IMG/VR virus record: IMGVR_UViG_3300045256_000567
Length of the DNA: 64,000 nucleotides
Source of the DNA: a virus
Reading direction: 5' to 3' (one strand)
Part shown: piece by piece, positions 1-64,000 of the stretch
Layout: each line of letters opens with the position of its first letter
Numbering within the stretch: the stretch's first letter is position 1
Translations under genes and position numbers: made by a program
The notes under the pieces: model-generated
Seen by the model: only the letters and a program-made list of their open reading frames with translations
The model's database searches: none
Told to the model about the DNA's origin: nothing

Positions 1-220
1 CTGATAAAACATCTACAGATAAATTTTTAAATTTTAAAAATAAATACTCATTACTAGAGTAATATTGATATGCAGAAGAGAAAAATGATATTTCAGTATT
101 ACCAGAATTCACGCTATATGAAGTAAATATTAAAAAATTTGAATAAGAAGTAGGAAGTTGTATATTCTGGTCTACAGAAAAATTTACAACTCTTCCTTGT
201 GAGCTAGATATTGTAAACAT
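1..220 (-). CDS. Hypothetical protein, 5' part only (MFTISSSQGRVVNFSVDQ...), runs off the window start
   Basis: Translated by hand; open from ATG at 220 to position 1; follows the 226-594 gene. Confidence 0.7.
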   Translation of the reverse strand, partial: MFTISSSQGRVVNFSVDQNIQLPTSYSNFLIFTSYSVNSGNTEISFFSSAYQYYSSNEYLFLKFKNLSVDVLS

Positions 221-225
221 AAAAA

Positions 226-594
226 TTATTTGTCATTTTTCTTTGTGACTTTTTTTGATTTTTTGGAGTCAGAATTGTTGTTATCTTTGCTATCTTCAGG
301 AGAAGGTTCTATATTTTCAGATTTTACGTTTTCAGTATCTGTTTCTTGGTTATTACTAGTATCACTTTGATTTGTGGTGTCTATTTTTTGAGTTTGTTCT
401 TCTTCATTTATTACTTCGTATTGAGTAATAAATTTCATGCTTTTTAAGTTTTCTAAGAAATTAACTAAATCTTGTTCGGTTGCTGGGTCTGCTTCCAAAT
501 AAAGATCTTCATTTTCTTTGTAGACTTTGTATACCAGTCCTTTATAAAACATTCTTAGTTGAACGTAAGGATTTAACTTTACTTTCTTTCTCAT
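226..594 (-). CDS. Hypothetical protein with a low-complexity acidic then basic C-terminal tail
   Basis: 122-aa ORF; TATAAT and AGAGG SD upstream. Confidence 0.8.
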   Translation of the reverse strand: MRKKVKLNPYVQLRMFYKGLVYKVYKENEDLYLEADPATEQDLVNFLENLKSMKFITQYEVINEEEQTQKIDTTNQSDTSNNQETDTENVKSENIEPSPEDSKDNNNSDSKKSKKVTKKNDK

Positions 595-616
595 ATTTTC
601 CCTCTTTTGTATTATA

Positions 617-796
617 CTACATTTTCGATTTTTTTCTGTACTTTTTGTACTCTTCGTTCCAATCTTTTACACTGTACTCACTGTTTTCTGTTTTCTTTTG
701 TAAGTAAAAACTTATTAAGTTCTGCACTTCCTTTAAATCTTTTTTATTTTGTAAAATTTCTAATTTTCTTGAATACCAACTTTTTAAAGATTCCAT
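617..796 (-). CDS. Small hypothetical protein, 59 aa (MESLKSWYSRKLEILQ...), below the ORF-track cutoff
   Basis: Translated by hand; fills the gap between two minus-strand genes. Confidence 0.65.
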   Translation of the reverse strand: MESLKSWYSRKLEILQNKKDLKEVQNLISFYLQKKTENSEYSVKDWNEEYKKYRKKSKM

Positions 797-803
797 ATCA
801 CAC

Positions 804-2708
804 CTAAAGAAGAGTATACAACTCTATTGAATAATTTGATGAATTTATAGCAGTTGAAGAAAACTGTACGGTATGGGTAGTAGAAGGAACTAGAGAAGTC
901 ACATAAGATATTATACTACTACCGATTTTTAATATTGCAAGTATTTTCACAGGTTCAGAAAATTCAATTGTTGAAATTAAAAGGTTTCCGGCAAGTCTAG
1001 TGTCATGTTGTATTAAAGATATAGCGTTTGATTCTTTAATTGCTTCTGTTTTGTAACTAGAAATTAATGAAAGATTGTAAAGTGTTATAGTAGAACGCAA
1101 AGATGGAAGTATTAATTTGTAACTTGTTGGTACATAAGTCAAGGAATCTAAAACTGTACCATCAACCCCAAGGGTTAAATATTTTTGTAAGTCTTCTCCA
1201 AGAAAGAAAGATATAAAAATATTTTTATAAATATCATTTGTATATATGCGGATATAATTTGGAGACAAACTATATATTGGATTATATGAATTAGATGTTA
1301 CGTCTCCATTTATTGATACAGAACTTAGTGAATAGTAGTTAGAAATAAGAAAATTATTAGCTTGTGATATTAAGCTATTTATCTGTGTTAAATACGAAGC
1401 ATCAAAATTATTTTTATAAATATTTAGATAGGTTTTTATTAATGCAGCTTGTAAAGGATCAGAAATGTTAGAATATTTTGTATTTACGTCCCACCCTACT
1501 GCATTTTCATCAAAAAATACTCTTTCTATTTCTTTAATCCAAGGATTTATATTTTCATTTGAAATATCTAGAATATTTATGAAAAATAAGTTAGTGCCCA
1601 AGGAATATATAGAAGGAAGAGTAAAAGTATTTTGATTGTAAATAATAGAATCAGGAAGCAAAGAAGCATTAGTATTTGGTATAGGAAGTTTTGGATAAAA
1701 AACACCAGAAGAAAGAGAAAAAGTTTTTAAAAAAATTAATATATCACTATAAATGTTATAAGAAATAGTTAATAAATAAGGAATTTTTGTTGCTGTATAT
1801 ATAGATAATAATATATCTAGTATACTTACTTCTGCGCTTATTGGCTCATATTGTAAATTATTTTCATTATAATAGTATTCTTTATAAAGTAATTTATTTG
1901 CTGCTTTAGGCAATGAATTATATGTAGAAAATTCAGTAAAAGTAGATTCATTTAAAGAAGAAAGTATATTTGTTGAAAATAAATAAGATAAAATAGAATA
2001 TCCAGATAAATAATATTTGTTTGTATTTGGTAAAAATCTATATTGCGAAGGGAATTTAAAGTCGGTTAAAATTTGCAACTTATTACTTCCTATGCCTCTC
2101 CCAAGATAGAATAAAGTAATGTTGTTAGAAACAATAGATGATATAGATTTATAGATAGATGTTTGCCTATAATTAGGATTACTAAAATATAAACCGCTAA
2201 AAATTTCTCTAAATAAGTAAGTTTCTCCTACCACCTGGTTCAATGGATTATAATAAGTAGCTGTATATCTTTGATCTAGTGGTATATATCCAAGTTTTAA
2301 ATCTTCAGTAGAATAAATAAATTTACTGTTTGCAGTTAATGCTATATACGAAACGGTTTGGTTTACAGATTGGTAAGACAATTCTAATCCATCTAAATTA
2401 GAGGGCAAAAAAGTTTCATATAATAATTGATCATTAGAATTATAAATTCTAATTGAATAATTATTGGAAACTTGAATAGAGTTTGGATTTTTTATTTTTA
2501 TTACAAATGTTTGGTTTAAATTATTTGTATCATTTAAATTGCCGGAAAGTAATTCAAAATAAATTCCGTCAGACAACACGCTAGTGCACAATGAGTTGTT
2601 TATAGAATAGTTTTTATTTAAATAAAACTTATTATTTTTATTTGTTAAAATAAAGCACTCATCAGATCCATATGAGCTAAAGAAATTTATAGCTTTAACC
2701 AAAGACAT
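804..2708 (-). CDS. Hypothetical protein, possibly virion structural (S/N/Y-rich)
   Basis: 634-aa ORF; TATAAT-6 nt-ATG leaderless-type start; function inferred from composition only. Confidence 0.75.
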   Translation of the reverse strand: MSLVKAINFFSSYGSDECFILTNKNNKFYLNKNYSINNSLCTSVLSDGIYFELLSGNLNDTNNLNQTFVIKIKNPNSIQVSNNYSIRIYNSNDQLLYETFLPSNLDGLELSYQSVNQTVSYIALTANSKFIYSTEDLKLGYIPLDQRYTATYYNPLNQVVGETYLFREIFSGLYFSNPNYRQTSIYKSISSIVSNNITLFYLGRGIGSNKLQILTDFKFPSQYRFLPNTNKYYLSGYSILSYLFSTNILSSLNESTFTEFSTYNSLPKAANKLLYKEYYYNENNLQYEPISAEVSILDILLSIYTATKIPYLLTISYNIYSDILIFLKTFSLSSGVFYPKLPIPNTNASLLPDSIIYNQNTFTLPSIYSLGTNLFFINILDISNENINPWIKEIERVFFDENAVGWDVNTKYSNISDPLQAALIKTYLNIYKNNFDASYLTQINSLISQANNFLISNYYSLSSVSINGDVTSNSYNPIYSLSPNYIRIYTNDIYKNIFISFFLGEDLQKYLTLGVDGTVLDSLTYVPTSYKLILPSLRSTITLYNLSLISSYKTEAIKESNAISLIQHDTRLAGNLLISTIEFSEPVKILAILKIGSSIISYVTSLVPSTTHTVQFSSTAINSSNYSIELYTLL

Positions 2709-2722
2709 AATTGTATTATATA

Positions 2723-3208
2723 ATGAAGAAGAGAAATATGGTAGACTTAATAGGAGTTTTATTATTAATTTACAATTTATTTACATTTGGTCAGCCAAAT
2801 GATATTAAATATTCTTTTTCTATATCTTTAGATATTCAATATCAAACAGATATATCAGCTAGCTTAGGATTAAAGGTTGATCCCGTTCTTATTTACGAAA
2901 TAAATGATAAAAATAAACCATATTGCGGAATGTTTTTTTATAATGCAATTGTTTTAAATGATGCTTCCATGGGTAAATGTGAAGATACTCTATCTCATGA
3001 ATTAAACCATTGGAAACAAAGGCAAGCAGTAGGGCCTTTTATGTTTTTAGGAAATTATTTGCCTTGCAACAATAATCTTCCTCACGATATAGATGGAATT
3101 TGGTGTGCACATCCAAATTTCACTGATAGAAACATGCTACTTCCAAAAGGTTTAAATTACCCACTTTTTGAAATAAAGATACCACTTTTTTGGGATACAT
3201 CTAAATAG
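2723..3208 (+). CDS. Small exported or membrane-anchored HExxH (zincin-like) protein
   Basis: Hydrophobic N-terminus LIGVLLLIYNLFTF; HELNH motif; ATG at 2723 preferred over TTG at 2711. Confidence 0.6.
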   Translation: MKKRNMVDLIGVLLLIYNLFTFGQPNDIKYSFSISLDIQYQTDISASLGLKVDPVLIYEINDKNKPYCGMFFYNAIVLNDASMGKCEDTLSHELNHWKQRQAVGPFMFLGNYLPCNNNLPHDIDGIWCAHPNFTDRNMLLPKGLNYPLFEIKIPLFWDTSK

Positions 3209-3212
3209 ATAT

Positions 3213-3401
3213 TATGGGAACATTCTACTCCAAAGACGGTCCAATACAAACTGAAAAAGACTACGATGTCGTGAAAAGGGTTCCAGAAGGGCAGGTAGTC
3301 TATAACTCTAAATTTCCTAACCTTGTTTTTTATCAAAACCAAGTACTTCCAATGAGAAATGGAGTAATTGTAAACTACCAAGATTCTGATTGGGTAATGG
3401 A
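3213..3401 (+). repeat. 189-bp inverted repeat, left arm (first 63 codons of paralogue A)
   Basis: Matches the reverse complement of 12782-12970 with one synonymous mismatch (TCT/TCG). Confidence 0.95.
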
Positions 3402-6400
3402 AAATTATCAAAATTATTTAAGCAAATATAGTCAAAAGCAGCCTACTACACCAATTAAACAAACCGAAGCTCCTTTATCAGAAGAAAATACTAGTAAAAA
3501 ACTAATAGACCTTATTAGAGAAATAAATGCAATGCAGGACTTAGAAGATGTTATATCTCTAAATAATGAATTTTCTGATGCAGATTTAAAAAAATTAGAA
3601 GAAAAATATGGTATATATACTTCTTCTAAAGGAGAACTACTGATAAAAGAAAACGCAAGTTTTGAACAAATTAAAAGCTTAGTCACCCTTTTACTTAGAT
3701 ATGAAGCTTATTTATTTACAGGAAACAAGGATATTTTTAAAAAAGATTCAGAATTAGGACATTCTGATATATCCTTATTGGCGAAAAAAGAACTTAAAAA
3801 ACTATTACATATTCCTATTCCTATTATTTATGAAAAATCAGGAAATACAAATGAAGCTATTAGTTATGCTATTAGCTCTATATATGATAAAAATATGGAA
3901 TTTGATGAACTTGATATTGAATTAGCATCTATTATTTCAGAAAAAGGAAAAGAATATTATAAATCTAAAAATAAACCATATTTTTCTATAAACCTAGAAA
4001 AAAATCAGCTTTCTATTGAAGCTGCTTCAAATTTAATGAAGTTTATACCATTTTACTTTAAAGATTATTTAGGATTTGAAGGGGAAGATGATTTTATTGA
4101 AATAGAACAAATGATTAGTGCTATCCCTTCAGCAATATTTGGAAAAGACTTAATTGATTTTTTATATAGCAAAAAACCAGAAATATCAAGATTACTTAAA
4201 AACTTTTTCTCCGACCAGAGTACAGGATTAATATATTCAACATGGGAATCTCTAAGAAAGTATGAATTTAGTAAATATGATAAAACTACTTTTTTGCTTA
4301 GTCTTTATGATTCTATGTTAGAGCAAATTGATAGAGAAATAAGAAAACTGTCTTTTATAAGTACAAATGCAGATGGAAAAAGCGATGCAATGTTTAATGC
4401 AGTTAAAGGAATTTTATCAGCATATTTATCAAACTCTGTTATGTATATAATGAAAAATCAAGATCTTCTTGATGACTTGAGATCAGTTAGACCAGACGAA
4501 GGATATAGCATTTTATCAGATAAGTTGATAGAATTTGAAAAAAATAACAATTTCCTATTCTTATCACGAGCACTCTCGCCTAGAAATCAAAGTACATTAG
4601 AAGCTAAAATTCTATTAGGATTTTTTTCAAATGAAAATTTAGATAACCAAAAAATTAAAGATTTTCTACAAAAAGATATAAAAGATATAAAAGCTAAAAA
4701 AGATATAAAAAACTATGATCTATATTTACAAGATATAGAAAAAATATTTACCGATATATTAAATCCAAGCTACAGGTTAAGAGATGAAATACAACAAAGA
4801 ATAGAAGATTCTTTTGGAAAGGCGCACCCATATGTTAAAAATAAAGAAATTATTAGCGTACTTCCTTTTATTTTTTCAAATTTAAATAATCCTGTAATTT
4901 CTTCTGGCATAGACAAAGATTTTTTGAAGGGAGTTATGAACATTATAACTGAGGAAATAAGTAAGACACTACAAAATCCTTCTTTTAGTGATGACCTTAA
5001 AGAATATTTTGAATCTTTATTAGAAGAGACTTCAAACTATTTTAAAGATGAAGATATAAAAAGCATGTCAAAGTTTCTGGTAAGTATATTACTTTCTACT
5101 AACGAAACAAATACTCCGGAAAATACAGAAAAAGTTAACGAATTGTTTAAAAAAATGATGCAAAAACTTAAAAATTCAACATCAACTACAGAATTTGTCG
5201 AAAATTCTGAATTCATTTCTGAAACAGTAAAAATGTTTGAAGATTTATTTCATCCTCAATACAACGCTTACATAGGTTTTATTGAAATGAAACAAAGCTT
5301 GAATATATTGCATCTAAAAAAAGAGTTATATCAAGAATTGGTTGATTTAGAAGAATCAAACTATACCTTGGCTTCAGCATTACAAGAATCACTGCTACAA
5401 AGAAAAGATAGTTTAATCTATCCTACAGGATATGAAAATTTCCAAAGCGATCAAGATAAAAATATAGCCGCAAAAAAAGAAAGAAAAGAATTTATAGATA
5501 ATGCTAAACTTCGTTCAGTAGAAGTACTGAAGGAGGCAATAGATAAATTAAAAAATAAAGATTTTACTACAACAGAAAGGTACGTTGGTGAGGAATTAGA
5601 AAAAAGAAAAAAAGAGCTGATAGGACAACTGTCTTATATTGCAAATTTTATAAATTCAGAATATAAAACAGAACCTTTATATAAACTTAATGAAGCATTT
5701 TATAATGCACTCGATATTATAAAAAGTATGTATCAATTTTCATCTGATAAAAAAACTAGAGATACTTTAATAAGCATTGGTGCTGAAGTTTTTTATTCCA
5801 AGTTTTCTATTTCGGATATATTGATGGAAAATAAAAACAATACAAACTTTACTATATCTGTTTCAAGTGGTTCTCCAAGCACACATATTTCTGGGCATAT
5901 ATTTCTTATGAAATTAGTAAAAGATTTAGATAGATACAAAGAAATAGCAGTTAGTTTTACGAGTAAATATTCAGCGATACCATTACTGACCATATCTAAA
6001 TATAATCAAAAAAGGACTCCTATAATTAATATTTCCAGAGATTCAGAAAACAAACTATATATAGATTTTGCGCACTCCATATTTTATCCTTATTATGGAA
6101 CGTCAAGCTCTAGCGATCAATTTGCAGTTAGTGAATCGGTAATAAAACCAAATATTATTTCTTCTCAAAATATTCCTAGTAACTTATCGAATAGAATTTC
6201 TTCAACAAATTTTTATGATAATATACCAAGACCGCTACTTTCATCAACAAAAACACAGGAAATTTCTTTAGATTCTTTAAAAGAACTTTTGTTTTCAGGC
6301 CCAAAAACATTAGAAAGAATGTCATACGCAGAATCAATGGTTTGTAATTTTCCTCTACTTGTTTCTAATGAGAAATTTATGGGGCCAATAAGACCGGTTA

Positions 6401-8109
6401 TTGATAATATATATAATTTTAAAGATTTAAGAGATAAAGGAACAAGAGCAAGGCCAATCGTTGTTATTAAAAGATCTTTATCTAAGTATGCTAGGGAATC
6501 TATAAAAAAATTAAAACTTTCCACATCTCCTTTAGAATTAGAAGAACATAAAAGAAGTTTAAACGAATACTTAGGAGCGAGCACACTCGATAATTTTAAT
6601 GTAAATTCTTTTGATCATTTAATTGATGATGAGAGGGGAATGTTTAGAGAAACGTTCGGAGAAATAACAGGTTCCGAATACAAAAGAAATAAAGAAAGTT
6701 CGTTTACCAGTAACTATACAATACAGGTAACAACAAAATCTAAAGAAGGAATTTCAAAAAATTTTACTATTGTTCCTTCTTATATAAGTATCAATTCTTT
6801 CAAAAGAATTTCTTCTAAATTTTTGAATAATCTATTAAATCAATATATAGAGAAAAAAACAAAATCTCTGCAACAAAACCTAAATGAGGAAGAAAGAAAA
6901 TTAATAGAAGTAGATGCAAAGGAAATTGAAGGAAAGATAAATGATTTTACAGTTTTCTTGGAAATGGTTAATGTAGATGATTACAAATTAACAACTGGTA
7001 TGTTAAATGCACTATTTGATTCGTTAGGAAATTTAGGCAGAGCAGAAAAAGATTTTTCTAATTTTCTTGCCGAACAACTACTTTTTGACTCGTCTTTAGG
7101 ATTAGCTCCAGCATTTGTATATGATGAAGATAGTATAGTATTTGCTCCTCATACATACAATTCTAACAAAATAGAAGACACTTATCACGCCCACATGCAT
7201 CCGTTGTACTTGTTAGGAAACATCTCACCTAGATTCATGTATAAAATTGGTAAATTTACGAAAAAATTTATAGATAAAACAACTGATGAAAAATTTTCCA
7301 GTATTTTAAAAAATTTATCAAAAGGAGGTGTTTTGAAGTTAGTACCAGGATTTTTTAGAGCTTATCATTTTCAAGGAAATGTACTTCATGATATATTAGA
7401 TGCATTTAAAAGAATTCCCCTAGCTAACGCTTTACAGGAAAGTAACGAATCAGATCTTGATGAATTAGAAAGACAAGTAGATTTAGGTTTCTTTGATAAA
7501 GAAAAAGAAGAATTTATAAAACTGGGCGGAGGTTACACATTTGGGTTTGACCCAGGTAAAAAAGATACTCCTACCTATCAAAGACGTATTTTATATGAGT
7601 TTATAAAAGATTTTAAAACTACGCTATTTCATGAAATTGGGCATCAATTAGATTTTGAGGAAGACGAACAGACAAGAAATTCTGTATATAAAAAATTTAA
7701 TGACACGCTAAAAGAGGTACTTAAAGAACTGAAAAGTTCTATAGCTTCAGATAGTAGTATAAGAGAAGATTTAAAGGGGTCTTTATATAGGTATATAGAT
7801 GAATATACTCAAAAATTGCTGACATCTACTATGAACAGAGCTGATTATAAGGTATATGAATCTTTTTTATCCTTTATCTACACTACAGATAAGCCTGTTA
7901 GAGAAGAATTATATAAAATATTTGAAAGAAAACAGTCAGAGGGGTTGTTATTAAACACATACGCTCTTTTTAACTCTGTTGAGATCCCATCAACCGTACT
8001 GGAATACGCCTCTATTTTGGGGGAAGAGGAATTTAAGAAAAGATTTCCAAAATACATAGAAGTGCTAGACTACCTATTAGAAATTGCGAAAAATGGAGGT
8101 TATCTATAG
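3214..8109 (+). CDS. Giant probable virion/internal protein with a C-terminal zincin (HExxH) metallopeptidase-like domain, paralogue A
   Basis: 1631 aa; LFHEIGHQLD followed by NTYALFNSVE, resembling the anthrax-lethal-factor-type third-ligand region. Confidence 0.75.
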   Translation: MGTFYSKDGPIQTEKDYDVVKRVPEGQVVYNSKFPNLVFYQNQVLPMRNGVIVNYQDSDWVMENYQNYLSKYSQKQPTTPIKQTEAPLSEENTSKKLIDLIREINAMQDLEDVISLNNEFSDADLKKLEEKYGIYTSSKGELLIKENASFEQIKSLVTLLLRYEAYLFTGNKDIFKKDSELGHSDISLLAKKELKKLLHIPIPIIYEKSGNTNEAISYAISSIYDKNMEFDELDIELASIISEKGKEYYKSKNKPYFSINLEKNQLSIEAASNLMKFIPFYFKDYLGFEGEDDFIEIEQMISAIPSAIFGKDLIDFLYSKKPEISRLLKNFFSDQSTGLIYSTWESLRKYEFSKYDKTTFLLSLYDSMLEQIDREIRKLSFISTNADGKSDAMFNAVKGILSAYLSNSVMYIMKNQDLLDDLRSVRPDEGYSILSDKLIEFEKNNNFLFLSRALSPRNQSTLEAKILLGFFSNENLDNQKIKDFLQKDIKDIKAKKDIKNYDLYLQDIEKIFTDILNPSYRLRDEIQQRIEDSFGKAHPYVKNKEIISVLPFIFSNLNNPVISSGIDKDFLKGVMNIITEEISKTLQNPSFSDDLKEYFESLLEETSNYFKDEDIKSMSKFLVSILLSTNETNTPENTEKVNELFKKMMQKLKNSTSTTEFVENSEFISETVKMFEDLFHPQYNAYIGFIEMKQSLNILHLKKELYQELVDLEESNYTLASALQESLLQRKDSLIYPTGYENFQSDQDKNIAAKKERKEFIDNAKLRSVEVLKEAIDKLKNKDFTTTERYVGEELEKRKKELIGQLSYIANFINSEYKTEPLYKLNEAFYNALDIIKSMYQFSSDKKTRDTLISIGAEVFYSKFSISDILMENKNNTNFTISVSSGSPSTHISGHIFLMKLVKDLDRYKEIAVSFTSKYSAIPLLTISKYNQKRTPIINISRDSENKLYIDFAHSIFYPYYGTSSSSDQFAVSESVIKPNIISSQNIPSNLSNRISSTNFYDNIPRPLLSSTKTQEISLDSLKELLFSGPKTLERMSYAESMVCNFPLLVSNEKFMGPIRPVIDNIYNFKDLRDKGTRARPIVVIKRSLSKYARESIKKLKLSTSPLELEEHKRSLNEYLGASTLDNFNVNSFDHLIDDERGMFRETFGEITGSEYKRNKESSFTSNYTIQVTTKSKEGISKNFTIVPSYISINSFKRISSKFLNNLLNQYIEKKTKSLQQNLNEEERKLIEVDAKEIEGKINDFTVFLEMVNVDDYKLTTGMLNALFDSLGNLGRAEKDFSNFLAEQLLFDSSLGLAPAFVYDEDSIVFAPHTYNSNKIEDTYHAHMHPLYLLGNISPRFMYKIGKFTKKFIDKTTDEKFSSILKNLSKGGVLKLVPGFFRAYHFQGNVLHDILDAFKRIPLANALQESNESDLDELERQVDLGFFDKEKEEFIKLGGGYTFGFDPGKKDTPTYQRRILYEFIKDFKTTLFHEIGHQLDFEEDEQTRNSVYKKFNDTLKEVLKELKSSIASDSSIREDLKGSLYRYIDEYTQKLLTSTMNRADYKVYESFLSFIYTTDKPVREELYKIFERKQSEGLLLNTYALFNSVEIPSTVLEYASILGEEEFKKRFPKYIEVLDYLLEIAKNGGYL

Positions 8110-11100
8110 ATATCCGCGTGATTTTGCTACACTAAGTAAATAGTCTAAAACTGTTTCATATTCTTTAAATCTTTTTCTAAATTCTTCTTCTCCTAAAACC
8201 GAAGCAAACTCCAGTACAGTTGAAGGTATTTCATTACCATTAAAAAGAGCATAAGTATTTAATAATACACCGCTGTCTACATATTTAGATAGAATTTTAA
8301 TAAATTCATTTTTCTCTTTAACATCTACAGATAAATCAGAAAAGAATTCTCTAAATTTTTCATATATGCTGTAATCGATAATATTAATATCTCCATTAAT
8401 TACTCGGTTTATATATGCATCTACAAGATCGATAATTGTGTGTTTTTTTGATTTACCTAAACTGCTTAATTCAATATCCTCTTTAAGTTTTCCTATATAT
8501 TTTTTAATAGTTGGTGATATAGATTTGTAAAATTTTTTCCTTTCGTTATATCCCGCCAAATAATCTAATTTATGACCAAGTTCGTGAAATAAAATAGTTT
8601 TTAAACTTCCTATATATTCGTTAATATTTTCATCCAAAATATTTTTAGGATAGTCATTTGATTGGTCTTCTGTATTTGATATTTCAGTTTCTGTGCTTAA
8701 TCTCTGTTTTTTAGAAATTTCACCATATTCCAATTCTTTTTCTAGCAAATCAAATTCTGTACTTACACCTAATAAATTTGTAGATATACCAAACTTTCTT
8801 AATGAATCTAGGACATCATGAAATATATGCTCACCTCTTCTATAAAAAGATCTGAAAATGCCTGGAACCATTTTTATTGAACCTTCTTTTGAAACATTTT
8901 CTAATATTTTAGAAAATTTTTCATCAGTTGTTTTTTCTACTATCTTTTTTGAAAGTCTTGAAATTTTATACATAAATCTAGAAGATATGTTTCCTAGGGT
9001 GTATAAAGGAAACATCTCAAAATGAAATGTACTTTCTAAATTATTAGATTTTGGAATATATGGGGAAAAGCTTATACCATTTTCATCATAAAAAAATACA
9101 GGACTTATCCCTAAAGATCCTTCAAGTATTAGCTGTTCAGCGAGAAAGTTACCAAAATCTTGATAATCTTCCCCTGTATATACTAGCTTATCCAATATAC
9201 TTTCTAACATTCCAATTGATGAAATATAATTACTAGTTTCAATTTCTCTTAGAAAATTTTTAAATTTTATTATTTTTCCCTTTATTTGTTCTAACTCATC
9301 TGATCCTAATCCTAGTTTTTCTTTTTTATTTGCATATTCCTCAAATAACTTATTTATATATTTATAAGAAATTCTTTTAAAAGAATCAATTCTTATAAAA
9401 GACGGTATAATAATAAGTTTTTTCTCTTCTCCACGTTTAGATCTTGTTGTTATTTCTATTTGGTAATTATTTGAAGTTGTATCCGTATAAGTTTTTTTAT
9501 ACTCGGCTTTAATTATATCTCCAAATGTTTCTTTAAACGAACCATTTTGATCGTCAAAAAAATGATCAAACGCATCAACAGAAAAATCTTTTAATATAGA
9601 TGATCCAATATTTTCATCTAATTCTCTTTTCCATTCTTGTGTTCTACCACTATGTGAAGAAATTAATAAATATAGGTCAATGTTATTACGCATTGACATG
9701 ATAATACTATTTATTGTATTGATTGCGTCCACGTTATTACGATCTTTATAATGATACAAATTATCCATAAACGGCCTTATTGGACCTAAAAACTTTTCAT
9801 TTGAAACAATTAATGGAAAACTGTAGGCCATTGATTCAGCATAAGATAAATCATCTAATGTTTTTGGAACTCCCCAAAAAATATCTTTTAATGAACCTAA
9901 AGAAATTCTCTGATGCTTTGCTCCTGCAATTTGTGGTCTTGGTATTTTGTTGTTTTCAACTAAAATATTTACTCTACCATAAAAATTAGGATTTATAGCA
10001 CTAAACATAGGGCTAACTCTTTCAATTACTTTTTCCGACAACGAAAAATTATTATCTTTTCCTGGAGATGTATATGGATAATATACAGTACTCGCAAAAT
10101 CTATATATAAATTATTATCATGTTGCAATGAAATTTTTAGTATTGGTATTCTTTTTTGGTTATATTTAGAAATAGTAAGTATTGTAAATGATCTATCAGG
10201 AGCATTATTTGTAAAATTAAATGCAAACTCTCTATATTTTTCTAAATCTTTTACAAGTTTCATAAAAAATATATGCCCAGAAATATGGTGACTTGGAGAA
10301 CCACTAGAAATAGAAACCGTAAAATTAGAGTTGCTATTAGATTCCATTAATATATCTGATAAAAGAAATTTTGCTGATAAAATTTTTCCACCAATTCTTA
10401 TAAGATTTCTTCTTAATTTAAAACCAGTAGATAAGTTGCTTAAATTATTTACGGCATCAAGCATTCTATAAAAAGCTTCATTAAATTTATAAATTGGTTC
10501 TGTTTTGTATTCCGAATCTATGAATTTAACCATATAATCCATGTATTTTGCTATTTCTTTTATTCCTTGATTATACATTCCTAAAAACAATTCATCTTCT
10601 TCTGTAAGATCACCATCTTTTAATTGCTCAATGGCCTCTTTTAATGCATTTATTGCTTTTAATTTATTTTCATTTATAAAATTTATGCGTTCCAATCTTA
10701 AAGTTTTATTTTTACTATGAAGATCAGAAAAATTTCCATAATTATAATCGTAAAGAAAGCTATCTATTCTTTGCAATAAAGATTCTTGTAAAGAAGCCGC
10801 CAACGCATAATCATATTTTTCAAAATCTACTAATTGTTCATATAATTCTTTTTTTAAATTCAAAATATTTAAATTTTGTTTCATTAAAATATACCCTATA
10901 TGTGCATCATATTGGGGGTGATATAAATCCTCGAACATCTTTACTGTATCAGATATAAAATTAGCGACTATTGTAAATTTTTTTAAATCTTCTTTTGATT
11001 CTTCCAATTTTTTTAACATTTTCTTAAAAATTTCGTTTATTTTATTTGAATTTGATAATGCATTTTTATCATTAGTAGACATTATTATGTCTATTAAATC

Positions 11101-12969
11101 TTTTGACATTTCTTTTATTTCAGGATCATCAAAATCTTTCGATTCTGTTTCCAATAAAGATTCTAGCTGCTGTAAAAATTTGTCTGTAGATATTTCATCA
11201 AGATTTATTTCTGGTAGAAAAATATTTCTAGAAGAAGTTGTTGCACCTTTTAGTTTATCAAAATGATCTATAATCATGGGCATAACTTTTCTTAAAAATT
11301 CTTTATCCACTCCAGAATAAATAGAACGATTGTTTAAATGCGATAAAACAAAATGAATTGCAAAAAAGATTGCTGGATTACTAGCATATGTATAAGAAGA
11401 TAATTCTTCAGTTATTTTTTTGTGCAAACCGAGAGAATAATCTCCTCTAGACAATGATAGCAACATAGTATTTAAATCTTCTAGATATTTTCCATAATTC
11501 CCCTCTCCTAATTTTCTTTTCATGGTATTTATTTCTTCTGATCTTAAAATATCTTTAATTTTTTTGTCATCAATATGTTCTCCGTTTAAAATTCCCAATA
11601 AAACCTTAGCTTGCATTACATTTTCTTCTGAAGGAGAAAAAGATTCTAAAAAAAGATCGGAGTCGTTTTCTGAATGAAATTTTTTTAATTTATTTAAAAT
11701 AATTGAAGCTCCGTCATTTAATGAACTTGATTTTAATTCTTCAAAAATATTTATGTCTTCTAATAAAGACAATATAAATCTAGAAAAATAAATAGATAAA
11801 ACTCCTTTAACAGCACTAAACATTGGATCATTTGTTTCATCTGCGTATTCATCTATAAATGAGAGTTTCGATATTTTTTTATCTAGTTCAATTGATATAT
11901 TTTTATATAATGTATTTATAAGTTCTACTTCATCATAATTATTGACTATATACTCTTCTAAAGCGTATTGAATAGCAAAATGAAGTTTATTGGATGAAAT
12001 AAAATCTTCAATAAATTTTTCTATTTCTCTCCTCTCTGAGAGCAATAATTTTATTAAATCGTTGCCAAAAATCGCAGCAGGTAAAGCATGTAATATTGGC
12101 TCCATATCATATATGTAAGATTTTTCTCCACCCAAAGAATTTTTAAAATAAAATGTTACAAATTTCATTAGGTTTGAGGCATCTTCTATAGAATAATTAT
12201 GCCTATTTAAGTCAATAAAAAAATATGGTGTGCCATGTAAAGAGTAATATTCATTACCCTTTTTAAAGATAAGTTCTGACAATTGTATATCCATTTCATC
12301 AAATTCAATATTTTTATCATACATACCAATTAAAAGTCCGCCGATCAATTTTGAAACATCCATGTTACCAAAATTAATTAATTTCAGAATTGCTTTTGCC
12401 GCCATTCTCCCTAATTCTTCTTTTGAAAGTGAATCTTCACCTATAAAAGTTCCTTTTTGATTTGTGTATATTTCATGTTTAATTAATAATGTGAAAAGGT
12501 TTTTTAATTGCTGAAAATTTACGTCATCTTTTAAAATAAGTTCTTTTTTATCAGAAATATAAAATCCGTATTTTTTTTCTAAATTTTTTATATCTGGATC
12601 AGAAAAACTAGTATGTAAAATTATTCTATCCTCTACATCCATTGACCCATCTATTTCTTGTATGGTCTCTATTAATTTTTCTTTAATTTTTTCTGTTGTT
12701 TCAGAAGTTTGAGATTCATCAATTATTTCTTGTTGGGCAGTTTGTTGTGGATGATATTTATTTATAAAGTTTTGGTAAGACTCCATTACCCAATCAGAAT
12801 CTTGGTAGTTTACAATTACTCCATTTCTCATTGGAAGTACTTGGTTTTGATAAAAAACAAGGTTAGGAAATTTCGAGTTATAGACTACCTGCCCTTCTGG
12901 AACCCTTTTCACGACATCGTAGTCTTTTTCAGTTTGTATTGGACCGTCTTTGGAGTAGAATGTTCCCAT
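8104..12969 (-). CDS. Giant probable virion/internal protein with a C-terminal zincin-like domain, paralogue B
   Basis: 1621 aa; LFHELGHKLD and NTYALFNGNE; collinear similarity to 3214-8109; stop codons overlap. Confidence 0.75.
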   Translation of the reverse strand: MGTFYSKDGPIQTEKDYDVVKRVPEGQVVYNSKFPNLVFYQNQVLPMRNGVIVNYQDSDWVMESYQNFINKYHPQQTAQQEIIDESQTSETTEKIKEKLIETIQEIDGSMDVEDRIILHTSFSDPDIKNLEKKYGFYISDKKELILKDDVNFQQLKNLFTLLIKHEIYTNQKGTFIGEDSLSKEELGRMAAKAILKLINFGNMDVSKLIGGLLIGMYDKNIEFDEMDIQLSELIFKKGNEYYSLHGTPYFFIDLNRHNYSIEDASNLMKFVTFYFKNSLGGEKSYIYDMEPILHALPAAIFGNDLIKLLLSERREIEKFIEDFISSNKLHFAIQYALEEYIVNNYDEVELINTLYKNISIELDKKISKLSFIDEYADETNDPMFSAVKGVLSIYFSRFILSLLEDINIFEELKSSSLNDGASIILNKLKKFHSENDSDLFLESFSPSEENVMQAKVLLGILNGEHIDDKKIKDILRSEEINTMKRKLGEGNYGKYLEDLNTMLLSLSRGDYSLGLHKKITEELSSYTYASNPAIFFAIHFVLSHLNNRSIYSGVDKEFLRKVMPMIIDHFDKLKGATTSSRNIFLPEINLDEISTDKFLQQLESLLETESKDFDDPEIKEMSKDLIDIIMSTNDKNALSNSNKINEIFKKMLKKLEESKEDLKKFTIVANFISDTVKMFEDLYHPQYDAHIGYILMKQNLNILNLKKELYEQLVDFEKYDYALAASLQESLLQRIDSFLYDYNYGNFSDLHSKNKTLRLERINFINENKLKAINALKEAIEQLKDGDLTEEDELFLGMYNQGIKEIAKYMDYMVKFIDSEYKTEPIYKFNEAFYRMLDAVNNLSNLSTGFKLRRNLIRIGGKILSAKFLLSDILMESNSNSNFTVSISSGSPSHHISGHIFFMKLVKDLEKYREFAFNFTNNAPDRSFTILTISKYNQKRIPILKISLQHDNNLYIDFASTVYYPYTSPGKDNNFSLSEKVIERVSPMFSAINPNFYGRVNILVENNKIPRPQIAGAKHQRISLGSLKDIFWGVPKTLDDLSYAESMAYSFPLIVSNEKFLGPIRPFMDNLYHYKDRNNVDAINTINSIIMSMRNNIDLYLLISSHSGRTQEWKRELDENIGSSILKDFSVDAFDHFFDDQNGSFKETFGDIIKAEYKKTYTDTTSNNYQIEITTRSKRGEEKKLIIIPSFIRIDSFKRISYKYINKLFEEYANKKEKLGLGSDELEQIKGKIIKFKNFLREIETSNYISSIGMLESILDKLVYTGEDYQDFGNFLAEQLILEGSLGISPVFFYDENGISFSPYIPKSNNLESTFHFEMFPLYTLGNISSRFMYKISRLSKKIVEKTTDEKFSKILENVSKEGSIKMVPGIFRSFYRRGEHIFHDVLDSLRKFGISTNLLGVSTEFDLLEKELEYGEISKKQRLSTETEISNTEDQSNDYPKNILDENINEYIGSLKTILFHELGHKLDYLAGYNERKKFYKSISPTIKKYIGKLKEDIELSSLGKSKKHTIIDLVDAYINRVINGDINIIDYSIYEKFREFFSDLSVDVKEKNEFIKILSKYVDSGVLLNTYALFNGNEIPSTVLEFASVLGEEEFRKRFKEYETVLDYLLSVAKSRGYL

Positions 12970-12970
12970 A
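12782..12970 (-). repeat. 189-bp inverted repeat, right arm (first 63 codons of paralogue B)
   Basis: See left arm. Confidence 0.95.
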
Positions 12971-13077
12971 GTTTAAAACCAAAAAATATATTTATTATAT
13001 TATACAATTTTTTGCATCGACAAACAAATTAATATATTTGTGTTTAATTTTTCTTTTTTTGTGATACAATCTACTTG

Positions 13078-13572
13078 ATGGAAACGTTAACTTTTTATAT
13101 AAAAAATTACAAAGATGAAACACTAAAAAACATAAACCCAGATTTAGTTCTGGAAAAAAACATAGAAGCTCTTAGGGCTTCTGGTGAACTGTGGAATAAA
13201 GAAGAATTAGAGCAAATGATAAGAGAAAAATACAAAAACGAAAAACAAAATATTCTATCTTCTACAGATAGCTATTTGAATGATTTAATTGGATTTACTT
13301 ATACATATGAAGAAGGAAGAGAAGATTTAAATATTGAAAAGAATCTGTGTAGTCCAGAAAAATTGTATTTAGGGTTAAAAGATAAAAATACTATATATCT
13401 AGATTGTAATAGAATTTTAAGAACTAATGATCCACTTGTTCTAGAAAGTAAGATAAAAGATAGCGCAAGAAAACTTGCAGAAAATTATATTGTTAATTTA
13501 ATAAACAATATATTTGGAGAAATATATAGTAAAAACGCAGTAATTAATTCAGAATTTTATGCGAAAATATAA
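13078..13572 (+). CDS. Hypothetical protein
   Basis: ORF with TG-n-TACAAT extended -10 seven nt before the ATG. Confidence 0.75.
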   Translation: METLTFYIKNYKDETLKNINPDLVLEKNIEALRASGELWNKEELEQMIREKYKNEKQNILSSTDSYLNDLIGFTYTYEEGREDLNIEKNLCSPEKLYLGLKDKNTIYLDCNRILRTNDPLVLESKIKDSARKLAENYIVNLINNIFGEIYSKNAVINSEFYAKI

Positions 13573-13822
13573 AATTATAGGAGAATTTGATTCATATATT
13601 GATGACGATTATTTACTAGTTTCGTCATTAGAAAACGATTGTTCTTCTCATAAAGTATATAGAATTTCTCAAGGCATAAATTTCTTTTTAGAAAAAGATA
13701 TTTTTTGCGGCGCAAAAGTAAATTTATCAAAACTAGATGACGAAAAACTTTCTTATTTTGTATTAGTAGACGAAGATGGATACGAAATAGAGTTAAGTAT
13801 GTTTCTTTCGGACTTTCTTTAA
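13559..13822 (+). CDS. Hypothetical protein
   Basis: 87-aa ORF overlapping the end of the upstream gene. Confidence 0.7.
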   Translation: MRKYKIIGEFDSYIDDDYLLVSSLENDCSSHKVYRISQGINFFLEKDIFCGAKVNLSKLDDEKLSYFVLVDEDGYEIELSMFLSDFL

Positions 13823-13859
13823 AAATTGGATTTTGAGAAATTTTTTGTATAATACAATC

Positions 13860-14165
13860 ATGGAAACCATATCAAACGCAGAAAGATATAAATTTTTAAT
13901 AATGGTACAAAATTTATTCTATCCACAGATGGATGTTGGATTTTACGAAGAAATATCAAAACGTTTACCAAAAGCGGAAAAAGATAAAGATAATTCTGCT
14001 TTAAAAGAATTTTTAGCTGGAGTAGCACTTATTGGAGAATATATAGCAAAAGGCGATATTGAAGAAAAATGTAAAGCAGGACTGAATTCAGTAAATATAC
14101 TTAAAAAGTACGGAGTTCAGTCGAATCGTTACTTTGACGATGTAATTTCTTTTTGCAAGAAATAA
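13860..14165 (+). CDS. Hypothetical protein (leaderless start)
   Basis: TATAAT-acaatc-ATG at 13860. Confidence 0.75.
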   Translation: METISNAERYKFLIMVQNLFYPQMDVGFYEEISKRLPKAEKDKDNSALKEFLAGVALIGEYIAKGDIEEKCKAGLNSVNILKKYGVQSNRYFDDVISFCKK

Positions 14166-14198
14166 CACTACTAAAAATTTTTTCTTTTGGGGCATTTA

Positions 14199-17100
14199 AT
14201 GGGTGTTCGATACTTACAAAACGGACAAACAGAACCAATACTAGATCGTAATGGAAATCCTGTAGATTATGATGTAGTTGTTTATGTTCCTGAAGGTTAT
14301 GTATTAGTAAATAAAGATAATTCTAACAATTTTTACAAATCTGGAACTAGAGTAAATCCAAAATCAGCTCCTAAAGGTGTAAAAGTAAATTATCCTGATG
14401 CTAAGTGGGAGCTAGTAAGCGAAGCATCATTTTCTTCTGTATTACAACAAGCGCAACAGCAACAACAGCCTCAACAACAACAGCAACAAGAACTACTATC
14501 TTCAAGAGAAAAAGAGCTTGATGAACTAGTAGAAGACCCAAATCTCAAAAAAACCTTAGAGTCTTATTTAAGTAATGAAGAGATTTCTAAAATCCTGAAT
14601 AAAAAGCTTTCAGAAATACAAGATGCGTATCAGAAAATTTCTGAAAAATCTTCAGAAGAAGAAATAAATGATTTCTATGAACAGGTAAAAAGTATTACAA
14701 ATGATATGCTGTATTTAGTAGCAAGCTCACTGGAGCTACAGGCTGAAGGAAAAAATGAACGTCAATTATATCCAATTAGTAATGAAGAATACTTAGAAAA
14801 ATTTAAAGATTCTATAACTAAATTATCGCTTTTACTTTTAGGAAAACAATTAACTGAAATAGATTTAAAAGATCTTAAAGATATAATCTCTTCTACTTTT
14901 GAAGATATAAACATACAGGATTTTTTATCATCTAGAAATTCCCGTATTCTAATAAAGAAAGATTTTGATCCCAAGTTTGAAGATTTTGTAGACAAACTTA
15001 TTTCTTCTAGTATAACTCAAGAAGAAAAAGAACAAGAATTAAATAGATTAGAATTAGAAGTAGCAGGACTGCTAACAAATGTAACTGATTATTTAACAGA
15101 ACACGATCTAAATGAGCTTGGAACTGCTATATCTAAACAAATAAATGAATTTAGAGAAATGTTAAAGGAAGGTCAGCTTTCTGATCAAGATGTAGAAAAA
15201 GTAAAAGAAAAAAATCTGATAGAACTTTTGAGAAATAAGAAAGATGTTTCACAGCTTACTGAAGGAGAATTAAAAGAACTAATAGAATCTGTACCTGAAA
15301 AAGAATATACAGAGATAGAAGAAGTAAAAGAAATTACATCTGAAGAGGAGCTAAAAGATGAAGAAGCATATACAAGAGGATTAGGAGTTTTCTTTGACCG
15401 TTCTTTAGAAGATGTAGAAAAATACATTGACCACATAGAAGGAACCTTTTTATCTCTAAAAGCGATAGACTCTTTCACCAAACAAGACCTATTAGATATG
15501 TATATAGGTCAATTGGGTGGTATGGAGTTTAGTGGTGCTGTAAAAATGCTTAATTTTGTTTATGCACTCATGGAGCTTGACAAAAAATTTTCTGGAATGA
15601 GTAACGTACAGAAATTCATGGAATTGAAAAAAGACCCAACTTTGTTTAAAGAAATGCTAGTAGGCGCGTGTGTATCGAAAAAAATTTCTTCATTTCATAA
15701 AAAATCCAGAATAGACAGTAGTTCTACTAATGTAGGTTCTCCAAATAAAGATGTAATTACAAAAGCAACTAGTGAATGTGAACAGAAGTTGGATCCTGTA
15801 GCCAACGCGGTCATTGATTATATGCGAGAATACGAAACTTCTTATATATATGGAATTTTGGATATTACAGATAAAGTGCATCAATCAATGATAAAAACTA
15901 TTTTTAGAGAAGAAATAAAAAATAAAGACGATCCTTTAATAAATCTAAAAGCAAGAAACATTGCTGCAAGAAATATTATTAATAGAGTACAAGAAATAAA
16001 AAGATTCAAAGGAGTAAAAGAAGAAGAAGCAAAAGTAAAGGCGGAACTTGAAGGGCTAGAAAAAGATTTATCTGATGAAAATACGGATGCAGAATCACAA
16101 GCTCTTTCTGAAGAAATACTAGACGAAAAGGTAAAAATTATACAAAAAATTTTTGGACTTAAAGACAAAACAATACATGCTTTAAGGCAAAAATTTGGTT
16201 TATTTAAAACAGAAAACGAAAAACTTTTTGGTCATATTCTTTTAAATATACCTCTATATGCTGTACCTGAAAATTTAGATGAGTTACGAAATAAACTTTC
16301 AGAAGAAGAATTTAGTGAAATACTAGAAAATTCACCAACTGCACAATCTCTGTCATTAACCTTAAGCGCGTTTTCTTCTGATTCTGCTAATGTAAATAAT
16401 TTTACAAACTTGACACCTAATAGAGACTTTAATATTTTACTTTCTAACTATATAGAAAGATTTATAGTGTCTTTAGCACAACGAAGATATAATGGAGAGT
16501 TTATAAAAGAAGATGAAGTAGAAAATCTGTTTCTTGATTTACAAACTGAAACACAAACATCTATAAGAGATTCATTAGAAATGATTGTAGAATTTTCTGC
16601 TAATACTGATTTTATCAATTTAGATGAAGAACAAGTATATAAAAAGATACTTGAAATGTTTTTACCAAAAATAAAAACTGCTTTGATTAACCTTGGGAAA
16701 AGTGAAAATAGGTATGGAAATCACGGATATGAATATTTATACTTTATAAATTACGATAACCCAAAAGATAACTTACCAGAAAAAGAATTTATTCCAAGCG
16801 AAGATAGTTATAAAGGTTTGGTAAGAGATCTATCTTATATAGCGGTTTTTAGTACTATGTTAAAAACCTTTGAGTTGTTTTACAAAAAGAAACTTTCTTT
16901 GCCTGATGGTAGAACTGGAATTATTAGCCTTATGTCTAACATACAAGAAAATATACCAAATGCTTTAAGCTCCATAGAGCCTAATAATGAAAATGCAGGT
17001 AGAGATGTAATCTATTATTATGATAACAATGATGGAAGATACAATTTTGTTTTTGATTTGTTCTTTCCATTTATACACCCTAACAATCAAAGATCGTTTG

Positions 17101-20015
17101 AAGGAGAATATATAGGCAGTATTAAAGGTTTTGTTAGTCAATTACATTTATTTGATACTATACTAGAAAAATTGTCAGAAGTTGTAGAAAATGAAGAAGA
17201 AAAGACATTTTTTGATATATTAAAATCGTCATTTTTTTCTTATGGAACACCAGGGGAAGAGTTTAGTACCTGGCGTTATATTCGCTCGTACAATAAAATA
17301 AGCGGTGCAACTGTTTTTATACCTAATGATTTAGAAGCTGAAAAAAATAAGGAGGCTTCTTCATCTTTATCATCACAGGGGTACAGTTATTCTTTTAGGG
17401 CTGTACCTTTTATTAAATATTTGAGAGAAAAGGCCGGAATTAATGTAGATATTGATGACGTAGAATCATTAGAAAAAATTTTGGGAAAGGCTTTTTTATC
17501 TTCTATTAAGTACTTACCAGTAAAAGAAGGTAAAAGTATTGATGGATCTGAAGATTTAAAGGTAGTTTTTGAAAAAGGCACAAATACAGAAGAAGTTGGA
17601 CAACAAGAACAAAGCGTAGAGCAGGATATACAACAAACACAAGAATCAGAACAAAAAAAGGAACAACAAGAATCAAATAATCAAGAAGCTGAAGAAAATA
17701 ATATTCAACAAAGCCAACAAACTGAAACACAAGAAAAAGAAAAGGCTTCTAACGAATCCATTAGTTCACAACCCACACAAGAGAAGATTGAAGAAACTGA
17801 AAATGAAGAAAAAATAACCCAAGAAGTTGGACAAGCGGAATCAAAAGAAACAAGTTCAACTATTAGAAACGATATAGAAACTGAACTTAATCAAGGTCAA
17901 GTTACAGAAACAAGTGAGATTAAACAACCTGAAACCGTTGCAAAAGAACCTAAAAGACGGCCTTATTATAAAGATTTAGCAAAACCACCTAAAAAAGCAT
18001 CTACTAAAAAAGAAAAACCAGAAAAAGCTCCTGAAAAAGAAGTTGAATCACAACCTTTACAAGAAACAAGTCCGGCTATTAAGAACAATATAGAATCTAA
18101 ACCTGAACAAGATCAAGTTTCTGGAACAAGTGAAATTAAACAAACTGAAACTGCAACACAGCAACCTAAAGAAGAAAAACCAAAAGAAATTTCGGAGAAA
18201 ACAGAACCGAAAACAGAAGAAAAAAACATTGAAGAAAGATTAAAATATCTATATTTAAATTATCCTTCAATTTATAACGATTTTAATACAACGCTAAAAG
18301 ATTATGTTACAGACGAAGATGCTGCCGAATCATTAAGAAGAGAGTTTTATAACTTTATACAGTACGGAGTAATAGACCCCGATACACTGGAGGATTTTAG
18401 TAAATATATAAATATTTCTCTAGACAGTATTGGAAAAGAAAAAAGAAAAGATATTACTTCTTTTTTAGACGAATATAGACAGGCAATTAGAACAAATAGG
18501 GATTTTGGTGTATTTGTAAAAGACGTTTCAACCTTAATAAGAGATGGAAAAATAAATGAACTTACTAGACAAGAAATTGTACAAAAAGCAGAACAATTTT
18601 CTAAAAGTTCTTCACCAATAATAAGAGCCTTTGCTAAGAAATTTGCTTCTTCTGTACAAAAATCAGAACAGTTAAGTAATAAGTATAAAGAAATATCAAG
18701 ATCTGTTTCAGCTCCTATTAAAGATACTGCAATGTCTATATTAGGAAATCCATACAATGAAGGTACTTGGGAAATAGTTCCAGAAGATGATAAAGGAAGA
18801 AAAATAACCGTTTCAACAGATTTTTTCGATGGTAATCGTTTGCATATAGATGATGTTGCGATACCTATACCAAGTGAAAGCAATATAATTTCAGATACGC
18901 CAAATGAGTTTTCTCAAAATGTATTTATAAATTTTATAAGTCTTTTAACAAGCAATGACTATGTAAAAGAAAAAATAAAACAGCTACATGGAAATCTAGA
19001 AGATAGCAAAGAAATTCCTGAAATGAATATAAAAATAACTGATAGCATAGAAGTAAGAAAAGCAGCTTTTGGAAAAGCATACTTTTTAAAAGTAAAAGGT
19101 CAAACAGAACCAAATGTATATCTAGACCCTTTAAGTTTGTATCAAGCCGTTGCTTTCACTCTTTATGAGCCAAAAGAAAAGATAGATGAAAGAACAACAC
19201 AACAAGTACCTGAAGAAAACAAACAAGGCAAAAAACCTTCAAGTGTAAAAAAACCTAAAAAGACAAAAGAAAAACAAGAAACTACACCACCTCAACAAAC
19301 AGAAAAAACAGAGTCACAACAATACCCACAACCTGATATAGAACTACAAGAAAGTAACGAATCTTCGAGAAGAAATAAAGCCAAACAAGCAGGAAAACCA
19401 AAAAAGATTAAAGAAGAGCAAACAAAAATACAAGAAAATTCATCACAGGAGACTAAAGGATTAGAAACAAAAGATTCTCTCTTTACCATTAATGAAAAAG
19501 AAAGAAACAGAATTGCTAAGGCAACAAAAGTAGATCCTGAAAAAGTAGACCTTAAAAAAGCTTATCAAGCTCAACTTACTAAATATCCCGACAGTATAGA
19601 TGAAGCATACAAAGACTTCGACGATATAGAAGAATCAGATATTATGGGAGAATATTTAGTAGGCTATGATATAAAGCCCTCTAAATATGATGATAATTCT
19701 TCTACAAAATCGGTTAAAGCAAAAGACATAATAGAAAAATATGATGAAAAGAAAGCAAAAGAATCTTTTGGAAAATATATTCTTCCAAAAATGTCTACAG
19801 CATTTACTACTATAAGTAAAGAAAAGTTATTAGAGTTTTATGACAGTATAAAATTCCCCACCAAAGAAGAACTAATGAAAAATAAACAAACTATTAATAA
19901 AAAAGTATTATTAGATTTAGCGAAAAGGATACAAGAAGAAGCAAAAGACAAACTTAATGTGAACCTTAACGAAGGCTCTCTCTATTGGTACGTATTGTAT
20001 TCCTTGGCAAGTTAG
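14199..20015 (+). CDS. Giant acidic, Q/E-rich probable internal virion protein
   Basis: ~1,940 aa; N-terminal DYDVVVYVPEGYV...VNYPDAKW module; poly-Q tract; long disordered segments. Confidence 0.75.
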   Translation: MGVRYLQNGQTEPILDRNGNPVDYDVVVYVPEGYVLVNKDNSNNFYKSGTRVNPKSAPKGVKVNYPDAKWELVSEASFSSVLQQAQQQQQPQQQQQQELLSSREKELDELVEDPNLKKTLESYLSNEEISKILNKKLSEIQDAYQKISEKSSEEEINDFYEQVKSITNDMLYLVASSLELQAEGKNERQLYPISNEEYLEKFKDSITKLSLLLLGKQLTEIDLKDLKDIISSTFEDINIQDFLSSRNSRILIKKDFDPKFEDFVDKLISSSITQEEKEQELNRLELEVAGLLTNVTDYLTEHDLNELGTAISKQINEFREMLKEGQLSDQDVEKVKEKNLIELLRNKKDVSQLTEGELKELIESVPEKEYTEIEEVKEITSEEELKDEEAYTRGLGVFFDRSLEDVEKYIDHIEGTFLSLKAIDSFTKQDLLDMYIGQLGGMEFSGAVKMLNFVYALMELDKKFSGMSNVQKFMELKKDPTLFKEMLVGACVSKKISSFHKKSRIDSSSTNVGSPNKDVITKATSECEQKLDPVANAVIDYMREYETSYIYGILDITDKVHQSMIKTIFREEIKNKDDPLINLKARNIAARNIINRVQEIKRFKGVKEEEAKVKAELEGLEKDLSDENTDAESQALSEEILDEKVKIIQKIFGLKDKTIHALRQKFGLFKTENEKLFGHILLNIPLYAVPENLDELRNKLSEEEFSEILENSPTAQSLSLTLSAFSSDSANVNNFTNLTPNRDFNILLSNYIERFIVSLAQRRYNGEFIKEDEVENLFLDLQTETQTSIRDSLEMIVEFSANTDFINLDEEQVYKKILEMFLPKIKTALINLGKSENRYGNHGYEYLYFINYDNPKDNLPEKEFIPSEDSYKGLVRDLSYIAVFSTMLKTFELFYKKKLSLPDGRTGIISLMSNIQENIPNALSSIEPNNENAGRDVIYYYDNNDGRYNFVFDLFFPFIHPNNQRSFEGEYIGSIKGFVSQLHLFDTILEKLSEVVENEEEKTFFDILKSSFFSYGTPGEEFSTWRYIRSYNKISGATVFIPNDLEAEKNKEASSSLSSQGYSYSFRAVPFIKYLREKAGINVDIDDVESLEKILGKAFLSSIKYLPVKEGKSIDGSEDLKVVFEKGTNTEEVGQQEQSVEQDIQQTQESEQKKEQQESNNQEAEENNIQQSQQTETQEKEKASNESISSQPTQEKIEETENEEKITQEVGQAESKETSSTIRNDIETELNQGQVTETSEIKQPETVAKEPKRRPYYKDLAKPPKKASTKKEKPEKAPEKEVESQPLQETSPAIKNNIESKPEQDQVSGTSEIKQTETATQQPKEEKPKEISEKTEPKTEEKNIEERLKYLYLNYPSIYNDFNTTLKDYVTDEDAAESLRREFYNFIQYGVIDPDTLEDFSKYINISLDSIGKEKRKDITSFLDEYRQAIRTNRDFGVFVKDVSTLIRDGKINELTRQEIVQKAEQFSKSSSPIIRAFAKKFASSVQKSEQLSNKYKEISRSVSAPIKDTAMSILGNPYNEGTWEIVPEDDKGRKITVSTDFFDGNRLHIDDVAIPIPSESNIISDTPNEFSQNVFINFISLLTSNDYVKEKIKQLHGNLEDSKEIPEMNIKITDSIEVRKAAFGKAYFLKVKGQTEPNVYLDPLSLYQAVAFTLYEPKEKIDERTTQQVPEENKQGKKPSSVKKPKKTKEKQETTPPQQTEKTESQQYPQPDIELQESNESSRRNKAKQAGKPKKIKEEQTKIQENSSQETKGLETKDSLFTINEKERNRIAKATKVDPEKVDLKKAYQAQLTKYPDSIDEAYKDFDDIEESDIMGEYLVGYDIKPSKYDDNSSTKSVKAKDIIEKYDEKKAKESFGKYILPKMSTAFTTISKEKLLEFYDSIKFPTKEELMKNKQTINKKVLLDLAKRIQEEAKDKLNVNLNEGSLYWYVLYSLAS

Positions 20016-20344
20016 CTCTTTTTGTTTTTGTCCATAACTCTAAAAAACTCATAAACAATAGGATCACTAAAATCTTCTTCAGAAAATTTTACTTTTTCAG
20101 AATTTAAATAATCAACTATACTGTAAGCTTCTTCTGGAGAGAATCTTAACATTAGTAGGGTGTCTATAAGATCTTCTTCTTTTCCCTCTAAAAAATTTAA
20201 ATCTTTTAGCATTAGGGCGATTACTTTAAGTCCCCTATCTAGTCTATTTTTGTCTTTTTCTACTTCATTTCTGATAGAAACAATTATTGGAGATAAAAAA
20301 GACAATATCAAGTGCTCTTCTGGAGATATGCGAGAATTTTCCAT
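20012..20344 (-). CDS. Hypothetical protein
   Basis: 110-aa ORF directly downstream of the helicase gene. Confidence 0.75.
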   Translation of the reverse strand: MENSRISPEEHLILSFLSPIIVSIRNEVEKDKNRLDRGLKVIALMLKDLNFLEGKEEDLIDTLLMLRFSPEEAYSIVDYLNSEKVKFSEEDFSDPIVYEFFRVMDKNKKS

Positions 20345-20349
20345 CTCTT

Positions 20350-23300
20350 CTATTCTACTACAAATTTCGCGGGGATGAAAATTAAATTTTCTAGGGAATT
20401 TAATTCTTTATTCTCAAACGACTTTTTCGTTAATGACAAAATTGATTTAGTCTTTTGGGGATCTGCACCGAAGGTGAGTGATAGTTCTGGTATAGGTAAG
20501 TTATATAATTGATGAAGTCTTTGTATTGCATACATTAATGCTACTCTATTAGCCATTGCTTCTTCTCTTACTTCAGTCTTTTTTTCTAGCTTAGGTTTTG
20601 TTTCTTTATTTAACACGTCCATCACGTCTGTGAACTCTTTCGGTTGTGCACTTGGATCAACAGAAAGAATTTTAGGATCTAATACTTCTGTTACTACTGT
20701 ATCTTTCAAATCAAGTACAGGCAATGATATTGGTGGAACAAGAATATTTAAAGAAACATTTTTTTGTTTTTCAGATCCTGGTCTAAAAAATCTACCGCTC
20801 ATTTGAGAAATTTGTTCTCTGGAGAATGTAGATGCGATTACGTATCCAAGATCTGAAGGCAAATCAAGCCCCCTGGATCCAGCAGTAGTAATTACAGAAA
20901 TAGATGATTTAGGGGTGTCTCTATGTGATGACACAATTCTTTGTCTATCAGGTAATTTTGTGTCTTTATTTATATACTTAGGAGTATTTCCAACCATGTA
21001 AGCCTCGTATAATTGGGGCATAGTTTTTCGTACATGTCCATCTACTTGTTTTAAAGTGTAGTTAACTCCATACTCATCTCTTAAAGTATCTCTTATTTTT
21101 GTCACCAAAGCTTTGTATAACTTTGGATATTTGGACTTTACTGGATTTCCTGTTTTTGATGCAGATTTTGTAGACTCATAAAAAACTTCTTTTAATAAAT
21201 AATCCATCGAATCAGCAATCAATCTTGATGCAACTGTTACACCCATTTTATTTTCTTTACCAGGGTTTGTTATCATTTTTGCAAACATACCTGCAATAGG
21301 GGTCAAAACTGCTGGTGAATACATAGATGCTCTTTTTCCATAATTATCAACAGTTTGTCCTATATCAGATCCTATAGAATATAAAGTTATATCTTTTCCT
21401 GCTCTGAGAACTTTAGTGTCTTTTTCAATAAATTTACCAAAGTCATCGCCGTTTGTTACTAAAAATCCATTTGAAACAAGTTGTCTTACAATTGGATTTC
21501 TAGATTTACCTAATCTAGAAGGTACAGCTATAGGATTTGGTAAACCACCAGTTTTTTGTAATCTTTTATTTCCTGCTGAATATTTTCCCTCATATAATTT
21601 CATAACAAAACCTTTTTCACCTTCATAAGTTAAAACAGGAAAAGCAACTTCTTCAGTACTAGGGTCAATATTACCTAAATATTGAGCTAAAGCTAAGGTT
21701 AATGATAAATTCTTAAGTTTGTTTCTATGTTCAATCGTAACTTTTCTTTCTGAACCAGTATGTCCAGGAGTTCCAGTACCTTCTGCTAATCCAGTAGTTT
21801 GTGGTGCACCTGTTCCAGATTCCTCCTCATCTATATCTATTTTATTACCTTCCCAATTTTTTCCAAAACCAGGTAAGTATAGTTTTCTAGGTGGTACTGG
21901 TAAATTGGTAGTTGAAGATTTTCCAGAAGAAGATAGTTGTCCAGAAGAAGACGTTAGTTGTTCTTGTTCTTCTTCATAATCAGAGTTTTCTTCTGTGTCT
22001 TCTGAATTTATTGCATTTTCTGTATAACTATCAGTTGATTCATTAAATGTATTCTCTATATTGGAAAGCTCTTCTCTAACTTGTTCTACTAATTTTTTCT
22101 TTTCCTCATCAGTTTGCGCAAAAGAGTCTAAACCCTGTTCTGATAATATGCTTGTGTCTACTGTTAAATCTAGTAATCCAGCTTGTACATATCCTTCATT
22201 TTCTCTTATATTATCTAATAAATCTATTTCAAGTGATCCTAATCCATATGTTCTTGTAAGCTGCTGCACTTCATCATATATTGACAAAAATCTTTCTACT
22301 TCTTTTTTGTATTCACTTTCTATTTTTTTTCTTTCTTCAGGTGAAATATTTTCTTCTTTAAGTTTCTTAACTAATTCTATAAAGTTTCCTTGCCTAACTA
22401 CAGGTCCATTATCTCCCGATTTTCTTGGAAGAACAAATAATTCCAAGAATTCTGTAAGTTTTGGGTTTGAAGTTACTTCCTCTATTGTAGCTGAAACTAC
22501 CGCAGTTTCTAAATTTGCCGCCTGTTCTTTATTATTGGGTTCCAAAGGATCATTTTTAATAATGAATGGTTTATATTCATTAGGCCCAGTATCTAGAAAT
22601 CCATACTCCCAAAGTCTTCTCCAAGATACAGCGCCAATATTCATGTCTTTTAACATAGAAATAAAACCTGGTAAGTAATCTGAAAAAACTTCTTTAGGAA
22701 CTAACTTTCCGCTATCTTCTGGAGTAGAAGATTTTGGAGAATATACAGAACCAGTTATAACAGCGCCTTTTTTACCAGAAAGAGCGGCAAAACTTAAAAA
22801 AGTTTTTGTTAGTCTATCTTCTAGTAAAATCATTCCAACCTTATTTGGAGCTTGATTTGTAACATTACCGAATACGGGTTTAACTTTTGTGTTTATTTGA
22901 ACTTTTTCAAGTCTAAGATTTTGTAATCCTACAATATCTACAGATTGCTCCATGGCACGAAGTGCATCTATATTGAGAGATATATTACTTCGTGTAGGTT
23001 TTGCACCACCTTTACCACCATCATCTAATATTTTTAAATATCTACCTACTCTTGAATCATATTGAACTAAAGAATACATAGATAATAAATCATCAGTAGA
23101 GTTTGCAGCAGCATTTGCATTGAACACATATACAGATCCTTGTCCTCTATCAGATTTTATTCCTTGTATTATACTATCAACTGCAAGCCTTCTTTGAGAA
23201 GATGGATCAAACACCATAGATGCTTCGTCAATAATTACGTTTCCAAACATACCCCTTTCTATATCAGCAGTATTTTGTTTTCCAGTTTTTTCATCAGTAT

Positions 23301-25773
23301 AGTTGTATCTGCCACCCGTCCCCAAAAGACTCAAATAAAACCTATCTAAAGATTGAGATGCAAAAGTATCTCCTTCTCTAAAAAGACTTCCCATGTTTGA
23401 AGTTTTTCTTGCTTTTTGTAATGTACTTGTTTTTAGTATAACAAATTTGGGAAGACTTACAGTTTCTTTAGGATTTTGTTTTTTTGCCCAAACTTCTTTT
23501 AACTTTTCATATACACTATATCTTTCAGATGGGTTCCCACTAATTTTTATTACATCTGATTGTGTAAGATCTTTAGTTTCGCCACCAAACCCTTTTAATA
23601 TTAGCGAAGCGTCTTGAATCCATCTATCTGCTATTTGTTCTGGAGCTATAATTAAAGTAGGTCTATCTTCTAATCCTAAATCTCTTCTAAGTGCTGTTGT
23701 AGCTAAGCCAGTAATTGTTTTTCCTGTGCCAGTAGAGTGCGCAAAAAACATTCCTACTCTACCTGCGCTTATATTGTCTTCTTCAGATATTAATTTTCTG
23801 TCACCAACTATAGCTTTTACCATTGCTTTTACTTGGTGAGGGTGAAAAGTTGCGTCTTCTTTAAATGAAGGTAAGTTATTAGGAGTTTTTATTCCAAAAT
23901 GTTCTAAAAATTTAGGGATTACCTGTACTGGTATTACAAACCCAAAAGATTTACTCTTATATTTTTTTCCAGTATATTTTTCTATTTCTTTATCACTCAG
24001 TCCAATTTCTTTGTAAATACGTTTCATGTCATCTTCGCTCCAGGAAATTTTATATATAGGACCTATGTTACCTAATTGTGACATGTTTGGATCTGAAGTT
24101 TGAGATTCAAACAGCAAATCAACTTCACGCATTTTTTGCTCTAAGTTTCTGTCAATAAGGTTTCCTGTATTTGGAGAAGGAGTAGATAATCCAGGATGCA
24201 AATTCCTTTGTGTTCCAAAAGAATATATTGTATCTAAACCACTTATATTAGAGTATTGACTAATCACTTCCTTTGCTTGGGAAGCATCAAGAACTGAATA
24301 CTCTTCAATTCCTTCAGGAGTATCGGGGGTATAAAAGAATTTTCTTAAATCTTCAGGTATTTCTGTAATAAAACCAGTAGTAGCATTTATCATAGAAAGT
24401 TTTAGTTTTGAATTTTCATGTGCATCAATAAATTTTTCGGCATTATCTATTATTGTTTGAGGGATTCCTAAACCAAATCTATAATAATCTGAATTTAGCT
24501 CATTCAAAAGCGGCATTATTAAAGATAACTCGTTATTCAAATCTATACTGTCATAGTCCTCATCCTGAATTTTTTTCATTAAATATAGTTGTATGTTTTC
24601 TGAAAGTAATTTTTCAGCCTGTTTAGCTGCTCTAGAATCTCTTTTTGTCCCACTCTTTGTAAGACCAGATTGAGCTTTAGCAGCATATTCAGTAAGATCA
24701 TCGTGTATCACATATATTTGACTAGAAAATTTATCTTTATTTGCTACATATGTTGGAAGATCTGCTAAAAGACCTTTTTCGGCATCATATACGTAGTACT
24801 TCCTACCTTCGTCTAAGTTGGTATTTGGTTGTGCTATTTTTTGTGTAGCTTCTTGTTCTTTTTCTACGGAAAAAAGCTCTTTTCTTAAAATATCTAGAAG
24901 CGGCTTTTTTCTGTCATCTGGTAAAGCTTGCTCAATTATCTCAGCTATTTTTTCTAAAGTTATACCTTCTTCAGGAATCTGTATATTACGGGAATTAAGT
25001 ATTTTAGGAAGAACATATAAAACGTCTTCTATATTTTGTGGATTTTTAAGTTTTTCTAGAAGAAGTTTATTTTCTTCTGTAGTAGGATTTCTAGAAGTGT
25101 TATATGCAGGAATGAATTCCCAAGGATCCCCTCGTTCTACTTGATCCTTAGTTAGCTTTCCTACAAATTGCCCACCTAAAAGTATCTTACCATCTTTGTT
25201 TTTGGCTATATATCCGCCAGGAACTTTACCATTCTTTAGTACTTCTTCACCACGTTCATTGGTTTCCCATTCAAAGTTTTTTAGAAACTTTTCGTCCAAA
25301 CCAGCTTTTAGAATTATTCTAGAAAAATTCGCTGTAGACTTATTATATAAGTTTTCTTCTATATCAAGTTTACTTTCTATTAAAAGAACATCATCATTAG
25401 ATGAATGATTAGTATCTTCGATTACTAGTTCGTTTATATCTATTAAGCTTAGAGTTTTTAATGTTTCTTTATTACTCATGCTTAACACTCCTTCTACTTT
25501 GTATCCATGCCATGCCAACAAAGAAGGTAATATATATAGATACTCTTCAATGCTAGGCGGAATCTCTATGTACAATTTTACTTTACCGAAAAAATTATTT
25601 TTCTTTATAGTAGCAATATAATTTGCGTATCTTTCGAGAAGAATTTCCAAAGAAAACTTTAAATCTTCGTATTCCGTAACTACTTTAGTTTCTTCTATTT
25701 TTCCCTTAGAAACAATAAAGTGTATTTCCCCGGTTTTTTCTTTTTGTGATAGTTTGTATACTAACTTTTTCAT
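20350..25773 (-). CDS. Large SF2/SNF2-type helicase-domain protein (DarB-like size and architecture)
   Basis: Q motif FHPHQ, motif I HSTGTGKT, Ia LIIAP..W, II IIDEAS, V TTAGSRGLDL, VI QMSGRFFRPG. Confidence 0.8.
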   Translation of the reverse strand: MKKLVYKLSQKEKTGEIHFIVSKGKIEETKVVTEYEDLKFSLEILLERYANYIATIKKNNFFGKVKLYIEIPPSIEEYLYILPSLLAWHGYKVEGVLSMSNKETLKTLSLIDINELVIEDTNHSSNDDVLLIESKLDIEENLYNKSTANFSRIILKAGLDEKFLKNFEWETNERGEEVLKNGKVPGGYIAKNKDGKILLGGQFVGKLTKDQVERGDPWEFIPAYNTSRNPTTEENKLLLEKLKNPQNIEDVLYVLPKILNSRNIQIPEEGITLEKIAEIIEQALPDDRKKPLLDILRKELFSVEKEQEATQKIAQPNTNLDEGRKYYVYDAEKGLLADLPTYVANKDKFSSQIYVIHDDLTEYAAKAQSGLTKSGTKRDSRAAKQAEKLLSENIQLYLMKKIQDEDYDSIDLNNELSLIMPLLNELNSDYYRFGLGIPQTIIDNAEKFIDAHENSKLKLSMINATTGFITEIPEDLRKFFYTPDTPEGIEEYSVLDASQAKEVISQYSNISGLDTIYSFGTQRNLHPGLSTPSPNTGNLIDRNLEQKMREVDLLFESQTSDPNMSQLGNIGPIYKISWSEDDMKRIYKEIGLSDKEIEKYTGKKYKSKSFGFVIPVQVIPKFLEHFGIKTPNNLPSFKEDATFHPHQVKAMVKAIVGDRKLISEEDNISAGRVGMFFAHSTGTGKTITGLATTALRRDLGLEDRPTLIIAPEQIADRWIQDASLILKGFGGETKDLTQSDVIKISGNPSERYSVYEKLKEVWAKKQNPKETVSLPKFVILKTSTLQKARKTSNMGSLFREGDTFASQSLDRFYLSLLGTGGRYNYTDEKTGKQNTADIERGMFGNVIIDEASMVFDPSSQRRLAVDSIIQGIKSDRGQGSVYVFNANAAANSTDDLLSMYSLVQYDSRVGRYLKILDDGGKGGAKPTRSNISLNIDALRAMEQSVDIVGLQNLRLEKVQINTKVKPVFGNVTNQAPNKVGMILLEDRLTKTFLSFAALSGKKGAVITGSVYSPKSSTPEDSGKLVPKEVFSDYLPGFISMLKDMNIGAVSWRRLWEYGFLDTGPNEYKPFIIKNDPLEPNNKEQAANLETAVVSATIEEVTSNPKLTEFLELFVLPRKSGDNGPVVRQGNFIELVKKLKEENISPEERKKIESEYKKEVERFLSIYDEVQQLTRTYGLGSLEIDLLDNIRENEGYVQAGLLDLTVDTSILSEQGLDSFAQTDEEKKKLVEQVREELSNIENTFNESTDSYTENAINSEDTEENSDYEEEQEQLTSSSGQLSSSGKSSTTNLPVPPRKLYLPGFGKNWEGNKIDIDEEESGTGAPQTTGLAEGTGTPGHTGSERKVTIEHRNKLKNLSLTLALAQYLGNIDPSTEEVAFPVLTYEGEKGFVMKLYEGKYSAGNKRLQKTGGLPNPIAVPSRLGKSRNPIVRQLVSNGFLVTNGDDFGKFIEKDTKVLRAGKDITLYSIGSDIGQTVDNYGKRASMYSPAVLTPIAGMFAKMITNPGKENKMGVTVASRLIADSMDYLLKEVFYESTKSASKTGNPVKSKYPKLYKALVTKIRDTLRDEYGVNYTLKQVDGHVRKTMPQLYEAYMVGNTPKYINKDTKLPDRQRIVSSHRDTPKSSISVITTAGSRGLDLPSDLGYVIASTFSREQISQMSGRFFRPGSEKQKNVSLNILVPPISLPVLDLKDTVVTEVLDPKILSVDPSAQPKEFTDVMDVLNKETKPKLEKKTEVREEAMANRVALMYAIQRLHQLYNLPIPELSLTFGADPQKTKSILSLTKKSFENKELNSLENLIFIPAKFVVE

Positions 25774-25795
25774 TTTTCGCCCGAAAAAATATTAA

Positions 25796-26680
25796 TTATA
25801 TCTTTTTAATGAATTTATCCAGTTTGTCAAAAAATGAATATAGTTTTGGATATTGTTCTAAAAATTCGCGGTGAAAGTAAAAAAATACAAAAGACTCTAC
25901 AAAATCATCTTTAGGAGAAAGGACAGTATTGATAGAAAATCTTTCATTATCATCATAATGATACCATGCGTTTGAAGTTTTTATATTATACAATTCTCCA
26001 GATTTTATATATCTATATGTGCTTTGATTTTCAGGGATTTCTTTTGTCCACCCTCTGACTTTTAAAAATTCAGAAATATATTCAGGAAAAACCTTTAAGA
26101 TTCTACTAAAGGAGATTTCAGCTATTGTTTCTGCTGTAGCTACCGATGCTACTGAAATTCCTGGAGTTACATTTGGAACCATTCTAACTACAGGAACAGT
26201 AATGTATATATAGTAAGGTTGAAAAATATTTATTTCAAAAAACGTTCCTTCCATTTTGTGAGAAATCACATACAAATCGTAGTTCTGTTGATCTATTTTG
26301 GCGGTTTGGTACCTTAGTATCCAATTAAGAGATTTTATTTTTAGTATTTTATACAAATTTTCAGGAAACTGTTTCATCACGGCCCTTATGTTGAAAAGGG
26401 CATAATAAGGTGCGTTTTCATCTACTACAGGAATTGCGAAATCTAACAAAGTACTTTTGTTGTATCTTTTTACTTTTTTTTCTGAAACATTTCCTTCTTC
26501 ATCATATATGTCAACAGTAGGATCTAAAAAGAGTCCTAAAGAGTGCGCTTCTGCTAATCGAAGTGCAGAAATGGAAGAATCTGAGGGAGCATATTGACCA
26601 ACTTCATAACGTGAAGTGGAAAAAGGAATGGGGTAGTTTGGGGGTATTACATAGTAGTCTGGATCACCAATTCGCGCCAT
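25796..26680 (-). CDS. Hypothetical protein
   Basis: 294-aa ORF; TGcTATAAT extended -10 at ~26721-26729 on the minus strand. Confidence 0.8.
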   Translation of the reverse strand: MARIGDPDYYVIPPNYPIPFSTSRYEVGQYAPSDSSISALRLAEAHSLGLFLDPTVDIYDEEGNVSEKKVKRYNKSTLLDFAIPVVDENAPYYALFNIRAVMKQFPENLYKILKIKSLNWILRYQTAKIDQQNYDLYVISHKMEGTFFEINIFQPYYIYITVPVVRMVPNVTPGISVASVATAETIAEISFSRILKVFPEYISEFLKVRGWTKEIPENQSTYRYIKSGELYNIKTSNAWYHYDDNERFSINTVLSPKDDFVESFVFFYFHREFLEQYPKLYSFFDKLDKFIKKI

Positions 26681-26738
26681 AAAAGTTTCTATAAAAAGAG
26701 AAAATAATTATTCTTAGAATATTATAGCATATTTCGCT

Positions 26739-26764
26739 GTGACGACTCCCAATTCTAAAGAATT
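26739..26764 (-). mobile_element. Isolated IS200/IS605 right-end fragment
   Basis: AATTCTTTAGAATTGGGAGTCGTCAC, identical to the 3' end of the tnpB elements. Confidence 0.8.
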
Positions 26765-26790
26765 TCAAGAAATACTATTTATTTTTTGCA

Positions 26791-27312
26791 TCACGAAACT
26801 TTTTCAAAAATTAGCTGCTTTGTAAGTATTTGGTATGTGAACCAGCTTGTGTTAAACCAAACATTTTTCTCGGTTTTAGAAAAGTTAACTCTTCTATCGA
26901 GAATCAATACTTCAATTCCAAACTTTCTAAAAAGTTCTCCTCTCTCGATTCCCTCCAAAGCAGTGATTGGAAGCAAGAGCGCGAAAGGTTTTTGGTATTC
27001 ATAGCATTTTTTTAAAAATTCAGTTTTCAGAGAGTAGGGCGGATTTGTTATTATTACGTCAAACTCAAAATTCGGCGAATCGTTAAAAAAATCAAATCCA
27101 TCTTTGATATGTGTAGAAATCACTTTAAAATCAAACTCTTTAAGAACTTTCACAATTTCACTTTTGCCGAAATCAGTCGGTTCCCAATAGATTTTTTCTT
27201 TGGGCAGATATTGGAGAATCGGTAATATAGCTTCCCTTGGCGTGTAGTATTCATCGTTTTTTTCGTTTTTAACGTAACTTATAAGAGAATTTTTCAAAAA
27301 GACCACCCCCAA
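26791..27312 (-). CDS. Small phage-type N6-adenine methyltransferase
   Basis: DEYYTP, WEP, DFF and ITNPPYS motifs. Confidence 0.8.
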   Translation of the reverse strand: MGVVFLKNSLISYVKNEKNDEYYTPREAILPILQYLPKEKIYWEPTDFGKSEIVKVLKEFDFKVISTHIKDGFDFFNDSPNFEFDVIITNPPYSLKTEFLKKCYEYQKPFALLLPITALEGIERGELFRKFGIEVLILDRRVNFSKTEKNVWFNTSWFTYQILTKQLIFEKVS

Positions 27313-27318
27313 AAAACA

Positions 27319-28209
27319 TTAATCGGTAGCAGAAAAAAGCGTATGTTCACTTTTAACATTGTAGTTGATCCAAATACTTTCAACTCTTTGTGCAAAAGAA
27401 TGTACAGCCCCCTTTCCTTGTAGTTTACTTGATCTTGTTCTACCTGCTGCATGGCTTACAGTAGTTTTGTCAAACCTTGTCCATCCTTCGTTTTCTAACT
27501 TATCATAAATTTTATTTTTGTATCCTGAAAGCATTACTTTTCCTTTTACGTTTAATAGCAAATCTACTAGTTTTTCGTGATAGTCATCTGATAATTCATA
27601 CTTGTATTCTCCTTGTTTTCTTGTGGAATTTACATAAGGTGGATCAATATAAAAAAATGTTTTTGAAGAGTCCCAATACTCTATTGCTTTTAAAGCGTCT
27701 ACTTTATCAATTTGTACTCTAGATAGGCGTTCATGCCACCAATAAAGCATTTTTAAATGACTGCGCCAATTATTTACATTAGATGCCATCCCTCGGTTTA
27801 TTTCAGATAAAATACGCCCCCAATCACCTTCTGTACTTGCTTTACCTCCAAAACCTTGATTTTGTGTTACGAAAAATGCCCAAGCTTTATCAATATCGTT
27901 ATAATTTTCAGGGCATTCTAGAATTTTTAAAGCGCATACAAATTCCGATCTTGAATATGGTGTCCACAATAGCTTGTGTAGAAGATCGTCAAATGTATCT
28001 TTGTTCTGTAACACACGAAAAATATTTACAATTCTGTCGTCTATGTCGTTCAGCACTTCTACTTTGTAAGGTTTTTCTAAATTCCAGAACAAGTTTGCCG
28101 CTCCTGCAAATGGTTCTACATATATTTCAACATCATCATTAAAGGGTATGTAGTTTAGTATAAATTTCACCAAATTTCCTTTCCCCCCAAACCATCTAAA
28201 AGGCGCCAT
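27319..28209 (-). CDS. Dam/D12-class DNA adenine methyltransferase
   Basis: PFRWFGGK, YVEPFAG, LNDID and YIDPPY motifs; ATG at 28209 is the likely start. Confidence 0.9.
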   Translation of the reverse strand: MAPFRWFGGKGNLVKFILNYIPFNDDVEIYVEPFAGAANLFWNLEKPYKVEVLNDIDDRIVNIFRVLQNKDTFDDLLHKLLWTPYSRSEFVCALKILECPENYNDIDKAWAFFVTQNQGFGGKASTEGDWGRILSEINRGMASNVNNWRSHLKMLYWWHERLSRVQIDKVDALKAIEYWDSSKTFFYIDPPYVNSTRKQGEYKYELSDDYHEKLVDLLLNVKGKVMLSGYKNKIYDKLENEGWTRFDKTTVSHAAGRTRSSKLQGKGAVHSFAQRVESIWINYNVKSEHTLFSATD

Positions 28210-28370
28210 AATTCTGTTGGGTTTTTCTATGCTGTCAAGAATTTCTTTTGCTAATAGAGATTTGAATGCTAAAGTTTTGTCCAATTTTCTAAAGTATATC
28301 ACAAAAATTTTTCTATGGAGTGTTTTTCTCACCAAACCCACCACAGCAAGGGCCACTACTACCAAACCCA

Positions 28371-28492
28371 GTGACGACTCCCAATTCTAAAGAATTGGGC
28401 TTCTCGCAAGAAGCGAAGACTTTGTCAGAGCCTTAGCCAAGATATTTTGTTCTGCTGCGATATTCCGATGAAGGGTTGTATTGCATTTGTCA
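28371..28492 (-). mobile_element. IS200/IS605 right end plus the last ~105 bp of tnpB
   Basis: Aligns to 63003-63123 and to the 53107 mini-element. Confidence 0.85.
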
Positions 28493-28649
28493 TGTGGGAA
28501 ATTACATGTATCCCCGCTTTGAAAAGCGGGGAATTATAGCTCCCCCACACCCCCTCAATTTTTTAACCGTACAACACACCAAGCAATGGCGTTTACTTTT
28601 GAAAGTCAAAAAAATAAAAACCTCCCAATAGGGAGGTTACTTTGGGAGG

Positions 28650-28802
28650 TTACTTTACTCGAAACATCCAAGTATCTTCCTCTAAAGTACCGAAAAAGAA
28701 CCAAGTTTCCTTTCCATCCGTGACATGATGCATGTCGCTGTATCGCCATTTATCAGCTGACTTGATATCCTTCCAACGCTTAGCTTCGATGTACCACTTC
28801 AT
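28650..28802 (-). CDS. 50-aa early cassette protein (MKWYIEAKRWKDIKSADKWRYSDMHHVTDGKETWFFFGTLEEDTWMFRVK)
   Basis: Translated by hand; AAGGAGGT SD, promoter and terminator all present. Confidence 0.8.
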   Translation of the reverse strand: MKWYIEAKRWKDIKSADKWRYSDMHHVTDGKETWFFFGTLEEDTWMFRVK

Positions 28803-28846
28803 TATTACCTCCTTTACACAGAAAGGACATCCCTTCCTGTGACTTC

Positions 28847-28875
28847 ATAATACCACAATACAACAACCTTGTCAA
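28847..28875 (-). promoter_or_regulatory. Consensus sigma70 early promoter
   Basis: TTGACA-17-TATTAT with extended TG. Confidence 0.85.
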
Positions 28876-28956
28876 TACCCTTACGACCAATCGGCGGCTA
28901 GCGGGTATTGCGAGTATTGCTGTAGCGAGTAGGATGTGTTAGCGAGTTCATTATGA

Positions 28957-29028
28957 TTATACCATATACAGGAAGTTTAGTTGCATTCATCCTACACCTA
29001 AAGGTGTAGGTTTTCTGCAAACTGTTCT
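28957..29028 (-). mobile_element. IS200/IS605 left-end fragment
   Basis: TTAT|AGAACAGTTTGCAGAAAA followed by the CCTACACCTTTAGGTGTAGG hairpin and TGGTATAAT. Confidence 0.85.
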
Positions 29029-29116
29029 ATAAGATTACCGATCCTCCCTGTGAATGAGGCGTTTACTTTTGAAAATAGCAAGAAAAAAAAGAAACCCCCT
29101 TATTAGGGGGTAAAAT

Positions 29117-29323
29117 TCACTTTACCTGGAAGACAGCGGTGTTCAGGTATGGCAGGCCGAAACCTCCCCACACTTCTACGTATTCTCCTTCCTTGATCTT
29201 TACGATCAAGAAGGAGTAATCTTCCTGAACACCCTCTGCTTTCAAAATTTCTTGAATGTTTACTGAATCTTTCTCCAGAAAATAGCTATCATCCTGGAAA
29301 TCTTTGACCCTAGGTATTATCAT
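29117..29323 (-). CDS. 68-aa early cassette protein
   Basis: SD, promoter 29365-29393 and terminator ~29090-29113. Confidence 0.8.
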   Translation of the reverse strand: MIIPRVKDFQDDSYFLEKDSVNIQEILKAEGVQEDYSFLIVKIKEGEYVEVWGGFGLPYLNTAVFQVK

Positions 29324-29364
29324 GATTACCTCCTTCCAGGAAGGGTCACCCTTCCTGTGACTTC

Positions 29365-29393
29365 ATAATACCACAATACAACAATCTTGTCAA
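29365..29393 (-). promoter_or_regulatory. Consensus sigma70 early promoter
   Basis: TTGACA-17-TATTAT. Confidence 0.85.
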
Positions 29394-29582
29394 TAACATT
29401 ACAACCAATCAGCAGTTAGCATGTATTGTTGATGCTAATGTAGCGAGTAAAGTTTGCTAGCGAGTGCATTAGAAGAAACGCACCCATAAACGCAAGACCA
29501 AAATACGCAAAATCACTAATACCCCTTCCAAAAAGAGGGGCAAAGCGTTTACTTTTGAAAGGCGGAAAAAATAAAAATCCCC

Positions 29583-29723
29583 CTATTCGGGGGATTTTTC
29601 GGATTCCTCGGATTCTTTGTATTTAGAATCCTTGTATCCTTCTTGCTTCAATTCCTTGATAATTTCCTTAACCTCTGCGATAGAAATTCCGGATTCCATG
29701 ATTTCGTAAAACAGGTCTTTCAT
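29583..29723 (-). CDS. 46-aa acidic early cassette protein (MKDLFYEIMESGISIAEVKEIIKELKQEGY...)
   Basis: Translated by hand; AAGGAGGT SD; stop codon lies inside the terminator hairpin. Confidence 0.8.
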   Translation of the reverse strand: MKDLFYEIMESGISIAEVKEIIKELKQEGYKDSKYKESEESEKSPE

Positions 29724-29764
29724 TTTTACCTCCTTCACAAGAAGACTATTCTTCCTGTAATTTC

Positions 29765-29793
29765 ATATTACCACAATACAGCAATACTGTCAA
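29765..29793 (-). promoter_or_regulatory. sigma70 early promoter
   Basis: TTGACA-17-TAATAT. Confidence 0.8.
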
Positions 29794-29982
29794 TACCCAC
29801 AACACACACACACAATCAACGGCTAGCGTGTATTGCAAGTATTGCTGTAGCGAGTGGAGTGTGTTAGCGAGTGCATTAGGGTAAACTCACTCATAAACGC
29901 AGGACCAAGCAACATAAAATCGCTAATACCCCCCTGAGCGGGAAGCGTTTACTTTTAAAAACAGCAAGAAAAAAATCCCCCC

Positions 29983-30171
29983 CTATTTAGGGGGATCTTG
30001 ATTGAAATAATCGCTATCTAAATACCTAATAACAACGTCAGGGTACTCCTCCGAAACCTTCTTTAGAACATCATCAATCCGTTCAGCAGAAAGGACGCAC
30101 TTATAACGGAACCCCTCAATTCTCTCCAGAATTGACCAGCCATCTGAACAGGGAACTAGATAAAGATTCAT
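29983..30171 (-). CDS. 62-aa early cassette protein (MNLYLVPCSDGW...)
   Basis: AAGGAGG SD before ATG 30171; promoter 30212-30240. Confidence 0.8.
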   Translation of the reverse strand: MNLYLVPCSDGWSILERIEGFRYKCVLSAERIDDVLKKVSEEYPDVVIRYLDSDYFNQDPPK

Positions 30172-30211
30172 TACTTCCTCCTTACAGGAAGGCTGTCCTT
30201 CCTGTGACTTA

Positions 30212-30240
30212 ATAATACAACAATTCAGCAATGTTGTCAA
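30212..30240 (-). promoter_or_regulatory. Consensus sigma70 early promoter
   Basis: TTGACA-17-TATTAT. Confidence 0.85.
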
Positions 30241-30453
30241 TACCCTTACGACCAATCGGCGGCTAGCGTGTATTGTTTATGCTCATTTAGCGAGTAAAGT
30301 TTGCTAGCGAGTGCATTAGAATAAACGCACCAATAAACGCAACGCAAAGAATACCAAAATACAAAATCCCCCTATTGAACAGAGGGGGGGTGAAAAGCGT
30401 TTACTTTTGAAAGCCGATAAACAAATAATCCCCCCAATTCGGGGGGATTTTGT

Positions 30454-30657
30454 CTAATCCTCGATCCTCTGCAAAACCTCCTTACCAGTTTTAGGGTACT
30501 TGAACACCTTATACCGGATCTTGTTGTACTCTACAACCTTACCGGTATCCTGGGGTCCACTTGAAGCGCGACAATTAGGGCAAAGATCAGGAACCCGACC
30601 GACGCCTTTGTACTCAAAAATCGCGCCGCACTTCTTGCACTTCACTAGTTTTTCCAT
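30454..30657 (-). CDS. Small zinc-ribbon protein, copy 1
   Basis: CKKC...CPNC; promoter TTGACA-17-TATTAT at 30692-30720; terminator ~30427-30451. Confidence 0.85.
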   Translation of the reverse strand: MEKLVKCKKCGAIFEYKGVGRVPDLCPNCRASSGPQDTGKVVEYNKIRYKVFKYPKTGKEVLQRIED

Positions 30658-30865
30658 AACAACCCCCTTTGTAGGTTCTTCCTACACCTTTATAATAGCA
30701 TAATAAGTCATAGTTGTCAATAGGTATAATTTAGGTATACTTGAGGCATACTTGAGCGCGTATGCATTTACAAAAGGTTGATAACCTAGAAACTAAAAAA
30801 TGAGTAAACGCTTGGGGTACACAGATTTACAATACCCCCTGTATTAAAAAATACCCCCTTTTAAA

Positions 30866-31327
30866 TCAATCCAAAAACTCTAAATACCCGTCAAATACAC
30901 CTAATGAAAAAGCTTTCTTTCTAGAGGATACCAAGATATCTGCTGTATTACTGTATCTAGAGTGCATGGTATCGTAAACGATTCCTTCTATTACAGATTC
31001 ATTAGAAAGATATATTTTTACTTTTTTCCCGCAAATCTTTTTGCCGTTTGAGAAAAATAGATCTCTAGAGAGTGCGATAACTGTTTCTTTTACTTCTTTT
31101 AATTTCCCACAAGAAGTAGTTAATGGATCATTATCGGTTTCTTGCGAAGAAAGAGTATAGAAAGAAATTCTATTGAGAGGAATTTTATTATTTTCTATTT
31201 CGCGCGATTTTTCTTTAATAAAAAGCATTTTTCCTATTTCTTTTGAGAATTCTAAATATTCATGAGAAGAAGGCGAACTCGAGATTGCACTAGTTAACAT
31301 CAAAGTTAAAATCAGAGTTTTTTTCAT
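30866..31327 (-). CDS. Exported 3D-domain / double-psi beta-barrel (cell-wall glycosylase-like) protein
   Basis: Signal-like N-terminus; YT..ETD.DP..TS.G, IALSRDL, VYDTM and ADIL motifs. Confidence 0.7.
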   Translation of the reverse strand: MKKTLILTLMLTSAISSSPSSHEYLEFSKEIGKMLFIKEKSREIENNKIPLNRISFYTLSSQETDNDPLTTSCGKLKEVKETVIALSRDLFFSNGKKICGKKVKIYLSNESVIEGIVYDTMHSRYSNTADILVSSRKKAFSLGVFDGYLEFLD

Positions 31328-31408
31328 TTATACCTCCGCTACGTTCTACAGTACTAATACACGACAGTCTAACACATATGAAACAATACTACAAACTAAA
31401 GCGTTTAT

Positions 31409-31441
31409 TTTGATTTGTGCATTTTTTGCACAAATCAAAAA
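31409..31441. terminator. Intrinsic terminator hairpin
   Basis: TTTGATTTGTGCA-loop-TGCACAAATCAAA. Confidence 0.7.
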
Positions 31442-31443
31442 AT

Positions 31444-31968
31444 TCAAAACACTTCAAAAAAATTAAAATGACTATAACTGTAGAATTTAATTTCTTTTAT
31501 GTATTTATTTTCCTGAAAATTTATTTTTTTATTACTAAAAAGTAAAAATGAAGATCTAATAACACATCTTGTTTTTCCTTTGTATAGTTCTATAGTTTCA
31601 TTAAAGTCTATAGAATCTGCTATTTTGTTTAAATCATAGTTATATTCTTTTAAATCAAAAAAGGCGTTTTTTGTAACTTCACTATTTGGACTTTTATAGA
31701 TAGGTTTTTCATTATAAAATTTTATTTTCAAATCAATGTTTATTCCCGAAAAATCAAGAAAAAACTTTTCTAATAATTTAGAAAATTCGTTTTCGTGTAT
31801 CTCATAATAATTTGTAGTTTCTTTAATATTTGGGGCGTTTTTTTCTACATATACATAATAGATATTAGAATCTTTCCTGCATGTATTTATTGCGTAGAAA
31901 TTTCCAAATTTGGAAACGATTTTATCTAATAAAGTTTTTTTTAATTCAAGTAGCGAGTTTTTGCGCAT
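31444..31968 (-). CDS. C-terminal-Phe family protein (ends FFEVF)
   Basis: TATACT-6 nt-ATG leaderless start; similar to 34164-34685. Confidence 0.8.
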   Translation of the reverse strand: MRKNSLLELKKTLLDKIVSKFGNFYAINTCRKDSNIYYVYVEKNAPNIKETTNYYEIHENEFSKLLEKFFLDFSGINIDLKIKFYNEKPIYKSPNSEVTKNAFFDLKEYNYDLNKIADSIDFNETIELYKGKTRCVIRSSFLLFSNKKINFQENKYIKEIKFYSYSHFNFFEVF

Positions 31969-32017
31969 AGTTTCAGTATACAGCGTTTACTTTTAGAAAA
32001 ATTTTTCAAACCAAAAA

Positions 32018-32533
32018 TCAAAATATACTAACAACGTTAGCGGAGCGAAAGATAGAAAATTCAATAAAGTTTAAAATGTAGTCATCATTTAACTCACATC
32101 TACCGTTTGGGTACAAAAGTATAGATATTTTTACTAACAAATTTTTTACTTCTTTTATATCTTCCGGTTTTTTGAAGTTAATAGTTTTTAATCCATACAG
32201 AAGCTTTTCTAAATCTTTTCCAAAATCGGCGAAATTTAAAGATAGAATAGTATATTCCAACAAGGCATCATCGCAATATGGGTAAATAAATACTTTTGTT
32301 GTACCCAATCGATCTTTAATATTTTCTGTGTTAATAATTTCATTAAACCTGTCTGTACTTAATGGATAGTTTTCTGAATGACCGTCTGAATAGGTTACTG
32401 TAATACCGCGAATATAATTTGAGAAAAAATTATTTAAGTAGTTAGCTTCTAATGAATAATTTTTAACAATTTGAAGTAAAAAATAATCAGCAACTTCATC
32501 AAAAATATCATCAAAAGTTGTGTAGGTAAGCAT
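32018..32533 (-). CDS. C-terminal-Phe family protein (ends VVSIF)
   Basis: TTGACC-18-TACACT-5 nt-ATG. Confidence 0.8.
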   Translation of the reverse strand: MLTYTTFDDIFDEVADYFLLQIVKNYSLEANYLNNFFSNYIRGITVTYSDGHSENYPLSTDRFNEIINTENIKDRLGTTKVFIYPYCDDALLEYTILSLNFADFGKDLEKLLYGLKTINFKKPEDIKEVKNLLVKISILLYPNGRCELNDDYILNFIEFSIFRSANVVSIF

Positions 32534-32626
32534 GCTTTAGTGTACCACGACACATACTAGCAGGTCAAGTACACATATAGAGGAATAGCGTTTACTTTTG
32601 AAAAGTGGGAAAAAATAAAAACCCCC

Positions 32627-32746
32627 TTATTCGGGGGTTTTAGAATCCTTGGATTCAGAATTCTTTGATTCTGCATATCCTTCTTCCTTCAATTCCTTTA
32701 AAATCCATCTCGAATCTTCAATTGAGATACCAGATTCCATCAAATC
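32627..32746 (-). pseudogene. 5'-truncated paralogue of the 46-aa gene at 29583-29723
   Basis: Reads DLMESGISIEDSRWILKELKEEGY...KTPE*; begins exactly at the mini-IS right end. Confidence 0.8.
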
Positions 32747-32912
32747 GTGACGACTCCTAATTCTAAAGAATTAGGCTTCTCGCATTTAGCGAAGGCTCCG
32801 TCCAAGCCATTATCGGTATTTTCTTATTTTCCCGATAATTACCTTGAATCTTATGATTCAAGTACCTACCAGCATTTTCAGCTTTGTAGGATTTGGTGTG
32901 CTTATCTTGCAC
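32727..32912 (-). ncRNA. Putative TnpB omega-RNA (guide GATTTGATGGAATCTGGTAT)
   Basis: TGGTATAAT promoter, several hairpins and the tnpB 3'-end scaffold; guide assigned from known IS200/IS605 biology. Confidence 0.55.
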
Positions 32913-32990
32913 AAGTTCATTATACCATAGAATTTCAATTTTTGCATTCATCCTACGCCTAAAGGCGTAGGTTTTCTGCAAATCAATGTT
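32747..32990 (-). mobile_element. 244-bp non-autonomous IS200/IS605 derivative; probable stand-alone omega-RNA cassette
   Basis: Left end after TTAT, -10 promoter, structured core, right end TCAC. Confidence 0.85.
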
Positions 32991-33154
32991 ATAAATGTAA
33001 AGTCAGTTAGCGGGTGTTATTGTGGTAAACGCACCAATAAACGCACCGAGAAGAATACCAAAACACAAAACCCCCCAATCCAAAAAGAGGATGAGCGTTT
33101 ACTTTTGAACACCCATAAACAAATAATCCCCCCAATTCGGGGGGATTTTGACTA

Positions 33155-33361
33155 CTAGTCAATACGCTGCAAAACCTCCTTACCAGTTTTAGGGTACTTG
33201 AGTACCCTATATGTAACGCCGTTATGTTCTATCACCCTTCCAGTATCTTGAGGACCGCTTGCCGCTCTACAATTAGGGCAGAGATCAGGCACCCTGCCGA
33301 CACCGGCATACTCGAAGATTGCCCCACACTTCTTGCACTTCACGAACTTTACATTAGGCAT
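33155..33361 (-). CDS. Small zinc-ribbon protein, copy 2
   Basis: Close paralogue of 30454-30657; promoter 33397-33425. Confidence 0.85.
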   Translation of the reverse strand: MPNVKFVKCKKCGAIFEYAGVGRVPDLCPNCRAASGPQDTGRVIEHNGVTYRVLKYPKTGKEVLQRID

Positions 33362-33599
33362 GACTCACCTCTCTTGTAGGTTCTCCCTACACCTTTATAA
33401 TAGCATAATAAGTCATAGTTGTCAATAGGTATACTTGAGGCATACTTGAACGCGTATGCATTTACAAAAGGTTGCTAACCTAGAAACTAAAAAATGAGTA
33501 AACGCTTGGGGGGGTGAATTTAAACTAATACCCCCATTCGCTAAAATGGGGGTAACTAATAGCGTTTACTTTTTAGGCGCGGATTTAAAAAAATTTAAT

Positions 33600-34106
33600 C
33601 TAAAAAAGTTGTACAACTGAAAATGTCCTATTTATGCGTATACTTATTCCAAGTACTTTACAGTCTTTGTCTTTCTTTAATATTTCATTTAGTGATATAT
33701 CTTTTTTAATACTGTAAAACATAGAAACTCTTATATTTATTTCCCCGTTATGTATTTTTTCTATTTCTCTTTTAGCTTCCGAAAATCTATCTACTAGAAA
33801 GAAATCAAATAATCTTTCTTCATTATGAGAAAAAAAGTTATTTAGAGTATTTACGTATGTGTCTTCCTTTGTGTAAGAAACAACAATATCTACAGATTCA
33901 AATTTTATGTATTTTTTATATTTTCTTTCTATCATTTCTATTGTTTTTTTATCTACTAAAGTAAACGGCATTGATACGTCATCTAGTCTCTCCAATTCCA
34001 ATAAATATAAATCCTTTTCCTCCTTAGAAAATAGTTTAATAAATTCGCTTTCAAGTTCATAGTTAATTACCTCCACTAGTAAATTTGCTTTATTTATTAT
34101 ATTCAT
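33600..34106 (-). CDS. C-terminal-Phe family protein (VVQLF)
   Basis: ORF with G-rich SD. Confidence 0.8.
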   Translation of the reverse strand: MNIINKANLLVEVINYELESEFIKLFSKEEKDLYLLELERLDDVSMPFTLVDKKTIEMIERKYKKYIKFESVDIVVSYTKEDTYVNTLNNFFSHNEERLFDFFLVDRFSEAKREIEKIHNGEINIRVSMFYSIKKDISLNEILKKDKDCKVLGISIRINRTFSVVQLF

Positions 34107-34163
34107 TTTTCCCCCCTTCTAGTTTTGGTACACTATATATACTATAGATATATGGAGCAGTGG

Positions 34164-34685
34164 CTAGAATAAGGTTGCTGTATCTATAAACCTGTACATA
34201 TAATAAGATAAATTTTTTATATACTCATTTTCCATTATTCTTATACCGGCGTCGCTGTAAAAAATAAATGAATACCTTACAGTGAGTTTATTTTTGCTAG
34301 TTACAGACTCTGTAATATCTAAAGGTTCAAAGGATTCAAATACTTGTTCTATGTTATAGTCATAATCTTCTAAACTAAATTCTGAATATGATTTGTATAA
34401 AGGAAAATGTGCCTGTGTGAATGGATTACTATCGTATATTTGTATTCCAACTTCTACTGCCTCAAAATCAAAAAGATATTTATCTAATAGCTGTAAAAAT
34501 TCTTCTTTATCAATATCATGTTCAAGTTCTTCTGTTTCCTCAAAGCGAAAATGAATGAATTCTGTAAAAAGTTTAAATAATTCTTTATTTTTATTATTAA
34601 TATTTAAAATTTGATTTTCAGTAATTGCAGATTTAATACTTTTTAAAACTTTGCTTTCTAGCATATCAGTGGCTTCAGGCATCAT
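34164..34685 (-). CDS. C-terminal-Phe family protein (TATLF)
   Basis: ORF with GGGAG SD. Confidence 0.8.
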   Translation of the reverse strand: MMPEATDMLESKVLKSIKSAITENQILNINNKNKELFKLFTEFIHFRFEETEELEHDIDKEEFLQLLDKYLFDFEAVEVGIQIYDSNPFTQAHFPLYKSYSEFSLEDYDYNIEQVFESFEPLDITESVTSKNKLTVRYSFIFYSDAGIRIMENEYIKNLSYYMYRFIDTATLF

Positions 34686-34701
34686 ACAGTTTTTCCTCCC
34701 T

Positions 34702-35109
34702 TTAAAACAGCTCTCTAGTAAGTATAATTATATTAAAACTCACAAATACTTTTTTACAGGGTACATCTTCAAAAATTTTTTTATCATTTTTAACTTCACA
34801 TGAAAAATGAAAAATAGTTTTAAAATAATTTTCTTTAATCATTTTTAAAGTATGCAAATGAACAAAGTCATTTAGTGTTTTTAATTTTTTAGTTGATGAA
34901 AACGTGGATAAGGTTTTTGTTAATTCAGTTTCGTCAATAACATAATTTCTAAAGGATATTTTTTTTACAATAGCATCATTGGCGTTATTTCTATATTTAA
35001 CGTCGGGAATATATATAACTTCGTGTACGTAGGTGCTATAATTTTGATAAATAGTAGATTTAGCAGTGTTAATTAACTCATTTTTTATCTCTTCTATAGT
35101 TCTGTTCAT
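34702..35109 (-). CDS. C-terminal-Phe family protein (TRELF)
   Basis: ORF with GGAGG SD. Confidence 0.8.
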   Translation of the reverse strand: MNRTIEEIKNELINTAKSTIYQNYSTYVHEVIYIPDVKYRNNANDAIVKKISFRNYVIDETELTKTLSTFSSTKKLKTLNDFVHLHTLKMIKENYFKTIFHFSCEVKNDKKIFEDVPCKKVFVSFNIIILTRELF

Positions 35110-35123
35110 TTTTATCCTCCCTC

Positions 35124-35708
35124 TTAAAACAGTTCTTTTACATCTACGAGATACGTGAACATAACTTCTATGGGCAGTGTTTTTATGTGTTTTATTTCTA
35201 TGTTATTAATTGGGTACCAAGTAACACTTGTTTTGTGGTTTTTTAAAATAGAATACAGCTCAAATACATCTTCTTTATTTCCTATCAAAGGAAATTCTAT
35301 ATCTAATCTAAAAAAATGACAATTAAGAAAATCTTGTAATGAAAATACATATCTTGTCTTATACACTTCAATTATTCTATAAAATGCTTCCCTTAACTTA
35401 AAGTTAGCAAGATTTGTTTTTTTATCAAATACAGTAAAGTCTCTGAAATATGACATTATATCAACAAAAATATTATTTTCTATTACCTCAAATCTATTTA
35501 ATATATCTGTTAGTTTTTCGTATTCGTTATTTTTTATAACCGCCCACAATAAAGATCTATTATCTCTTTTTTTATCAATAAATTCTATAGTAATTTTTTC
35601 AGATATAGAGTTGGGAACTAAATAAAAATCTCTAAAATATTCTTCCGTTAAACACACCAAATCATTTCTTAGTGTTTCGGATATTTTTTTTGTTTCATCA
35701 AGCTTCAT
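35124..35708 (-). CDS. C-terminal-Phe family protein (VKELF)
   Basis: ORF with SD; paralogue of 35733-36338 (WYP/WFP, FFRL/FFQL). Confidence 0.8.
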   Translation of the reverse strand: MKLDETKKISETLRNDLVCLTEEYFRDFYLVPNSISEKITIEFIDKKRDNRSLLWAVIKNNEYEKLTDILNRFEVIENNIFVDIMSYFRDFTVFDKKTNLANFKLREAFYRIIEVYKTRYVFSLQDFLNCHFFRLDIEFPLIGNKEDVFELYSILKNHKTSVTWYPINNIEIKHIKTLPIEVMFTYLVDVKELF

Positions 35709-35732
35709 TTACACACCTCCCCCTACAAACTT

Positions 35733-36338
35733 CTAAAATAATTTGTTTATTTTTGCTCCGAATAAAAACTCTATTTCTACAAAAACATTGTTGCTATTAT
35801 TGAAAGTTATTTCTTTATATGGAAACCAGGACGATTTTATAGTGTTGTTTCTAAGAACGTTAAACAATTCAATCATGTAATTTGTGTTAGTTCTTTCTAA
35901 GAATACAGATTCTAAGCGCAATTGAAAAAATTGTTTTTCTAGATAATCTTCACTTAGAATATGTATACTTTTGTAACTGTCCATTAGTTCGAAAAAACTT
36001 TTATTTATATCAAAATTATGGATTGGCTTAATTAAATCATCAAAAAATATGTAATTGCTGTAATATGTATTTAATTTAGTGTTAACATTTTTTTGTACTT
36101 CAAGTTCATTTAAAATATCTTCAGCTAATAACAAAATATCTTTACAGGTAACTAATTTTGTTATAGTTCTATCAATCCCGCTTCCTAAAAGACGATCTCC
36201 ATTGTCAATAAATGTTACAAAAATATTTTCTTGGCACAAGCTAACACAATTATTAAAATTATCAAAATATTTTTCAATAGCGTAACAAAATTCATTTTTA
36301 AAATGATAAGCTTGATTTTTTATTTCGCTAAAGTTCAT
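35733..36338 (-). CDS. C-terminal-Phe family protein (INKLF)
   Basis: ORF with AGGAGG SD. Confidence 0.8.
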   Translation of the reverse strand: MNFSEIKNQAYHFKNEFCYAIEKYFDNFNNCVSLCQENIFVTFIDNGDRLLGSGIDRTITKLVTCKDILLLAEDILNELEVQKNVNTKLNTYYSNYIFFDDLIKPIHNFDINKSFFELMDSYKSIHILSEDYLEKQFFQLRLESVFLERTNTNYMIELFNVLRNNTIKSSWFPYKEITFNNSNNVFVEIEFLFGAKINKLF

Positions 36339-36352
36339 GGTTTACCTCCTGT

Positions 36353-36781
36353 TTAAAACAAAGGTAAAATATTAAACAAATGTTCTTCAAACACATGATA
36401 ATTTTCATCATGAATGTCTAAAGAAATTTTAATTTTTCCAACTTTTTGAACTTCAGAAATTTCTTTATAAATTTTTTCAATGAATTTATAAAAGTCATTT
36501 ATTTTATAATCAAAGTAAATGCTAGAAATATAAAATGATTCTCCGCTTTTAGCGAAATTAGACGTACCATCCCAAAGTACAAAGCTAATATTATAAGAAA
36601 TGTGCAAGTCTTTTAAATTCTTTTTTTCTTTTCTTGGACTTACATATTCGTCTATTTTTTTTAGAAAGTGAGTATTTACATATTTATTTAAATCAAATAA
36701 TTGAATTCTATAAGGTTCAACTATATCTTTTAATCTTTTTACTTCTTTTAAGATTTCCTGGTTTTTGTTAGGCTTGTACAT
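36353..36781 (-). CDS. C-terminal-Phe family protein (ILPLF), leaderless
   Basis: TTGACT-17-TATCCT-6 nt-ATG at 36781. Confidence 0.8.
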   Translation of the reverse strand: MYKPNKNQEILKEVKRLKDIVEPYRIQLFDLNKYVNTHFLKKIDEYVSPRKEKKNLKDLHISYNISFVLWDGTSNFAKSGESFYISSIYFDYKINDFYKFIEKIYKEISEVQKVGKIKISLDIHDENYHVFEEHLFNILPLF

Positions 36782-36860
36782 GACTATAGGATACACCCAC
36801 AGCAGTCTACAGTCAAGCCTGCTGCTACTTAGCGTTTATTTTTTTCGCCTAAAACTAGTA

Positions 36861-37469
36861 TTAAAAAATATTTTGTAAAGTAATGTTTTTATAAAAAATA
36901 CAAGTTACTAAAAGATTCCCCGCTTCAAGTATTTCAATCATCATACTTTTGTCAAATTCATTAAATGAATCCGTGGAAAAAAATATATCTTTATTGTTTT
37001 CTATAAAGTTTTTTATTTTATTTTTTTCATTTTTTAGTTCAAAGTCTACGTGAGATTGTATAAAGTTTATATTTATATTTGATTTTATACAATCATTGAT
37101 TGATTTATTTATTTTTAAAAGAATATTCTTTTCGTTTCTATGTAATTCCTCATTTAAATAATTAAAGTTATTTTGTACGTCTAGGGGTCCCTCTTCAACA
37201 GATATGTATGTGTATATTTTTGAATAATCTACTTTTATTTTTCCTATAGAATTTAGTACTTTTCTGTATAGAGGATTGTTTGCATCTACTGAAGCTATAA
37301 ACAATTCTCCGTAATCTCTTCTATTTATATCATTTCTATTTTCTACTTCATCGAAGAAAATATAAAAAATATCTTCTTCATTTAAAATTACTGATGGAAG
37401 GTTTTTATTAATTATTTTTTTAAGGGATAAGTGAAATCTTTCAGCAATTCTTTCTAATTTTGTTAACAT
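36861..37469 (-). CDS. C-terminal-Phe family protein (LQNIF)
   Basis: ATG 37469 preceded by GGGG SD. Confidence 0.8.
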   Translation of the reverse strand: MLTKLERIAERFHLSLKKIINKNLPSVILNEEDIFYIFFDEVENRNDINRRDYGELFIASVDANNPLYRKVLNSIGKIKVDYSKIYTYISVEEGPLDVQNNFNYLNEELHRNEKNILLKINKSINDCIKSNININFIQSHVDFELKNEKNKIKNFIENNKDIFFSTDSFNEFDKSMMIEILEAGNLLVTCIFYKNITLQNIF

Positions 37470-37487
37470 AACTAACCCCACAAAAAA

Positions 37488-38048
37488 TTAAAAAATCTCA
37501 TCTAATTTTACCGTTATATAACCAGTAAATTTTACAATACTTGAATCATTAAAGTTAGTATTAAAAATTTCATTACGAATTTCGTACCACACTTCATTAT
37601 TTATTTTATCATTAATAGACAGAATGTATTTTCTGAAAGATTCAACGAGGATTGAATCAATAGTTATATCTTTATATTCATTAGAAAATGAACATAACAC
37701 TCCTTTACTAGTAGAATTAGATAGATGTTTTGCTAATTTATTTAACCCCCTATAATAAATTCCGGTAGGTCTGGTTACTTTGTTCAATCTATAGTGCATG
37801 TATTTAGTACCATTTAATATCCTAACTGAAACACTTTTTTTGCTGAAAAGAAAGTTGTTGAAAAAAGACAGTAGTAAATAAAACTCTTTAGTTCCCAAAT
37901 CAACAGAAATACACCCATTTAGTCCACTAAAATTTTTTCTTTTATAGAAGCATAGCGATAATGTTTTTTCTAAAGTTATAATTAAAAATCTTGGAAGTGT
38001 TTTTTTGAATTTTTCTACAACAATCTCTATATCCGTTTCTTTTATCAT
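37488..38048 (-). CDS. C-terminal-Phe family protein (LDEIF)
   Basis: Clear paralogue of 38062-38619. Confidence 0.8.
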   Translation of the reverse strand: MIKETDIEIVVEKFKKTLPRFLIITLEKTLSLCFYKRKNFSGLNGCISVDLGTKEFYLLLSFFNNFLFSKKSVSVRILNGTKYMHYRLNKVTRPTGIYYRGLNKLAKHLSNSTSKGVLCSFSNEYKDITIDSILVESFRKYILSINDKINNEVWYEIRNEIFNTNFNDSSIVKFTGYITVKLDEIF

Positions 38049-38061
38049 TATCCCCCCTAAT

Positions 38062-38619
38062 TTAAAAAAGTTGTTCTAGTTTTAATGATATGTAACTAGT
38101 ACAAAACATATCACTTGAATTTATAAAGTAAGGTCGCAAAATTTCTTCATTAAGGTCTCTAAATAAATCGTCACTTATCTCTCCCTTTAAAGAAGAAACA
38201 TAATTTACAAATGAATTAACAATTATTGGATCCAGGTCTATGTGTGAATATTTATGAGAAAGTGTGCAAACTAATTGTTCATTACTTATACTAGATAAAT
38301 TTTCTACTAATTTTTTTATACCTCTATAATAAACCTTATTATTGTTTCTCACAATATCGATTCGCTCATATGAAAAATCATGTCCCTTTAAAATTCTTAT
38401 ATTTATACTTTGTTTGCTAAAAAGACGTTCCTTAAAAAATGATTGTATTAAATCAAATTCTCTGGTTCCTAAAGTTACAACAATAATTCCTGTAACATCA
38501 TTTATATATCTTTTTCTGTAAAAATTAAAAACCATTACTTTTTCTAATTCAGTAATCAAAAAATTAGAAAACCTGATTTTAAACTTCTCTGCTACTATTT
38601 CTATATCACTATTATTCAT
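38062..38619 (-). CDS. C-terminal-Phe family protein (LEQLF)
   Basis: DIEIV.EKFK, LGT.EF and YYRG shared with the neighbouring gene. Confidence 0.8.
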   Translation of the reverse strand: MNNSDIEIVAEKFKIRFSNFLITELEKVMVFNFYRKRYINDVTGIIVVTLGTREFDLIQSFFKERLFSKQSINIRILKGHDFSYERIDIVRNNNKVYYRGIKKLVENLSSISNEQLVCTLSHKYSHIDLDPIIVNSFVNYVSSLKGEISDDLFRDLNEEILRPYFINSSDMFCTSYISLKLEQLF

Positions 38620-38660
38620 TTTGTCCTCCCTTTTTAGAGAAGTTCTTCTAAGCTTTTCTT

Positions 38661-39143
38661 TTAAAATAGCGGAGAAAAAGAAAATTGTACTTTCATAAAA
38701 TAAAGAACTTTTTTTGCCTCTTCAATATTTTCTGAAGGAAATAAATTCTTCAGTTCTTTTAATTTTTTCTCGTCAATAAAAAAATGAGATGTAAGATAAA
38801 AATTTACTAATATAGCAGTATCGGCACTATTATAAAGAAAAAATCTAATGGTATCAAAAAATCCAGTTTCAGAATTGAAACATTTTATCTTTGATTTATT
38901 TTCTTTGTGAGAAACAGAAAAATCATAATATGAAGGAGGTACATTAGAAAATAAAGTAGATATAACAATATAATTCTTATCTGTATTTTTTATTTTCTCA
39001 TTTTTAATTTTTTTGTAGCGCCCTTCGTCATATCTGTAAAATGAAATACTTATAATATCAAGTTCTGTACTAACATAATATCCTTCCGCAAAATATTTTA
39101 TTTTTTGTTGTATTCTTTCTTTTTCTTTTATCATTATTTTCAC
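38661..39143 (-). CDS. C-terminal-Phe family protein (FSPLF)
   Basis: ORF in operon. Confidence 0.8.
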   Translation of the reverse strand: MKIMIKEKERIQQKIKYFAEGYYVSTELDIISISFYRYDEGRYKKIKNEKIKNTDKNYIVISTLFSNVPPSYYDFSVSHKENKSKIKCFNSETGFFDTIRFFLYNSADTAILVNFYLTSHFFIDEKKLKELKNLFPSENIEEAKKVLYFMKVQFSFSPLF

Positions 39144-39148
39144 CCCCT

Positions 39149-39721
39149 TTAAAAAAGTTCTTCTAAAGAAGTTTCAACAAAGAATGTTATTTCTATTTGA
39201 TTCGTACGCTTAAACTCCGTTGAAGATATCTTCTCTTCAATCTTATTGAATAGACTATTGCTAATGTTATTTTTTAGAGCAAGCAAATTTTTCTTTATTT
39301 TCTGCAATTCTTCTGGATACACGAATAACCAAAAAACCTTAAAGAAAAAACAATGTACATCTTCTTTCGATCTATCTAAAAAATTTGCTATACGCTTATG
39401 TCCTGTATAATATTTATTATCTTTTATGGGATATAAAATTTCGGTTTTATAATTTCCCGGTTGACTAATTCCTATACGAATATGGTTTTCGCTATATGTT
39501 GGTTTTATTAATATAGCGTCAATAACCTTATTTATAGATTCTACATTCTCTTCTACGTATAAATACCAGGAATTATTGAATCTTAATAAATCACGGGTTC
39601 TTTCATAAAATGAGATTTTTACATAAGTTTTATGAATAGTGAGAAAGCGATTTTTCTGAATTTTTTTACTTATCTTCTTTACCTGATTTTCTAATTCCAC
39701 AAGCAGGCTGTATGCATCCAT
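39149..39721 (-). CDS. C-terminal-Phe family protein (LEELF), leaderless
   Basis: TTGACT-17-TATGCT-6 nt-ATG. Confidence 0.8.
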   Translation of the reverse strand: MDAYSLLVELENQVKKISKKIQKNRFLTIHKTYVKISFYERTRDLLRFNNSWYLYVEENVESINKVIDAILIKPTYSENHIRIGISQPGNYKTEILYPIKDNKYYTGHKRIANFLDRSKEDVHCFFFKVFWLFVYPEELQKIKKNLLALKNNISNSLFNKIEEKISSTEFKRTNQIEITFFVETSLEELF

Positions 39722-39904
39722 GTCTACAGCATACAGCCTGCAAGTGCTACAGTCAAGTGTAGCACGTCATAGCGTTTACTTTGGCGTAGCGTTTACTTTG
39801 GCCTAGCAGCTAACCTAGTACACGCCATAGAACAATATATAGGAATAGCGTTTACTTTTTGAAGTCTTTTTCTTTCGATTTGCGAAACAAAAAATATTCC
39901 GAGT

Positions 39905-40224
39905 TTAAAACATACTCCTTATTTTTACCTCTACGCCAAAAGATATATTTGTGACGACTCCTAATTCTAAAGAATTAGGCTTCTCGCATTTAGCGAAGGC
40001 TCCGTCCAAGCCATTATCGGTATTTTCTTATTTTCCCGATAATTACCTTGAATCTTATGATTCAAGTACCTACCAGCATTTTCAGCTTTGTAGGATTTGG
40101 TGTGCTTATCTTGCACAAGTTCATTATACCATAGAATTTCAATTTTTGCATTCATCCTATGCTTAAAAGCGTAGGCTTTCTGCAAACTGTTCTGTAAATT
40201 GTTTATTTCATCAAAACCATTCAT
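39905..40224 (-). pseudogene. Remnant of a C-terminal-Phe family gene whose middle is replaced by the mini-IS
   Basis: MNGFDEINNL before the left end and NISFGVEVKIRSMF* after the right end. Confidence 0.65.
39951..40193 (-). mobile_element. 243-bp non-autonomous IS200/IS605 derivative; probable stand-alone omega-RNA cassette
   Basis: Core identical to the 32747 copy; left end follows TTAC; guide AAATATATCTTTTGGCGTAG. Confidence 0.85.
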
Positions 40225-40238
40225 ATGTTTATCCTTTT

Positions 40239-40796
40239 TTAAAATATTTCTTCCATTTTAAATTTTGTAGATAAAGAAACTTCTAAGAAATTTAATCGTT
40301 TTATAAAATCCTCTTTTCTCAATAGATTAGTTATTTTTTCAACTGTTTCTGTGTTTATTTTATTGTTATGAATGTTTATAAAATCTTTTAGCGATCCAAA
40401 AAACTTTTCGTCAATATCACAATCTCCACCTATCGTGAGGTAAAATAAAAGCTTATCTTTGTTTTTGCAAAAGTTTTTTATTTGTTTTAGTCCTTTATAT
40501 CTATTAGTTTTTTTATTTTTTTCCAATATAAACTTATAATATTTGTCGTTGTAATATATATTTATATATATAAGATTATTTGTGTTAATGTAGCTCTCTA
40601 AAAAAGAAAGTAATATATCAAAACCTTCATCTTTTTCTGCTATATGTATATCTTTACCATATACAAGAGAGTAATCTTTATTATTTTTGTGCTTACAATA
40701 AAAAGTAATTGAAATAGATTTAGTTTCATTAGAGTACATTAATTGATAAACTGTATTTTGTATTTTTTCTATAGCTTCCTTTATTTCTTTATACAT
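40239..40796 (-). CDS. C-terminal-Phe family protein (MEEIF)
   Basis: ATG 40796 with AGGTGG SD; paralogue of 40826-41392. Confidence 0.8.
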   Translation of the reverse strand: MYKEIKEAIEKIQNTVYQLMYSNETKSISITFYCKHKNNKDYSLVYGKDIHIAEKDEGFDILLSFLESYINTNNLIYINIYYNDKYYKFILEKNKKTNRYKGLKQIKNFCKNKDKLLFYLTIGGDCDIDEKFFGSLKDFINIHNNKINTETVEKITNLLRKEDFIKRLNFLEVSLSTKFKMEEIF

Positions 40797-40825
40797 AATA
40801 TTTATCCACCTTTCTAAGTTAGCAA

Positions 40826-41392
40826 TCAAAACATTAGTTCAGCTTTTACCCTAACATACAGATTAGATTCTAAGAAGTTTATTATTTCTTCAATATTGGC
40901 GTTCTTTACAATTTCATCTAGTTGTTTGAATATTGTTTTATTTATATAGCCCCTTGAACTATATAAAAAATTTTTTAGGGCCATAAAAAACTCTTTATCA
41001 ATATCCTCCAATCCTATCAATCTAAAATGAAAGAAAATAGATTCTCGCCCCTTACAAAATCTTATAATATCCTTCATTCCTCTACTATATTTACCAGTTC
41101 TTTTATCTTTGGTTAATGTAAAGCCGTAGTAAATATTATTTGCTTTTACATTAATAAGTATACGGTTGTTTATTTTTATAAAATTATCTAAAAATTGTAA
41201 AACTAGATCAAAACCTTTATAATTATCTTGTAAATATACACTTCTTCTATATGTAACATAATATTTTCTACCCTTTTTATGTTTATGATAAAACATAAAT
41301 GAACAATCTTTTTCTAAATCGTGAAAAATATGTTCAGGAAAATTACTCTGTATTGCTTGTAAAGCATTTTGTATTTCTTTATCTAAAATCAT
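40826..41392 (-). CDS. C-terminal-Phe family protein (AELMF)
   Basis: GFD..L.FL and FCK motifs shared with neighbours. Confidence 0.8.
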   Translation of the reverse strand: MILDKEIQNALQAIQSNFPEHIFHDLEKDCSFMFYHKHKKGRKYYVTYRRSVYLQDNYKGFDLVLQFLDNFIKINNRILINVKANNIYYGFTLTKDKRTGKYSRGMKDIIRFCKGRESIFFHFRLIGLEDIDKEFFMALKNFLYSSRGYINKTIFKQLDEIVKNANIEEIINFLESNLYVRVKAELMF

Positions 41393-41404
41393 AAAACACC
41401 TCCC

Positions 41405-41938
41405 TTAGAAAACACTAGTTATTTTTAGTTTTGTACTAAATATAGTTGCTGCAAAATTTATTTTGTATTCATTTCTTTTTACAGTCAGTGTTTTCATTGC
41501 ATTATCAAAAATATCTTTATTTATTTCTTTTTTAATTGAAATTAGATAATCTTTAAAGTCATCTAGGACTTCTCCATTTACATAAAAATGTCCTTTTTTT
41601 CTCAAAATTAATAATAAATTTTCTTTTTTATTGCAGAAATTTATTAACTTTCTTTTTATGTAATTATTGTATTCAAGTCTTATATTGTTGTTTTTATACA
41701 ATTGATGATTTGACTCTAATGAAAAATAATAATCAAACATAATGTATTTTTCTAGAAAGGAAAAAATTTTATCAAACTCTTTGCTATTTCTAAGCAAAGC
41801 AATACTATCTATAGCATAGACTTCTTCGTATTTTCCTGCATGATAAAAGTTTAGAGAAAAATGTTCATAAATATTTTCTATATATGAATGAACAAGATTA
41901 TCATTAATGTCTTCTACTATTTGATCTAGTTCAATCAT
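41405..41938 (-). CDS. C-terminal-Phe family protein (ITSVF)
   Basis: ORF with SD. Confidence 0.8.
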   Translation of the reverse strand: MIELDQIVEDINDNLVHSYIENIYEHFSLNFYHAGKYEEVYAIDSIALLRNSKEFDKIFSFLEKYIMFDYYFSLESNHQLYKNNNIRLEYNNYIKRKLINFCNKKENLLLILRKKGHFYVNGEVLDDFKDYLISIKKEINKDIFDNAMKTLTVKRNEYKINFAATIFSTKLKITSVF

Positions 41939-41947
41939 AGGGGTCTC

Positions 41948-42535
41948 CTAAAATATTTCGTTTATTGTTACCTTTAGTTCAAAGTATACATAAATATAAT
42001 TGGTTTTAGGAAAACGTATTTTAGTAAAAATTCTTTCTGTTATTTTTTCAGTTATAGATTTTTTTATTTTTCCTTCCATTGATGTCATATAGCTTTTTAA
42101 TGATTCCCAAAATTGCCTATCAAAAGGAATTTCGCAATCTATATACAATTTAAAATACTTATCATAACGACCAAATTTATCTTGTTCGTTTATATATTTT
42201 ATTAGTCTTTCTAATCCTTCTGTATGTATAGTATTATCTTTAGTTTGAATGGGAATTTTTTTATTATCTTCTTCGTAAATAATTGCAGTTATGTTTCTAT
42301 TTTCGCTAATATATTTATCAAAAAAGTTAAACAACAAATCAAACTCTTCTTTATTTAGGAAATCATGATATGAATGTATATAAATATTTCCATATACTTT
42401 GAGTAGAATTTTTCCTATTTTTTCGTAAAGAGAACTACAAAATTCTTGGTTTATCTCAAAACTAATATGTTCAGGAATCTTACCTTTTAGATTATCAAAA
42501 ACCCTATAAACAGATGCTTCTTTCGCGTTGTTCAT
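41948..42535 (-). CDS. C-terminal-Phe family protein (INEIF)
   Basis: ORF with SD. Confidence 0.8.
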   Translation of the reverse strand: MNNAKEASVYRVFDNLKGKIPEHISFEINQEFCSSLYEKIGKILLKVYGNIYIHSYHDFLNKEEFDLLFNFFDKYISENRNITAIIYEEDNKKIPIQTKDNTIHTEGLERLIKYINEQDKFGRYDKYFKLYIDCEIPFDRQFWESLKSYMTSMEGKIKKSITEKITERIFTKIRFPKTNYIYVYFELKVTINEIF

Positions 42536-42673
42536 ATCTTATCACCTTTCTTTTCAGCTATCAAGTCTTTTCTATTTTTTATTTATTTTACTCCGCGCTA
42601 AAACTTTGAAATTTATAGCTAAAATAACCCCTTTATAGCTATATGAAAATAGTTAGAAATAAGGAACATTTAT

Positions 42674-43414
42674 TCAGAATATTTCTTTCTTTATAAATGT
42701 TTTTGAATTGGGAACGTCTATGAAAACAAATTCCATGTCAATATTTTTTAATTTATTCATCATAGGAGAGTATTTTAGTTTTGACCCCTCGAGCATTTCT
42801 ATAAAATGTTTTTTGTAACCTATCATTCTATAGTTGGATTGAATTGTAAATTGAAATTTTGGTGAACGAAAAAATATCTTAGAATCTTGTTTTTTAGGAT
42901 TATAATGTCTAATTGCTTCTACTGTTAACTTTATTGCATCAATAAAACTATTTAGAGAATCTTTATTAAATACACCATCTCGATTAATGAATAGAAATTC
43001 TGTTATTCTATAATAATTTAAAAGATCGTATTCGATAAACGTTGGGTGATGCTTTAGAAGAGATTCTAGATATTCATCTCTATCTGTAATTAAACTAAGA
43101 ATTATAACAAATTCTTTTATTGGAAATGTTGTTAGATCTATTCCTACGGATTCTTTTATTTCAGAAATGTCTTCTTTTATTTTTAATTCCCCCGCTACTG
43201 TACTTCTAATTAATCCAGTTGCTGTTGATGTTGAATTTGGATCAAAAGCTTCTATGGAGATTATATTTTGCGATTTTTCATTATTAAAATGTCCGTAATC
43301 GTATGGGTATGATTCTAGTATAAAATCATCATTTTCTATTGATTTTTCTATTTCCCGCTCAATTTGTTCAATTATTGATTTGTAGACTCTTAGGTAATTA
43401 TTTAAGTTGCTCAT
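42674..43414 (-). CDS. C-terminal-Phe family protein (KKEIF)
   Basis: ORF with SD. Confidence 0.8.
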   Translation of the reverse strand: MSNLNNYLRVYKSIIEQIEREIEKSIENDDFILESYPYDYGHFNNEKSQNIISIEAFDPNSTSTATGLIRSTVAGELKIKEDISEIKESVGIDLTTFPIKEFVIILSLITDRDEYLESLLKHHPTFIEYDLLNYYRITEFLFINRDGVFNKDSLNSFIDAIKLTVEAIRHYNPKKQDSKIFFRSPKFQFTIQSNYRMIGYKKHFIEMLEGSKLKYSPMMNKLKNIDMEFVFIDVPNSKTFIKKEIF

Positions 43415-43432
43415 CTTTCTCTCCCCCTTTTT

Positions 43433-43693
43433 CTAAAAGATGTAATCTAAGTTAACTGCTAATCTATAATAGTATCCTAAATTAATTTTTTCATTAACAA
43501 TATTTAAGTTATTTTTTGCGTGGTCTAATAAATCGTCTATTGAATTTAAAATACATTTTTCATTTTTGGGATAATTATATGTTCTTAATGTAACTTCATA
43601 ATTTTTAATTATTTTGTCCGCTATTTCTTTTTTAATTGGTTGTTTTGCGAATATTGTAATAAATAACTCATCTGTATTTTTATTTTTTTTCAT
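43433..43693 (-). CDS. Short C-terminal-Phe family protein (LDYIF)
   Basis: ORF with SD. Confidence 0.75.
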   Translation of the reverse strand: MKKNKNTDELFITIFAKQPIKKEIADKIIKNYEVTLRTYNYPKNEKCILNSIDDLLDHAKNNLNIVNEKINLGYYYRLAVNLDYIF

Positions 43694-43704
43694 CTTTTCC
43701 TCCC

Positions 43705-44286
43705 CTAGAAGATTTCCTTTATTTCGATTAGGTATTCTTTTTCTTCCATTATGTAAAACAAAATGCCTCTGTCATGACTTATTGATTTAATTCTTTTTAT
43801 TGCTCTTATAGAATCTTCGGTTTCTGAAATATAAATTATTAAATCTTCATTTTTTATAATTTCTTTTACTGGAGCTAGGGCTTCAGTAACAATAACATTT
43901 GAAAAAAATGCATGTATTTTATATATATTTTTGTTACTATTCATAAACTCATATACGTCATTTTTTATTTGGTTTAGAAATTCTTTATCAAGAATAGAAT
44001 ATTTAGACATAGGTTTTACATAAGATAACTCTCTATATAAGCCGTCTTGGAAACAGAAGGTTATTGAAAGCCTAAATAGGTAAAAGTACTCAGCAATACT
44101 TTTTTTAATGCAATCCTTTAAATCTTCAAACCCTTTAAAATTTCCTCTAATAAATATAGATGGAGTTGAATTATCCAATTTTAAATCTAGAGTGTTTCTT
44201 ACTAATTCAGCGTTTCCTAAAAAGTAATCTTTATATAGGAATCCTAAGATTTCGTGTATTTGGTTTTCTATTATTTTTGTGTCCAT
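43705..44286 (-). CDS. C-terminal-Phe family protein (IKEIF)
   Basis: ORF with SD. Confidence 0.8.
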   Translation of the reverse strand: MDTKIIENQIHEILGFLYKDYFLGNAELVRNTLDLKLDNSTPSIFIRGNFKGFEDLKDCIKKSIAEYFYLFRLSITFCFQDGLYRELSYVKPMSKYSILDKEFLNQIKNDVYEFMNSNKNIYKIHAFFSNVIVTEALAPVKEIIKNEDLIIYISETEDSIRAIKRIKSISHDRGILFYIMEEKEYLIEIKEIF

Positions 44287-44299
44287 CTTATCCCCCCCT

Positions 44300-44842
44300 T
44301 TAGAAAAGATCTGAAAAAGTCAAAGAGTATGAATAAGATATATAAATATCATCCTCATAAATAAAGTAATTTCCTGTAGAAGTTGGTGTATAAGTTAGTT
44401 GTACTGTAGGAAGAGTTACATAGATTGCTATATGTACATTATTTGTTTTAATCCTATCCAAAAAACTACTATCTTCTATAATTTTTATAATGTCGGGAAA
44501 TAAATTTTCATATTTAGTTATGCCGCATGATTTTTTTACTATGTCTTTTTCTGTAAAAAATACTTCTGCATTTAGAGTTGAATTAATAATTAAGTAATCA
44601 TAATAGTGTTCTTCTTCATATTCCGATAAATCAAAATCTTTATTTTTAGCTTTTTCAAAAAATTCAAAAAATTGATCGCTACTTATTGCAGAATACCTAG
44701 GAAACATAGGTTTTGAGGATTCCGTATATACAAACAAGAAACCTCTTTTTAAATAAAAGTTTTCTTCTTTTTTGTGAATAACAAATAGTGGTTCAACAAC
44801 TTTGTCTAGTTTTTCTTTTATTTTTCTTATTTCTTCTTTCAT
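44300..44842 (-). CDS. C-terminal-Phe family protein (FSDLF)
   Basis: ORF with AGGAGG SD. Confidence 0.8.
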   Translation of the reverse strand: MKEEIRKIKEKLDKVVEPLFVIHKKEENFYLKRGFLFVYTESSKPMFPRYSAISSDQFFEFFEKAKNKDFDLSEYEEEHYYDYLIINSTLNAEVFFTEKDIVKKSCGITKYENLFPDIIKIIEDSSFLDRIKTNNVHIAIYVTLPTVQLTYTPTSTGNYFIYEDDIYISYSYSLTFSDLF

Positions 44843-44863
44843 TTTCTATCACCTCCTGATTTT

Positions 44864-45322
44864 CTAGAATAGAGATTCTATCCTGTATTTAGTAACAATG
44901 TTATAAGCACCTATTTCAATAAACCTAAACCTTACTACTAAATCGAAATACTCTAGTTTTTTTATTCTGTCTTTATTATGGGAAAAAAAGGATTTTATTT
45001 TCTCTCTAATTTCCTCAATAATTTGCCCACTCTCTATTAAAGAGAGTTTTGTTTTTACCTCATGTTTATTTACAATAGTTTCATACATATCTACCGACAA
45101 ATAATAAAGATAAGTGTCTTCAAATCCGATGTATATATCTATGCCACATTTTTCATCATAGGTTTCAAATTCTATAAAGTCATCTAAACTTCTTAATTTT
45201 TTATATGTAAAAACTCTAGGTTCAGCAATATGCTTTTCTTCCTTAGAAAGTTTCAAAAAATCATCAACAAATTCATAGAACGATTCGGAGATTTTTGTTT
45301 GTAGTTTTTCAATTAGGTTCAT
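44864..45322 (-). CDS. C-terminal-Phe family protein (IESLF)
   Basis: ATG 45322 with GGAGGGG SD; paralogue of 45336-45836 (YFDL/YLDL, IGAY/IGSY). Confidence 0.8.
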   Translation of the reverse strand: MNLIEKLQTKISESFYEFVDDFLKLSKEEKHIAEPRVFTYKKLRSLDDFIEFETYDEKCGIDIYIGFEDTYLYYLSVDMYETIVNKHEVKTKLSLIESGQIIEEIREKIKSFFSHNKDRIKKLEYFDLVVRFRFIEIGAYNIVTKYRIESLF

Positions 45323-45335
45323 ATTTACCCCCTCC

Positions 45336-45836
45336 CTAAAACAAATCTTCAAAAGTAAATTTATTCCTTACCACATACGATCCTATTGATACAAAATATA
45401 TAGAAACAATTAAGTCTAAATAAAATATATGTTTATCTCCTATTCTGGATAACGCAATTTTCAATTCTTTATCTATTTTATTTTTTAATTTTTCTTGATT
45501 CAAAAAATCTAACTTTTTTTCGAGGAATTTTGCAGAAATTTCCTCTGACTTATAGATATACAAAATGTCATTTATTTCTTCTCTTTCCGATACAGAGAAC
45601 TCATAAATTGAATATATTTCAATTACACAGGCTTTACTTTCTGCAATTAACTGATTTACAAATTTTTTCATAGATTGGTAATCTGATAAACTACCACCAT
45701 CATATGCAAAGTGAACATTAAAATTTTCCTTATTTTTTATATTAATAATTTTTGTATAAAAGTGTTCTTTTAGCAATGAAATTATATATTGTTGTAATTC
45801 ATCGCTAATTGTTTTTATTTTTTCTTGTACATTCAT
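45336..45836 (-). CDS. C-terminal-Phe family protein (FEDLF)
   Basis: ORF with SD. Confidence 0.8.
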   Translation of the reverse strand: MNVQEKIKTISDELQQYIISLLKEHFYTKIINIKNKENFNVHFAYDGGSLSDYQSMKKFVNQLIAESKACVIEIYSIYEFSVSEREEINDILYIYKSEEISAKFLEKKLDFLNQEKLKNKIDKELKIALSRIGDKHIFYLDLIVSIYFVSIGSYVVRNKFTFEDLF

Positions 45837-45855
45837 TTTTTTCTCCTCTAAGATT

Positions 45856-45905
45856 TATGAAGCTCTAGATGATAAATTCTAAAAAATCTCATCTAGAGCT
45901 TCATA
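45856..45905. terminator. Long hairpin downstream of the AAA+ gene
   Basis: TATGAAGCTCTAGATGA ... TCATCTAGAGCTTCATA. Confidence 0.7.
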
Positions 45906-45915
45906 CTAATTAGCA

Positions 45916-46902
45916 CTAAGACATAATAGCTTTTTTGTAATCGGTGATGAATTTAGAGATTCCAGAATGCCCAGAACGCAATATTTTATCTAATTCACTT
46001 GGACCTTTTACTTCCTTAATTGTGGTAAATAGCAATGGACGGAATTTTTTGTAGTTGCTAGAATCCAGGTATTCAAATACTTTGATAATTTCAGGGGTAT
46101 CTTTGTAAGAATTTACAGCATCAAGTACCAATACTAAAACTTCAGAATCATTTTTGGGCAATTCATTATTCCTAAACATATTGTAAGAGTAGAATCTTCC
46201 TTGCTTCACAAATTCGATAAATGCAGTGGCAACGTCTTTACCGGATGATCCTGAAACCAAAATAAACAATTCATCGAGATCATCTACATCTTTTACAATA
46301 ATGGAAGTCCTAGTATTATTTCTAGGACTCGGAATTTGATCCAATCCTTCCGGATCAGATTTTCTATAATAGTAAGAATCTGGACTTTGCAATATAAAGT
46401 TTACAAATCTATAATCAGCCTCTTTTTGCAATGAATAAGATGCCCATTCCTCTTTTGTAGGAATTGGAGCATCAATTAGAACAAATCTTTCTACCAATGG
46501 ACGAGGAAGATCAATTGCAAGAATTGAATCTTCTGGACGATTTCCAGTTGCAATGAAATGCAAATCATGATATTGAGTAGAACCCAAACGCTTATCTAAC
46601 ACTAAAGATTGAAGTAATGAATGGATTTCAGGATTTCTGTTAGTCAATTCATCGAGAATAACTAATTTGTGGTCTAAATCAGGAGTTCTAAGATCAACGA
46701 AGGAATCTTTAGGAATTGGAAATACAAGGGATTCAGGAGAAACTTGAGAAACATTCAAATAGAATGGATCTAAATTCAAATCTTTTGCAATATCAAAAGC
46801 AACCGTGGTTTTTCCAATACCACGATCTCCCAAAATCAGCGGAGAATAACCTTTTTCCACAATTTTCTTTACGAGAACTTTTGTTTGTTTGTATCCTTTC
46901 AT
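45916..46902 (-). CDS. MoxR-like (AAA_5) AAA+ ATPase
   Basis: Walker A GDRGIGKT, Walker B VILDE, sensor-1 ATGN, arginine finger LVERF. Confidence 0.9.
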   Translation of the reverse strand: MKGYKQTKVLVKKIVEKGYSPLILGDRGIGKTTVAFDIAKDLNLDPFYLNVSQVSPESLVFPIPKDSFVDLRTPDLDHKLVILDELTNRNPEIHSLLQSLVLDKRLGSTQYHDLHFIATGNRPEDSILAIDLPRPLVERFVLIDAPIPTKEEWASYSLQKEADYRFVNFILQSPDSYYYRKSDPEGLDQIPSPRNNTRTSIIVKDVDDLDELFILVSGSSGKDVATAFIEFVKQGRFYSYNMFRNNELPKNDSEVLVLVLDAVNSYKDTPEIIKVFEYLDSSNYKKFRPLLFTTIKEVKGPSELDKILRSGHSGISKFITDYKKAIMS

Positions 46903-46919
46903 CTTTTTTTCCTCCTTTT

Positions 46920-46986
46920 GCAGAATTCCCTAAATTGGGTTAGGGTTCTGCCACTCAATGATAGCACGGCAGTATCGCCACGTCAA
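46920..46986 (-). promoter_or_regulatory. sigma70 promoter plus conserved 5' leader hairpin of the AAA+ gene
   Basis: TTGACG-17-TATCAT, then GCAGAACCCTAACCCAATTTAGGGAATTCTGC. Confidence 0.8.
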
Positions 46987-47046
46987 GCGTCACCACTAGA
47001 AGCAATATAGTGAATAGCGTTTATTTTTTAAATTGCTATCACAAAA

Positions 47047-47082
47047 TAATAGGAAGCTATATATTTTAATAGCTTCCTATTA
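47047..47082. terminator. Hairpin downstream of the vWA gene
   Basis: TAATAGGAAGCTAT ... ATAGCTTCCTATTA. Confidence 0.7.
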
Positions 47083-47089
47083 CTAGATA

Positions 47090-48538
47090 TCAGAAAATTC
47101 TGTCAATATCTACAATCAAAAAATGCTTAGACAATTCTTGTCTAACATTTTTATCGTGATCCTTAGGTACAATAATAATGATAGACTTTGGCATCTTGGA
47201 AAGATCGTAATCAATGTACAAATCTGAATAGAAGAAACCTACATCATCTTTCTTGAATGCATTGGTAAAATCAGATCCACCAGAAATAATTGGATTTTTC
47301 AGCAAATTCTCGAAATCCCGAATATTTCTAATCCTAGTTTCTTGAGATTCCACGCTATGAAATCTCAAGATAATTTCATTTCCCAATGCAAGAATGTATT
47401 TTGCAATTTTCAACATAGTCTGCAATTCTTCATTACTCATTGAACCAGAAGAATCTACTATAAATGTTGCAATAAATCCTTCGGTTCTCCGTTTTGGTAA
47501 AATTACACCGCTATGGTGAAATACTGACTTCTTTGGATACACAAGTTTTTTCTTGGAAAATCCAGGAGTCTTTTCCAAGAAACGTAACATCTTGTGAATA
47601 GAAATAGGAATCTTTTCGTCAATCATCTCTAACAGCCGATCTCCCAATCCATGACCCTTATTCTTTAAATGTTCAGCCAATTTTTTGAGAACATCTTTAG
47701 CAGATACTTGTTTTGAAGGAGAAGAATCTTCGCCTTCCATAGAATCTTGCAATTTTTTAGCAATATAATCAGAAGCAATTTGTCTACCATACTTATCTAA
47801 TAATTTCTTACCCTTTCCAGAGGAATTATTAGAAGCATTACTTACTGCTTCTTGAATTCTTTGCCCAATTTGATTCATAATATCCGAAATATCAGAACCA
47901 GAATTTGAATTCGGAGATTGATTATTACCGGAATTTTGTTGAGAGTCAGAATTTGAACCTTGATTTTGATTATTACCGGAATTTTGCTGTTGATCAGATT
48001 GATCAAACAATTTATCAATTTCCTGCTGCAAATTTTGAAGAGCTTTAGAAATCTGCGAATCCTTGAAGAAATGATCAAAAATCTCATCCTCTGAAGATTC
48101 AACTAATTTATCGTAATCCTGTTTAGTTAGAATACCGTCTTTCAATAATCCTTCAAATGTACTAACTTGATCATTTACTTTGGAATTGAAAATTTTATTG
48201 ACAATGTTATTTATGAATAGATCTAGTACCAAATTAGAAATAGTCGGATTTTCTTTCAATTTTTCAGAAAACCTGCCAAAATGTCTCAATTCATGATGTA
48301 ACAGTTCATGAAACAATACATACCCAAAATCCTCTTTTACATCAATAGCCTTCCCTTCGATAAGAGAAGAATCTAAATTTATAATTTTCCTATTGCCTTG
48401 TTCAAAAGCAATACCAAAAGCCCCTATTGTACCTAATAGAGGTTTTATTTCTATTTGCTTTGAATACACTTCAGCAGCTAAATTATAAATCCGCTTAGCT
48501 GCCTCATTTACCAGAAAATCTTTTTTGATGTCTTCCAT
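47090..48538 (-). CDS. HExxH metallopeptidase-like + vWA domain protein (DUF2201-like MoxR partner); ends IDRIF
   Basis: HELLH, N/Q/S-rich linker, MIDAS DSSGS, GGSDF, FYSD. Confidence 0.85.
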   Translation of the reverse strand: MEDIKKDFLVNEAAKRIYNLAAEVYSKQIEIKPLLGTIGAFGIAFEQGNRKIINLDSSLIEGKAIDVKEDFGYVLFHELLHHELRHFGRFSEKLKENPTISNLVLDLFINNIVNKIFNSKVNDQVSTFEGLLKDGILTKQDYDKLVESSEDEIFDHFFKDSQISKALQNLQQEIDKLFDQSDQQQNSGNNQNQGSNSDSQQNSGNNQSPNSNSGSDISDIMNQIGQRIQEAVSNASNNSSGKGKKLLDKYGRQIASDYIAKKLQDSMEGEDSSPSKQVSAKDVLKKLAEHLKNKGHGLGDRLLEMIDEKIPISIHKMLRFLEKTPGFSKKKLVYPKKSVFHHSGVILPKRRTEGFIATFIVDSSGSMSNEELQTMLKIAKYILALGNEIILRFHSVESQETRIRNIRDFENLLKNPIISGGSDFTNAFKKDDVGFFYSDLYIDYDLSKMPKSIIIIVPKDHDKNVRQELSKHFLIVDIDRIF

Positions 48539-48551
48539 ATTTTCCCCCTTT

Positions 48552-48618
48552 GCAGAATTCCTTAAATTAGGTTAGGGTTCTGCCTGTCTATCATACCACG
48601 ACTCAAACAGTAGGTCAA
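48552..48618 (-). promoter_or_regulatory. sigma70 promoter plus conserved 5' leader hairpin of the vWA gene
   Basis: TTGACC-17-TATGAT, then GCAGAACCCTAACCTAATTTAAGGAATTCTGC. Confidence 0.8.
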
Positions 48619-48734
48619 GCTTCATGACTAGGCGCACAATATAGGAATAGCGTTTACTATTCATAGCTCCACTAGGCAACTAATATCGCAACATTCCTAT
48701 CTTAAAATTTTATAAAAAATAAACGCAAACACTT

Positions 48735-49328
48735 CTAAAAAACTTCGTTTATACCAATTTTTATTCTCCAAGTATATATTATATTTAGTTTTCTTACTAT
48801 TTCAAGAAAATCGTCTGGTTCAAAATCATTTATATAAATATCGCTGAAAGCTGGTTTGTTCTTTTCTGATAATTTCCTTACAAGATTGTATTTTTTTATT
48901 GTGTCAATATATAGACCAATAGAAAATTTAATATTTATATTTATTTCTTTACCTTCGTCTAAATTTTTATTAATTTCTAAAGATTCTACAATATTGTATT
49001 CGTCTAAATCTTTTATACTCGTAAAAGGCTCGATATATACATATATCGAATTTTGATCTGGTTTTATATTTGTATAAATTACTACCTCTCTTATTTCTGT
49101 TATTGATGATTTTTCTGTTTCTAGTTCTTCAATAATTCTTAATTTTTCATTTAAACTAGTATCTTTGGAGAACAAAAAATCTATTCCTAAATATTCTCCA
49201 TCCATGCTTGATTCTGATTTTATATTCAAAATTAAATGTTCATCTAAGGATTTTCTTAAGGTATATATTTTTTCTAGTTTCTTGTTGATACATTCGTCGG
49301 CTGATTTTATCAGTTCTCTGATTTTCAT
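48735..49328 (-). CDS. C-terminal-Phe family protein (INEVF)
   Basis: ORF with SD. Confidence 0.8.
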   Translation of the reverse strand: MKIRELIKSADECINKKLEKIYTLRKSLDEHLILNIKSESSMDGEYLGIDFLFSKDTSLNEKLRIIEELETEKSSITEIREVVIYTNIKPDQNSIYVYIEPFTSIKDLDEYNIVESLEINKNLDEGKEININIKFSIGLYIDTIKKYNLVRKLSEKNKPAFSDIYINDFEPDDFLEIVRKLNIIYTWRIKIGINEVF

Positions 49329-49338
49329 TTATCCCCCC

Positions 49339-49872
49339 TCAGAATATATCTTCATATCCTATAGATAACTTGCTATTTATAGTTCCGTAAACATATGTAA
49401 CTCCATTAGATTTTTTATCTGATAGGTAAAAATTAATATATGCCTCGATATCATTTAAATAATCTATACATATATTTGATAAATTTTTTATATTATTAAT
49501 AATTTCTATATATTCTTTTAATTCTTTAAGTCCGTTTTGTAAATCTTTTATTTTGTACTGGGAACCATAAATACTACCTATATTTAACAATATTTGATCA
49601 TTTCTTGAATTAGAAATGCTGCTAGAAATAGTAAAAATTGTATCTGAATTTTCGTCTATGTTCTTTTCATTTATTATATTTTTGAAAAATTCAAATGCTT
49701 CTATATAATTATCCGCTTTATGAGAATTAGTAAAATTTTTCTCATAAACTAAATATTCTTTTTTATAAATTTTGTTAATTATTTTATTTGATAAATAATT
49801 CATGTTATCTTCTGTTATTTTCAGAAGATCTCTTGCGTCAAACAAAATTTTATTTAATTTATTTTTCATCAT
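49339..49872 (-). CDS. C-terminal-Phe family protein (YEDIF)
   Basis: ORF in operon. Confidence 0.8.
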   Translation of the reverse strand: MMKNKLNKILFDARDLLKITEDNMNYLSNKIINKIYKKEYLVYEKNFTNSHKADNYIEAFEFFKNIINEKNIDENSDTIFTISSSISNSRNDQILLNIGSIYGSQYKIKDLQNGLKELKEYIEIINNIKNLSNICIDYLNDIEAYINFYLSDKKSNGVTYVYGTINSKLSIGYEDIF

Positions 49873-49898
49873 TTTAGTGTTTTTATTGCTTAGTTTCT

Positions 49899-50456
49899 CT
49901 AGAATAAATATTCTTTAAAAAATTTAATATCGTATCTAAATGTAAGACCTGCATCATTTTTTATAAAGTCGTCGAAAATATTTATTTTCAATTCTTCCAA
50001 TGCTTTATAAAAAATACCTTTTACATATGCATTTCCCACATCAAAGTCTAGGTAGGAATAATTGGTTAGGCTGTCTTTGCCGGATTTGATAAATTCTGTA
50101 AATAGATAGTTCACATGATTCTTTATTTCATGTGTAACTAAATTATAATTATTAAAACCCCTTATGCTTATTTGTTTGTTATCATTTTTTAAACAATCTA
50201 TAAACTCCACCCTAAATAAAATTACCTTTAATTTATTAAAAAGTAGGTTAATATATTTTTTATCCGAGTTTAAATTATCTTTGGTTAGTTCTAAAGAATA
50301 TATAGCATTTTCTACAGACAAATATGACTTAAAATCACATAGATGTACTCTATATAAAAAATCTAAATTGTCTTTATTATAAATTTTTTCTATTTGATTC
50401 TTCTTGCTTTTTACTGCACGTTCAAAGCGTTCTAGTTCTTTTAGTATCATTTTCAT
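49899..50456 (-). CDS. C-terminal-Phe family protein (KEYLF)
   Basis: ORF with SD. Confidence 0.8.
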   Translation of the reverse strand: MKMILKELERFERAVKSKKNQIEKIYNKDNLDFLYRVHLCDFKSYLSVENAIYSLELTKDNLNSDKKYINLLFNKLKVILFRVEFIDCLKNDNKQISIRGFNNYNLVTHEIKNHVNYLFTEFIKSGKDSLTNYSYLDFDVGNAYVKGIFYKALEELKINIFDDFIKNDAGLTFRYDIKFFKEYLF

Positions 50457-50465
50457 CCCCCTTAT

Positions 50466-50981
50466 TCAAAAAATTTCTTCTATGAAGAAATCAACATCTA
50501 TATTTATCATAGTATAATTATCAGGTGTTGAAAATCTAAAGAAATCTCCAGTAAATAGCCTTATTATAAAAAATATACGCACTCTAGAAAATCCATCATA
50601 AATTCCCTTTTTTGCAACTTCAAATGCTTTATCTATATAAGGGATTACATAATTATCAATGTAAGGTTCTTTATAGGGCAATTCCTTTGTTTCTGTGATA
50701 GTTTGTTGTGTATATTCATCTAAACTAGTATAAGGCTTTGAATACATGTATACATGTATTTCTTCCATAAAACTATCATTAATTCCAATATTTATTGTTT
50801 TATTTTCTAGTTTTTTAATAAGGGTTTCCAAGAAAAATTTATTTGAAAAGCTTTTGGAGTCTTCATATGTAGAATAAATACTACATGAATCGTACTCTCC
50901 TTTCAATACGTAATTAGAGTTAGCGGCAAAAGTTTTTATTTTTTCTTTGTTTTCTATAAATCTTTTTACTATCTTTTCCAT
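50466..50981 (-). CDS. C-terminal-Phe family protein (IEEIF)
   Basis: IDN..P.I...F..A motif shared with the next two genes. Confidence 0.8.
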   Translation of the reverse strand: MEKIVKRFIENKEKIKTFAANSNYVLKGEYDSCSIYSTYEDSKSFSNKFFLETLIKKLENKTINIGINDSFMEEIHVYMYSKPYTSLDEYTQQTITETKELPYKEPYIDNYVIPYIDKAFEVAKKGIYDGFSRVRIFFIIRLFTGDFFRFSTPDNYTMINIDVDFFIEEIF

Positions 50982-51000
50982 TTTCTTTTACCTCCTTTGT

Positions 51001-51495
51001 TCAAAAGGCATTTTCTATCTCATAGGTTTCGGAAATATAAAAATCAATAATTTCTTCAGCTAATTCTTCACAACTAAAAAACTTTAGACCAATAGATATT
51101 TTTGTTTTTTCTACTTTTCCTAAAGCAATATTTTCTCCAGCAAATTCAAAGGCTTTATCTATAGATGGAAGTATAGTATTATCAATAAAATTCTTAGTGT
51201 TTTGCATCATATTAGTACTCAAAATGGTTTTTTCAAAATATCTCTTTCCATCAATTTTTCTATCACCTCTATAAATGTATACATACATATTTACTGATAA
51301 CCATTTATAACAACTAATTTTTGGTGGTTCAACTAATAAATCATTTAAAAATCCATGTAATGTAGAAAATTCTCTGTATATTCGAATAGTTTCTCTACAG
51401 TATTTACCTCTATTTATTGACAGGTAACAACTACCTTCCATAAATTTTTTGAATTTTTCTTTGTTTTTTTCTACTTCTTCAACTATTTCTATCAT
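51001..51495 (-). CDS. C-terminal-Phe family protein (IENAF)
   Basis: FIDNTILPSIDKAFEFA. Confidence 0.8.
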   Translation of the reverse strand: MIEIVEEVEKNKEKFKKFMEGSCYLSINRGKYCRETIRIYREFSTLHGFLNDLLVEPPKISCYKWLSVNMYVYIYRGDRKIDGKRYFEKTILSTNMMQNTKNFIDNTILPSIDKAFEFAGENIALGKVEKTKISIGLKFFSCEELAEEIIDFYISETYEIENAF

Positions 51496-51512
51496 CTTTA
51501 CCCCCCCCTAAT

Positions 51513-52025
51513 TTAGAAAATAGCACTTCTTTCATACTTTTCGTGTATTATAAATACATAATCATTATTTATGTTTTTTCTTGTAGGTCTAAAAAAATGT
51601 AATATAATTTGTATATCTAAACTGTCCGCCCCTTTAGAACAAATAAAATCTTTAGCTATATTAAAGACATTTTCTATAGATGGAATAACATAATTGTCAA
51701 TAAAAATAAAGCCTCCCGTTATATCAATTCTTTTCAAAATCACTCTTTCAAAAAGTCTTTCTTTAGAAAATTTATTTGTCCCCTCAACATAGATGTTTAT
51801 AAAGCAAGAATCGTAGAAAAAAATGTCATTAAATTTGCATAAATTACCCAAAAGTTCTTCTGTTGAAAAAAAATCCGTATATTCTTGTCCTATATCAACA
51901 GTATGATAACTTTTGTTACTTAGAACATATTGCCGAGTTTCCCAAAAATCATTAACGTGTTCAGTAAAGCTTCTCTTAGAACCAATTATTTTATTAAACA
52001 TTTTTATCATCTTTTCCATTGACAA
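51513..52025 (-). CDS. C-terminal-Phe family protein (RSAIF)
   Basis: FIDNYVIPSIENVFNIA. Confidence 0.8.
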   Translation of the reverse strand: MSMEKMIKMFNKIIGSKRSFTEHVNDFWETRQYVLSNKSYHTVDIGQEYTDFFSTEELLGNLCKFNDIFFYDSCFINIYVEGTNKFSKERLFERVILKRIDITGGFIFIDNYVIPSIENVFNIAKDFICSKGADSLDIQIILHFFRPTRKNINNDYVFIIHEKYERSAIF

Positions 52026-52030
52026 CCTCC

Positions 52031-52291
52031 CTAAAACATTAGTAAGTCATTTATAATTATCAAGTCTACATCTATCATCTTTATATTATTCGCACCTGTA
52101 AACAACTTCAAATTCTTATTTATAATCATACATTTCTTTGTTTCAGTTTTTACTGATTCAATCAGCTCATCAAAACTAATTTGATTTAATTTCTCATCTA
52201 TAAAAAACGAATTTTTATTTGAATCTATGACTTTTTTTATCTTTTCTAGATCATTAATGCCTCGTACCTTTAGATTTATATTTTTTCTCAT
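52031..52291 (-). CDS. Short C-terminal-Phe family protein (DLLMF)
   Basis: ORF with SD. Confidence 0.75.
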   Translation of the reverse strand: MRKNINLKVRGINDLEKIKKVIDSNKNSFFIDEKLNQISFDELIESVKTETKKCMIINKNLKLFTGANNIKMIDVDLIIINDLLMF

Positions 52292-52304
52292 TTTCCCCCC
52301 CTAA

Positions 52305-52805
52305 CTAAAACAAAATTCCATGATTTACAAACTGATATACTATCGCAAAAGCTTCAAAATCTTTTTTAGAGTGGATGTTTATATGAAATACTATTTTTGT
52401 AAATCCAAATTTTTGCCTATTTTCGGTAATACCTTGAGACAAGAAATTTAGTGTCCTATCAAATAGTTCAAGATTTGCTCTAACTACAAAATCTGAAAAA
52501 ATTATGCATTTATCAAATCCTATAAATGGGGGGTTCTGTATTTCCAACATAACTTGAATAGTGTCTAAATCTTCAATTTTCTCTAAATAAGAGAAAATTT
52601 CTGAAAAACCTTTATCCCTGTTTTCAAGATATTCATTTGAAAGTTTGCTATGATTTGCTCTAGAATCCCCATAAGATATTTCTACGCAACTATCATATAA
52701 AATATGAGTAGTTGATAAATTGCCAATTACTCCATTTATTGATGTATCTAGTTTTTTCACTAAACTTTCTAATTTTGTAATCTGCCTATGGGTGCTCGTG
52801 TCCAT
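52305..52805 (-). CDS. C-terminal-Phe family protein (HGILF), leaderless first gene of the operon
   Basis: TTGCGC-17-TATGAT-6 nt-ATG. Confidence 0.8.
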   Translation of the reverse strand: MDTSTHRQITKLESLVKKLDTSINGVIGNLSTTHILYDSCVEISYGDSRANHSKLSNEYLENRDKGFSEIFSYLEKIEDLDTIQVMLEIQNPPFIGFDKCIIFSDFVVRANLELFDRTLNFLSQGITENRQKFGFTKIVFHINIHSKKDFEAFAIVYQFVNHGILF

Positions 52806-53106
52806 GCGTATATCATACCCTGTACCTATTCAATGCGCAAGCCCACCGGACACCGCAATTTATTATGATTAGCGTTTACTTTTCAAAAATCACTAAATCA
52901 AAATATAAAATTTCAGACAAAATAAAAAAACCAATATATAAATATTGTAACAACAAAGTCACCACACCGTTTACTTATGTGTGAAGAAAAAAAATAAACG
53001 CTTAGGGGGGGTATCTTAAATTCAAATGTTTTAAAATCAAAGATAGGGGGGGTATTAATTTTTAAAATTTAAGAAAAAGTTCTTGTTGTCCTGCGAAATA
53101 TGTGCT

Positions 53107-53356
53107 GTGACGATTCCAAATTTTAAGGAATTAGGCTTCTCGTAATTAACGAAGACTTTGTCAGAGCCTTAGCCAAAACATTTTGTGCTGATGAAATATC
53201 CCGATGAAGGATTGTATTGCATTTGTCACAGGTATTGGTTGTATACAGACGGTATTTGAAAGACTTGATCATTACTAAACTATATTGTATCATATTCAGA
53301 GTACTCGTTTGCGTTCATCCCATACCTAAGGGCGTAGGTTTTCTGCAAACTGTGCT
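53107..53356 (-). mobile_element. 250-bp internally deleted, decayed tnpB element
   Basis: Left end and first ~12 tnpB codons joined to the last ~35 codons and the right end. Confidence 0.85.
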
Positions 53357-53379
53357 ATAAACGCTGGGGGGGTGCAACT

Positions 53380-53952
53380 TTGGAAATAAATAAATATTCG
53401 GATTTCCCCATAATATCTATAGAAAGAGCAATAAAAAGAAAAATGAAGCATATGTATTTTATAGATTGCTACCTGTTTGGAAAGAATATTACAAAACAAA
53501 GCAAAGACTCTGTTAAATTCTTAAGATATGCTAGTTACGAAAAAATTTCTTTCTTTGAAAGAGCAAAATATAAAACAAATTATCTTGAAATTTTTGGATT
53601 TTGGATGTACAAATATTATCACTACAATAGCAATATGTTCAATAAATTAAAATTAAAAGAATATTCTTGTTTTTCTCAGAGCGGAAATTTATTATATAAA
53701 GGGGACTACATAAAGATAAAATATACACTGGTAAACAATTGGTATCTTTTTGATTTTATAAATTTTTGTCTTTCAGAAATTGGGCTCGATACTGTAAACT
53801 ATAAATTTGATATAGAGAAACGAAGAATATTAATATATGATATTATAGTTATAAAGAATAAAGGAGTATTTAGCTTAATAAACAACGAATTTAGAAAAAT
53901 AATATACTCACTAAATACGTCGCGAGTGGTTTTCGCGAGAAGCGCTAGATAA
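53380..53952 (+). CDS. Hypothetical protein
   Basis: 190-aa ORF with G-rich SD before TTG. Confidence 0.65.
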   Translation: MEINKYSDFPIISIERAIKRKMKHMYFIDCYLFGKNITKQSKDSVKFLRYASYEKISFFERAKYKTNYLEIFGFWMYKYYHYNSNMFNKLKLKEYSCFSQSGNLLYKGDYIKIKYTLVNNWYLFDFINFCLSEIGLDTVNYKFDIEKRRILIYDIIVIKNKGVFSLINNEFRKIIYSLNTSRVVFARSAR

Positions 53953-53980
53953 TAAAATGGAAAAAACTAAAAATATGACT

Positions 53981-55211
53981 GTGACGACTCCCAATTCTAA
54001 AGAATTGGGCTTCTCGTAATTAACGAAGGCTCCGTCCGAGCCTTAGCCAAGATATTTTGTGCTGCTGCAATATCCCGATGAAGGGTTGTATTGCATTTGG
54101 CGCAGGTATAAGTACGTATCCAAAGCGGATGCTTTTCTCGATTACCGCAGACAGGACAATCTTGGCTTGTGTATTTTGGGTCTACTTTTATTACTTGCCT
54201 ACCAGCCTCTTCCGCTTTGTAGGCAAGTATTGCTAGGAATTGAGCCCAACCTGCATCTAGGATACCTTTAGCTGTTCTAGTTTGGGCAAGTTGTTTTATA
54301 TCTAGGTCCTCGTGTACTATAGTGCCATATTTATTTACCAAGTCCTTTGCTACCTTGTGATGAAAATCCTTTCTTTGGTTTGCTATTTTTCGATGTACCT
54401 TGGCAACCAATTTCTTAGCCTTGTTTCTTCTGTTGCTACCAGGTTTTCTTTTTGAAACTATTTGTTGTGCTTTGGCAAGCCTATCTTCAGAATTCTTGAA
54501 ATACCTAGGAGCAGGAACCATTTCACTGTCAGAGGTGGTTAGGAAGTTTGGATTAGTACCAAGGTCTATTCCAACTGCATCTTGGTTTACAGTAAGTCTT
54601 TTTGGTTCTGTGATACAGGTGAAAATTATATACCATTCATCATTCTCCCTTTTTATAGAAGCCGTCTTTATTTGACCTTCAACAGATCTATGAAACTTGC
54701 ATTTAATAGAACCAATCCTATGAACCAAAACTCTGTTTTTGCCTTCTTGAATCTTGATTCCTGTTACACTTGCTTGAGGAAAGGTGAAACTATCGTACCT
54801 ATTTTCACCTTTGAACCTTGGAAAACCAGGTGTTTCACCTTTCTTAATACGCCTAAAAAATCCTTGGTAGGCTTTGTCTACCCTTTTCAGTACATCCTGA
54901 AGAACCTGTGCATTTACATTCTTGTATTCTGGACGCTCTGTTTTTATTTTAGGCAGTTGTTTATCTTGTTCATAGTAGGTGATAGACTTTTTGTAGTTTT
55001 TGTACAATTCCCTTCTTTGTTCCAAAGCAGTATTGTACAGTTGACGACACAGAAACAAGGTTTTCTCTAAATCCTTGATCTGAGGCTTAGTTGGATACAG
55101 TCGGTATTTGAAAGACTTGATCATTGCTACCTATCTACATTATACCATATTCAAAGCGTTTGTTTGCATTCATCCTACGCTTAAAAGCGTAGGCTTTCTG
55201 CAAACTATGCT
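53981..55211 (-). mobile_element. tnpB-only IS200/IS605 (IS1341-like) element, copy A, 1231 bp
   Basis: TTAT|left end with hairpin; right-end hairpin ending TCAC; no tnpA. Confidence 0.9.
53997..55124 (-). CDS. tnpB: RNA-guided endonuclease TnpB
   Basis: FKYRLYP, RuvC-I GIDLG, RuvC-II HEDL, Zn finger CPVC/CAKC, RuvC-III HRD.AAA.NI. Confidence 0.95.
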   Translation of the reverse strand: MIKSFKYRLYPTKPQIKDLEKTLFLCRQLYNTALEQRRELYKNYKKSITYYEQDKQLPKIKTERPEYKNVNAQVLQDVLKRVDKAYQGFFRRIKKGETPGFPRFKGENRYDSFTFPQASVTGIKIQEGKNRVLVHRIGSIKCKFHRSVEGQIKTASIKRENDEWYIIFTCITEPKRLTVNQDAVGIDLGTNPNFLTTSDSEMVPAPRYFKNSEDRLAKAQQIVSKRKPGSNRRNKAKKLVAKVHRKIANQRKDFHHKVAKDLVNKYGTIVHEDLDIKQLAQTRTAKGILDAGWAQFLAILAYKAEEAGRQVIKVDPKYTSQDCPVCGNREKHPLWIRTYTCAKCNTTLHRDIAAAQNILAKARTEPSLITRSPIL

Positions 55212-55227
55212 ATAATTCTAGTAGCTT

Positions 55228-55944
55228 ATGGCAAATAATGTAAGAGACATTCTAAAAATTTTTAATATTCTCGAGTATAAATTTTATAATAAACAATTTA
55301 TTAAAATAAATAATACTATTGGATATAAAATCAAAACAACTAGAGCTATTAATTTTTATTATGAAATTAAAGATAAAGAACAGAAAGTCAACGAAAATTA
55401 TGAAAAAGAACTATTTTTATATAAGGCAAAAAAAGAGATTCCTTATAAGGTAATTTTTTTAAATAAAGATTTTTTGTTTTATAAAGAAACAAAATATTTA
55501 AATAACTTAGTTTCTGCTGCTCTAGACATGAGCGCAGAAAGCTGTAATTTATTTTATTTTAAACATTGTCAGCTTTTAAAAGATTTTACTGATATCTTAA
55601 ATACAAAATTTTTTGTATCGTCAGAAATTAAATCTGAAGTAGACGAAGATTTTGTAAAAAAATGGATGTCTTTAATTAGTGAAATAATTAAAAAATCTTC
55701 ATTAAATTCAGAAATTAATAAAGTTATTTTGCCTCTTGAAAAAAATTACTATAGAACAAATAATGTGGACATGTATGAAGTTAAAGAATCTGTACTTACT
55801 TTGAGAACACCACCTATAGACGATAAATCTATACACAAATATAAAGAATTATCTAAATTATTAAATAAAGATTTTGAAATAATAGAAAATGTAAGATTTA
55901 TATTTTCTTTTAAGAGAATATACTATGCGTTTAATATATTTTAA
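55228..55944 (+). CDS. C-terminal-Phe family protein (AFNIF) with a borrowed MANN start
   Basis: First 13 nt and leader are identical to those of the 58526-61876 gene. Confidence 0.75.
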   Translation: MANNVRDILKIFNILEYKFYNKQFIKINNTIGYKIKTTRAINFYYEIKDKEQKVNENYEKELFLYKAKKEIPYKVIFLNKDFLFYKETKYLNNLVSAALDMSAESCNLFYFKHCQLLKDFTDILNTKFFVSSEIKSEVDEDFVKKWMSLISEIIKKSSLNSEINKVILPLEKNYYRTNNVDMYEVKESVLTLRTPPIDDKSIHKYKELSKLLNKDFEIIENVRFIFSFKRIYYAFNIF

Positions 55945-55956
55945 AATTTAGGACGC

Positions 55957-55986
55957 TTGACGACGCAACCCACAGCATGGTAGAGT
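55957..55986 (+). promoter_or_regulatory. sigma70 promoter of the resolvase gene
   Basis: TTGACG-18-TAGAGT with TG. Confidence 0.65.
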
Positions 55987-56026
55987 ATAGCAGGGTAGCG
56001 AATACTCGCGCCCAAAGGAGAATTAT

Positions 56027-56575
56027 ATGGTAATGTCTATTGATCCAGGTTTTAGAAAAAATGCGATAGCGATAGTTGATAACAAAAAAGTTCTGTATGG
56101 AGATTTGGTTATTAATAATGACGACAAATTCGGGGATTTAAAAAACAGAATACTAGAACTTATTGATAGATTTTCTCCAGAAGTTATTACTTACGAAAAG
56201 TACAGCAAATATTATAATAAAAAATCTGCGAAAAATAAGAAAAAAGATAAGGAGTTCTATATTCAATACGCCAATAACTTCAATAAATATTTGCTTCCGT
56301 TTTTTAATTACTTAAATAAAGAAAAAAATGTAGAAGTATACTACACCATTGCATCTACTAGAAATATATTAGAAAATATACCTGGATGGAGACAAAGATT
56401 CACTGGACTTACGTTTCCAAATGAAAAAGACGTGCTTAACGAATTAAAAAACCTAATAAAATCAGGTGAACTTGAAGTACCAGAAGCCTTCTTACTTAAC
56501 AATTTGGACATAGTAGATGCCATTGGAATAGCCGTAACTTCAAATAAATATCCAGAAGTGTTTTTTGAAAATTGA
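56027..56575 (+). CDS. RuvC-like Holliday junction resolvase
   Basis: MSIDPG, ITYE and DIVDAIGIA catalytic pattern. Confidence 0.8.
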   Translation: MVMSIDPGFRKNAIAIVDNKKVLYGDLVINNDDKFGDLKNRILELIDRFSPEVITYEKYSKYYNKKSAKNKKKDKEFYIQYANNFNKYLLPFFNYLNKEKNVEVYYTIASTRNILENIPGWRQRFTGLTFPNEKDVLNELKNLIKSGELEVPEAFLLNNLDIVDAIGIAVTSNKYPEVFFEN

Positions 56576-56590
56576 AATCTTCTATTTTTG

Positions 56591-56614
56591 ACTTCCCGTT
56601 TTTGGGCGGGAAGT
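56591..56614. terminator. Bidirectional terminator
   Basis: ACTTCCCG...CGGGAAGT between convergent genes. Confidence 0.75.
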
Positions 56615-57330
56615 TAAAAAATTTCCTCTATTCTAATATCAAAAATGATATCCAAAAACAGAAAATTAACTTTTGTATTTACGGTCATTGTTCTTTTATT
56701 TAGATAAAACTTTGAATAATTGTTCTTTAGGATCAACTTCTGATAATAATCTATTTTGTTTTTTGCAAAATAATGCTTTGTTTCTTCTGTTTCGTATAAA
56801 ACATTTTTTAATAACTTTAAATGTTTTTCTTCATTATTTCTATAATAATTCAAGTCTTGTAAAGATGCATAGTTTATATGTACTATATCAACAGGAGTAT
56901 AAGAAGAATAAGGAATCTGATACAATTTTTTAGGTATGTCAATGTCTAAGATTGTTTTTCCAAAAACTTCTTTTATTTTAGACTTAAATATTTTAGATTT
57001 ATGTTCAAAAGCTATTTGTCTCGTTTTTTTCACAATAAATATTTTTCTTAACTTACTGATTATAAAATCTATAGAATCTTCAAACTTACAAATCTTCTTT
57101 GAAAAAAACTTTTGTTTTTTGTTTTTTATTTCTGCTATAACAGTGACCTTATCTAAAAAAGTTACATTTGCTGAGTGTAAATCATTAAAATTTTTAAATT
57201 TCAAATTTAAATAATCGTTTAATTGCTTTTCAAAATTATCGATTGAAATTGAATCTAACTTTTGTTTCTTTATCTGAAATTTTTCATTTGATTTAAGAGT
57301 CAAATTTATTATACTTACTTCTTGGGACAC
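56614..57330 (-). CDS. C-terminal-Phe family protein (IEEIF)
   Basis: 238-aa ORF. Confidence 0.75.
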   Translation of the reverse strand: MSQEVSIINLTLKSNEKFQIKKQKLDSISIDNFEKQLNDYLNLKFKNFNDLHSANVTFLDKVTVIAEIKNKKQKFFSKKICKFEDSIDFIISKLRKIFIVKKTRQIAFEHKSKIFKSKIKEVFGKTILDIDIPKKLYQIPYSSYTPVDIVHINYASLQDLNYYRNNEEKHLKLLKNVLYETEETKHYFAKNKIDYYQKLILKNNYSKFYLNKRTMTVNTKVNFLFLDIIFDIRIEEIF

Positions 57331-57466
57331 AACTAATTTTAAACTTTTAAAATTAATAACTCTATTTTTGCAGTCACGGTAGCAGTGAGGGGTTGACTCC
57401 TAGGTACTTGTATGTTATTATTAAACCGTGCTGGTACAGGAAGCACCAGCGCAAAAGGAGCACAAC

Positions 57467-58477
57467 ATGTTAGAGAAAGACCACAATCTGATTTTAGGCT
57501 CTGAAGAAAAGACTAGCGAACTGATTTTCTTTGAAAGGGGGGAAACTCAAGACGTGTTAGAAAGTATTGATCGTTCTCTTCTTGTAAATGGTTCCTTTAT
57601 TACTGGTAATAATGTAGATCTGTATAGTGAAAATAACCAATCTTCTGAAGAAGAATTTATTGATTCTAGTCCTGAAGAAATTATGATTTCACAAACCAAA
57701 CCAAACAGATTGAGAATTGGAAGAAAGCGCAACGTAAAAAATTCCCCACAAAATAATGTGGAAGAATATCCATTAGATATTACTAAAAATTTACATGCCC
57801 ACTTTTTTGAAGTTACTAACATTGAAGGTCTTAAAGAAATGGAGAAAACTCTTGGGTTTATAGAGCTGTTTGACGGATTTAAATTTTTAGTAGCTCCACC
57901 AAGGTTTTTTGGGATGGTGTCTTCATTCTATGCTGTATTTAAACTTACTGAACTTCCTGCGGTCGTTTCTCTTTTTAGCCCTGAAGATTCGGTTTTCATT
58001 ACTAAAGATTTTGTAAAAATTAATGGCGAGAAAATTGCTTATATTAACAGCTATTCTGGAAGCTTCAAAGAACACATAATTTACAAGCCTCTTCTACTAG
58101 CTTTCGGAGGGAAAAAGCATTTTATTCGTTCTCAAAATGTTCGTAAATTCTCCGAAGTAATTGAAAAAATAAATTCAACAATCAACGTTGAAGAAGTACT
58201 TAATTCACCTGTACTAAAAGAAGACGTAAAATTTATCATTGAAAATTTCGGAAGTAGGTCAATCAAAAAAGCAATTCAATTCGAGGGAAAAGAAAGCGAA
58301 TTGAACGAAGAAGCTCTTCTAGCGCATGTAACTACGACAAAAGATCTAATTTCTTTGTTAGAAAACATTCTAGAGAAAAATCAAGAAAACATTCTTACTC
58401 TTCGTGCTTACATAAACTTTTCAAAGAAATTCACTACGAGGATTTTGTCTGACAAAGAAAATCTAGCCATTTTCTAA
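57467..58477 (+). CDS. Hypothetical early protein ending NLAIF
   Basis: TTGACT-17-TATTAT at 57393-57421, 5' hairpin, AAGGAG SD, ATG 57467. Confidence 0.8.
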   Translation: MLEKDHNLILGSEEKTSELIFFERGETQDVLESIDRSLLVNGSFITGNNVDLYSENNQSSEEEFIDSSPEEIMISQTKPNRLRIGRKRNVKNSPQNNVEEYPLDITKNLHAHFFEVTNIEGLKEMEKTLGFIELFDGFKFLVAPPRFFGMVSSFYAVFKLTELPAVVSLFSPEDSVFITKDFVKINGEKIAYINSYSGSFKEHIIYKPLLLAFGGKKHFIRSQNVRKFSEVIEKINSTINVEEVLNSPVLKEDVKFIIENFGSRSIKKAIQFEGKESELNEEALLAHVTTTKDLISLLENILEKNQENILTLRAYINFSKKFTTRILSDKENLAIF

Positions 58478-58494
58478 ACGTACTTGACATATTT

Positions 58495-58527
58495 AGTTAT
58501 TCCCCGTTTTTGTGACGGGGAATAACT
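58495..58527. terminator. Bidirectional terminator
   Basis: AGTTATTCCCCGT ... ACGGGGAATAACT. Confidence 0.8.
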
Positions 58528-61500
58528 ATTTTTTGTTTTTTGTGTTCATATTGTCTATAAATTGTTGAGTGGGAACTGTGCTAATGTCACCATTAATAAG
58601 TAATATATGCTGACCATTTTGTAGCTGTTGCATAATATTTGTTACGGTATTATATGGTGTTGGTATATACGGTACATTAGGTTTGGTTGTTACCTGATTT
58701 GGATTGGCAAGGTTTCCAAACTCTGAGTTTGTAGAAGATTTTCCTAAAGTATTAGCAATTACTTTTGTTAAATCAGCCACACCATTTATCAATTGCGGAA
58801 CATACTTATCTGACAAATTCAAAACGCTTGCTGAAGCTTCGTTTATAGAAACATTTAAATCTGTTATAGTTTTTATATTTTTTTCTAATACAGTGACAAG
58901 CATTTGATTTGAAGTAGATAAAACATCTAATTGTTTAGAAAATTCTTTATCAGGTGTTTTAGCCTCTTGCACAGGTTCGTTTAATTTTTTTATTACATCT
59001 CTTGCGGTTGTAGATAATTTTCCTTGCTTAGCAGATACTAATAATTCTTCAAATGCGTCTGGAGCTATGTTTCCAAATCCCAATTGTTGTTGCAAAAATG
59101 GTAAAAGATTTTCTCTAACACCTGGAAGAATTTTTCCATTAACAATAGACCCAGAAATTCCAGTATCAACAAGTACTCTAGATAAAACTCTTTGAATATT
59201 TTCAGGGGTCGCCCCCATCATCATTTGTCTAGGTGTTAATCCCGCGCGTATTCCAATACCTAATGATAAGGGGTTTCCCTCTATACCAGAACGAATAAAT
59301 TGATTAAATGATTCAAATGTTGTTCTAGCTAGTTCAGGATTGTTTAAAGACAGATTTCTTAAATTCTGGTTTCTAGAATTTGTAAATATACTCTGTGCTG
59401 ATAGAACAGACGTTAAATAGGATTGAGTATTTAAGTTTTGTCTTATAGCTAAACTTGATGATGCTTGTATAAAACCTTCAGCAACAGCTTTGGAAAATCC
59501 TGAATATTGTCCAGTAGAAATAAACGCAGCTTGCATAGCTTTTCTTTCGTCCAATCCAGCTCTTCTACTCTGAGTAATTAAATCGCCAGCTTCTGCAAGA
59601 GAAGTGCCAAATAAATTTGATACTTTAGCGCTATTATATAAAGCACTTGAAAGATCTTGGGAACTTTTAATTATCATTGAAGAAGACAACCTAGCAGCTT
59701 GAGCTAAATATTCTTCACTTGTAAACCCCATTTCTTTTGGTTGAAATGCTCCTCCAGGAACAAATTGTCTAGTAAGATTAGCTAAATTTCCATAAGGTTC
59801 GCGAACAAATTGGGGTAGCATCCTAGACATTACAAATCTCTGATAAGTTAAATCATACCCAGTAGAGGCAGACTGTAAATAAAAATCAGTTCCAAAAGCT
59901 AAAGCACCAGCTGCAAGACCAGCCCCCCCAGAAACAACTTTACCTAACCCTGTTTTATTAAATAAATTAGAAAATCCGTTTTTTAAAAAATTAAGAAAGT
60001 TACTGAATATATTTGTATTTGCTTCAGAAGTATTGATTGTATTAGTCGGTGCTGTGGGTTTGTAATAGTCAGGATTATACCCACCAACACCCCCACCGGA
60101 TTTTAAAAACATTCCGCCCACAGGTGCATATGGGTTTTTTAACACAGACTGTATTGACTTAAATAATAGTACTGGTAATTGTACCATCGCTAAGCTACTT
60201 AGGTTTATTTTATCTTTAAAATTAGATAGAGAATCAGTTGTTTTATTTAAAATACCGCCTATTTTGTCACCAATATTAGCTCCAGCACCCCCTAATAAAA
60301 AACTCCCCAAAACACCTCCTACAGCAGTTCCTAACCCAGGAAATAAAGCTGTTCCAATAGATGCACCACCCACCAAACCTGCATATGATCCTAAAGATCC
60401 GCCAATTAAACCAGGTAATGTATTTCTATTTAATGTTCCCTTTATTGCATCTCCTACATTTCCAGTTGCTATATAATTAGAAACACCTTGTGCAGCAATA
60501 CCTAGACCAAGTGTTGAAAGAAGTCCCCCCCCTATTCTATATTTACCTAAAGAACCAAAAATATTTGAAGGTTTAGATATTAAGTTATCTTTAGGAATTA
60601 CTGTAGTGGATTTTAAAGGAGGTCTTGGAAAAACATCTACTCCTTCAGGCGGTTTTGTTATTTTGTATTTCTTTATGGGTTTGTTAGGATTTATGGGGGT
60701 AGGTGGAATCTTTGACCCTCTAGTTAACGGGCCTGAATAGCTACCAGATCCAAAAAATGGTAAATTAGAAAAAAAAGAATCAGAAGCCCTATAAACTGAT
60801 AAACCTACATCTAATCCTGTTTTTAATGATTTGGTGAATATATCTACAAAGGGGTTTCTTGTAAGAGAATATGTCCTATCTAGAGTTTTTCCAGAAAAAT
60901 CTTTTAAAGTTGATGTTAATTGTCTATAGTTTTTTACTACCTCTCCAATAATTTCATATTCTTGTTTATATACGTTTAATAATTTAGATTGAAGTTCAAG
61001 TTCTTCAGTTTGTAATTTTGCTTTTTCTTCTGTAGAGGAGGAAGATTTTAATCTTTCTTTTACATCGTTTATTTGGGATAATAAATTTCCCTTTAGCTCA
61101 TTTAATGATTCGGCAGTATTTATTACTGCTCCTTTTCTTATATCAGAAATTTCTCTTCCTCTTTTAGTAAATAATAAACTAGGCAACGACATTTGCTGCT
61201 CTAGTCCTCTAGAAGTAGATAATAGAGATGAAAATGTACTTAACGAATTTGAGTATATATTCTCTTCTACTTTTTTACCAAATAAACGCTGTAAAACTTT
61301 ATTTTCTACATTAGGAAGGAAATAATATCCTTCTGTTGGTTTTTCTTGTTTTACCAATCTTGTTAAATATTGCGATTTGTATATATCTTCTATCTTTACA
61401 GGTCTTTTTAAATCTTTTTCTAGCCCCAAAGTTCCTACGGTCGCAGATAATAACTGAATATTTTTTGCAAATTCATTTACATCATCACCTAGATTTCTAA

Positions 61501-61876
61501 AAAATCTATCTACATTTTGTTCTAGTTCTTTTAAATAATCAACATTTATTCTACTTCCTAAATCTTTAAATTCTTGAAATGTTCTTATTATCTTTTCTAA
61601 AGATTTATTAAATTCCTCTGCTTGTTCTTTATATGAAGAGCTTATTTTTCCTTGACGTGCTAGAAATTCTACAGAACCTGTAATTTCACGTTTAAAATTT
61701 TCCAAATCTGTATTAAAGTCTTTAGTGGAAACGCCATCCCGCGTTTTACCAAGCAGTTTAGAAAGAGCAGTAGAAAAAGTAGAAGAAGACTTTTCTAATA
61801 AATCTGTAATATTATTAGTTTCCTGTAAAACTCTTTTTAGATCGTCAGCGTCAAAAAATTTTTCATTATTTGCCAT
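58526..61876 (-). CDS. Tape-measure-like virion protein
   Basis: 1116 aa; helical/coiled-coil N-terminus; Gly/Ala-rich hydrophobic segments (GASIGTALFPGLGTAVGG). Confidence 0.6.
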   Translation of the reverse strand: MANNEKFFDADDLKRVLQETNNITDLLEKSSSTFSTALSKLLGKTRDGVSTKDFNTDLENFKREITGSVEFLARQGKISSSYKEQAEEFNKSLEKIIRTFQEFKDLGSRINVDYLKELEQNVDRFFRNLGDDVNEFAKNIQLLSATVGTLGLEKDLKRPVKIEDIYKSQYLTRLVKQEKPTEGYYFLPNVENKVLQRLFGKKVEENIYSNSLSTFSSLLSTSRGLEQQMSLPSLLFTKRGREISDIRKGAVINTAESLNELKGNLLSQINDVKERLKSSSSTEEKAKLQTEELELQSKLLNVYKQEYEIIGEVVKNYRQLTSTLKDFSGKTLDRTYSLTRNPFVDIFTKSLKTGLDVGLSVYRASDSFFSNLPFFGSGSYSGPLTRGSKIPPTPINPNKPIKKYKITKPPEGVDVFPRPPLKSTTVIPKDNLISKPSNIFGSLGKYRIGGGLLSTLGLGIAAQGVSNYIATGNVGDAIKGTLNRNTLPGLIGGSLGSYAGLVGGASIGTALFPGLGTAVGGVLGSFLLGGAGANIGDKIGGILNKTTDSLSNFKDKINLSSLAMVQLPVLLFKSIQSVLKNPYAPVGGMFLKSGGGVGGYNPDYYKPTAPTNTINTSEANTNIFSNFLNFLKNGFSNLFNKTGLGKVVSGGAGLAAGALAFGTDFYLQSASTGYDLTYQRFVMSRMLPQFVREPYGNLANLTRQFVPGGAFQPKEMGFTSEEYLAQAARLSSSMIIKSSQDLSSALYNSAKVSNLFGTSLAEAGDLITQSRRAGLDERKAMQAAFISTGQYSGFSKAVAEGFIQASSSLAIRQNLNTQSYLTSVLSAQSIFTNSRNQNLRNLSLNNPELARTTFESFNQFIRSGIEGNPLSLGIGIRAGLTPRQMMMGATPENIQRVLSRVLVDTGISGSIVNGKILPGVRENLLPFLQQQLGFGNIAPDAFEELLVSAKQGKLSTTARDVIKKLNEPVQEAKTPDKEFSKQLDVLSTSNQMLVTVLEKNIKTITDLNVSINEASASVLNLSDKYVPQLINGVADLTKVIANTLGKSSTNSEFGNLANPNQVTTKPNVPYIPTPYNTVTNIMQQLQNGQHILLINGDISTVPTQQFIDNMNTKNKK

Positions 61877-61892
61877 AAGCTACTAGAATTAT

Positions 61893-63123
61893 AGCATAGT
61901 TTGCAGAAAGCCTACGCTTTTAAGCGTAGGATGAATGCAAACAAACGCTTTGAATATGGTATAATGTTGGTAGGTAGTAATGATCAAGTCTTTCAAGTAC
62001 CGACTGTATCCAACCAAGCCTCAGATAAAGGATTTAGAAAAAACCTTGTTTCTGTGTCGTCAACTGTACAATACTGCTTTGGAACAAAGAAGGGAATTGT
62101 ACAAAAACTACAAAAAGTCTATCACCTACTATGAACAAGATAAACAACTGCCTAAAATAAAAACAGAGCGTCCAGAATACAAGAATGTAAATGCACAGGT
62201 TCTTCAGGATGTGCTGAAAAGGGTAGACAAAGCCTACCAAGGATTTTTTAGGCGTATCAAGAAAGGTGAAACACCTGGTTTACCAAGATTCAAGGGTGAA
62301 AATAGATACGATAGTTTCACCTTTCCTCAGGTAAGCAAATCAGGAGTCAAGATTCAAGAAGGTAAAAACAGAATTTTGGTTCATAAGATTGGTTCTATCA
62401 AATGCAAGTTTCATAGACCGCTTGAAGGTCAAATAAAGACAGCTTCTATAAAAAGGGAGAATGATGAATGGTATATAATTTTCACCTGTATCACAGAACC
62501 AAAAAAACTTCCTACAAACCAAGATGCAGTTGGAATAGACCTTGGTACTAACCCAAACTTCCTAACCACCTCTGACAGTGAAATGGTTCCTGCTCCTAGG
62601 TATTTCAAGAAGTCTGAAAAAACACTCTCCAAAGCACAGAAAATAGTTTCAAAGAGAAAACCTGGTAGCAACAGAAGAAACAAGGCTAAGAAATTGGTTG
62701 CCAAAATCCACAAGAAAATAGCAAACCAAAGAAAGGATTTTCATCACAAGGTAGCAAAGGACTTGGTAAATAAGTATGGCACTATAGTACACGAAGACCT
62801 AGGTATAAAACAACTCGCCCAAACTAGAACAGTTAAAGGTATCCTAGATGCAGGTTGGGCTCAATTCCTAGCAATACTTGCCTACAAAGCGGAGGAAGCT
62901 GGTAGGCAAGTAATAAAAGTAGACCCAAAATATACAAGCCAAGATTGTCCTGTTTGCGGCAACAGAGAAAAACACCCACTTTGGGTACGTACCTATACCT
63001 GCGCCAAATGCAATACAACCCTTCACCGGGATATTGCAGCAGCACAAAATATCTTGGCTAAGGCTCGGACGGAGCCTTCGCTTCTTGCGAGAAGCCCAAT
63101 TCTTTAGAATTGGGAGTCGTCAC
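61893..63123 (+). mobile_element. tnpB-only IS200/IS605 element, copy B, 1231 bp
   Basis: Same ends as copy A, opposite orientation. Confidence 0.9.
61980..63107 (+). CDS. tnpB: RNA-guided endonuclease TnpB
   Basis: Intact D-E-D RuvC triad; near-identical to copy A. Confidence 0.95.
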   Translation: MIKSFKYRLYPTKPQIKDLEKTLFLCRQLYNTALEQRRELYKNYKKSITYYEQDKQLPKIKTERPEYKNVNAQVLQDVLKRVDKAYQGFFRRIKKGETPGLPRFKGENRYDSFTFPQVSKSGVKIQEGKNRILVHKIGSIKCKFHRPLEGQIKTASIKRENDEWYIIFTCITEPKKLPTNQDAVGIDLGTNPNFLTTSDSEMVPAPRYFKKSEKTLSKAQKIVSKRKPGSNRRNKAKKLVAKIHKKIANQRKDFHHKVAKDLVNKYGTIVHEDLGIKQLAQTRTVKGILDAGWAQFLAILAYKAEEAGRQVIKVDPKYTSQDCPVCGNREKHPLWVRTYTCAKCNTTLHRDIAAAQNILAKARTEPSLLARSPIL

Positions 63124-63638
63124 CTTAGATATGACTTAACGTTAAATTTTAATTTAACGGAAAAAATTCTCTCTACAGGATTTATTATAGAAACCTTTAT
63201 AGCTAAAGGAAAAAAATCTTGATAAACTAAAGTTTCTTTTATTTCTATATTTTCTCCAGAATTTACTAAAAAATCATTTACATGTTTTTGCAAAGAAATA
63301 ATTTCTCCTGTTTCGCTATAAAAAAAATGTGTGTTGTTCTTTTGGAAAAAAGATAGATTCAAAAACTCTACTTTTATATTTGCCAACATTTCTTGTGAAA
63401 ATTTATCTTGTAAATTTATTGCATCAATATAGCTAGAAAGTTTTATCTTATAAACAGAAAAATTTCCGTCTAGCACATTTACCAGATAAATAAATTTATA
63501 TTTTTCACTTTTTATACTTTCATATTCATCAAAATAAAATTCAAGTTGTTCTGCTTCTATACCTACAGAACCTCCTAGTGAATTCTTTATTTCGGATAGA
63601 TATGGTTTTATAACTGTTATTTGATTTTCTGAGATCAC
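63120..63638 (-). CDS. Hypothetical protein; stop codon supplied by the IS right end
   Basis: 172-aa ORF; its TGA is the complement of the terminal TCAC. Confidence 0.75.
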   Translation of the reverse strand: MISENQITVIKPYLSEIKNSLGGSVGIEAEQLEFYFDEYESIKSEKYKFIYLVNVLDGNFSVYKIKLSSYIDAINLQDKFSQEMLANIKVEFLNLSFFQKNNTHFFYSETGEIISLQKHVNDFLVNSGENIEIKETLVYQDFFPLAIKVSIINPVERIFSVKLKFNVKSYLR

Positions 63639-63679
63639 ATCAAATAAATTATACTAGAATTTGCAGAAAACCGGAAATC

Positions 63680-63937
63680 TTAGAAAATACTTACACATTT
63701 TATTCTAAAAAACAAATCTACTGAAACGGTGATATATATTCTTTTCTTATTTATTTCTTCCTCGGTGAAATTATAAAAATTTTTAATATTTTCAAACCAT
63801 TGACCACATAACTTTAATCGAATATTGTATGAATTTAAAACTATTTTCATAAGCGCGTTTTCTTTGTAAAAAAAGTCAATTATATCTTGTATATTGTCTT
63901 CATCTCTAAAGTTAACGTAATTCGATACTGTAGACAA
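63680..63937 (-). CDS. C-terminal-Phe family protein (CVSIF); start uncertain
   Basis: 85-aa ORF. Confidence 0.6.
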   Translation of the reverse strand: MSTVSNYVNFRDEDNIQDIIDFFYKENALMKIVLNSYNIRLKLCGQWFENIKNFYNFTEEEINKKRIYITVSVDLFFRIKCVSIF

Positions 63938-64000
63938 TACATAAAAATCGGGAAATTTTGAAAAAAGTAACTTTTTTTTATTTTTTTCATCTACACAATA

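Follow-up and report, generated by a model that had tools for sequence, protein, structure and literature searches.

An array of diverged, phenylalanine-ended proteins around an AAA+/vWA gene pair in a relative of Thermus phage phiYS40

What are the many small proteins that end in the same residue in the right-hand region of this viral sequence, and is that end a tag addressed to the AAA+ ATPase and the vWA protein encoded among them? The question arose from an initial annotation of the window (the whole stretch of 64,000 nucleotides analysed here, IMG/VR record IMGVR_UViG_3300045256_000567), in which the terminal phenylalanine was taken for a free docking tag. The array, which encodes approximately 35 small and very diverged proteins, takes up about one third of the window, the DNA of a hot-spring phage.

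Open reading frames were called mechanically (≥60 aa, greedy non-overlapping set), and their C-termini were compared. Phenylalanine ends 36 of the 46 ORFs in 31.4-64 kb, whereas none of the 20 in 1-31.3 kb has it as last residue (binomial p about 6e-32, with Phe at 7.1% of residues in the right-hand region as background), which confirms the array as first described. Both Phe codons (TTT 24, TTC 12) and all three stop codons (TAA 16, TAG 12, TGA 8) are used, and the codons at -2 and -3 vary too, so the constraint acts on the protein, as had been proposed. Position -1 is F in 36/36 tails, and -2 is I (16), L (14), V (3), M (2) or A (1); positions -3 and -4 are chiefly E, D, S or N, with hydrophobic residues at -5 and -7, and the consensus is h-x-h-x-h-[DE]-[DE]-[IL]-F. 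The chain ends directly after the hydrophobic pair in every member, extension beyond it being almost never seen. The Phe-terminal ORFs are 85 to 482 aa long (135-206 aa in 29/36). The ten other ORFs comprise two TnpB genes, two TnpB C-terminal fragments, a 68-aa Zn-ribbon ORF, the ATPase, three other proteins and an array-like ORF. Similarity between members was confined by phmmer to small subgroups, in agreement with the earlier alignment by eye. The features are collated in Table 1.

Table 1. Coordinates of the array genes, the ATPase/vWA pair and their control regions in the window.
Feature	Coordinates	Strand	Details
Left array edge, two Phe-ended genes	31444..32533	-	32018-32533 (171 aa, VSIF), 31444-31968 (174 aa, FEVF)
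Seven further Phe-ended genes, 135-206 aa	33600..37481	-	ORF calls; 36861-37481, 36353-36796, 35733-36338, 35124-35708, 34702-35109, 34164-34685, 33600-34106; tails QNIF, LPLF, NKLF, KELF, RELF, ATLF, VQLF
Seven-member subfamily, 177-195 aa	37488..42535	-	phmmer cluster, alignments A2/A8; 41948-42535, 41405-41938, 40826-41392, 40239-40796, 39149-39721, 38062-38619, 37488-38048
Unrelated Phe-ended gene interrupting the subfamily	38661-39143		160 aa, SPLF
TnpB C-terminal fragment interrupting the subfamily	39967-40224
Six Phe-ended genes immediately 3' of the ATPase gene	42674..45836	-	ORF calls, sequence subgroups; 45336-45836, 44864-45352, 44300-44842, 43705-44286, 43433-43693 (86 aa), 42674-43414 (246 aa); tails EDLF, ESLF, SDLF, KEIF, DYIF, KEIF
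AAA+ ATPase	45916..46902	-	328 aa, ends AIMS; Walker A GDRGIGKT, Walker B VILDE
Terminator-like hairpin 3' of vWA gene, then ATPase promoter and leader	46903..47089	-	Alignment A7, promoter scan; TTGACG-17-TATCAT with TG, hairpin leader, Shine-Dalgarno site
HExxH-vWA protein	47090..48538	-	482 aa, ends DRIF
vWA gene promoter and leader	48539..48734	-	TTGACC-17-TATGAT with TG, hairpin-containing conserved leader, Shine-Dalgarno end
Upstream operon, about nine Phe-ended genes (eight listed)	48735..52805	-	ORF calls, C-termini; 52305-52805, 52031-52291, 51513-52025, 51001-51495, 50466-50981, 49899-50456, 49339-49872, 48735-49328; tails GILF, LLMF, SAIF, ENAF, EEIF, EYLF, EDIF, NEVF
Three longer Phe-ended genes apart from the main run	55228..58477	mixed	55228-55944 (+, 238 aa, FNIF), 56614-57330 (-, 238 aa, EEIF), 57428-58477 (+, 349 aa, LAIF)
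Array-like gene adjoining the window-edge ORF	63120-63638		172 aa, ends SYLR
Phe-ended ORF at window edge	63680..63937	-	ORF calls; 85 aa, VSIF

The array genes form operons with Shine-Dalgarno coupling, and the -35/-10 promoters in front of them lie right against the start codon. In the upstream operon, which encodes proteins of 164-197 aa and one of 86 aa, the intergenic gaps measure 5-26 nt, most of them with a GGAGG/GGGGG Shine-Dalgarno site, and the head gene carries TTGCGC-17-TATGAT six nt 5' of its ATG. Both genes at the left edge look leaderless, because a -10 element is located about 6 nt 5' of each ATG (for 32018-32533 a -35 element too). Such an arrangement is reported to be common in Deinococcus-Thermus (PMC12340547).

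The array proteins are soluble, no signal peptides or membrane segments were found in them, and their N-termini are highly charged (mean of 6.7 charged residues in the first 20). Searches of Pfam and PHROG returned no family for the array proteins, those of the upstream operon included, and no conserved polar residues were found. In alignment A8 (15 sequences, 16-53% identical to the first) the terminal F alone is invariant and M1 nearly so; this subfamily thus has no enzyme signature. Only 13 relatives of the seven-member subfamily were recovered among 1.84 billion representatives, and 13/13 end in F. The approximately 35 genes are best regarded as a new, clade-restricted multigene family. 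In the records of Thermus phages phiYS40, TMA and YS40_Isch, array genes are annotated only as hypothetical and three as 'glycosyltransferase', the latter without Pfam support.

The window phage is distantly related to Thermus phage phiYS40 (its ATPase is 45% identical, and DNA comparison gave no match), and arrays around the ATPase/HExxH-vWA pair were also found in phiYS40, in one IMG/VR relative and in two metagenomic lineages; the pattern is real and common to all phiYS40-like phages. In phiYS40, 43 of 169 ORFs end in F, 34 of the 58 in 80-120 kb compared with 9 of 111 elsewhere, the latter being the background rate. The corresponding counts are 22/32 in lineage L002 and 17/31 in L009, where several others end in L; in L010, 5/5 array proteins end in L or I, and on metagenome contig L007, which carries orthologues of 34702-35109 and 36353-36796, 6/6 ORFs end in F. 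Among relatives the terminal residue is F, L, I, V or Y. Layout, gene pair, size class and Phe end are alike in phiYS40, TMA and YS40_Isch, where the arrays run from about YS40_089 to YS40_138 on both sides of the ATPase YS40_108 and of YS40_107. Orthologues were assigned to 49899-50456 (YS40_124/_120), 56614-57330 (YS40_109) and 57428-58477 (YS40_110), the last two of which adjoin the ATPase in phiYS40, whereas their window counterparts lie outside the main run. Most subgroups, in contrast, are not shared with phiYS40, and the expansions are lineage-specific (seven members in the window, nine in L009, separate groups in phiYS40), which fits rapid turnover.

The last four residues follow lineage-specific dialects, namely [DE][DE][IL]F in the window, x-E-V-F in phiYS40 and, in one further lineage each, [KR][KR]Y[FL] and x-x-h-[LI]. 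The ratio V/(V+I+L) at -2 is 0.10 in the window and 0.73 in phiYS40 (protein bodies 0.18 and 0.24), and the acidic share at -3/-4 is 0.84 in the window, 0.71 in phiYS40 and 0.05 in L009 (bodies 0.42-0.50). These dialects go beyond what composition explains; together with the exact stop they match the pattern expected of a C-terminus that is read in common.

The structural context of the tail was assessed with an AF2 model of 40826-41392 (pLDDT 90.6, pTM 0.83), an alpha/beta fold with the element order H, E-E, H, E-E, E, H, E, H-H-H, E, for which no fold match was found in the PDB or the ESM Atlas. Its final strand comprises residues 173-186, the last 14, and is integral to the sheet (last block about 90 pLDDT). 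In the final 14-20 residues of 119 array proteins, drawn from five lineages, the hydrophobic moment of strand type reaches 0.31-0.34 (internal mean 0.24); it is preceded, 36-48 residues before the C-terminus, by a peak of helix type at 0.33-0.35 (internal mean 0.29). With a helix-then-strand end and nothing after the Phe, the supposed free tag is better described as the end of a structural strand, and on the model it would not be a flexible tag of the SSB type. Outer-membrane beta-barrel proteins likewise carry an amphipathic last strand of alternating hydrophobic residues that ends exactly in Phe, the beta-signal. The terminal Phe of barrels belongs to the fold and at the same time serves for recognition, so the two roles can coexist. 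The array proteins differ from barrels in having no signal peptide, in their highly charged N-termini and in the helices of the model; they are cytoplasmic and not barrels.

How far this fold extends across the family is less firmly established, since the model for the 50466-50981 subgroup reached a pLDDT of only 47.8 and the common fold therefore rests on a single confident model. Foldseek comparison with BFVD gave four matches at E 1e-3 or better (TM-scores 0.30-0.42). All of the top 12 matches are unnamed entries from four accession blocks; judging by length and accession spacing, three of the matches are probably YS40_114, _116 and _122, which belong to sequence clusters other than that of the query. 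Profile-profile comparison of the seven best-populated subgroups scored no better than reversed decoys and iterative HMM searches did not merge subgroups, so a single family is not demonstrated by sequence.

The best explanation, to which as a whole we give an even chance, is a family of diverged binders with a structural tail strand and probably a shared partner. Specific to the phiYS40 clade and shaped by tandem amplification and extreme divergence, its members would be soluble, non-enzymatic, cytoplasmic proteins, probably expressed early from host-type promoters. They would share an alpha/beta architecture without known relatives, presumably one fold for all subgroups, which closes with an amphipathic helix and a long amphipathic beta-strand ending [aliphatic or aromatic]-Phe-COOH. 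The terminal hydrophobic pair would anchor this strand in a heat-stable fold. The same end would probably also be contacted by one shared partner, be it another copy of the protein, a machine of the phage or a factor of the host, since no chain runs on past this point and, lineage by lineage, the last four residues change together. Against this, the terminal residue varies, as an ordinary core position would, and if each lineage had re-expanded from a founder the dialects would need no partner.

That objection leads to the closest alternative, which we consider somewhat unlikely: a purely structural tail on one fold, in which the hydrophobic-Phe pair, as a buried plug, fixes the last strand in place and is read by nothing, the dialects being founder effects. 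The confidently modelled, integral final strand, the strand periodicity at the tail throughout the clade, the register of the Phe at -1 with the hydrophobic -5 and -7, the interchange of F, L, I, V and Y among paralogues and orthologues, and the lineage-specific expansions all accord with it. Such a plug would be useful at hot-spring temperatures, and sequencing runs with the label hot springs or microbial mat metagenome contain the DNA in full and may be its source samples. Ordinary C-terminal strands, however, need no stop of the kind that these chains almost never pass, and -2 is hydrophobic despite falling on the polar face of the strand. Furthermore, orthologous groups that predate the split of the window phage from phiYS40 nevertheless follow the dialect of their own genome (I/L vs V), and in L009 the reversed charge at -3/-4 is seen in several groups that are unrelated in sequence.

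A tail read by the gene pair itself, as originally suggested, would make the tailed proteins interchangeable adaptors or clients of the ATPase and the HExxH-vWA protein, or substrates of a split FtsH-like unfoldase and metallopeptidase, with scheduled removal of early proteins as the consequence; we regard this as improbable. The ATPase is 44-45.5% identical over 99% of its length to those of YS40_Isch, TMA and phiYS40 (tblastn) and matches phrog_1297 (E 3.6e-45) and, above cut-off, Pfam AAA_14 and AAA. Its initial assignment as MoxR-type is not established, as it scores 19.6 against AAA_5, the MoxR-type Pfam model (cut-off 22), and its top PDB profile match is midasin (E 1.2e-6 over 42 residues). 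In the partner, a metallopeptidase-like N-domain with HExxHxxxxH is followed by a Q/N-rich linker and, at the C-terminus, by a vWA-like domain that bears a DxSGS MIDAS motif (Pfam DUF2201_N 24.3 bits, cut-off 23.2; VWA_2 17.7, under the cut-off of 27; phrog_32906 E 1.5e-34). The pair thus shares a P-loop AAA+ protein and a MIDAS-bearing vWA protein with MoxR pairs such as RavA-ViaA and that of phage 0305phi8-36, one of the large phages in which AAA+/vWA pairs occur (PMC2147016), and differs from them in the sub-threshold AAA_5 score and the extra HExxH domain.

Joint action of AAA/vWA pairs is established for RavA-ViaA (PMC3893208, PMC10585395) and lends the proposal some plausibility, as do the invariance of H77, E78, H81, H86, D362, S364 and S366 across five lineages and the duplicated promoter-leader units that both genes carry apart from the array operons. 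Over its final ~120 nt the vWA leader, which has a fold energy of -8.6 kcal/mol (z -0.2), largely matches the sequence upstream of the ATPase gene, whose leader hairpin has -14.7 kcal/mol (z -2.95); the vWA promoter was also recovered by the promoter scan. The pair stays with the arrays in 5/5 recovered lineages (window, phiYS40, L002, L009, L010) despite a gene order that is inverted in the window relative to phiYS40, L009 and L010. This co-occurrence, however, is one phylogenetic event in one clade, and every related locus was recovered by ATPase search; the N4-like phage pVa5 has an ATPase homologue (23% identity), yet 1/29 neighbouring proteins ends in F. The untagged ATPase and the tagged vWA protein within the array are as first described, but the vWA tag is limited to the window, its relatives ending in E, N or M. 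Moreover, the tail is predicted not to be a free peptide in the folded protein, and in neither protein of the pair does an excess of charge-swapped columns parallel the acidic-to-basic change of the L009 tails (2 vs 2, 1 vs 0). The tie between tail and pair is a conserved neighbourhood and nothing beyond.

It is very unlikely that the proteins are not one family and that unrelated folds each gained the same C-terminal address, a true sorting signal on mixed cargo: subgroups have no sequence or profile similarity beyond the tail and the terminal Phe is the sole invariant residue, but size, tandem arrangement and the helix-then-strand C-terminus are held in common, Foldseek cross-matches reach other subgroups, and tandem duplication is visible inside subgroups. 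Least probable of all, and barely credible, is the earlier suggestion that the tails mimic the SSB tip (acidic-I-P-F-COOH; D-D-D-I-P-F-COOH in bacteria) or the clamp motif (QL[SD]LF), competing for partners in the replication or repair of the host. Although the acidic-acidic-aliphatic-Phe-COOH tails of the window and phiYS40 resemble the SSB tip in charge and final residue, and T7 gp2.5 too has acidic residues before its Phe, SSB tips sit on long disordered linkers whereas the array tails are modelled as ending a structured strand, Pro precedes Phe in 0/36 and Gln occupies -5 in 0/36, so neither definition applies, the tails are basic in L009 and lack Phe in L010, and 35 mimics of one peptide are hard to account for.

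For the preferred reading, a diverged binder family with a structural, probably shared-partner tail, poxviruses and ASFV offer a parallel, with multigene families whose early or host-interaction genes lie in tandem and diverge fast. By analogy, not homology, those families would likewise comprise tens of tandem paralogues with near-zero sequence similarity and lineage-specific expansion, without enzymatic signature and with presumed host-protein binding; here, in contrast, only the C-terminus is conserved, with an obligatory stop and a lineage-specific four-residue dialect. Paralogues of other viral multigene families are presumed to bind different host targets, and in the phiYS40 clade the variable surface of each paralogue would, most likely, correspondingly be directed at a different host takeover or defence target.

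ORFs of at least 60 aa were called mechanically, with a greedy choice of non-overlapping frames. Phe ends were found in 36 of the 46 ORFs at 31.4-64 kb and in none of the 20 at 1-31.3 kb, as the initial annotation had described; given a Phe content of 7.1%, this number of Phe ends has a binomial p value of about 6e-32. The terminal codon is TTT in 24 cases and TTC in 12, followed by TAA (16), TAG (12) or TGA (8), and the codons of the preceding residues vary too. The constraint therefore lies on the protein level, and the earlier statement that it does not act on the DNA is borne out. All 36 tails have I, L, V, M or A at position -2; acidic or small polar residues predominate at -3 and -4, and hydrophobic ones are found at -5 and -7. 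The finding is real, statistically overwhelming and undescribed within the searches made: a full-text search, the scope of which excluded the phiYS40 genome, transcription and TMA papers, returned no paper describing the Phe end or the set of proteins carrying it.

The G+C content of the window is 25-33%. Its complete sequence is present in sequencing runs that carry the label hot springs or microbial mat metagenome and may be the source samples; no RNA run is among those listed. No DNA-level match was found in the phage collection. The ATPase encoded within the arrays aligns along its full length, at 44-45.5% identity, with those of the Thermus phages YS40_Isch, TMA and phiYS40, phiYS40 homologues exist for several further window genes, and a 153-kb contig traced through a large protein database carries the window's proteins; on this sequence evidence the window is assigned to a large tailed phage that is a distant member of the phiYS40 group. 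A further relative (L002) was recovered from IMG/VR with a two-sequence ATPase alignment, a scan of IMG/VR with the single ATPase having given nothing. For two more distant metagenomic lineages, L009 and L010, the ATPases were 49% and 53% identical in the top-scoring tblastn segment.

Equivalent arrays recur in these relatives, with other endings in L009 and L010. In phiYS40, Phe ends are seen on 43 of 169 ORFs: 34 among the 58 ORFs at 80-120 kb versus 9 among the 111 elsewhere, the latter being the background rate. On the 157-kb contig L002, Phe terminates 22 of the 32 ORFs around the ATPase gene. The L009 array holds 22 proteins, 15 ending in Phe and 5 in Leu, with Tyr nearly always preceding and basic residues before it, and all five array proteins of L010 end in Leu or Ile. 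An exhaustive profile search with the window's best-populated tailed subfamily retrieved only 13 proteins from 1.84 billion representatives, and all 13 end in Phe; the family is therefore restricted to a small phiYS40-like clade. A word search of the large database yielded one orthologue for 40826-41392, a member of this subfamily, and none for 50466-50981, a member of another subgroup. An apparent link between 20012-20344 and a phiYS40 tailed protein was lost on BLASTP.

Other shared C-termini were also observed. Three phiYS40 array proteins (YS40_134, _129 and _126) have a second common tail, ...NSVP(S/TS/TPHPSV); the L002 orthologue of YS40_129 is devoid of it and ends in hydrophobic IL. 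In the Vibrio phage pVa5 (L014), the C-terminal motif h-L-L-[EDN]-x is common to many 72-103-aa ORFs in the vicinity of the N4-like ATPase homologue. Common C-terminal ends in early small-gene arrays may extend beyond the phiYS40 group.

Several further window genes with phiYS40 counterparts, and others of phiYS40 itself, were recorded. A 182-aa product is conserved in phiYS40 (YS40_137) and L009; its N-terminus resembles a RuvC-type resolvase motif (IDPG...A.A), and there is no Pfam match. Two paralogous CxxC...CxxC zinc-ribbon ORFs of 67-68 aa have the phiYS40 homologues YS40_095 and _088, and the region at 28-33.6 kb holding both is locally higher in G+C (up to 40%), with many G-run hairpin terminators. 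According to annotation alone, phiYS40 encodes, outside the arrays, a ClpP protease adjoining replication genes as well as a run of 'conserved bacterial protein', SpoVR and serine kinase; we take this run to resemble the PrkA-YeaH-SpoVR module, possibly a second set of AAA/vWA type.

The tailed proteins gave no family match at E <=0.001 in Pfam, PHROGs, NCBIfam or PADLOC and no match in a PDB profile search, and no support was obtained for the 'glycosyltransferase' annotation of YS40_112-114. They have neither signal peptide nor membrane segment, no member contains a hydrophobic run of at least 12 residues in its first 40 aa, and the N-termini are highly charged. Outer-membrane beta-barrel proteins, by contrast, have a signal peptide and an all-beta barrel; an identity of this kind, with the tail as beta-signal, was rejected because of the missing signal peptide, the charged N-termini and six helices in the structural model. 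In an alignment of a 15-member subfamily (16-53% identity to the first sequence) the terminal Phe alone is invariant, with the initiator Met close to invariant, and conserved polar residues are lacking, which counts against an enzyme.

The subfamily of 40826-41392 was modelled by AlphaFold2 with a pLDDT of 90.6 and a pTM of 0.83. The predicted chain consists of an N-terminal helix, two long beta-hairpins split by a helix, more helices and a last strand at residues 173-186 of 188; the mean pLDDT of the last residue block is 90. With this model, Foldseek found nothing in the PDB at E 1e-3 or better, the best Z in a VIA wide search was 5.2, below the usual noise level, and the ESM Atlas gave TM-scores of 0.36 or lower in the fold search and no convincing match in the feature search. 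The Neisseria DNA mimic DMP12 was discarded as a fold relative (Z 5.0, within noise).

No significant sequence or profile similarity between tailed subgroups was detected with phmmer, iterative HMMs or hhalign. Matches by phmmer joined small groups only, in keeping with the earlier remark that the proteins are alignable only within small subgroups, and iterative HMM searches left 57 groups unmerged. Global and local hhalign comparisons of the seven best-populated subgroups scored no better than those against reversed decoys; at phmmer E values of 1e-3 to 0.1, a modest excess of real over reversed-decoy matches (202 versus 143) was seen. When BFVD was searched with the 40826-41392 model, none of the top 12 matches carried a name, and together they fell into four accession blocks. 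E was 1e-3 or better for four, with 4.7e-5 as the lowest value; the highest probability was 1.0, and TM-scores lay at 0.30-0.42. Three entries agree in length and accession spacing with YS40_114, _116 and _122 (ABJ91508, ABJ91510 and ABJ91516), which belong to sequence groups other than that of the query. Because the TM-scores are low, these matches are support for a common architecture, not proof of it. Hydrophobic moments of 119 array proteins from the five lineages (window, phiYS40, L002, L009 and L010) were of strand type in the last 14-20 residues (0.31-0.34 versus an internal mean of 0.24), with a helix-type peak 36-48 residues before the C-terminus, and this helix-then-strand periodicity agrees with the C-terminus of the model. 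Size class, tandem layout and recent duplications (7 copies in the window, 9 in L009) fit one expanding family. The BFVD matches, the moments and these genomic features point to a common architecture of the subgroups. The common-fold check suggested in the initial annotation was thereby addressed in part, by a single confident model and its cross-matches; a second prediction, for the three-sequence subgroup of 50466-50981, was unusable (pLDDT 47.8).

The confident model and the periodicity seen throughout the set both predict the tail to be the end of a structural strand, where Phe at -1 shares the register of the inward-facing positions -5 and -7. In well over a hundred proteins no residue follows the hydrophobic pair, and the last four residues change in concert, by lineage, across sequence-unrelated groups. 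These dialects read [DE][DE][IL]F in the window, x-E-V-F in phiYS40 and L002, [KR][KR]Y[FL] in L009 and x-x-h-[LI] in L010. The ratio V/(V+I+L) is 0.18 in window bodies and 0.24 in phiYS40 bodies versus 0.10 and 0.73 at position -2, and the acidic share at -3/-4 is 0.84 in the window, 0.71 in phiYS40 and 0.05 in L009 versus 0.42-0.50 in the bodies; as tails and bodies differ in this way, composition is no explanation for the dialects. Orthologous groups common to the window and phiYS40 each follow the dialect of their own genome.

The reading that we favour, at about an even chance of being right, is that of clade-specific, tandemly amplified, non-enzymatic and putatively early proteins on a new alpha/beta scaffold with an obligatory hydrophobic-Phe-COOH strand end, a shared partner touching that end being included. 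A purely structural plug, in which the terminal pair anchors the fold, is possible but doubtful: the inward-facing register of Phe is set beside an exact stop and concerted dialects that are beyond packing alone. The dialects are the pattern that would be expected from co-evolution with one shared reader; the alternative is founder effects of lineage-specific re-expansion.

The initial annotation had cast a MoxR-type ATPase and a vWA protein as the hub on which the tails dock, and this we consider improbable. The ATPase has the invariant motifs GDRGIGKT (Walker A) and VILDE (Walker B) in five lineages, falls into phrog_1297 and exceeds the Pfam cut-offs for AAA (22.1 bits, cut-off 21.2) and AAA_14 (31, cut-off 27), so that its AAA+ core is secured. 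MoxR-type is a plausible candidate label. A vWA gene adjoins; AAA_5 scores 19.6 bits, under its cut-off of 22, and AAA_3 is absent from the matches. The best PDB profile match was midasin (E 1.2e-6, over 42 residues only), and NCBIfam gave weak RFC-like matches only. In the partner, a Q/N-rich linker joins a HExxHxxxxH domain to a vWA-like domain that bears an invariant DxSGS. The protein is a putative metallopeptidase, with DUF2201_N at 24.3 bits (cut-off 23.2) and invariant H77, E78, H81 and H86; its MIDAS residues D362, S364 and S366 are likewise invariant, and VWA_2 reaches 17.7 bits against a cut-off of 27. The partner does end in Phe in the window, as had been noted, but its relatives end in E, N or M, and this Phe is probably coincidental.

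The co-occurrence in relatives that the hub model called for was found: the two genes adjoin in five of five lineages and are embedded in arrays in each, in the order vWA then ATPase in the window (45916-48538) and ATPase then vWA, with a 16-nt gap in one operon, in phiYS40, L009 and L010. As this neighbourhood lies within one clade and the loci were found through the ATPase, it is not independent evidence of interaction. The N4-like phage pVa5 has an ATPase homologue without Phe-ended neighbours. Co-folding of the HExxH-vWA protein, the ATPase and the tailed 40826-41392 product gave scores of 0.11 and 0.07 (mark 0.32), which speak neither for nor against binding, and no excess of charge-swapped columns paralleling the basic L009 dialect was seen in the ATPase and vWA proteins. 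An extended form of the proposal is a long shot of the same order: hydrophobic-Phe-COOH would be a phage-private address code by which one receptor per lineage reads about 35 structurally related, unrelated-looking early proteins. The receptor would most plausibly be the AAA+/HExxH-vWA module, as a chaperone or a split FtsH-like unfoldase-protease, with which the code would co-evolve to give EE[IL]F, xEVF and [KR][KR]Y[FL].

Mimicry of a host docking peptide is less probable again. An SSB-type tip is acidic, with a penultimate Pro, a final Phe and a disordered linker; window tails are acidic at -3/-4 (basic in L009) and share the final Phe, but they have no linker, none of the 36 has Pro at -2, and the tail is modelled as a strand at about 90 pLDDT, so that the earlier idea of a free SSB-like peptide was abandoned. 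The clamp-binding alternative fared no better: the beta-clamp motif QL[SD]LF begins with Gln and then Leu, neither of which defines the window tails, where none of the 36 has Gln at -5, -5 is hydrophobic and -4 is mostly acidic. Unrelated cargo sharing one C-terminal address, to which the lack of sequence similarity between subgroups and the signs of a common architecture both apply, is likewise less probable than the hub.

Near-identical promoter-leader units precede the ATPase and the vWA gene, and the array operons are distinct and Shine-Dalgarno-coupled; the two genes look co-regulated, apart from the arrays. The leader hairpin is located just ahead of the Shine-Dalgarno site and is predicted at -14.7 kcal/mol (z -2.95) in the ATPase copy, the vWA copy being weaker. 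Promoters were assigned by inspection of operon heads; a consensus scan of the window showed no enrichment (126 sites versus 126.5 in shuffles). The 9-mer TTCTGCAAA, with 10 sites in the window versus 1.6 expected, is placed in both leaders and in TG-n-TATAAT promoter-like units. The window also holds two intact TnpB genes and two short ORFs repeating the TnpB C-terminal end; an identical small hairpin lies in each of these short ORFs. A tnpA gene was not seen in the window.

Coordinates of features in the window and in related phages
Feature	Coordinates	Strand	Remarks
AAA+ ATPase gene	45916-46902	-	product ends AIMS
HExxH-vWA gene	47090-48538	-	product ends DRIF
Promoter-leader units	46903-47089, 48539-48734	-	TAAACGCTATTC word; TTGAC-17-TAT(C/G)AT with upstream TG; leader hairpin (GCAGAACCCTAA...TTAGGGAATTCTGC); Shine-Dalgarno
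TTCTGCAAA sites (5 of 10)	46917-46925, 48549-48557, 55196-55204, 61900-61908, 63660-63668		
Intact TnpB gene	53997-55124	-	OrfB_IS605 and Cas12f1-like TNB domains
Intact TnpB gene	61980-63107	+	OrfB_IS605 and Cas12f1-like TNB domains
Short ORFs with TnpB C-terminal end	32763-32981, 39967-40224	-	...TEPSLNARSLIL; inside Phe-tail arrays
Hairpins in these short ORFs	32897-32913, 40101-40117		
Zinc-ribbon ORFs	33155-33361, 30454-30657	-	paralogous pair
182-aa conserved ORF	56027-56575	+	L009 counterpart at 5636-6346
NSVP-tailed phiYS40 genes	L001 (phiYS40) 4600-5169, 7647-8159, 9179-9763		
pVa5 h-L-L-[EDN]-x ORFs	L014 1450-2702, 5167-5415, 14267-15361		MLLEQ, HLLNA, ALLDV, LLEDK, LLEDE, LLEDV, ALLEA
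phiYS40 ClpP gene and SpoVR/serine kinase run	phiYS40 record 22302-23015, 45187-51312 (L015/L016)		annotation only

About one fifth of the genes in every phiYS40-like phage belong to the Phe-tailed set, and these phages include ones that are cultivable on Thermus thermophilus and have been sequenced since 2006. No database family, solved fold or paper within the searches covers these proteins or their Phe end. Should the tail serve as a fold anchor only, the proteins represent a heat-stable scaffold that loses all sequence similarity yet keeps one terminal residue. If a shared partner reads the tail, it is a new viral C-terminal recognition code, and the dialects make the specificity of that partner testable; were the address code true, it would be a new type of virus-encoded client sorting or timed turnover. 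Either way, the arrays are a large untapped pool of thermostable proteins with probable targets in host takeover or defence, and the phiYS40/Thermus HB8 system permits genetics and biochemistry on them.

Follow-up and report, generated by a model that had tools for sequence, protein, structure and literature searches.

Two putative non-autonomous IS200/IS605 elements with a predicted TnpB guide-RNA core in a phage distantly related to phiYS40 and TMA of Thermus

The window (the whole stretch of phage DNA that was analysed, 64,000 nt in length) contains two short, nearly identical segments, here called mini1 and mini2. An earlier note had described them as stand-alone genes for TnpB omegaRNAs with a rebuilt scaffold and different guides. 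This raises the question of what kind of element they are, and which part of them could act as a guide RNA. The phage that carries them is distantly related to phiYS40 and TMA, which infect Thermus (phiYS40/TMA group).

mini1 is located at 32747..32990 and mini2 at 39951..40193; all coordinates within them refer to the minus strand, and those of mini2 motifs equal the mini1 coordinates +7204. Comparison within the window found 32747-32955 and 39951-40159 exactly identical over 209 nt, in agreement with the ~210-bp identical core reported earlier for the two segments; the extended match covers 236 nt at 98%. mini1 is preceded by TTAT (32991-32994) and mini2 by TTAC (40194-40197), both terminate in ...GTCAC (at 32747 and 39951), and the identity breaks off exactly past this terminus. 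Two copies with 209 identical nucleotides, sharp boundaries and unrelated flanks support mobility. In order, each copy carries the left-end hairpin and the TGGTATAAT box, then a tnpB-derived hairpin of 26 nt, a middle that folds strongly and has no match, and lastly the terminal 62 nt of the resident tnpB elements. The left-end hairpin (CCTACGCC-TTTA-GGCGTAGG) lies at 32952..32971 in mini1 and, with one mismatch, at 40156-40175 in mini2; the right-end hairpin of mini1 is found at 32756-32775 and its tail, AGTCGTCAC, at 32747-32755. The hairpins are subterminal at both ends, terminal inverted repeats are absent, and the flanks contain no target-site duplication. In 6/6 elements of the window TTAT or TTAC precedes the left end, the terminus is GTCAC, and left end and right end occur as a pair. 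A protein-coding gene is absent from the minis, whose ORFs are only 71-85 aa long, none with a Pfam match at or above the curated cut-off. Judged from these features, mini1 and mini2 are non-autonomous IS200/IS605 elements of PATE type, from the phage's own tnpB insertion sequence. The description as free-standing genes was given up: these are complete mini-transposons with both ends, so that selfish retention with homing is the default reading. The proposed derivation from a resident tnpB element without the protein is supported, with a promoter-like box, a complete predicted omegaRNA core and two differing flank-derived guides in place.

The likely source elements are present in the same window and have their left-end and right-end motifs in common with the minis. 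Resident element A (53981..55211, minus strand) carries tnpB at 53997-55124 and a core at 53981-54042; element B (61893..63123, plus strand) carries tnpB at 61980-63107 and a core at 63062-63123. Both genes encode 375 aa, match OrfB_IS605, the TNB domain and the HTH domain, and show the RuvC motifs D, E, D when aligned to ISDra2 TnpB, to residues 5-372 of which residues 3-362 of the resident protein align (PDB 8BF8, 8H1J; E = 1e-55). From their sequences, both TnpBs appear intact, as had been claimed. No tnpA was found within the 64-kb window; Y1 TnpA was found in phage YS40_Isch and in Thermus parvatiensis.

Two further tnpB-less units occur in the window. mini3 (53107..53356, minus strand; 53107-53360 in the collinearity comparison) is collinear with the resident elements and therefore a simple internal-deletion derivative with a partly degenerate core. 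The middle of mini1 and mini2 is unmatched, which bears out the distinction drawn earlier between them and the deletion at 53107. The unit at 28371..28560 (minus strand) combines a left end of the phiLo type (GGGGGTGTGGGGGAGCTATAAT and a hairpin) with a remnant of the 3' part of tnpB, a core and a right end. Together with at least four tnpB-less derivatives in phiLo and one in YS40_Isch, the four in the window all match the core model over its full length; hairpin 1 of the core is degenerate in mini3, the 28371 unit and the phiLo unit at 45.6 kb, and these core matches are weaker. The phiLo record holds 9 omegaRNA cores vs 3 tnpB genes. The idea that GGGGGTGTGGGGGAGCTATAAT plus hairpin is a general phage promoter of guide genes without a left end in phiLo and YS40_Isch was dropped. 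It was found upstream of every phiLo tnpB, so it is the left end of that variant, and the phiLo and YS40_Isch units, which retain it, are also mini-transposons. A clean empty site of the YS40_Isch element in phiYS40 and TMA was rejected too, the region being a replaced segment and not a simple insertion.

The part expected to act as guide RNA is the final 62 nt, at 32747..32808 in mini1 and 39951-40012 in mini2, which contain the right end together with the predicted omegaRNA core. Its parts are, in sequence, hairpin 1 (loop GACG), stem 2, AAGCC, stem 4 (UUUA loop) and a tail; the motif GGCTTGGACGGAGCC occupies 32794-32808 and the stem TTCGC..GCGAG 32779-32793 of mini1. Covariation predicts a pseudoknot between CGUC in the tail and the hairpin-1 loop. 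Across 32 relatives 95.8% of cells pair, with compensatory changes in 15/21 pairs (6/8 in stem 4). The pseudoknot pairs in 98.4% of cells, compared with <=55% in slid controls; in two of its pairs both sides vary, and the partners run through GACG/CGUC, GACA/UGUC, GAUG/CAUC, GAUU/AAUC and GACU/AGUC. Covariance model matches end exactly at ...GTCAC, past which the flanks differ between copies. The mini core shares 56/62 positions with the residents. The 6/62 differences from element B comprise one C-to-U change that gives a G-U pair, three changes in the stem-2 loop and two that form a compensated stem-4 pair; all mini/resident differences in the core are of these loop, wobble or compensated kinds and thus structure-neutral. 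G-U pairs suit RNA better than single-stranded DNA.

In ISDra2, residue 373 of TnpB corresponds to omegaRNA position -117, and the RNA region -231..-117 is dispensable (Nakagawa et al. 2023, PMC10097598). Thermaceae relatives tolerate insertions immediately upstream of hairpin 1, and in a phiLo mini-element the TGGTATAAT box lies 7 nt upstream of it. The rebuilt, compact scaffold of ~165 nt proposed in the earlier note is not supported. On covariation across the 32 relatives and the protein-anchored comparison with ISDra2, the predicted scaffold is the conserved 62-nt 3' core; the new middle forms a 5' leader and corresponds to the segment that the ISDra2 RNA can do without. In this thermophilic TnpB clade the conserved scaffold, predicted at only 62-65 nt, appears to be below any processed TnpB guide scaffold reported (79-466 nt; PMC10278001), for which reason the real 5' end may be further upstream. 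If confirmed, a scaffold of 62-65 nt would interest builders of compact, heat-stable genome editors.

The leader contains a hairpin CCTAC..GTAGG, termed H0 (32865..32890 in mini1, 40069-40094 in mini2), derived from the tnpB codons Y-K-A-E-x-A-G-R. It matches resident tnpB at 22/26 positions (score 32 vs 20.4 +/- 2.5 in shuffles) and is the sole part of the leader homologous to tnpB. The segment that follows (32809..32864 and 40013-40068) has no detectable homologue and forms two perfect hairpins, CTTGAATC-ataa-GATTCAAG at 32843-32862 and TTATCGG..CCGATAA at 32810-32838 of mini1. Outside H0 no significant similarity was found to resident tnpB or to ~130 fetched loci, and no tnpB whose coding 3' end could have supplied the middle was seen among the loci searched. 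The claim of a middle absent from the resident tnpB and forming clean hairpins thus stands, except for the 26-nt H0 piece. An Rfam search of the window matched no family, a search of a phage collection with mini1 DNA gave no match at E <= 1e-5, viral contigs scanned for exact patterns of the mini core and of the middle yielded none, and one metagenome scan for the middle hairpin returned only two chance matches. The 104-nt leader folds at -31.5 kcal/mol vs -12.8 +/- 2.8 for shuffles (z = -6.6); the equivalent coding stretch of the residents has z = -1.2 to -2.0. A decayed tnpB 3' end (..YRE.. for HRD) was considered for the leader and dropped, its alignment to resident tnpB being no better than shuffles (p = 0.6-0.9). 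Identity of H0 with the inhibitory mRNA region of AmaTnpB was likewise rejected, since that region (nt 825-875) and H0 (~nt 895-930) do not overlap.

Upstream of the leader, the TGGTATAAT box forms an extended -10 motif at 32919..32927 in mini1 and 40123-40131 in mini2, inherited from the element's left end; it stands 14 nt upstream of the tnpB ATG in the residents. Of the promoter claimed for the minis, the promoter-like box is present, but it is a -10 motif only; a -35 box was not found. Within the window, TGNTATAAT shows no enrichment (11 occurrences vs 7 expected).

The predicted guides, 32727..32746 for mini1 and 39931..39950 for mini2, correspond to the first 20 nt past the right end, at the positions proposed earlier. 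The former lies directly 3' of the right end within a truncated small cassette gene, the latter in an intergenic flank. A paralogous cassette gene, located at 29.7 kb and reading TTTTAC|GAAATCATGGAATCCGGAAT, shows homology to the right flank of mini1 exactly past its own TTAC; its match to guide 1 is 15/20, as had been noted. The left flank lacks ~140 nt of the cassette, so the insertion site is not clean. Neither guide has a TAM-adjacent target within the 64-kb window, in line with the lack of self-cleavage suggested before.

The explanation held to be probable is that mini1 and mini2 are two recently transposed PATE-type copies from the resident tnpB-only insertion sequence, which keep the cis sites for TnpA and the guide-RNA core and would work in trans with TnpB. 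It is built on anatomy, homology, covarying structure, structure-neutral core differences from the residents and TnpB genes of intact appearance; transcription, binding, cleavage and homing would proceed as follows. The left-end hairpin after TTAT/TTAC and the right-end hairpin followed by ...TCAC are kept as the sites that a Y1 TnpA needs. Transcription from the TGGTATAAT box would yield a leader of ~104 nt, the core and then flank sequence. TnpB from element A or B would bind the core in trans, the leader would be trimmed, and the first 12-20 nt of flank would serve as guide. The complex could then cut TTAY-adjacent, element-free copies of the insertion site, arising by excision or present in a co-infecting relative, and recombination would restore or spread the mini-element.

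The minis could instead be inert recent relics, moved now or formerly by TnpA and devoid of a functional guide RNA, with a core that seems conserved only through its youth and the need of TnpA for the right end. The identity of mini1 and mini2 over 209 nt fits such relics, as it left no time for decay, and so does the partial degeneration of hairpin 1 and the pseudoknot in mini3 and the 28371 unit. In IS608 biochemistry, the right-end hairpin region is all that TnpA needs. Hairpin 1 and stem 2 are outside these known needs, yet they show only wobble, loop or compensated changes relative to the residents, while all similarity in the adjacent leader is gone; moreover, the core model is matched in full length by every tnpB-less derivative of the three phages. 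Inert relics are thus considered rather unlikely.

A lower rank still is given to domestication, in which the minis would be phage guide-RNA genes whose dispersed omegaRNAs aim TnpB at the host's DNA or at rival phages; this would lead toward a multi-guide weapon resembling CRISPR. The surplus of cores over tnpB genes in phiLo, the unusually well folded leader and the fact that other Thermus phages made a working CRISPR effector out of a relative of TnpB (Cas12r; bioRxiv 10.64898/2026.04.20.719267) would agree with this. Against it, the minis keep both transposon ends, so that their guides are merely whatever flanks the insertion; guide 1 falls within a disrupted copy of a small cassette gene that belongs to the phage itself, no guide target was found in the window, and the phiLo and YS40_Isch units also keep the left end. 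This makes domestication improbable. That the minis are mainly mobile promoter cassettes, whose tnpB-free left-end box drives genes downstream of the right end, is hardly credible: both are co-oriented with downstream genes and mini1 took the place of the cassette gene's promoter, ribosome-binding site and start, but mini1 is followed only by a truncated ORF without ribosome-binding site and then a terminator, and the retention of a complete RNA core is left unexplained.

Transposed PATE-type copies that would work in trans have published counterparts. Protein-less elements of this kind often encode omegaRNAs, which TnpB made elsewhere uses in trans (Meers et al. 2023, PMC10055086); the minis are a well-supported new example of this already described kind of element and not a new system. 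Like the minimal PATE-like IS200/IS605 elements of Geobacillus stearothermophilus in that study, they lack a protein gene, share their ends with tnpB-bearing elements of the same genome and retain the omegaRNA; they differ in being phage-borne, in a TnpB of the ISDra2/Thermaceae clade, in a leader remodelled into four hairpins and in the very short core (62 nt). The PATEs of Haloquadratum walsbyi and other archaea (PMC3119063) are also short, protein-less, IS200/IS605-derived and present in several copies with palindromic ends; they were defined before TnpB guide RNAs were known and are likened to the minis by description only. The ISDra2 omegaRNA (PMC10097598; PDB 8H1J, 8BF8) has the same pseudoknot between stem-1 loop and 3' tail, stems 2/3 and, immediately ahead of the guide, a stem 4 with UUUA loop. 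Its region upstream of the scaffold is dispensable, and the TnpBs align over their full length. However, its scaffold measures 116 nt vs 62 nt, the minis have no stem 3 and a stem-1 loop of 5 nt, the resident TnpB lacks the C-terminal domain of ISDra2, and the TAM, here predicted as TTAT/TTAC, is TTGAT in ISDra2. Cas12r-CRISPR of the Lalka Thermus phages is likewise a Thermus-phage RNA-guided nuclease of TnpB descent; it uses a CRISPR array with crRNAs and a larger protein (564 aa), whereas the minis have transposon-bound single guides without repeats or spacers. The minis add a clear phage example to the known gene-less IS200/IS605 elements bearing TnpB guide RNAs, and tnpB-less guide-RNA elements recur in phiYS40-like Thermus phages, with similar ones in phiLo and YS40_Isch.

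A more speculative and doubtful suggestion is that the folded leader, made up of H0 and the new perfect hairpins, serves as a functional RNA module, kept or rebuilt by gene-less elements, which might control TnpB loading, or else processing or stability. Together with a natural scaffold of ~62-65 nt it could represent an undescribed control layer of TnpB guide RNAs, the Thermus-phage minis forming a dispersed multi-guide set for phage-against-phage homing. Because mini1 and mini2 are nearly identical, they provide no evidence of selection on the leader. The H0 hairpin, which lies inside the coding sequence of tnpB, is kept in the non-coding minis with a compensating change, and this retention points to an RNA element with no described role.

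The window is AT-rich (24–40% GC), and its proteins match rare phage families. One of these proteins has matches limited to the Thermus phages phiYS40, TMA and YS40_Isch (48% identity), so the window comes from a distant relative of that group. Six IS200/IS605-type elements were identified in the window. In every one a left-end and a right-end motif are paired, and a covariance model of the right-end RNA core gave one full-length match per element (6/6). Elements A (53981-55211, minus strand) and B (61893-63123, plus strand) carry tnpB and are 94% alike. Their TnpBs (375 aa) match OrfB_IS605, a Cas12f1-like TNB domain and an HTH domain, and are 64–67% identical to TnpB of Thermus phages TSP4, phiLo and T72 and 61–66% identical to Thermaceae copies. 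They also align to ISDra2 TnpB (PDB 8BF8, 8H1J; E = 1e-55), with the RuvC D, E, D motifs in place. The other elements are mini1 (32747-32990, minus strand) and mini2 (39951-40193, minus strand), a simple deletion derivative, mini3 (53107-53356), and a tnpB-less unit at 28371-28560.

All parts that the earlier note had described for the protein-less mini1 and mini2 are present in the sequence. The two are identical over exactly 209 nt, with a sharp stop after GTCAC. Their predicted guides, the 20 nt directly 3' of the right end, are as read before, and guide 1 agrees with the 29.7-kb paralogue at 15/20 positions. No TAM-adjacent near-match to either guide was found in the window. Both elements keep the two transposon ends and the conserved target tetranucleotide, and they are near-identical copies in unrelated contexts, a pattern characteristic of a mobile, non-autonomous IS200/IS605 element of the PATE type. 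No tnpA was found in the window; supply of TnpA in trans is plausible, because a Y1 TnpA is encoded by phage YS40_Isch and by Thermus parvatiensis. The central idea of the earlier note, a coding-free element whose RNA would load the intact TnpBs, is right as far as sequence can tell, yet it is already published, and the pair is a fresh example of a described element class.

The right ends of 32 distinct relatives (from the window, Thermus phages, Thermaceae, Deinococcus, Mycobacterium and several metagenome-assembled genomes) were aligned and have one architecture in common. It consists, in order, of hairpin 1, whose loop has 5 nt, stem 2 and its variable stem-3 insertion, an invariant AAGCC, stem 4 with a 4-nt closing loop (mostly UUUA), and a 9-nt tail. 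In this alignment 95.8% of cells pair, with both-side changes at 15 of 21 pairs. For the proposed pseudoknot, which joins the hairpin-1 loop to tail positions -6 to -3, the paired share is 98.4% of cells (slid controls ≤55%), its partners including GACG/CGUC, GACA/UGUC, GAUG/CAUC, GAUU/AAUC and GACU/AGUC. This core agrees with the published architecture of the ISDra2 omegaRNA, in which the stem-1 loop pairs with -5 to -3 and stem 4 has a UUUA loop (PMC10097598).

Three observations indicate hairpin 1 as the likely 5' boundary of the scaffold. Residue 362 of the resident TnpBs lies opposite ISDra2 residue 372 in the protein alignment, and the dispensable RNA region of ISDra2 (-231 to -117) overlaps TnpB residues 336-373 (PMC10097598). 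Several Thermaceae copies have an extra hairpin inserted directly upstream of hairpin 1, and in a phiLo mini-element a TGGTATAAT box stands 7 nt before it. Because it lacks stem 3, the window core so delimited measures 62 nt and is the shortest among the aligned relatives; as a scaffold it would fall below the reported 79-466 nt (PMC10278001).

Homology between mini1 or mini2 and the residents, elements A and B, begins exactly at hairpin 1 (62 nt, 90%). The six core differences from element B comprise one C-to-U change with a G-U pair kept, three loop bases and one compensated stem-4 pair. Since homology starts at hairpin 1 and the differences are compatible with pairing, the core is conserved, not rebuilt as the earlier note had proposed, and the novel middle is leader, the folded stretch between the -10 box and the core, rather than scaffold. 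The leader folds far above chance (z = -6.6, versus -1.2 to -2.0 for the matching coding stretch of the residents). Within it, tnpB homology is confined to a 26-nt CCTAC..GTAGG piece. No -35 partner was found for the -10 box of mini1 and mini2, and the box motif is not enriched in the window.

The CCTAC..GTAGG piece matches the stretch of tnpB that encodes Y-K-A-E-x-A-G-R. The tnpB-internal hairpin there (codons ~298-310; window 62877-62910 and 54194-54227) has 9 bp in the residents, CTTGCCTAC..GTAGGCAAG. In a set of 31 tnpB genes and mini-elements 87% of cells pair (slid controls ≤45%), and pair types at two positions alternate among CG, GC and AU, counts that are inflated by shared ancestry and coding constraint. 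The hairpin shows covariation among copies from Thermaceae, phages, Asgard and Firmicutes (alignment A4) and is kept in non-coding mini-elements; in the non-coding YS40_Isch element a compensating change lengthens its stem (ATACCTAC/GTAGGTAT). Its position differs from that of the inhibitory mRNA region reported for AmaTnpB.

The covariance model found nine cores in phiLo, one in YS40_Isch, one in TSP4 and none in phiYS40 or TMA. In phiLo, tnpB genes account for three cores (one gene, at 153230-154359, is split), and at least four cores are tnpB-less. The cores of tnpB-less mini-elements in phiLo (MH673673) lie at 31334-31398, 45561-45624, 84188-84252 and 150419-150492 (loci L123, L125, L130 and L122, respectively). 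The YS40_Isch copy, also tnpB-less, has retained the same tnpB-derived hairpin, and its hairpin 1 is of the GGCTT form. A G-rich motif upstream of the phiLo and YS40_Isch units was considered as a phage promoter and ruled out. It precedes every phiLo tnpB and is therefore the left end of a phiLo IS variant, and these units are mini-transposons too. The methyltransferase genes phiLo_40 and phiLo_141 each lie directly upstream of a phiLo mini-element, and in the window the unit at 28371 directly precedes a D12 methyltransferase (27319-28365).

All tnpB-less derivatives seen still match the core model over its full length; mini3, the 28371 unit and the phiLo element at 45.6 kb do so with lower scores and a degenerate hairpin 1. 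From IS608 biochemistry TnpA is known to require only the right-end hairpin region, so retention of the full core argues for selection on the RNA. The RNA of mini1 and mini2 would load the resident TnpBs, the complex would cut element-free sites flanked by TTAY, and recombination would then restore or spread the element. Two points remain of interest, the very small size of the natural scaffold and the conservation of the intragenic hairpin.

The 28371 unit is part of a composite stretch (28371-29032, minus strand). It starts at a left end of the window type (28956-29032, with a TGGTATAAT box) and continues with a complete cassette for a small gene (50-aa ORF at 28650-28802 plus terminator) and a phiLo-type left end (28533-28554 and hairpin), followed by a tnpB 3' remnant, core and right end. 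Two left-end types thus coexist in this phage. Elements A and B have 32 nt of flank in common past the left end (55196-55243, 61861-61908), which holds the start ATGGCAAATAATG of two divergent genes (55228, plus; 61876, minus). Their left-end/TTAT junction, read outward, is TGCTATAAT, 11 nt before the start codons of these genes.

Small-gene cassettes form a tandem array at 29030-33570 (minus strand). In each unit, a 50-90-aa ORF with a strong ribosome-binding site is accompanied by a promoter of the TTGACA/TATTAT type, a CAGGAAGG..CCTTCCTG hairpin, a C5/G5 terminator and an AAAAGTAAACGC box; a second copy of segment 30322-30817 lies at 33026-33511. The left flank of mini1 (32991-33160) aligns to the upstream block of paralogous cassettes (29740-29930) until ...ACTTTAC. 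The next ~140 nt of the cassette gene (promoter, 5' hairpin, ribosome-binding site and first 8 codons) are missing, so the insertion site is rearranged and the 37-codon remnant downstream (to 32630) is a truncated gene; the loss may reflect either an adjacent deletion or a rearrangement at the left end. On the opposite strand (32952-32980, plus), the mini1 left-end hairpin followed by TTTTCTG scores as intrinsic-terminator-like. A long series of diverged 160-206-aa ORFs, mostly ending in ..ELF, ..KLF, ..PLF or ..EIF, occupies 31444-52805 (minus strand), and mini2 lies between the members at 39149-39721 and 40239-40829.
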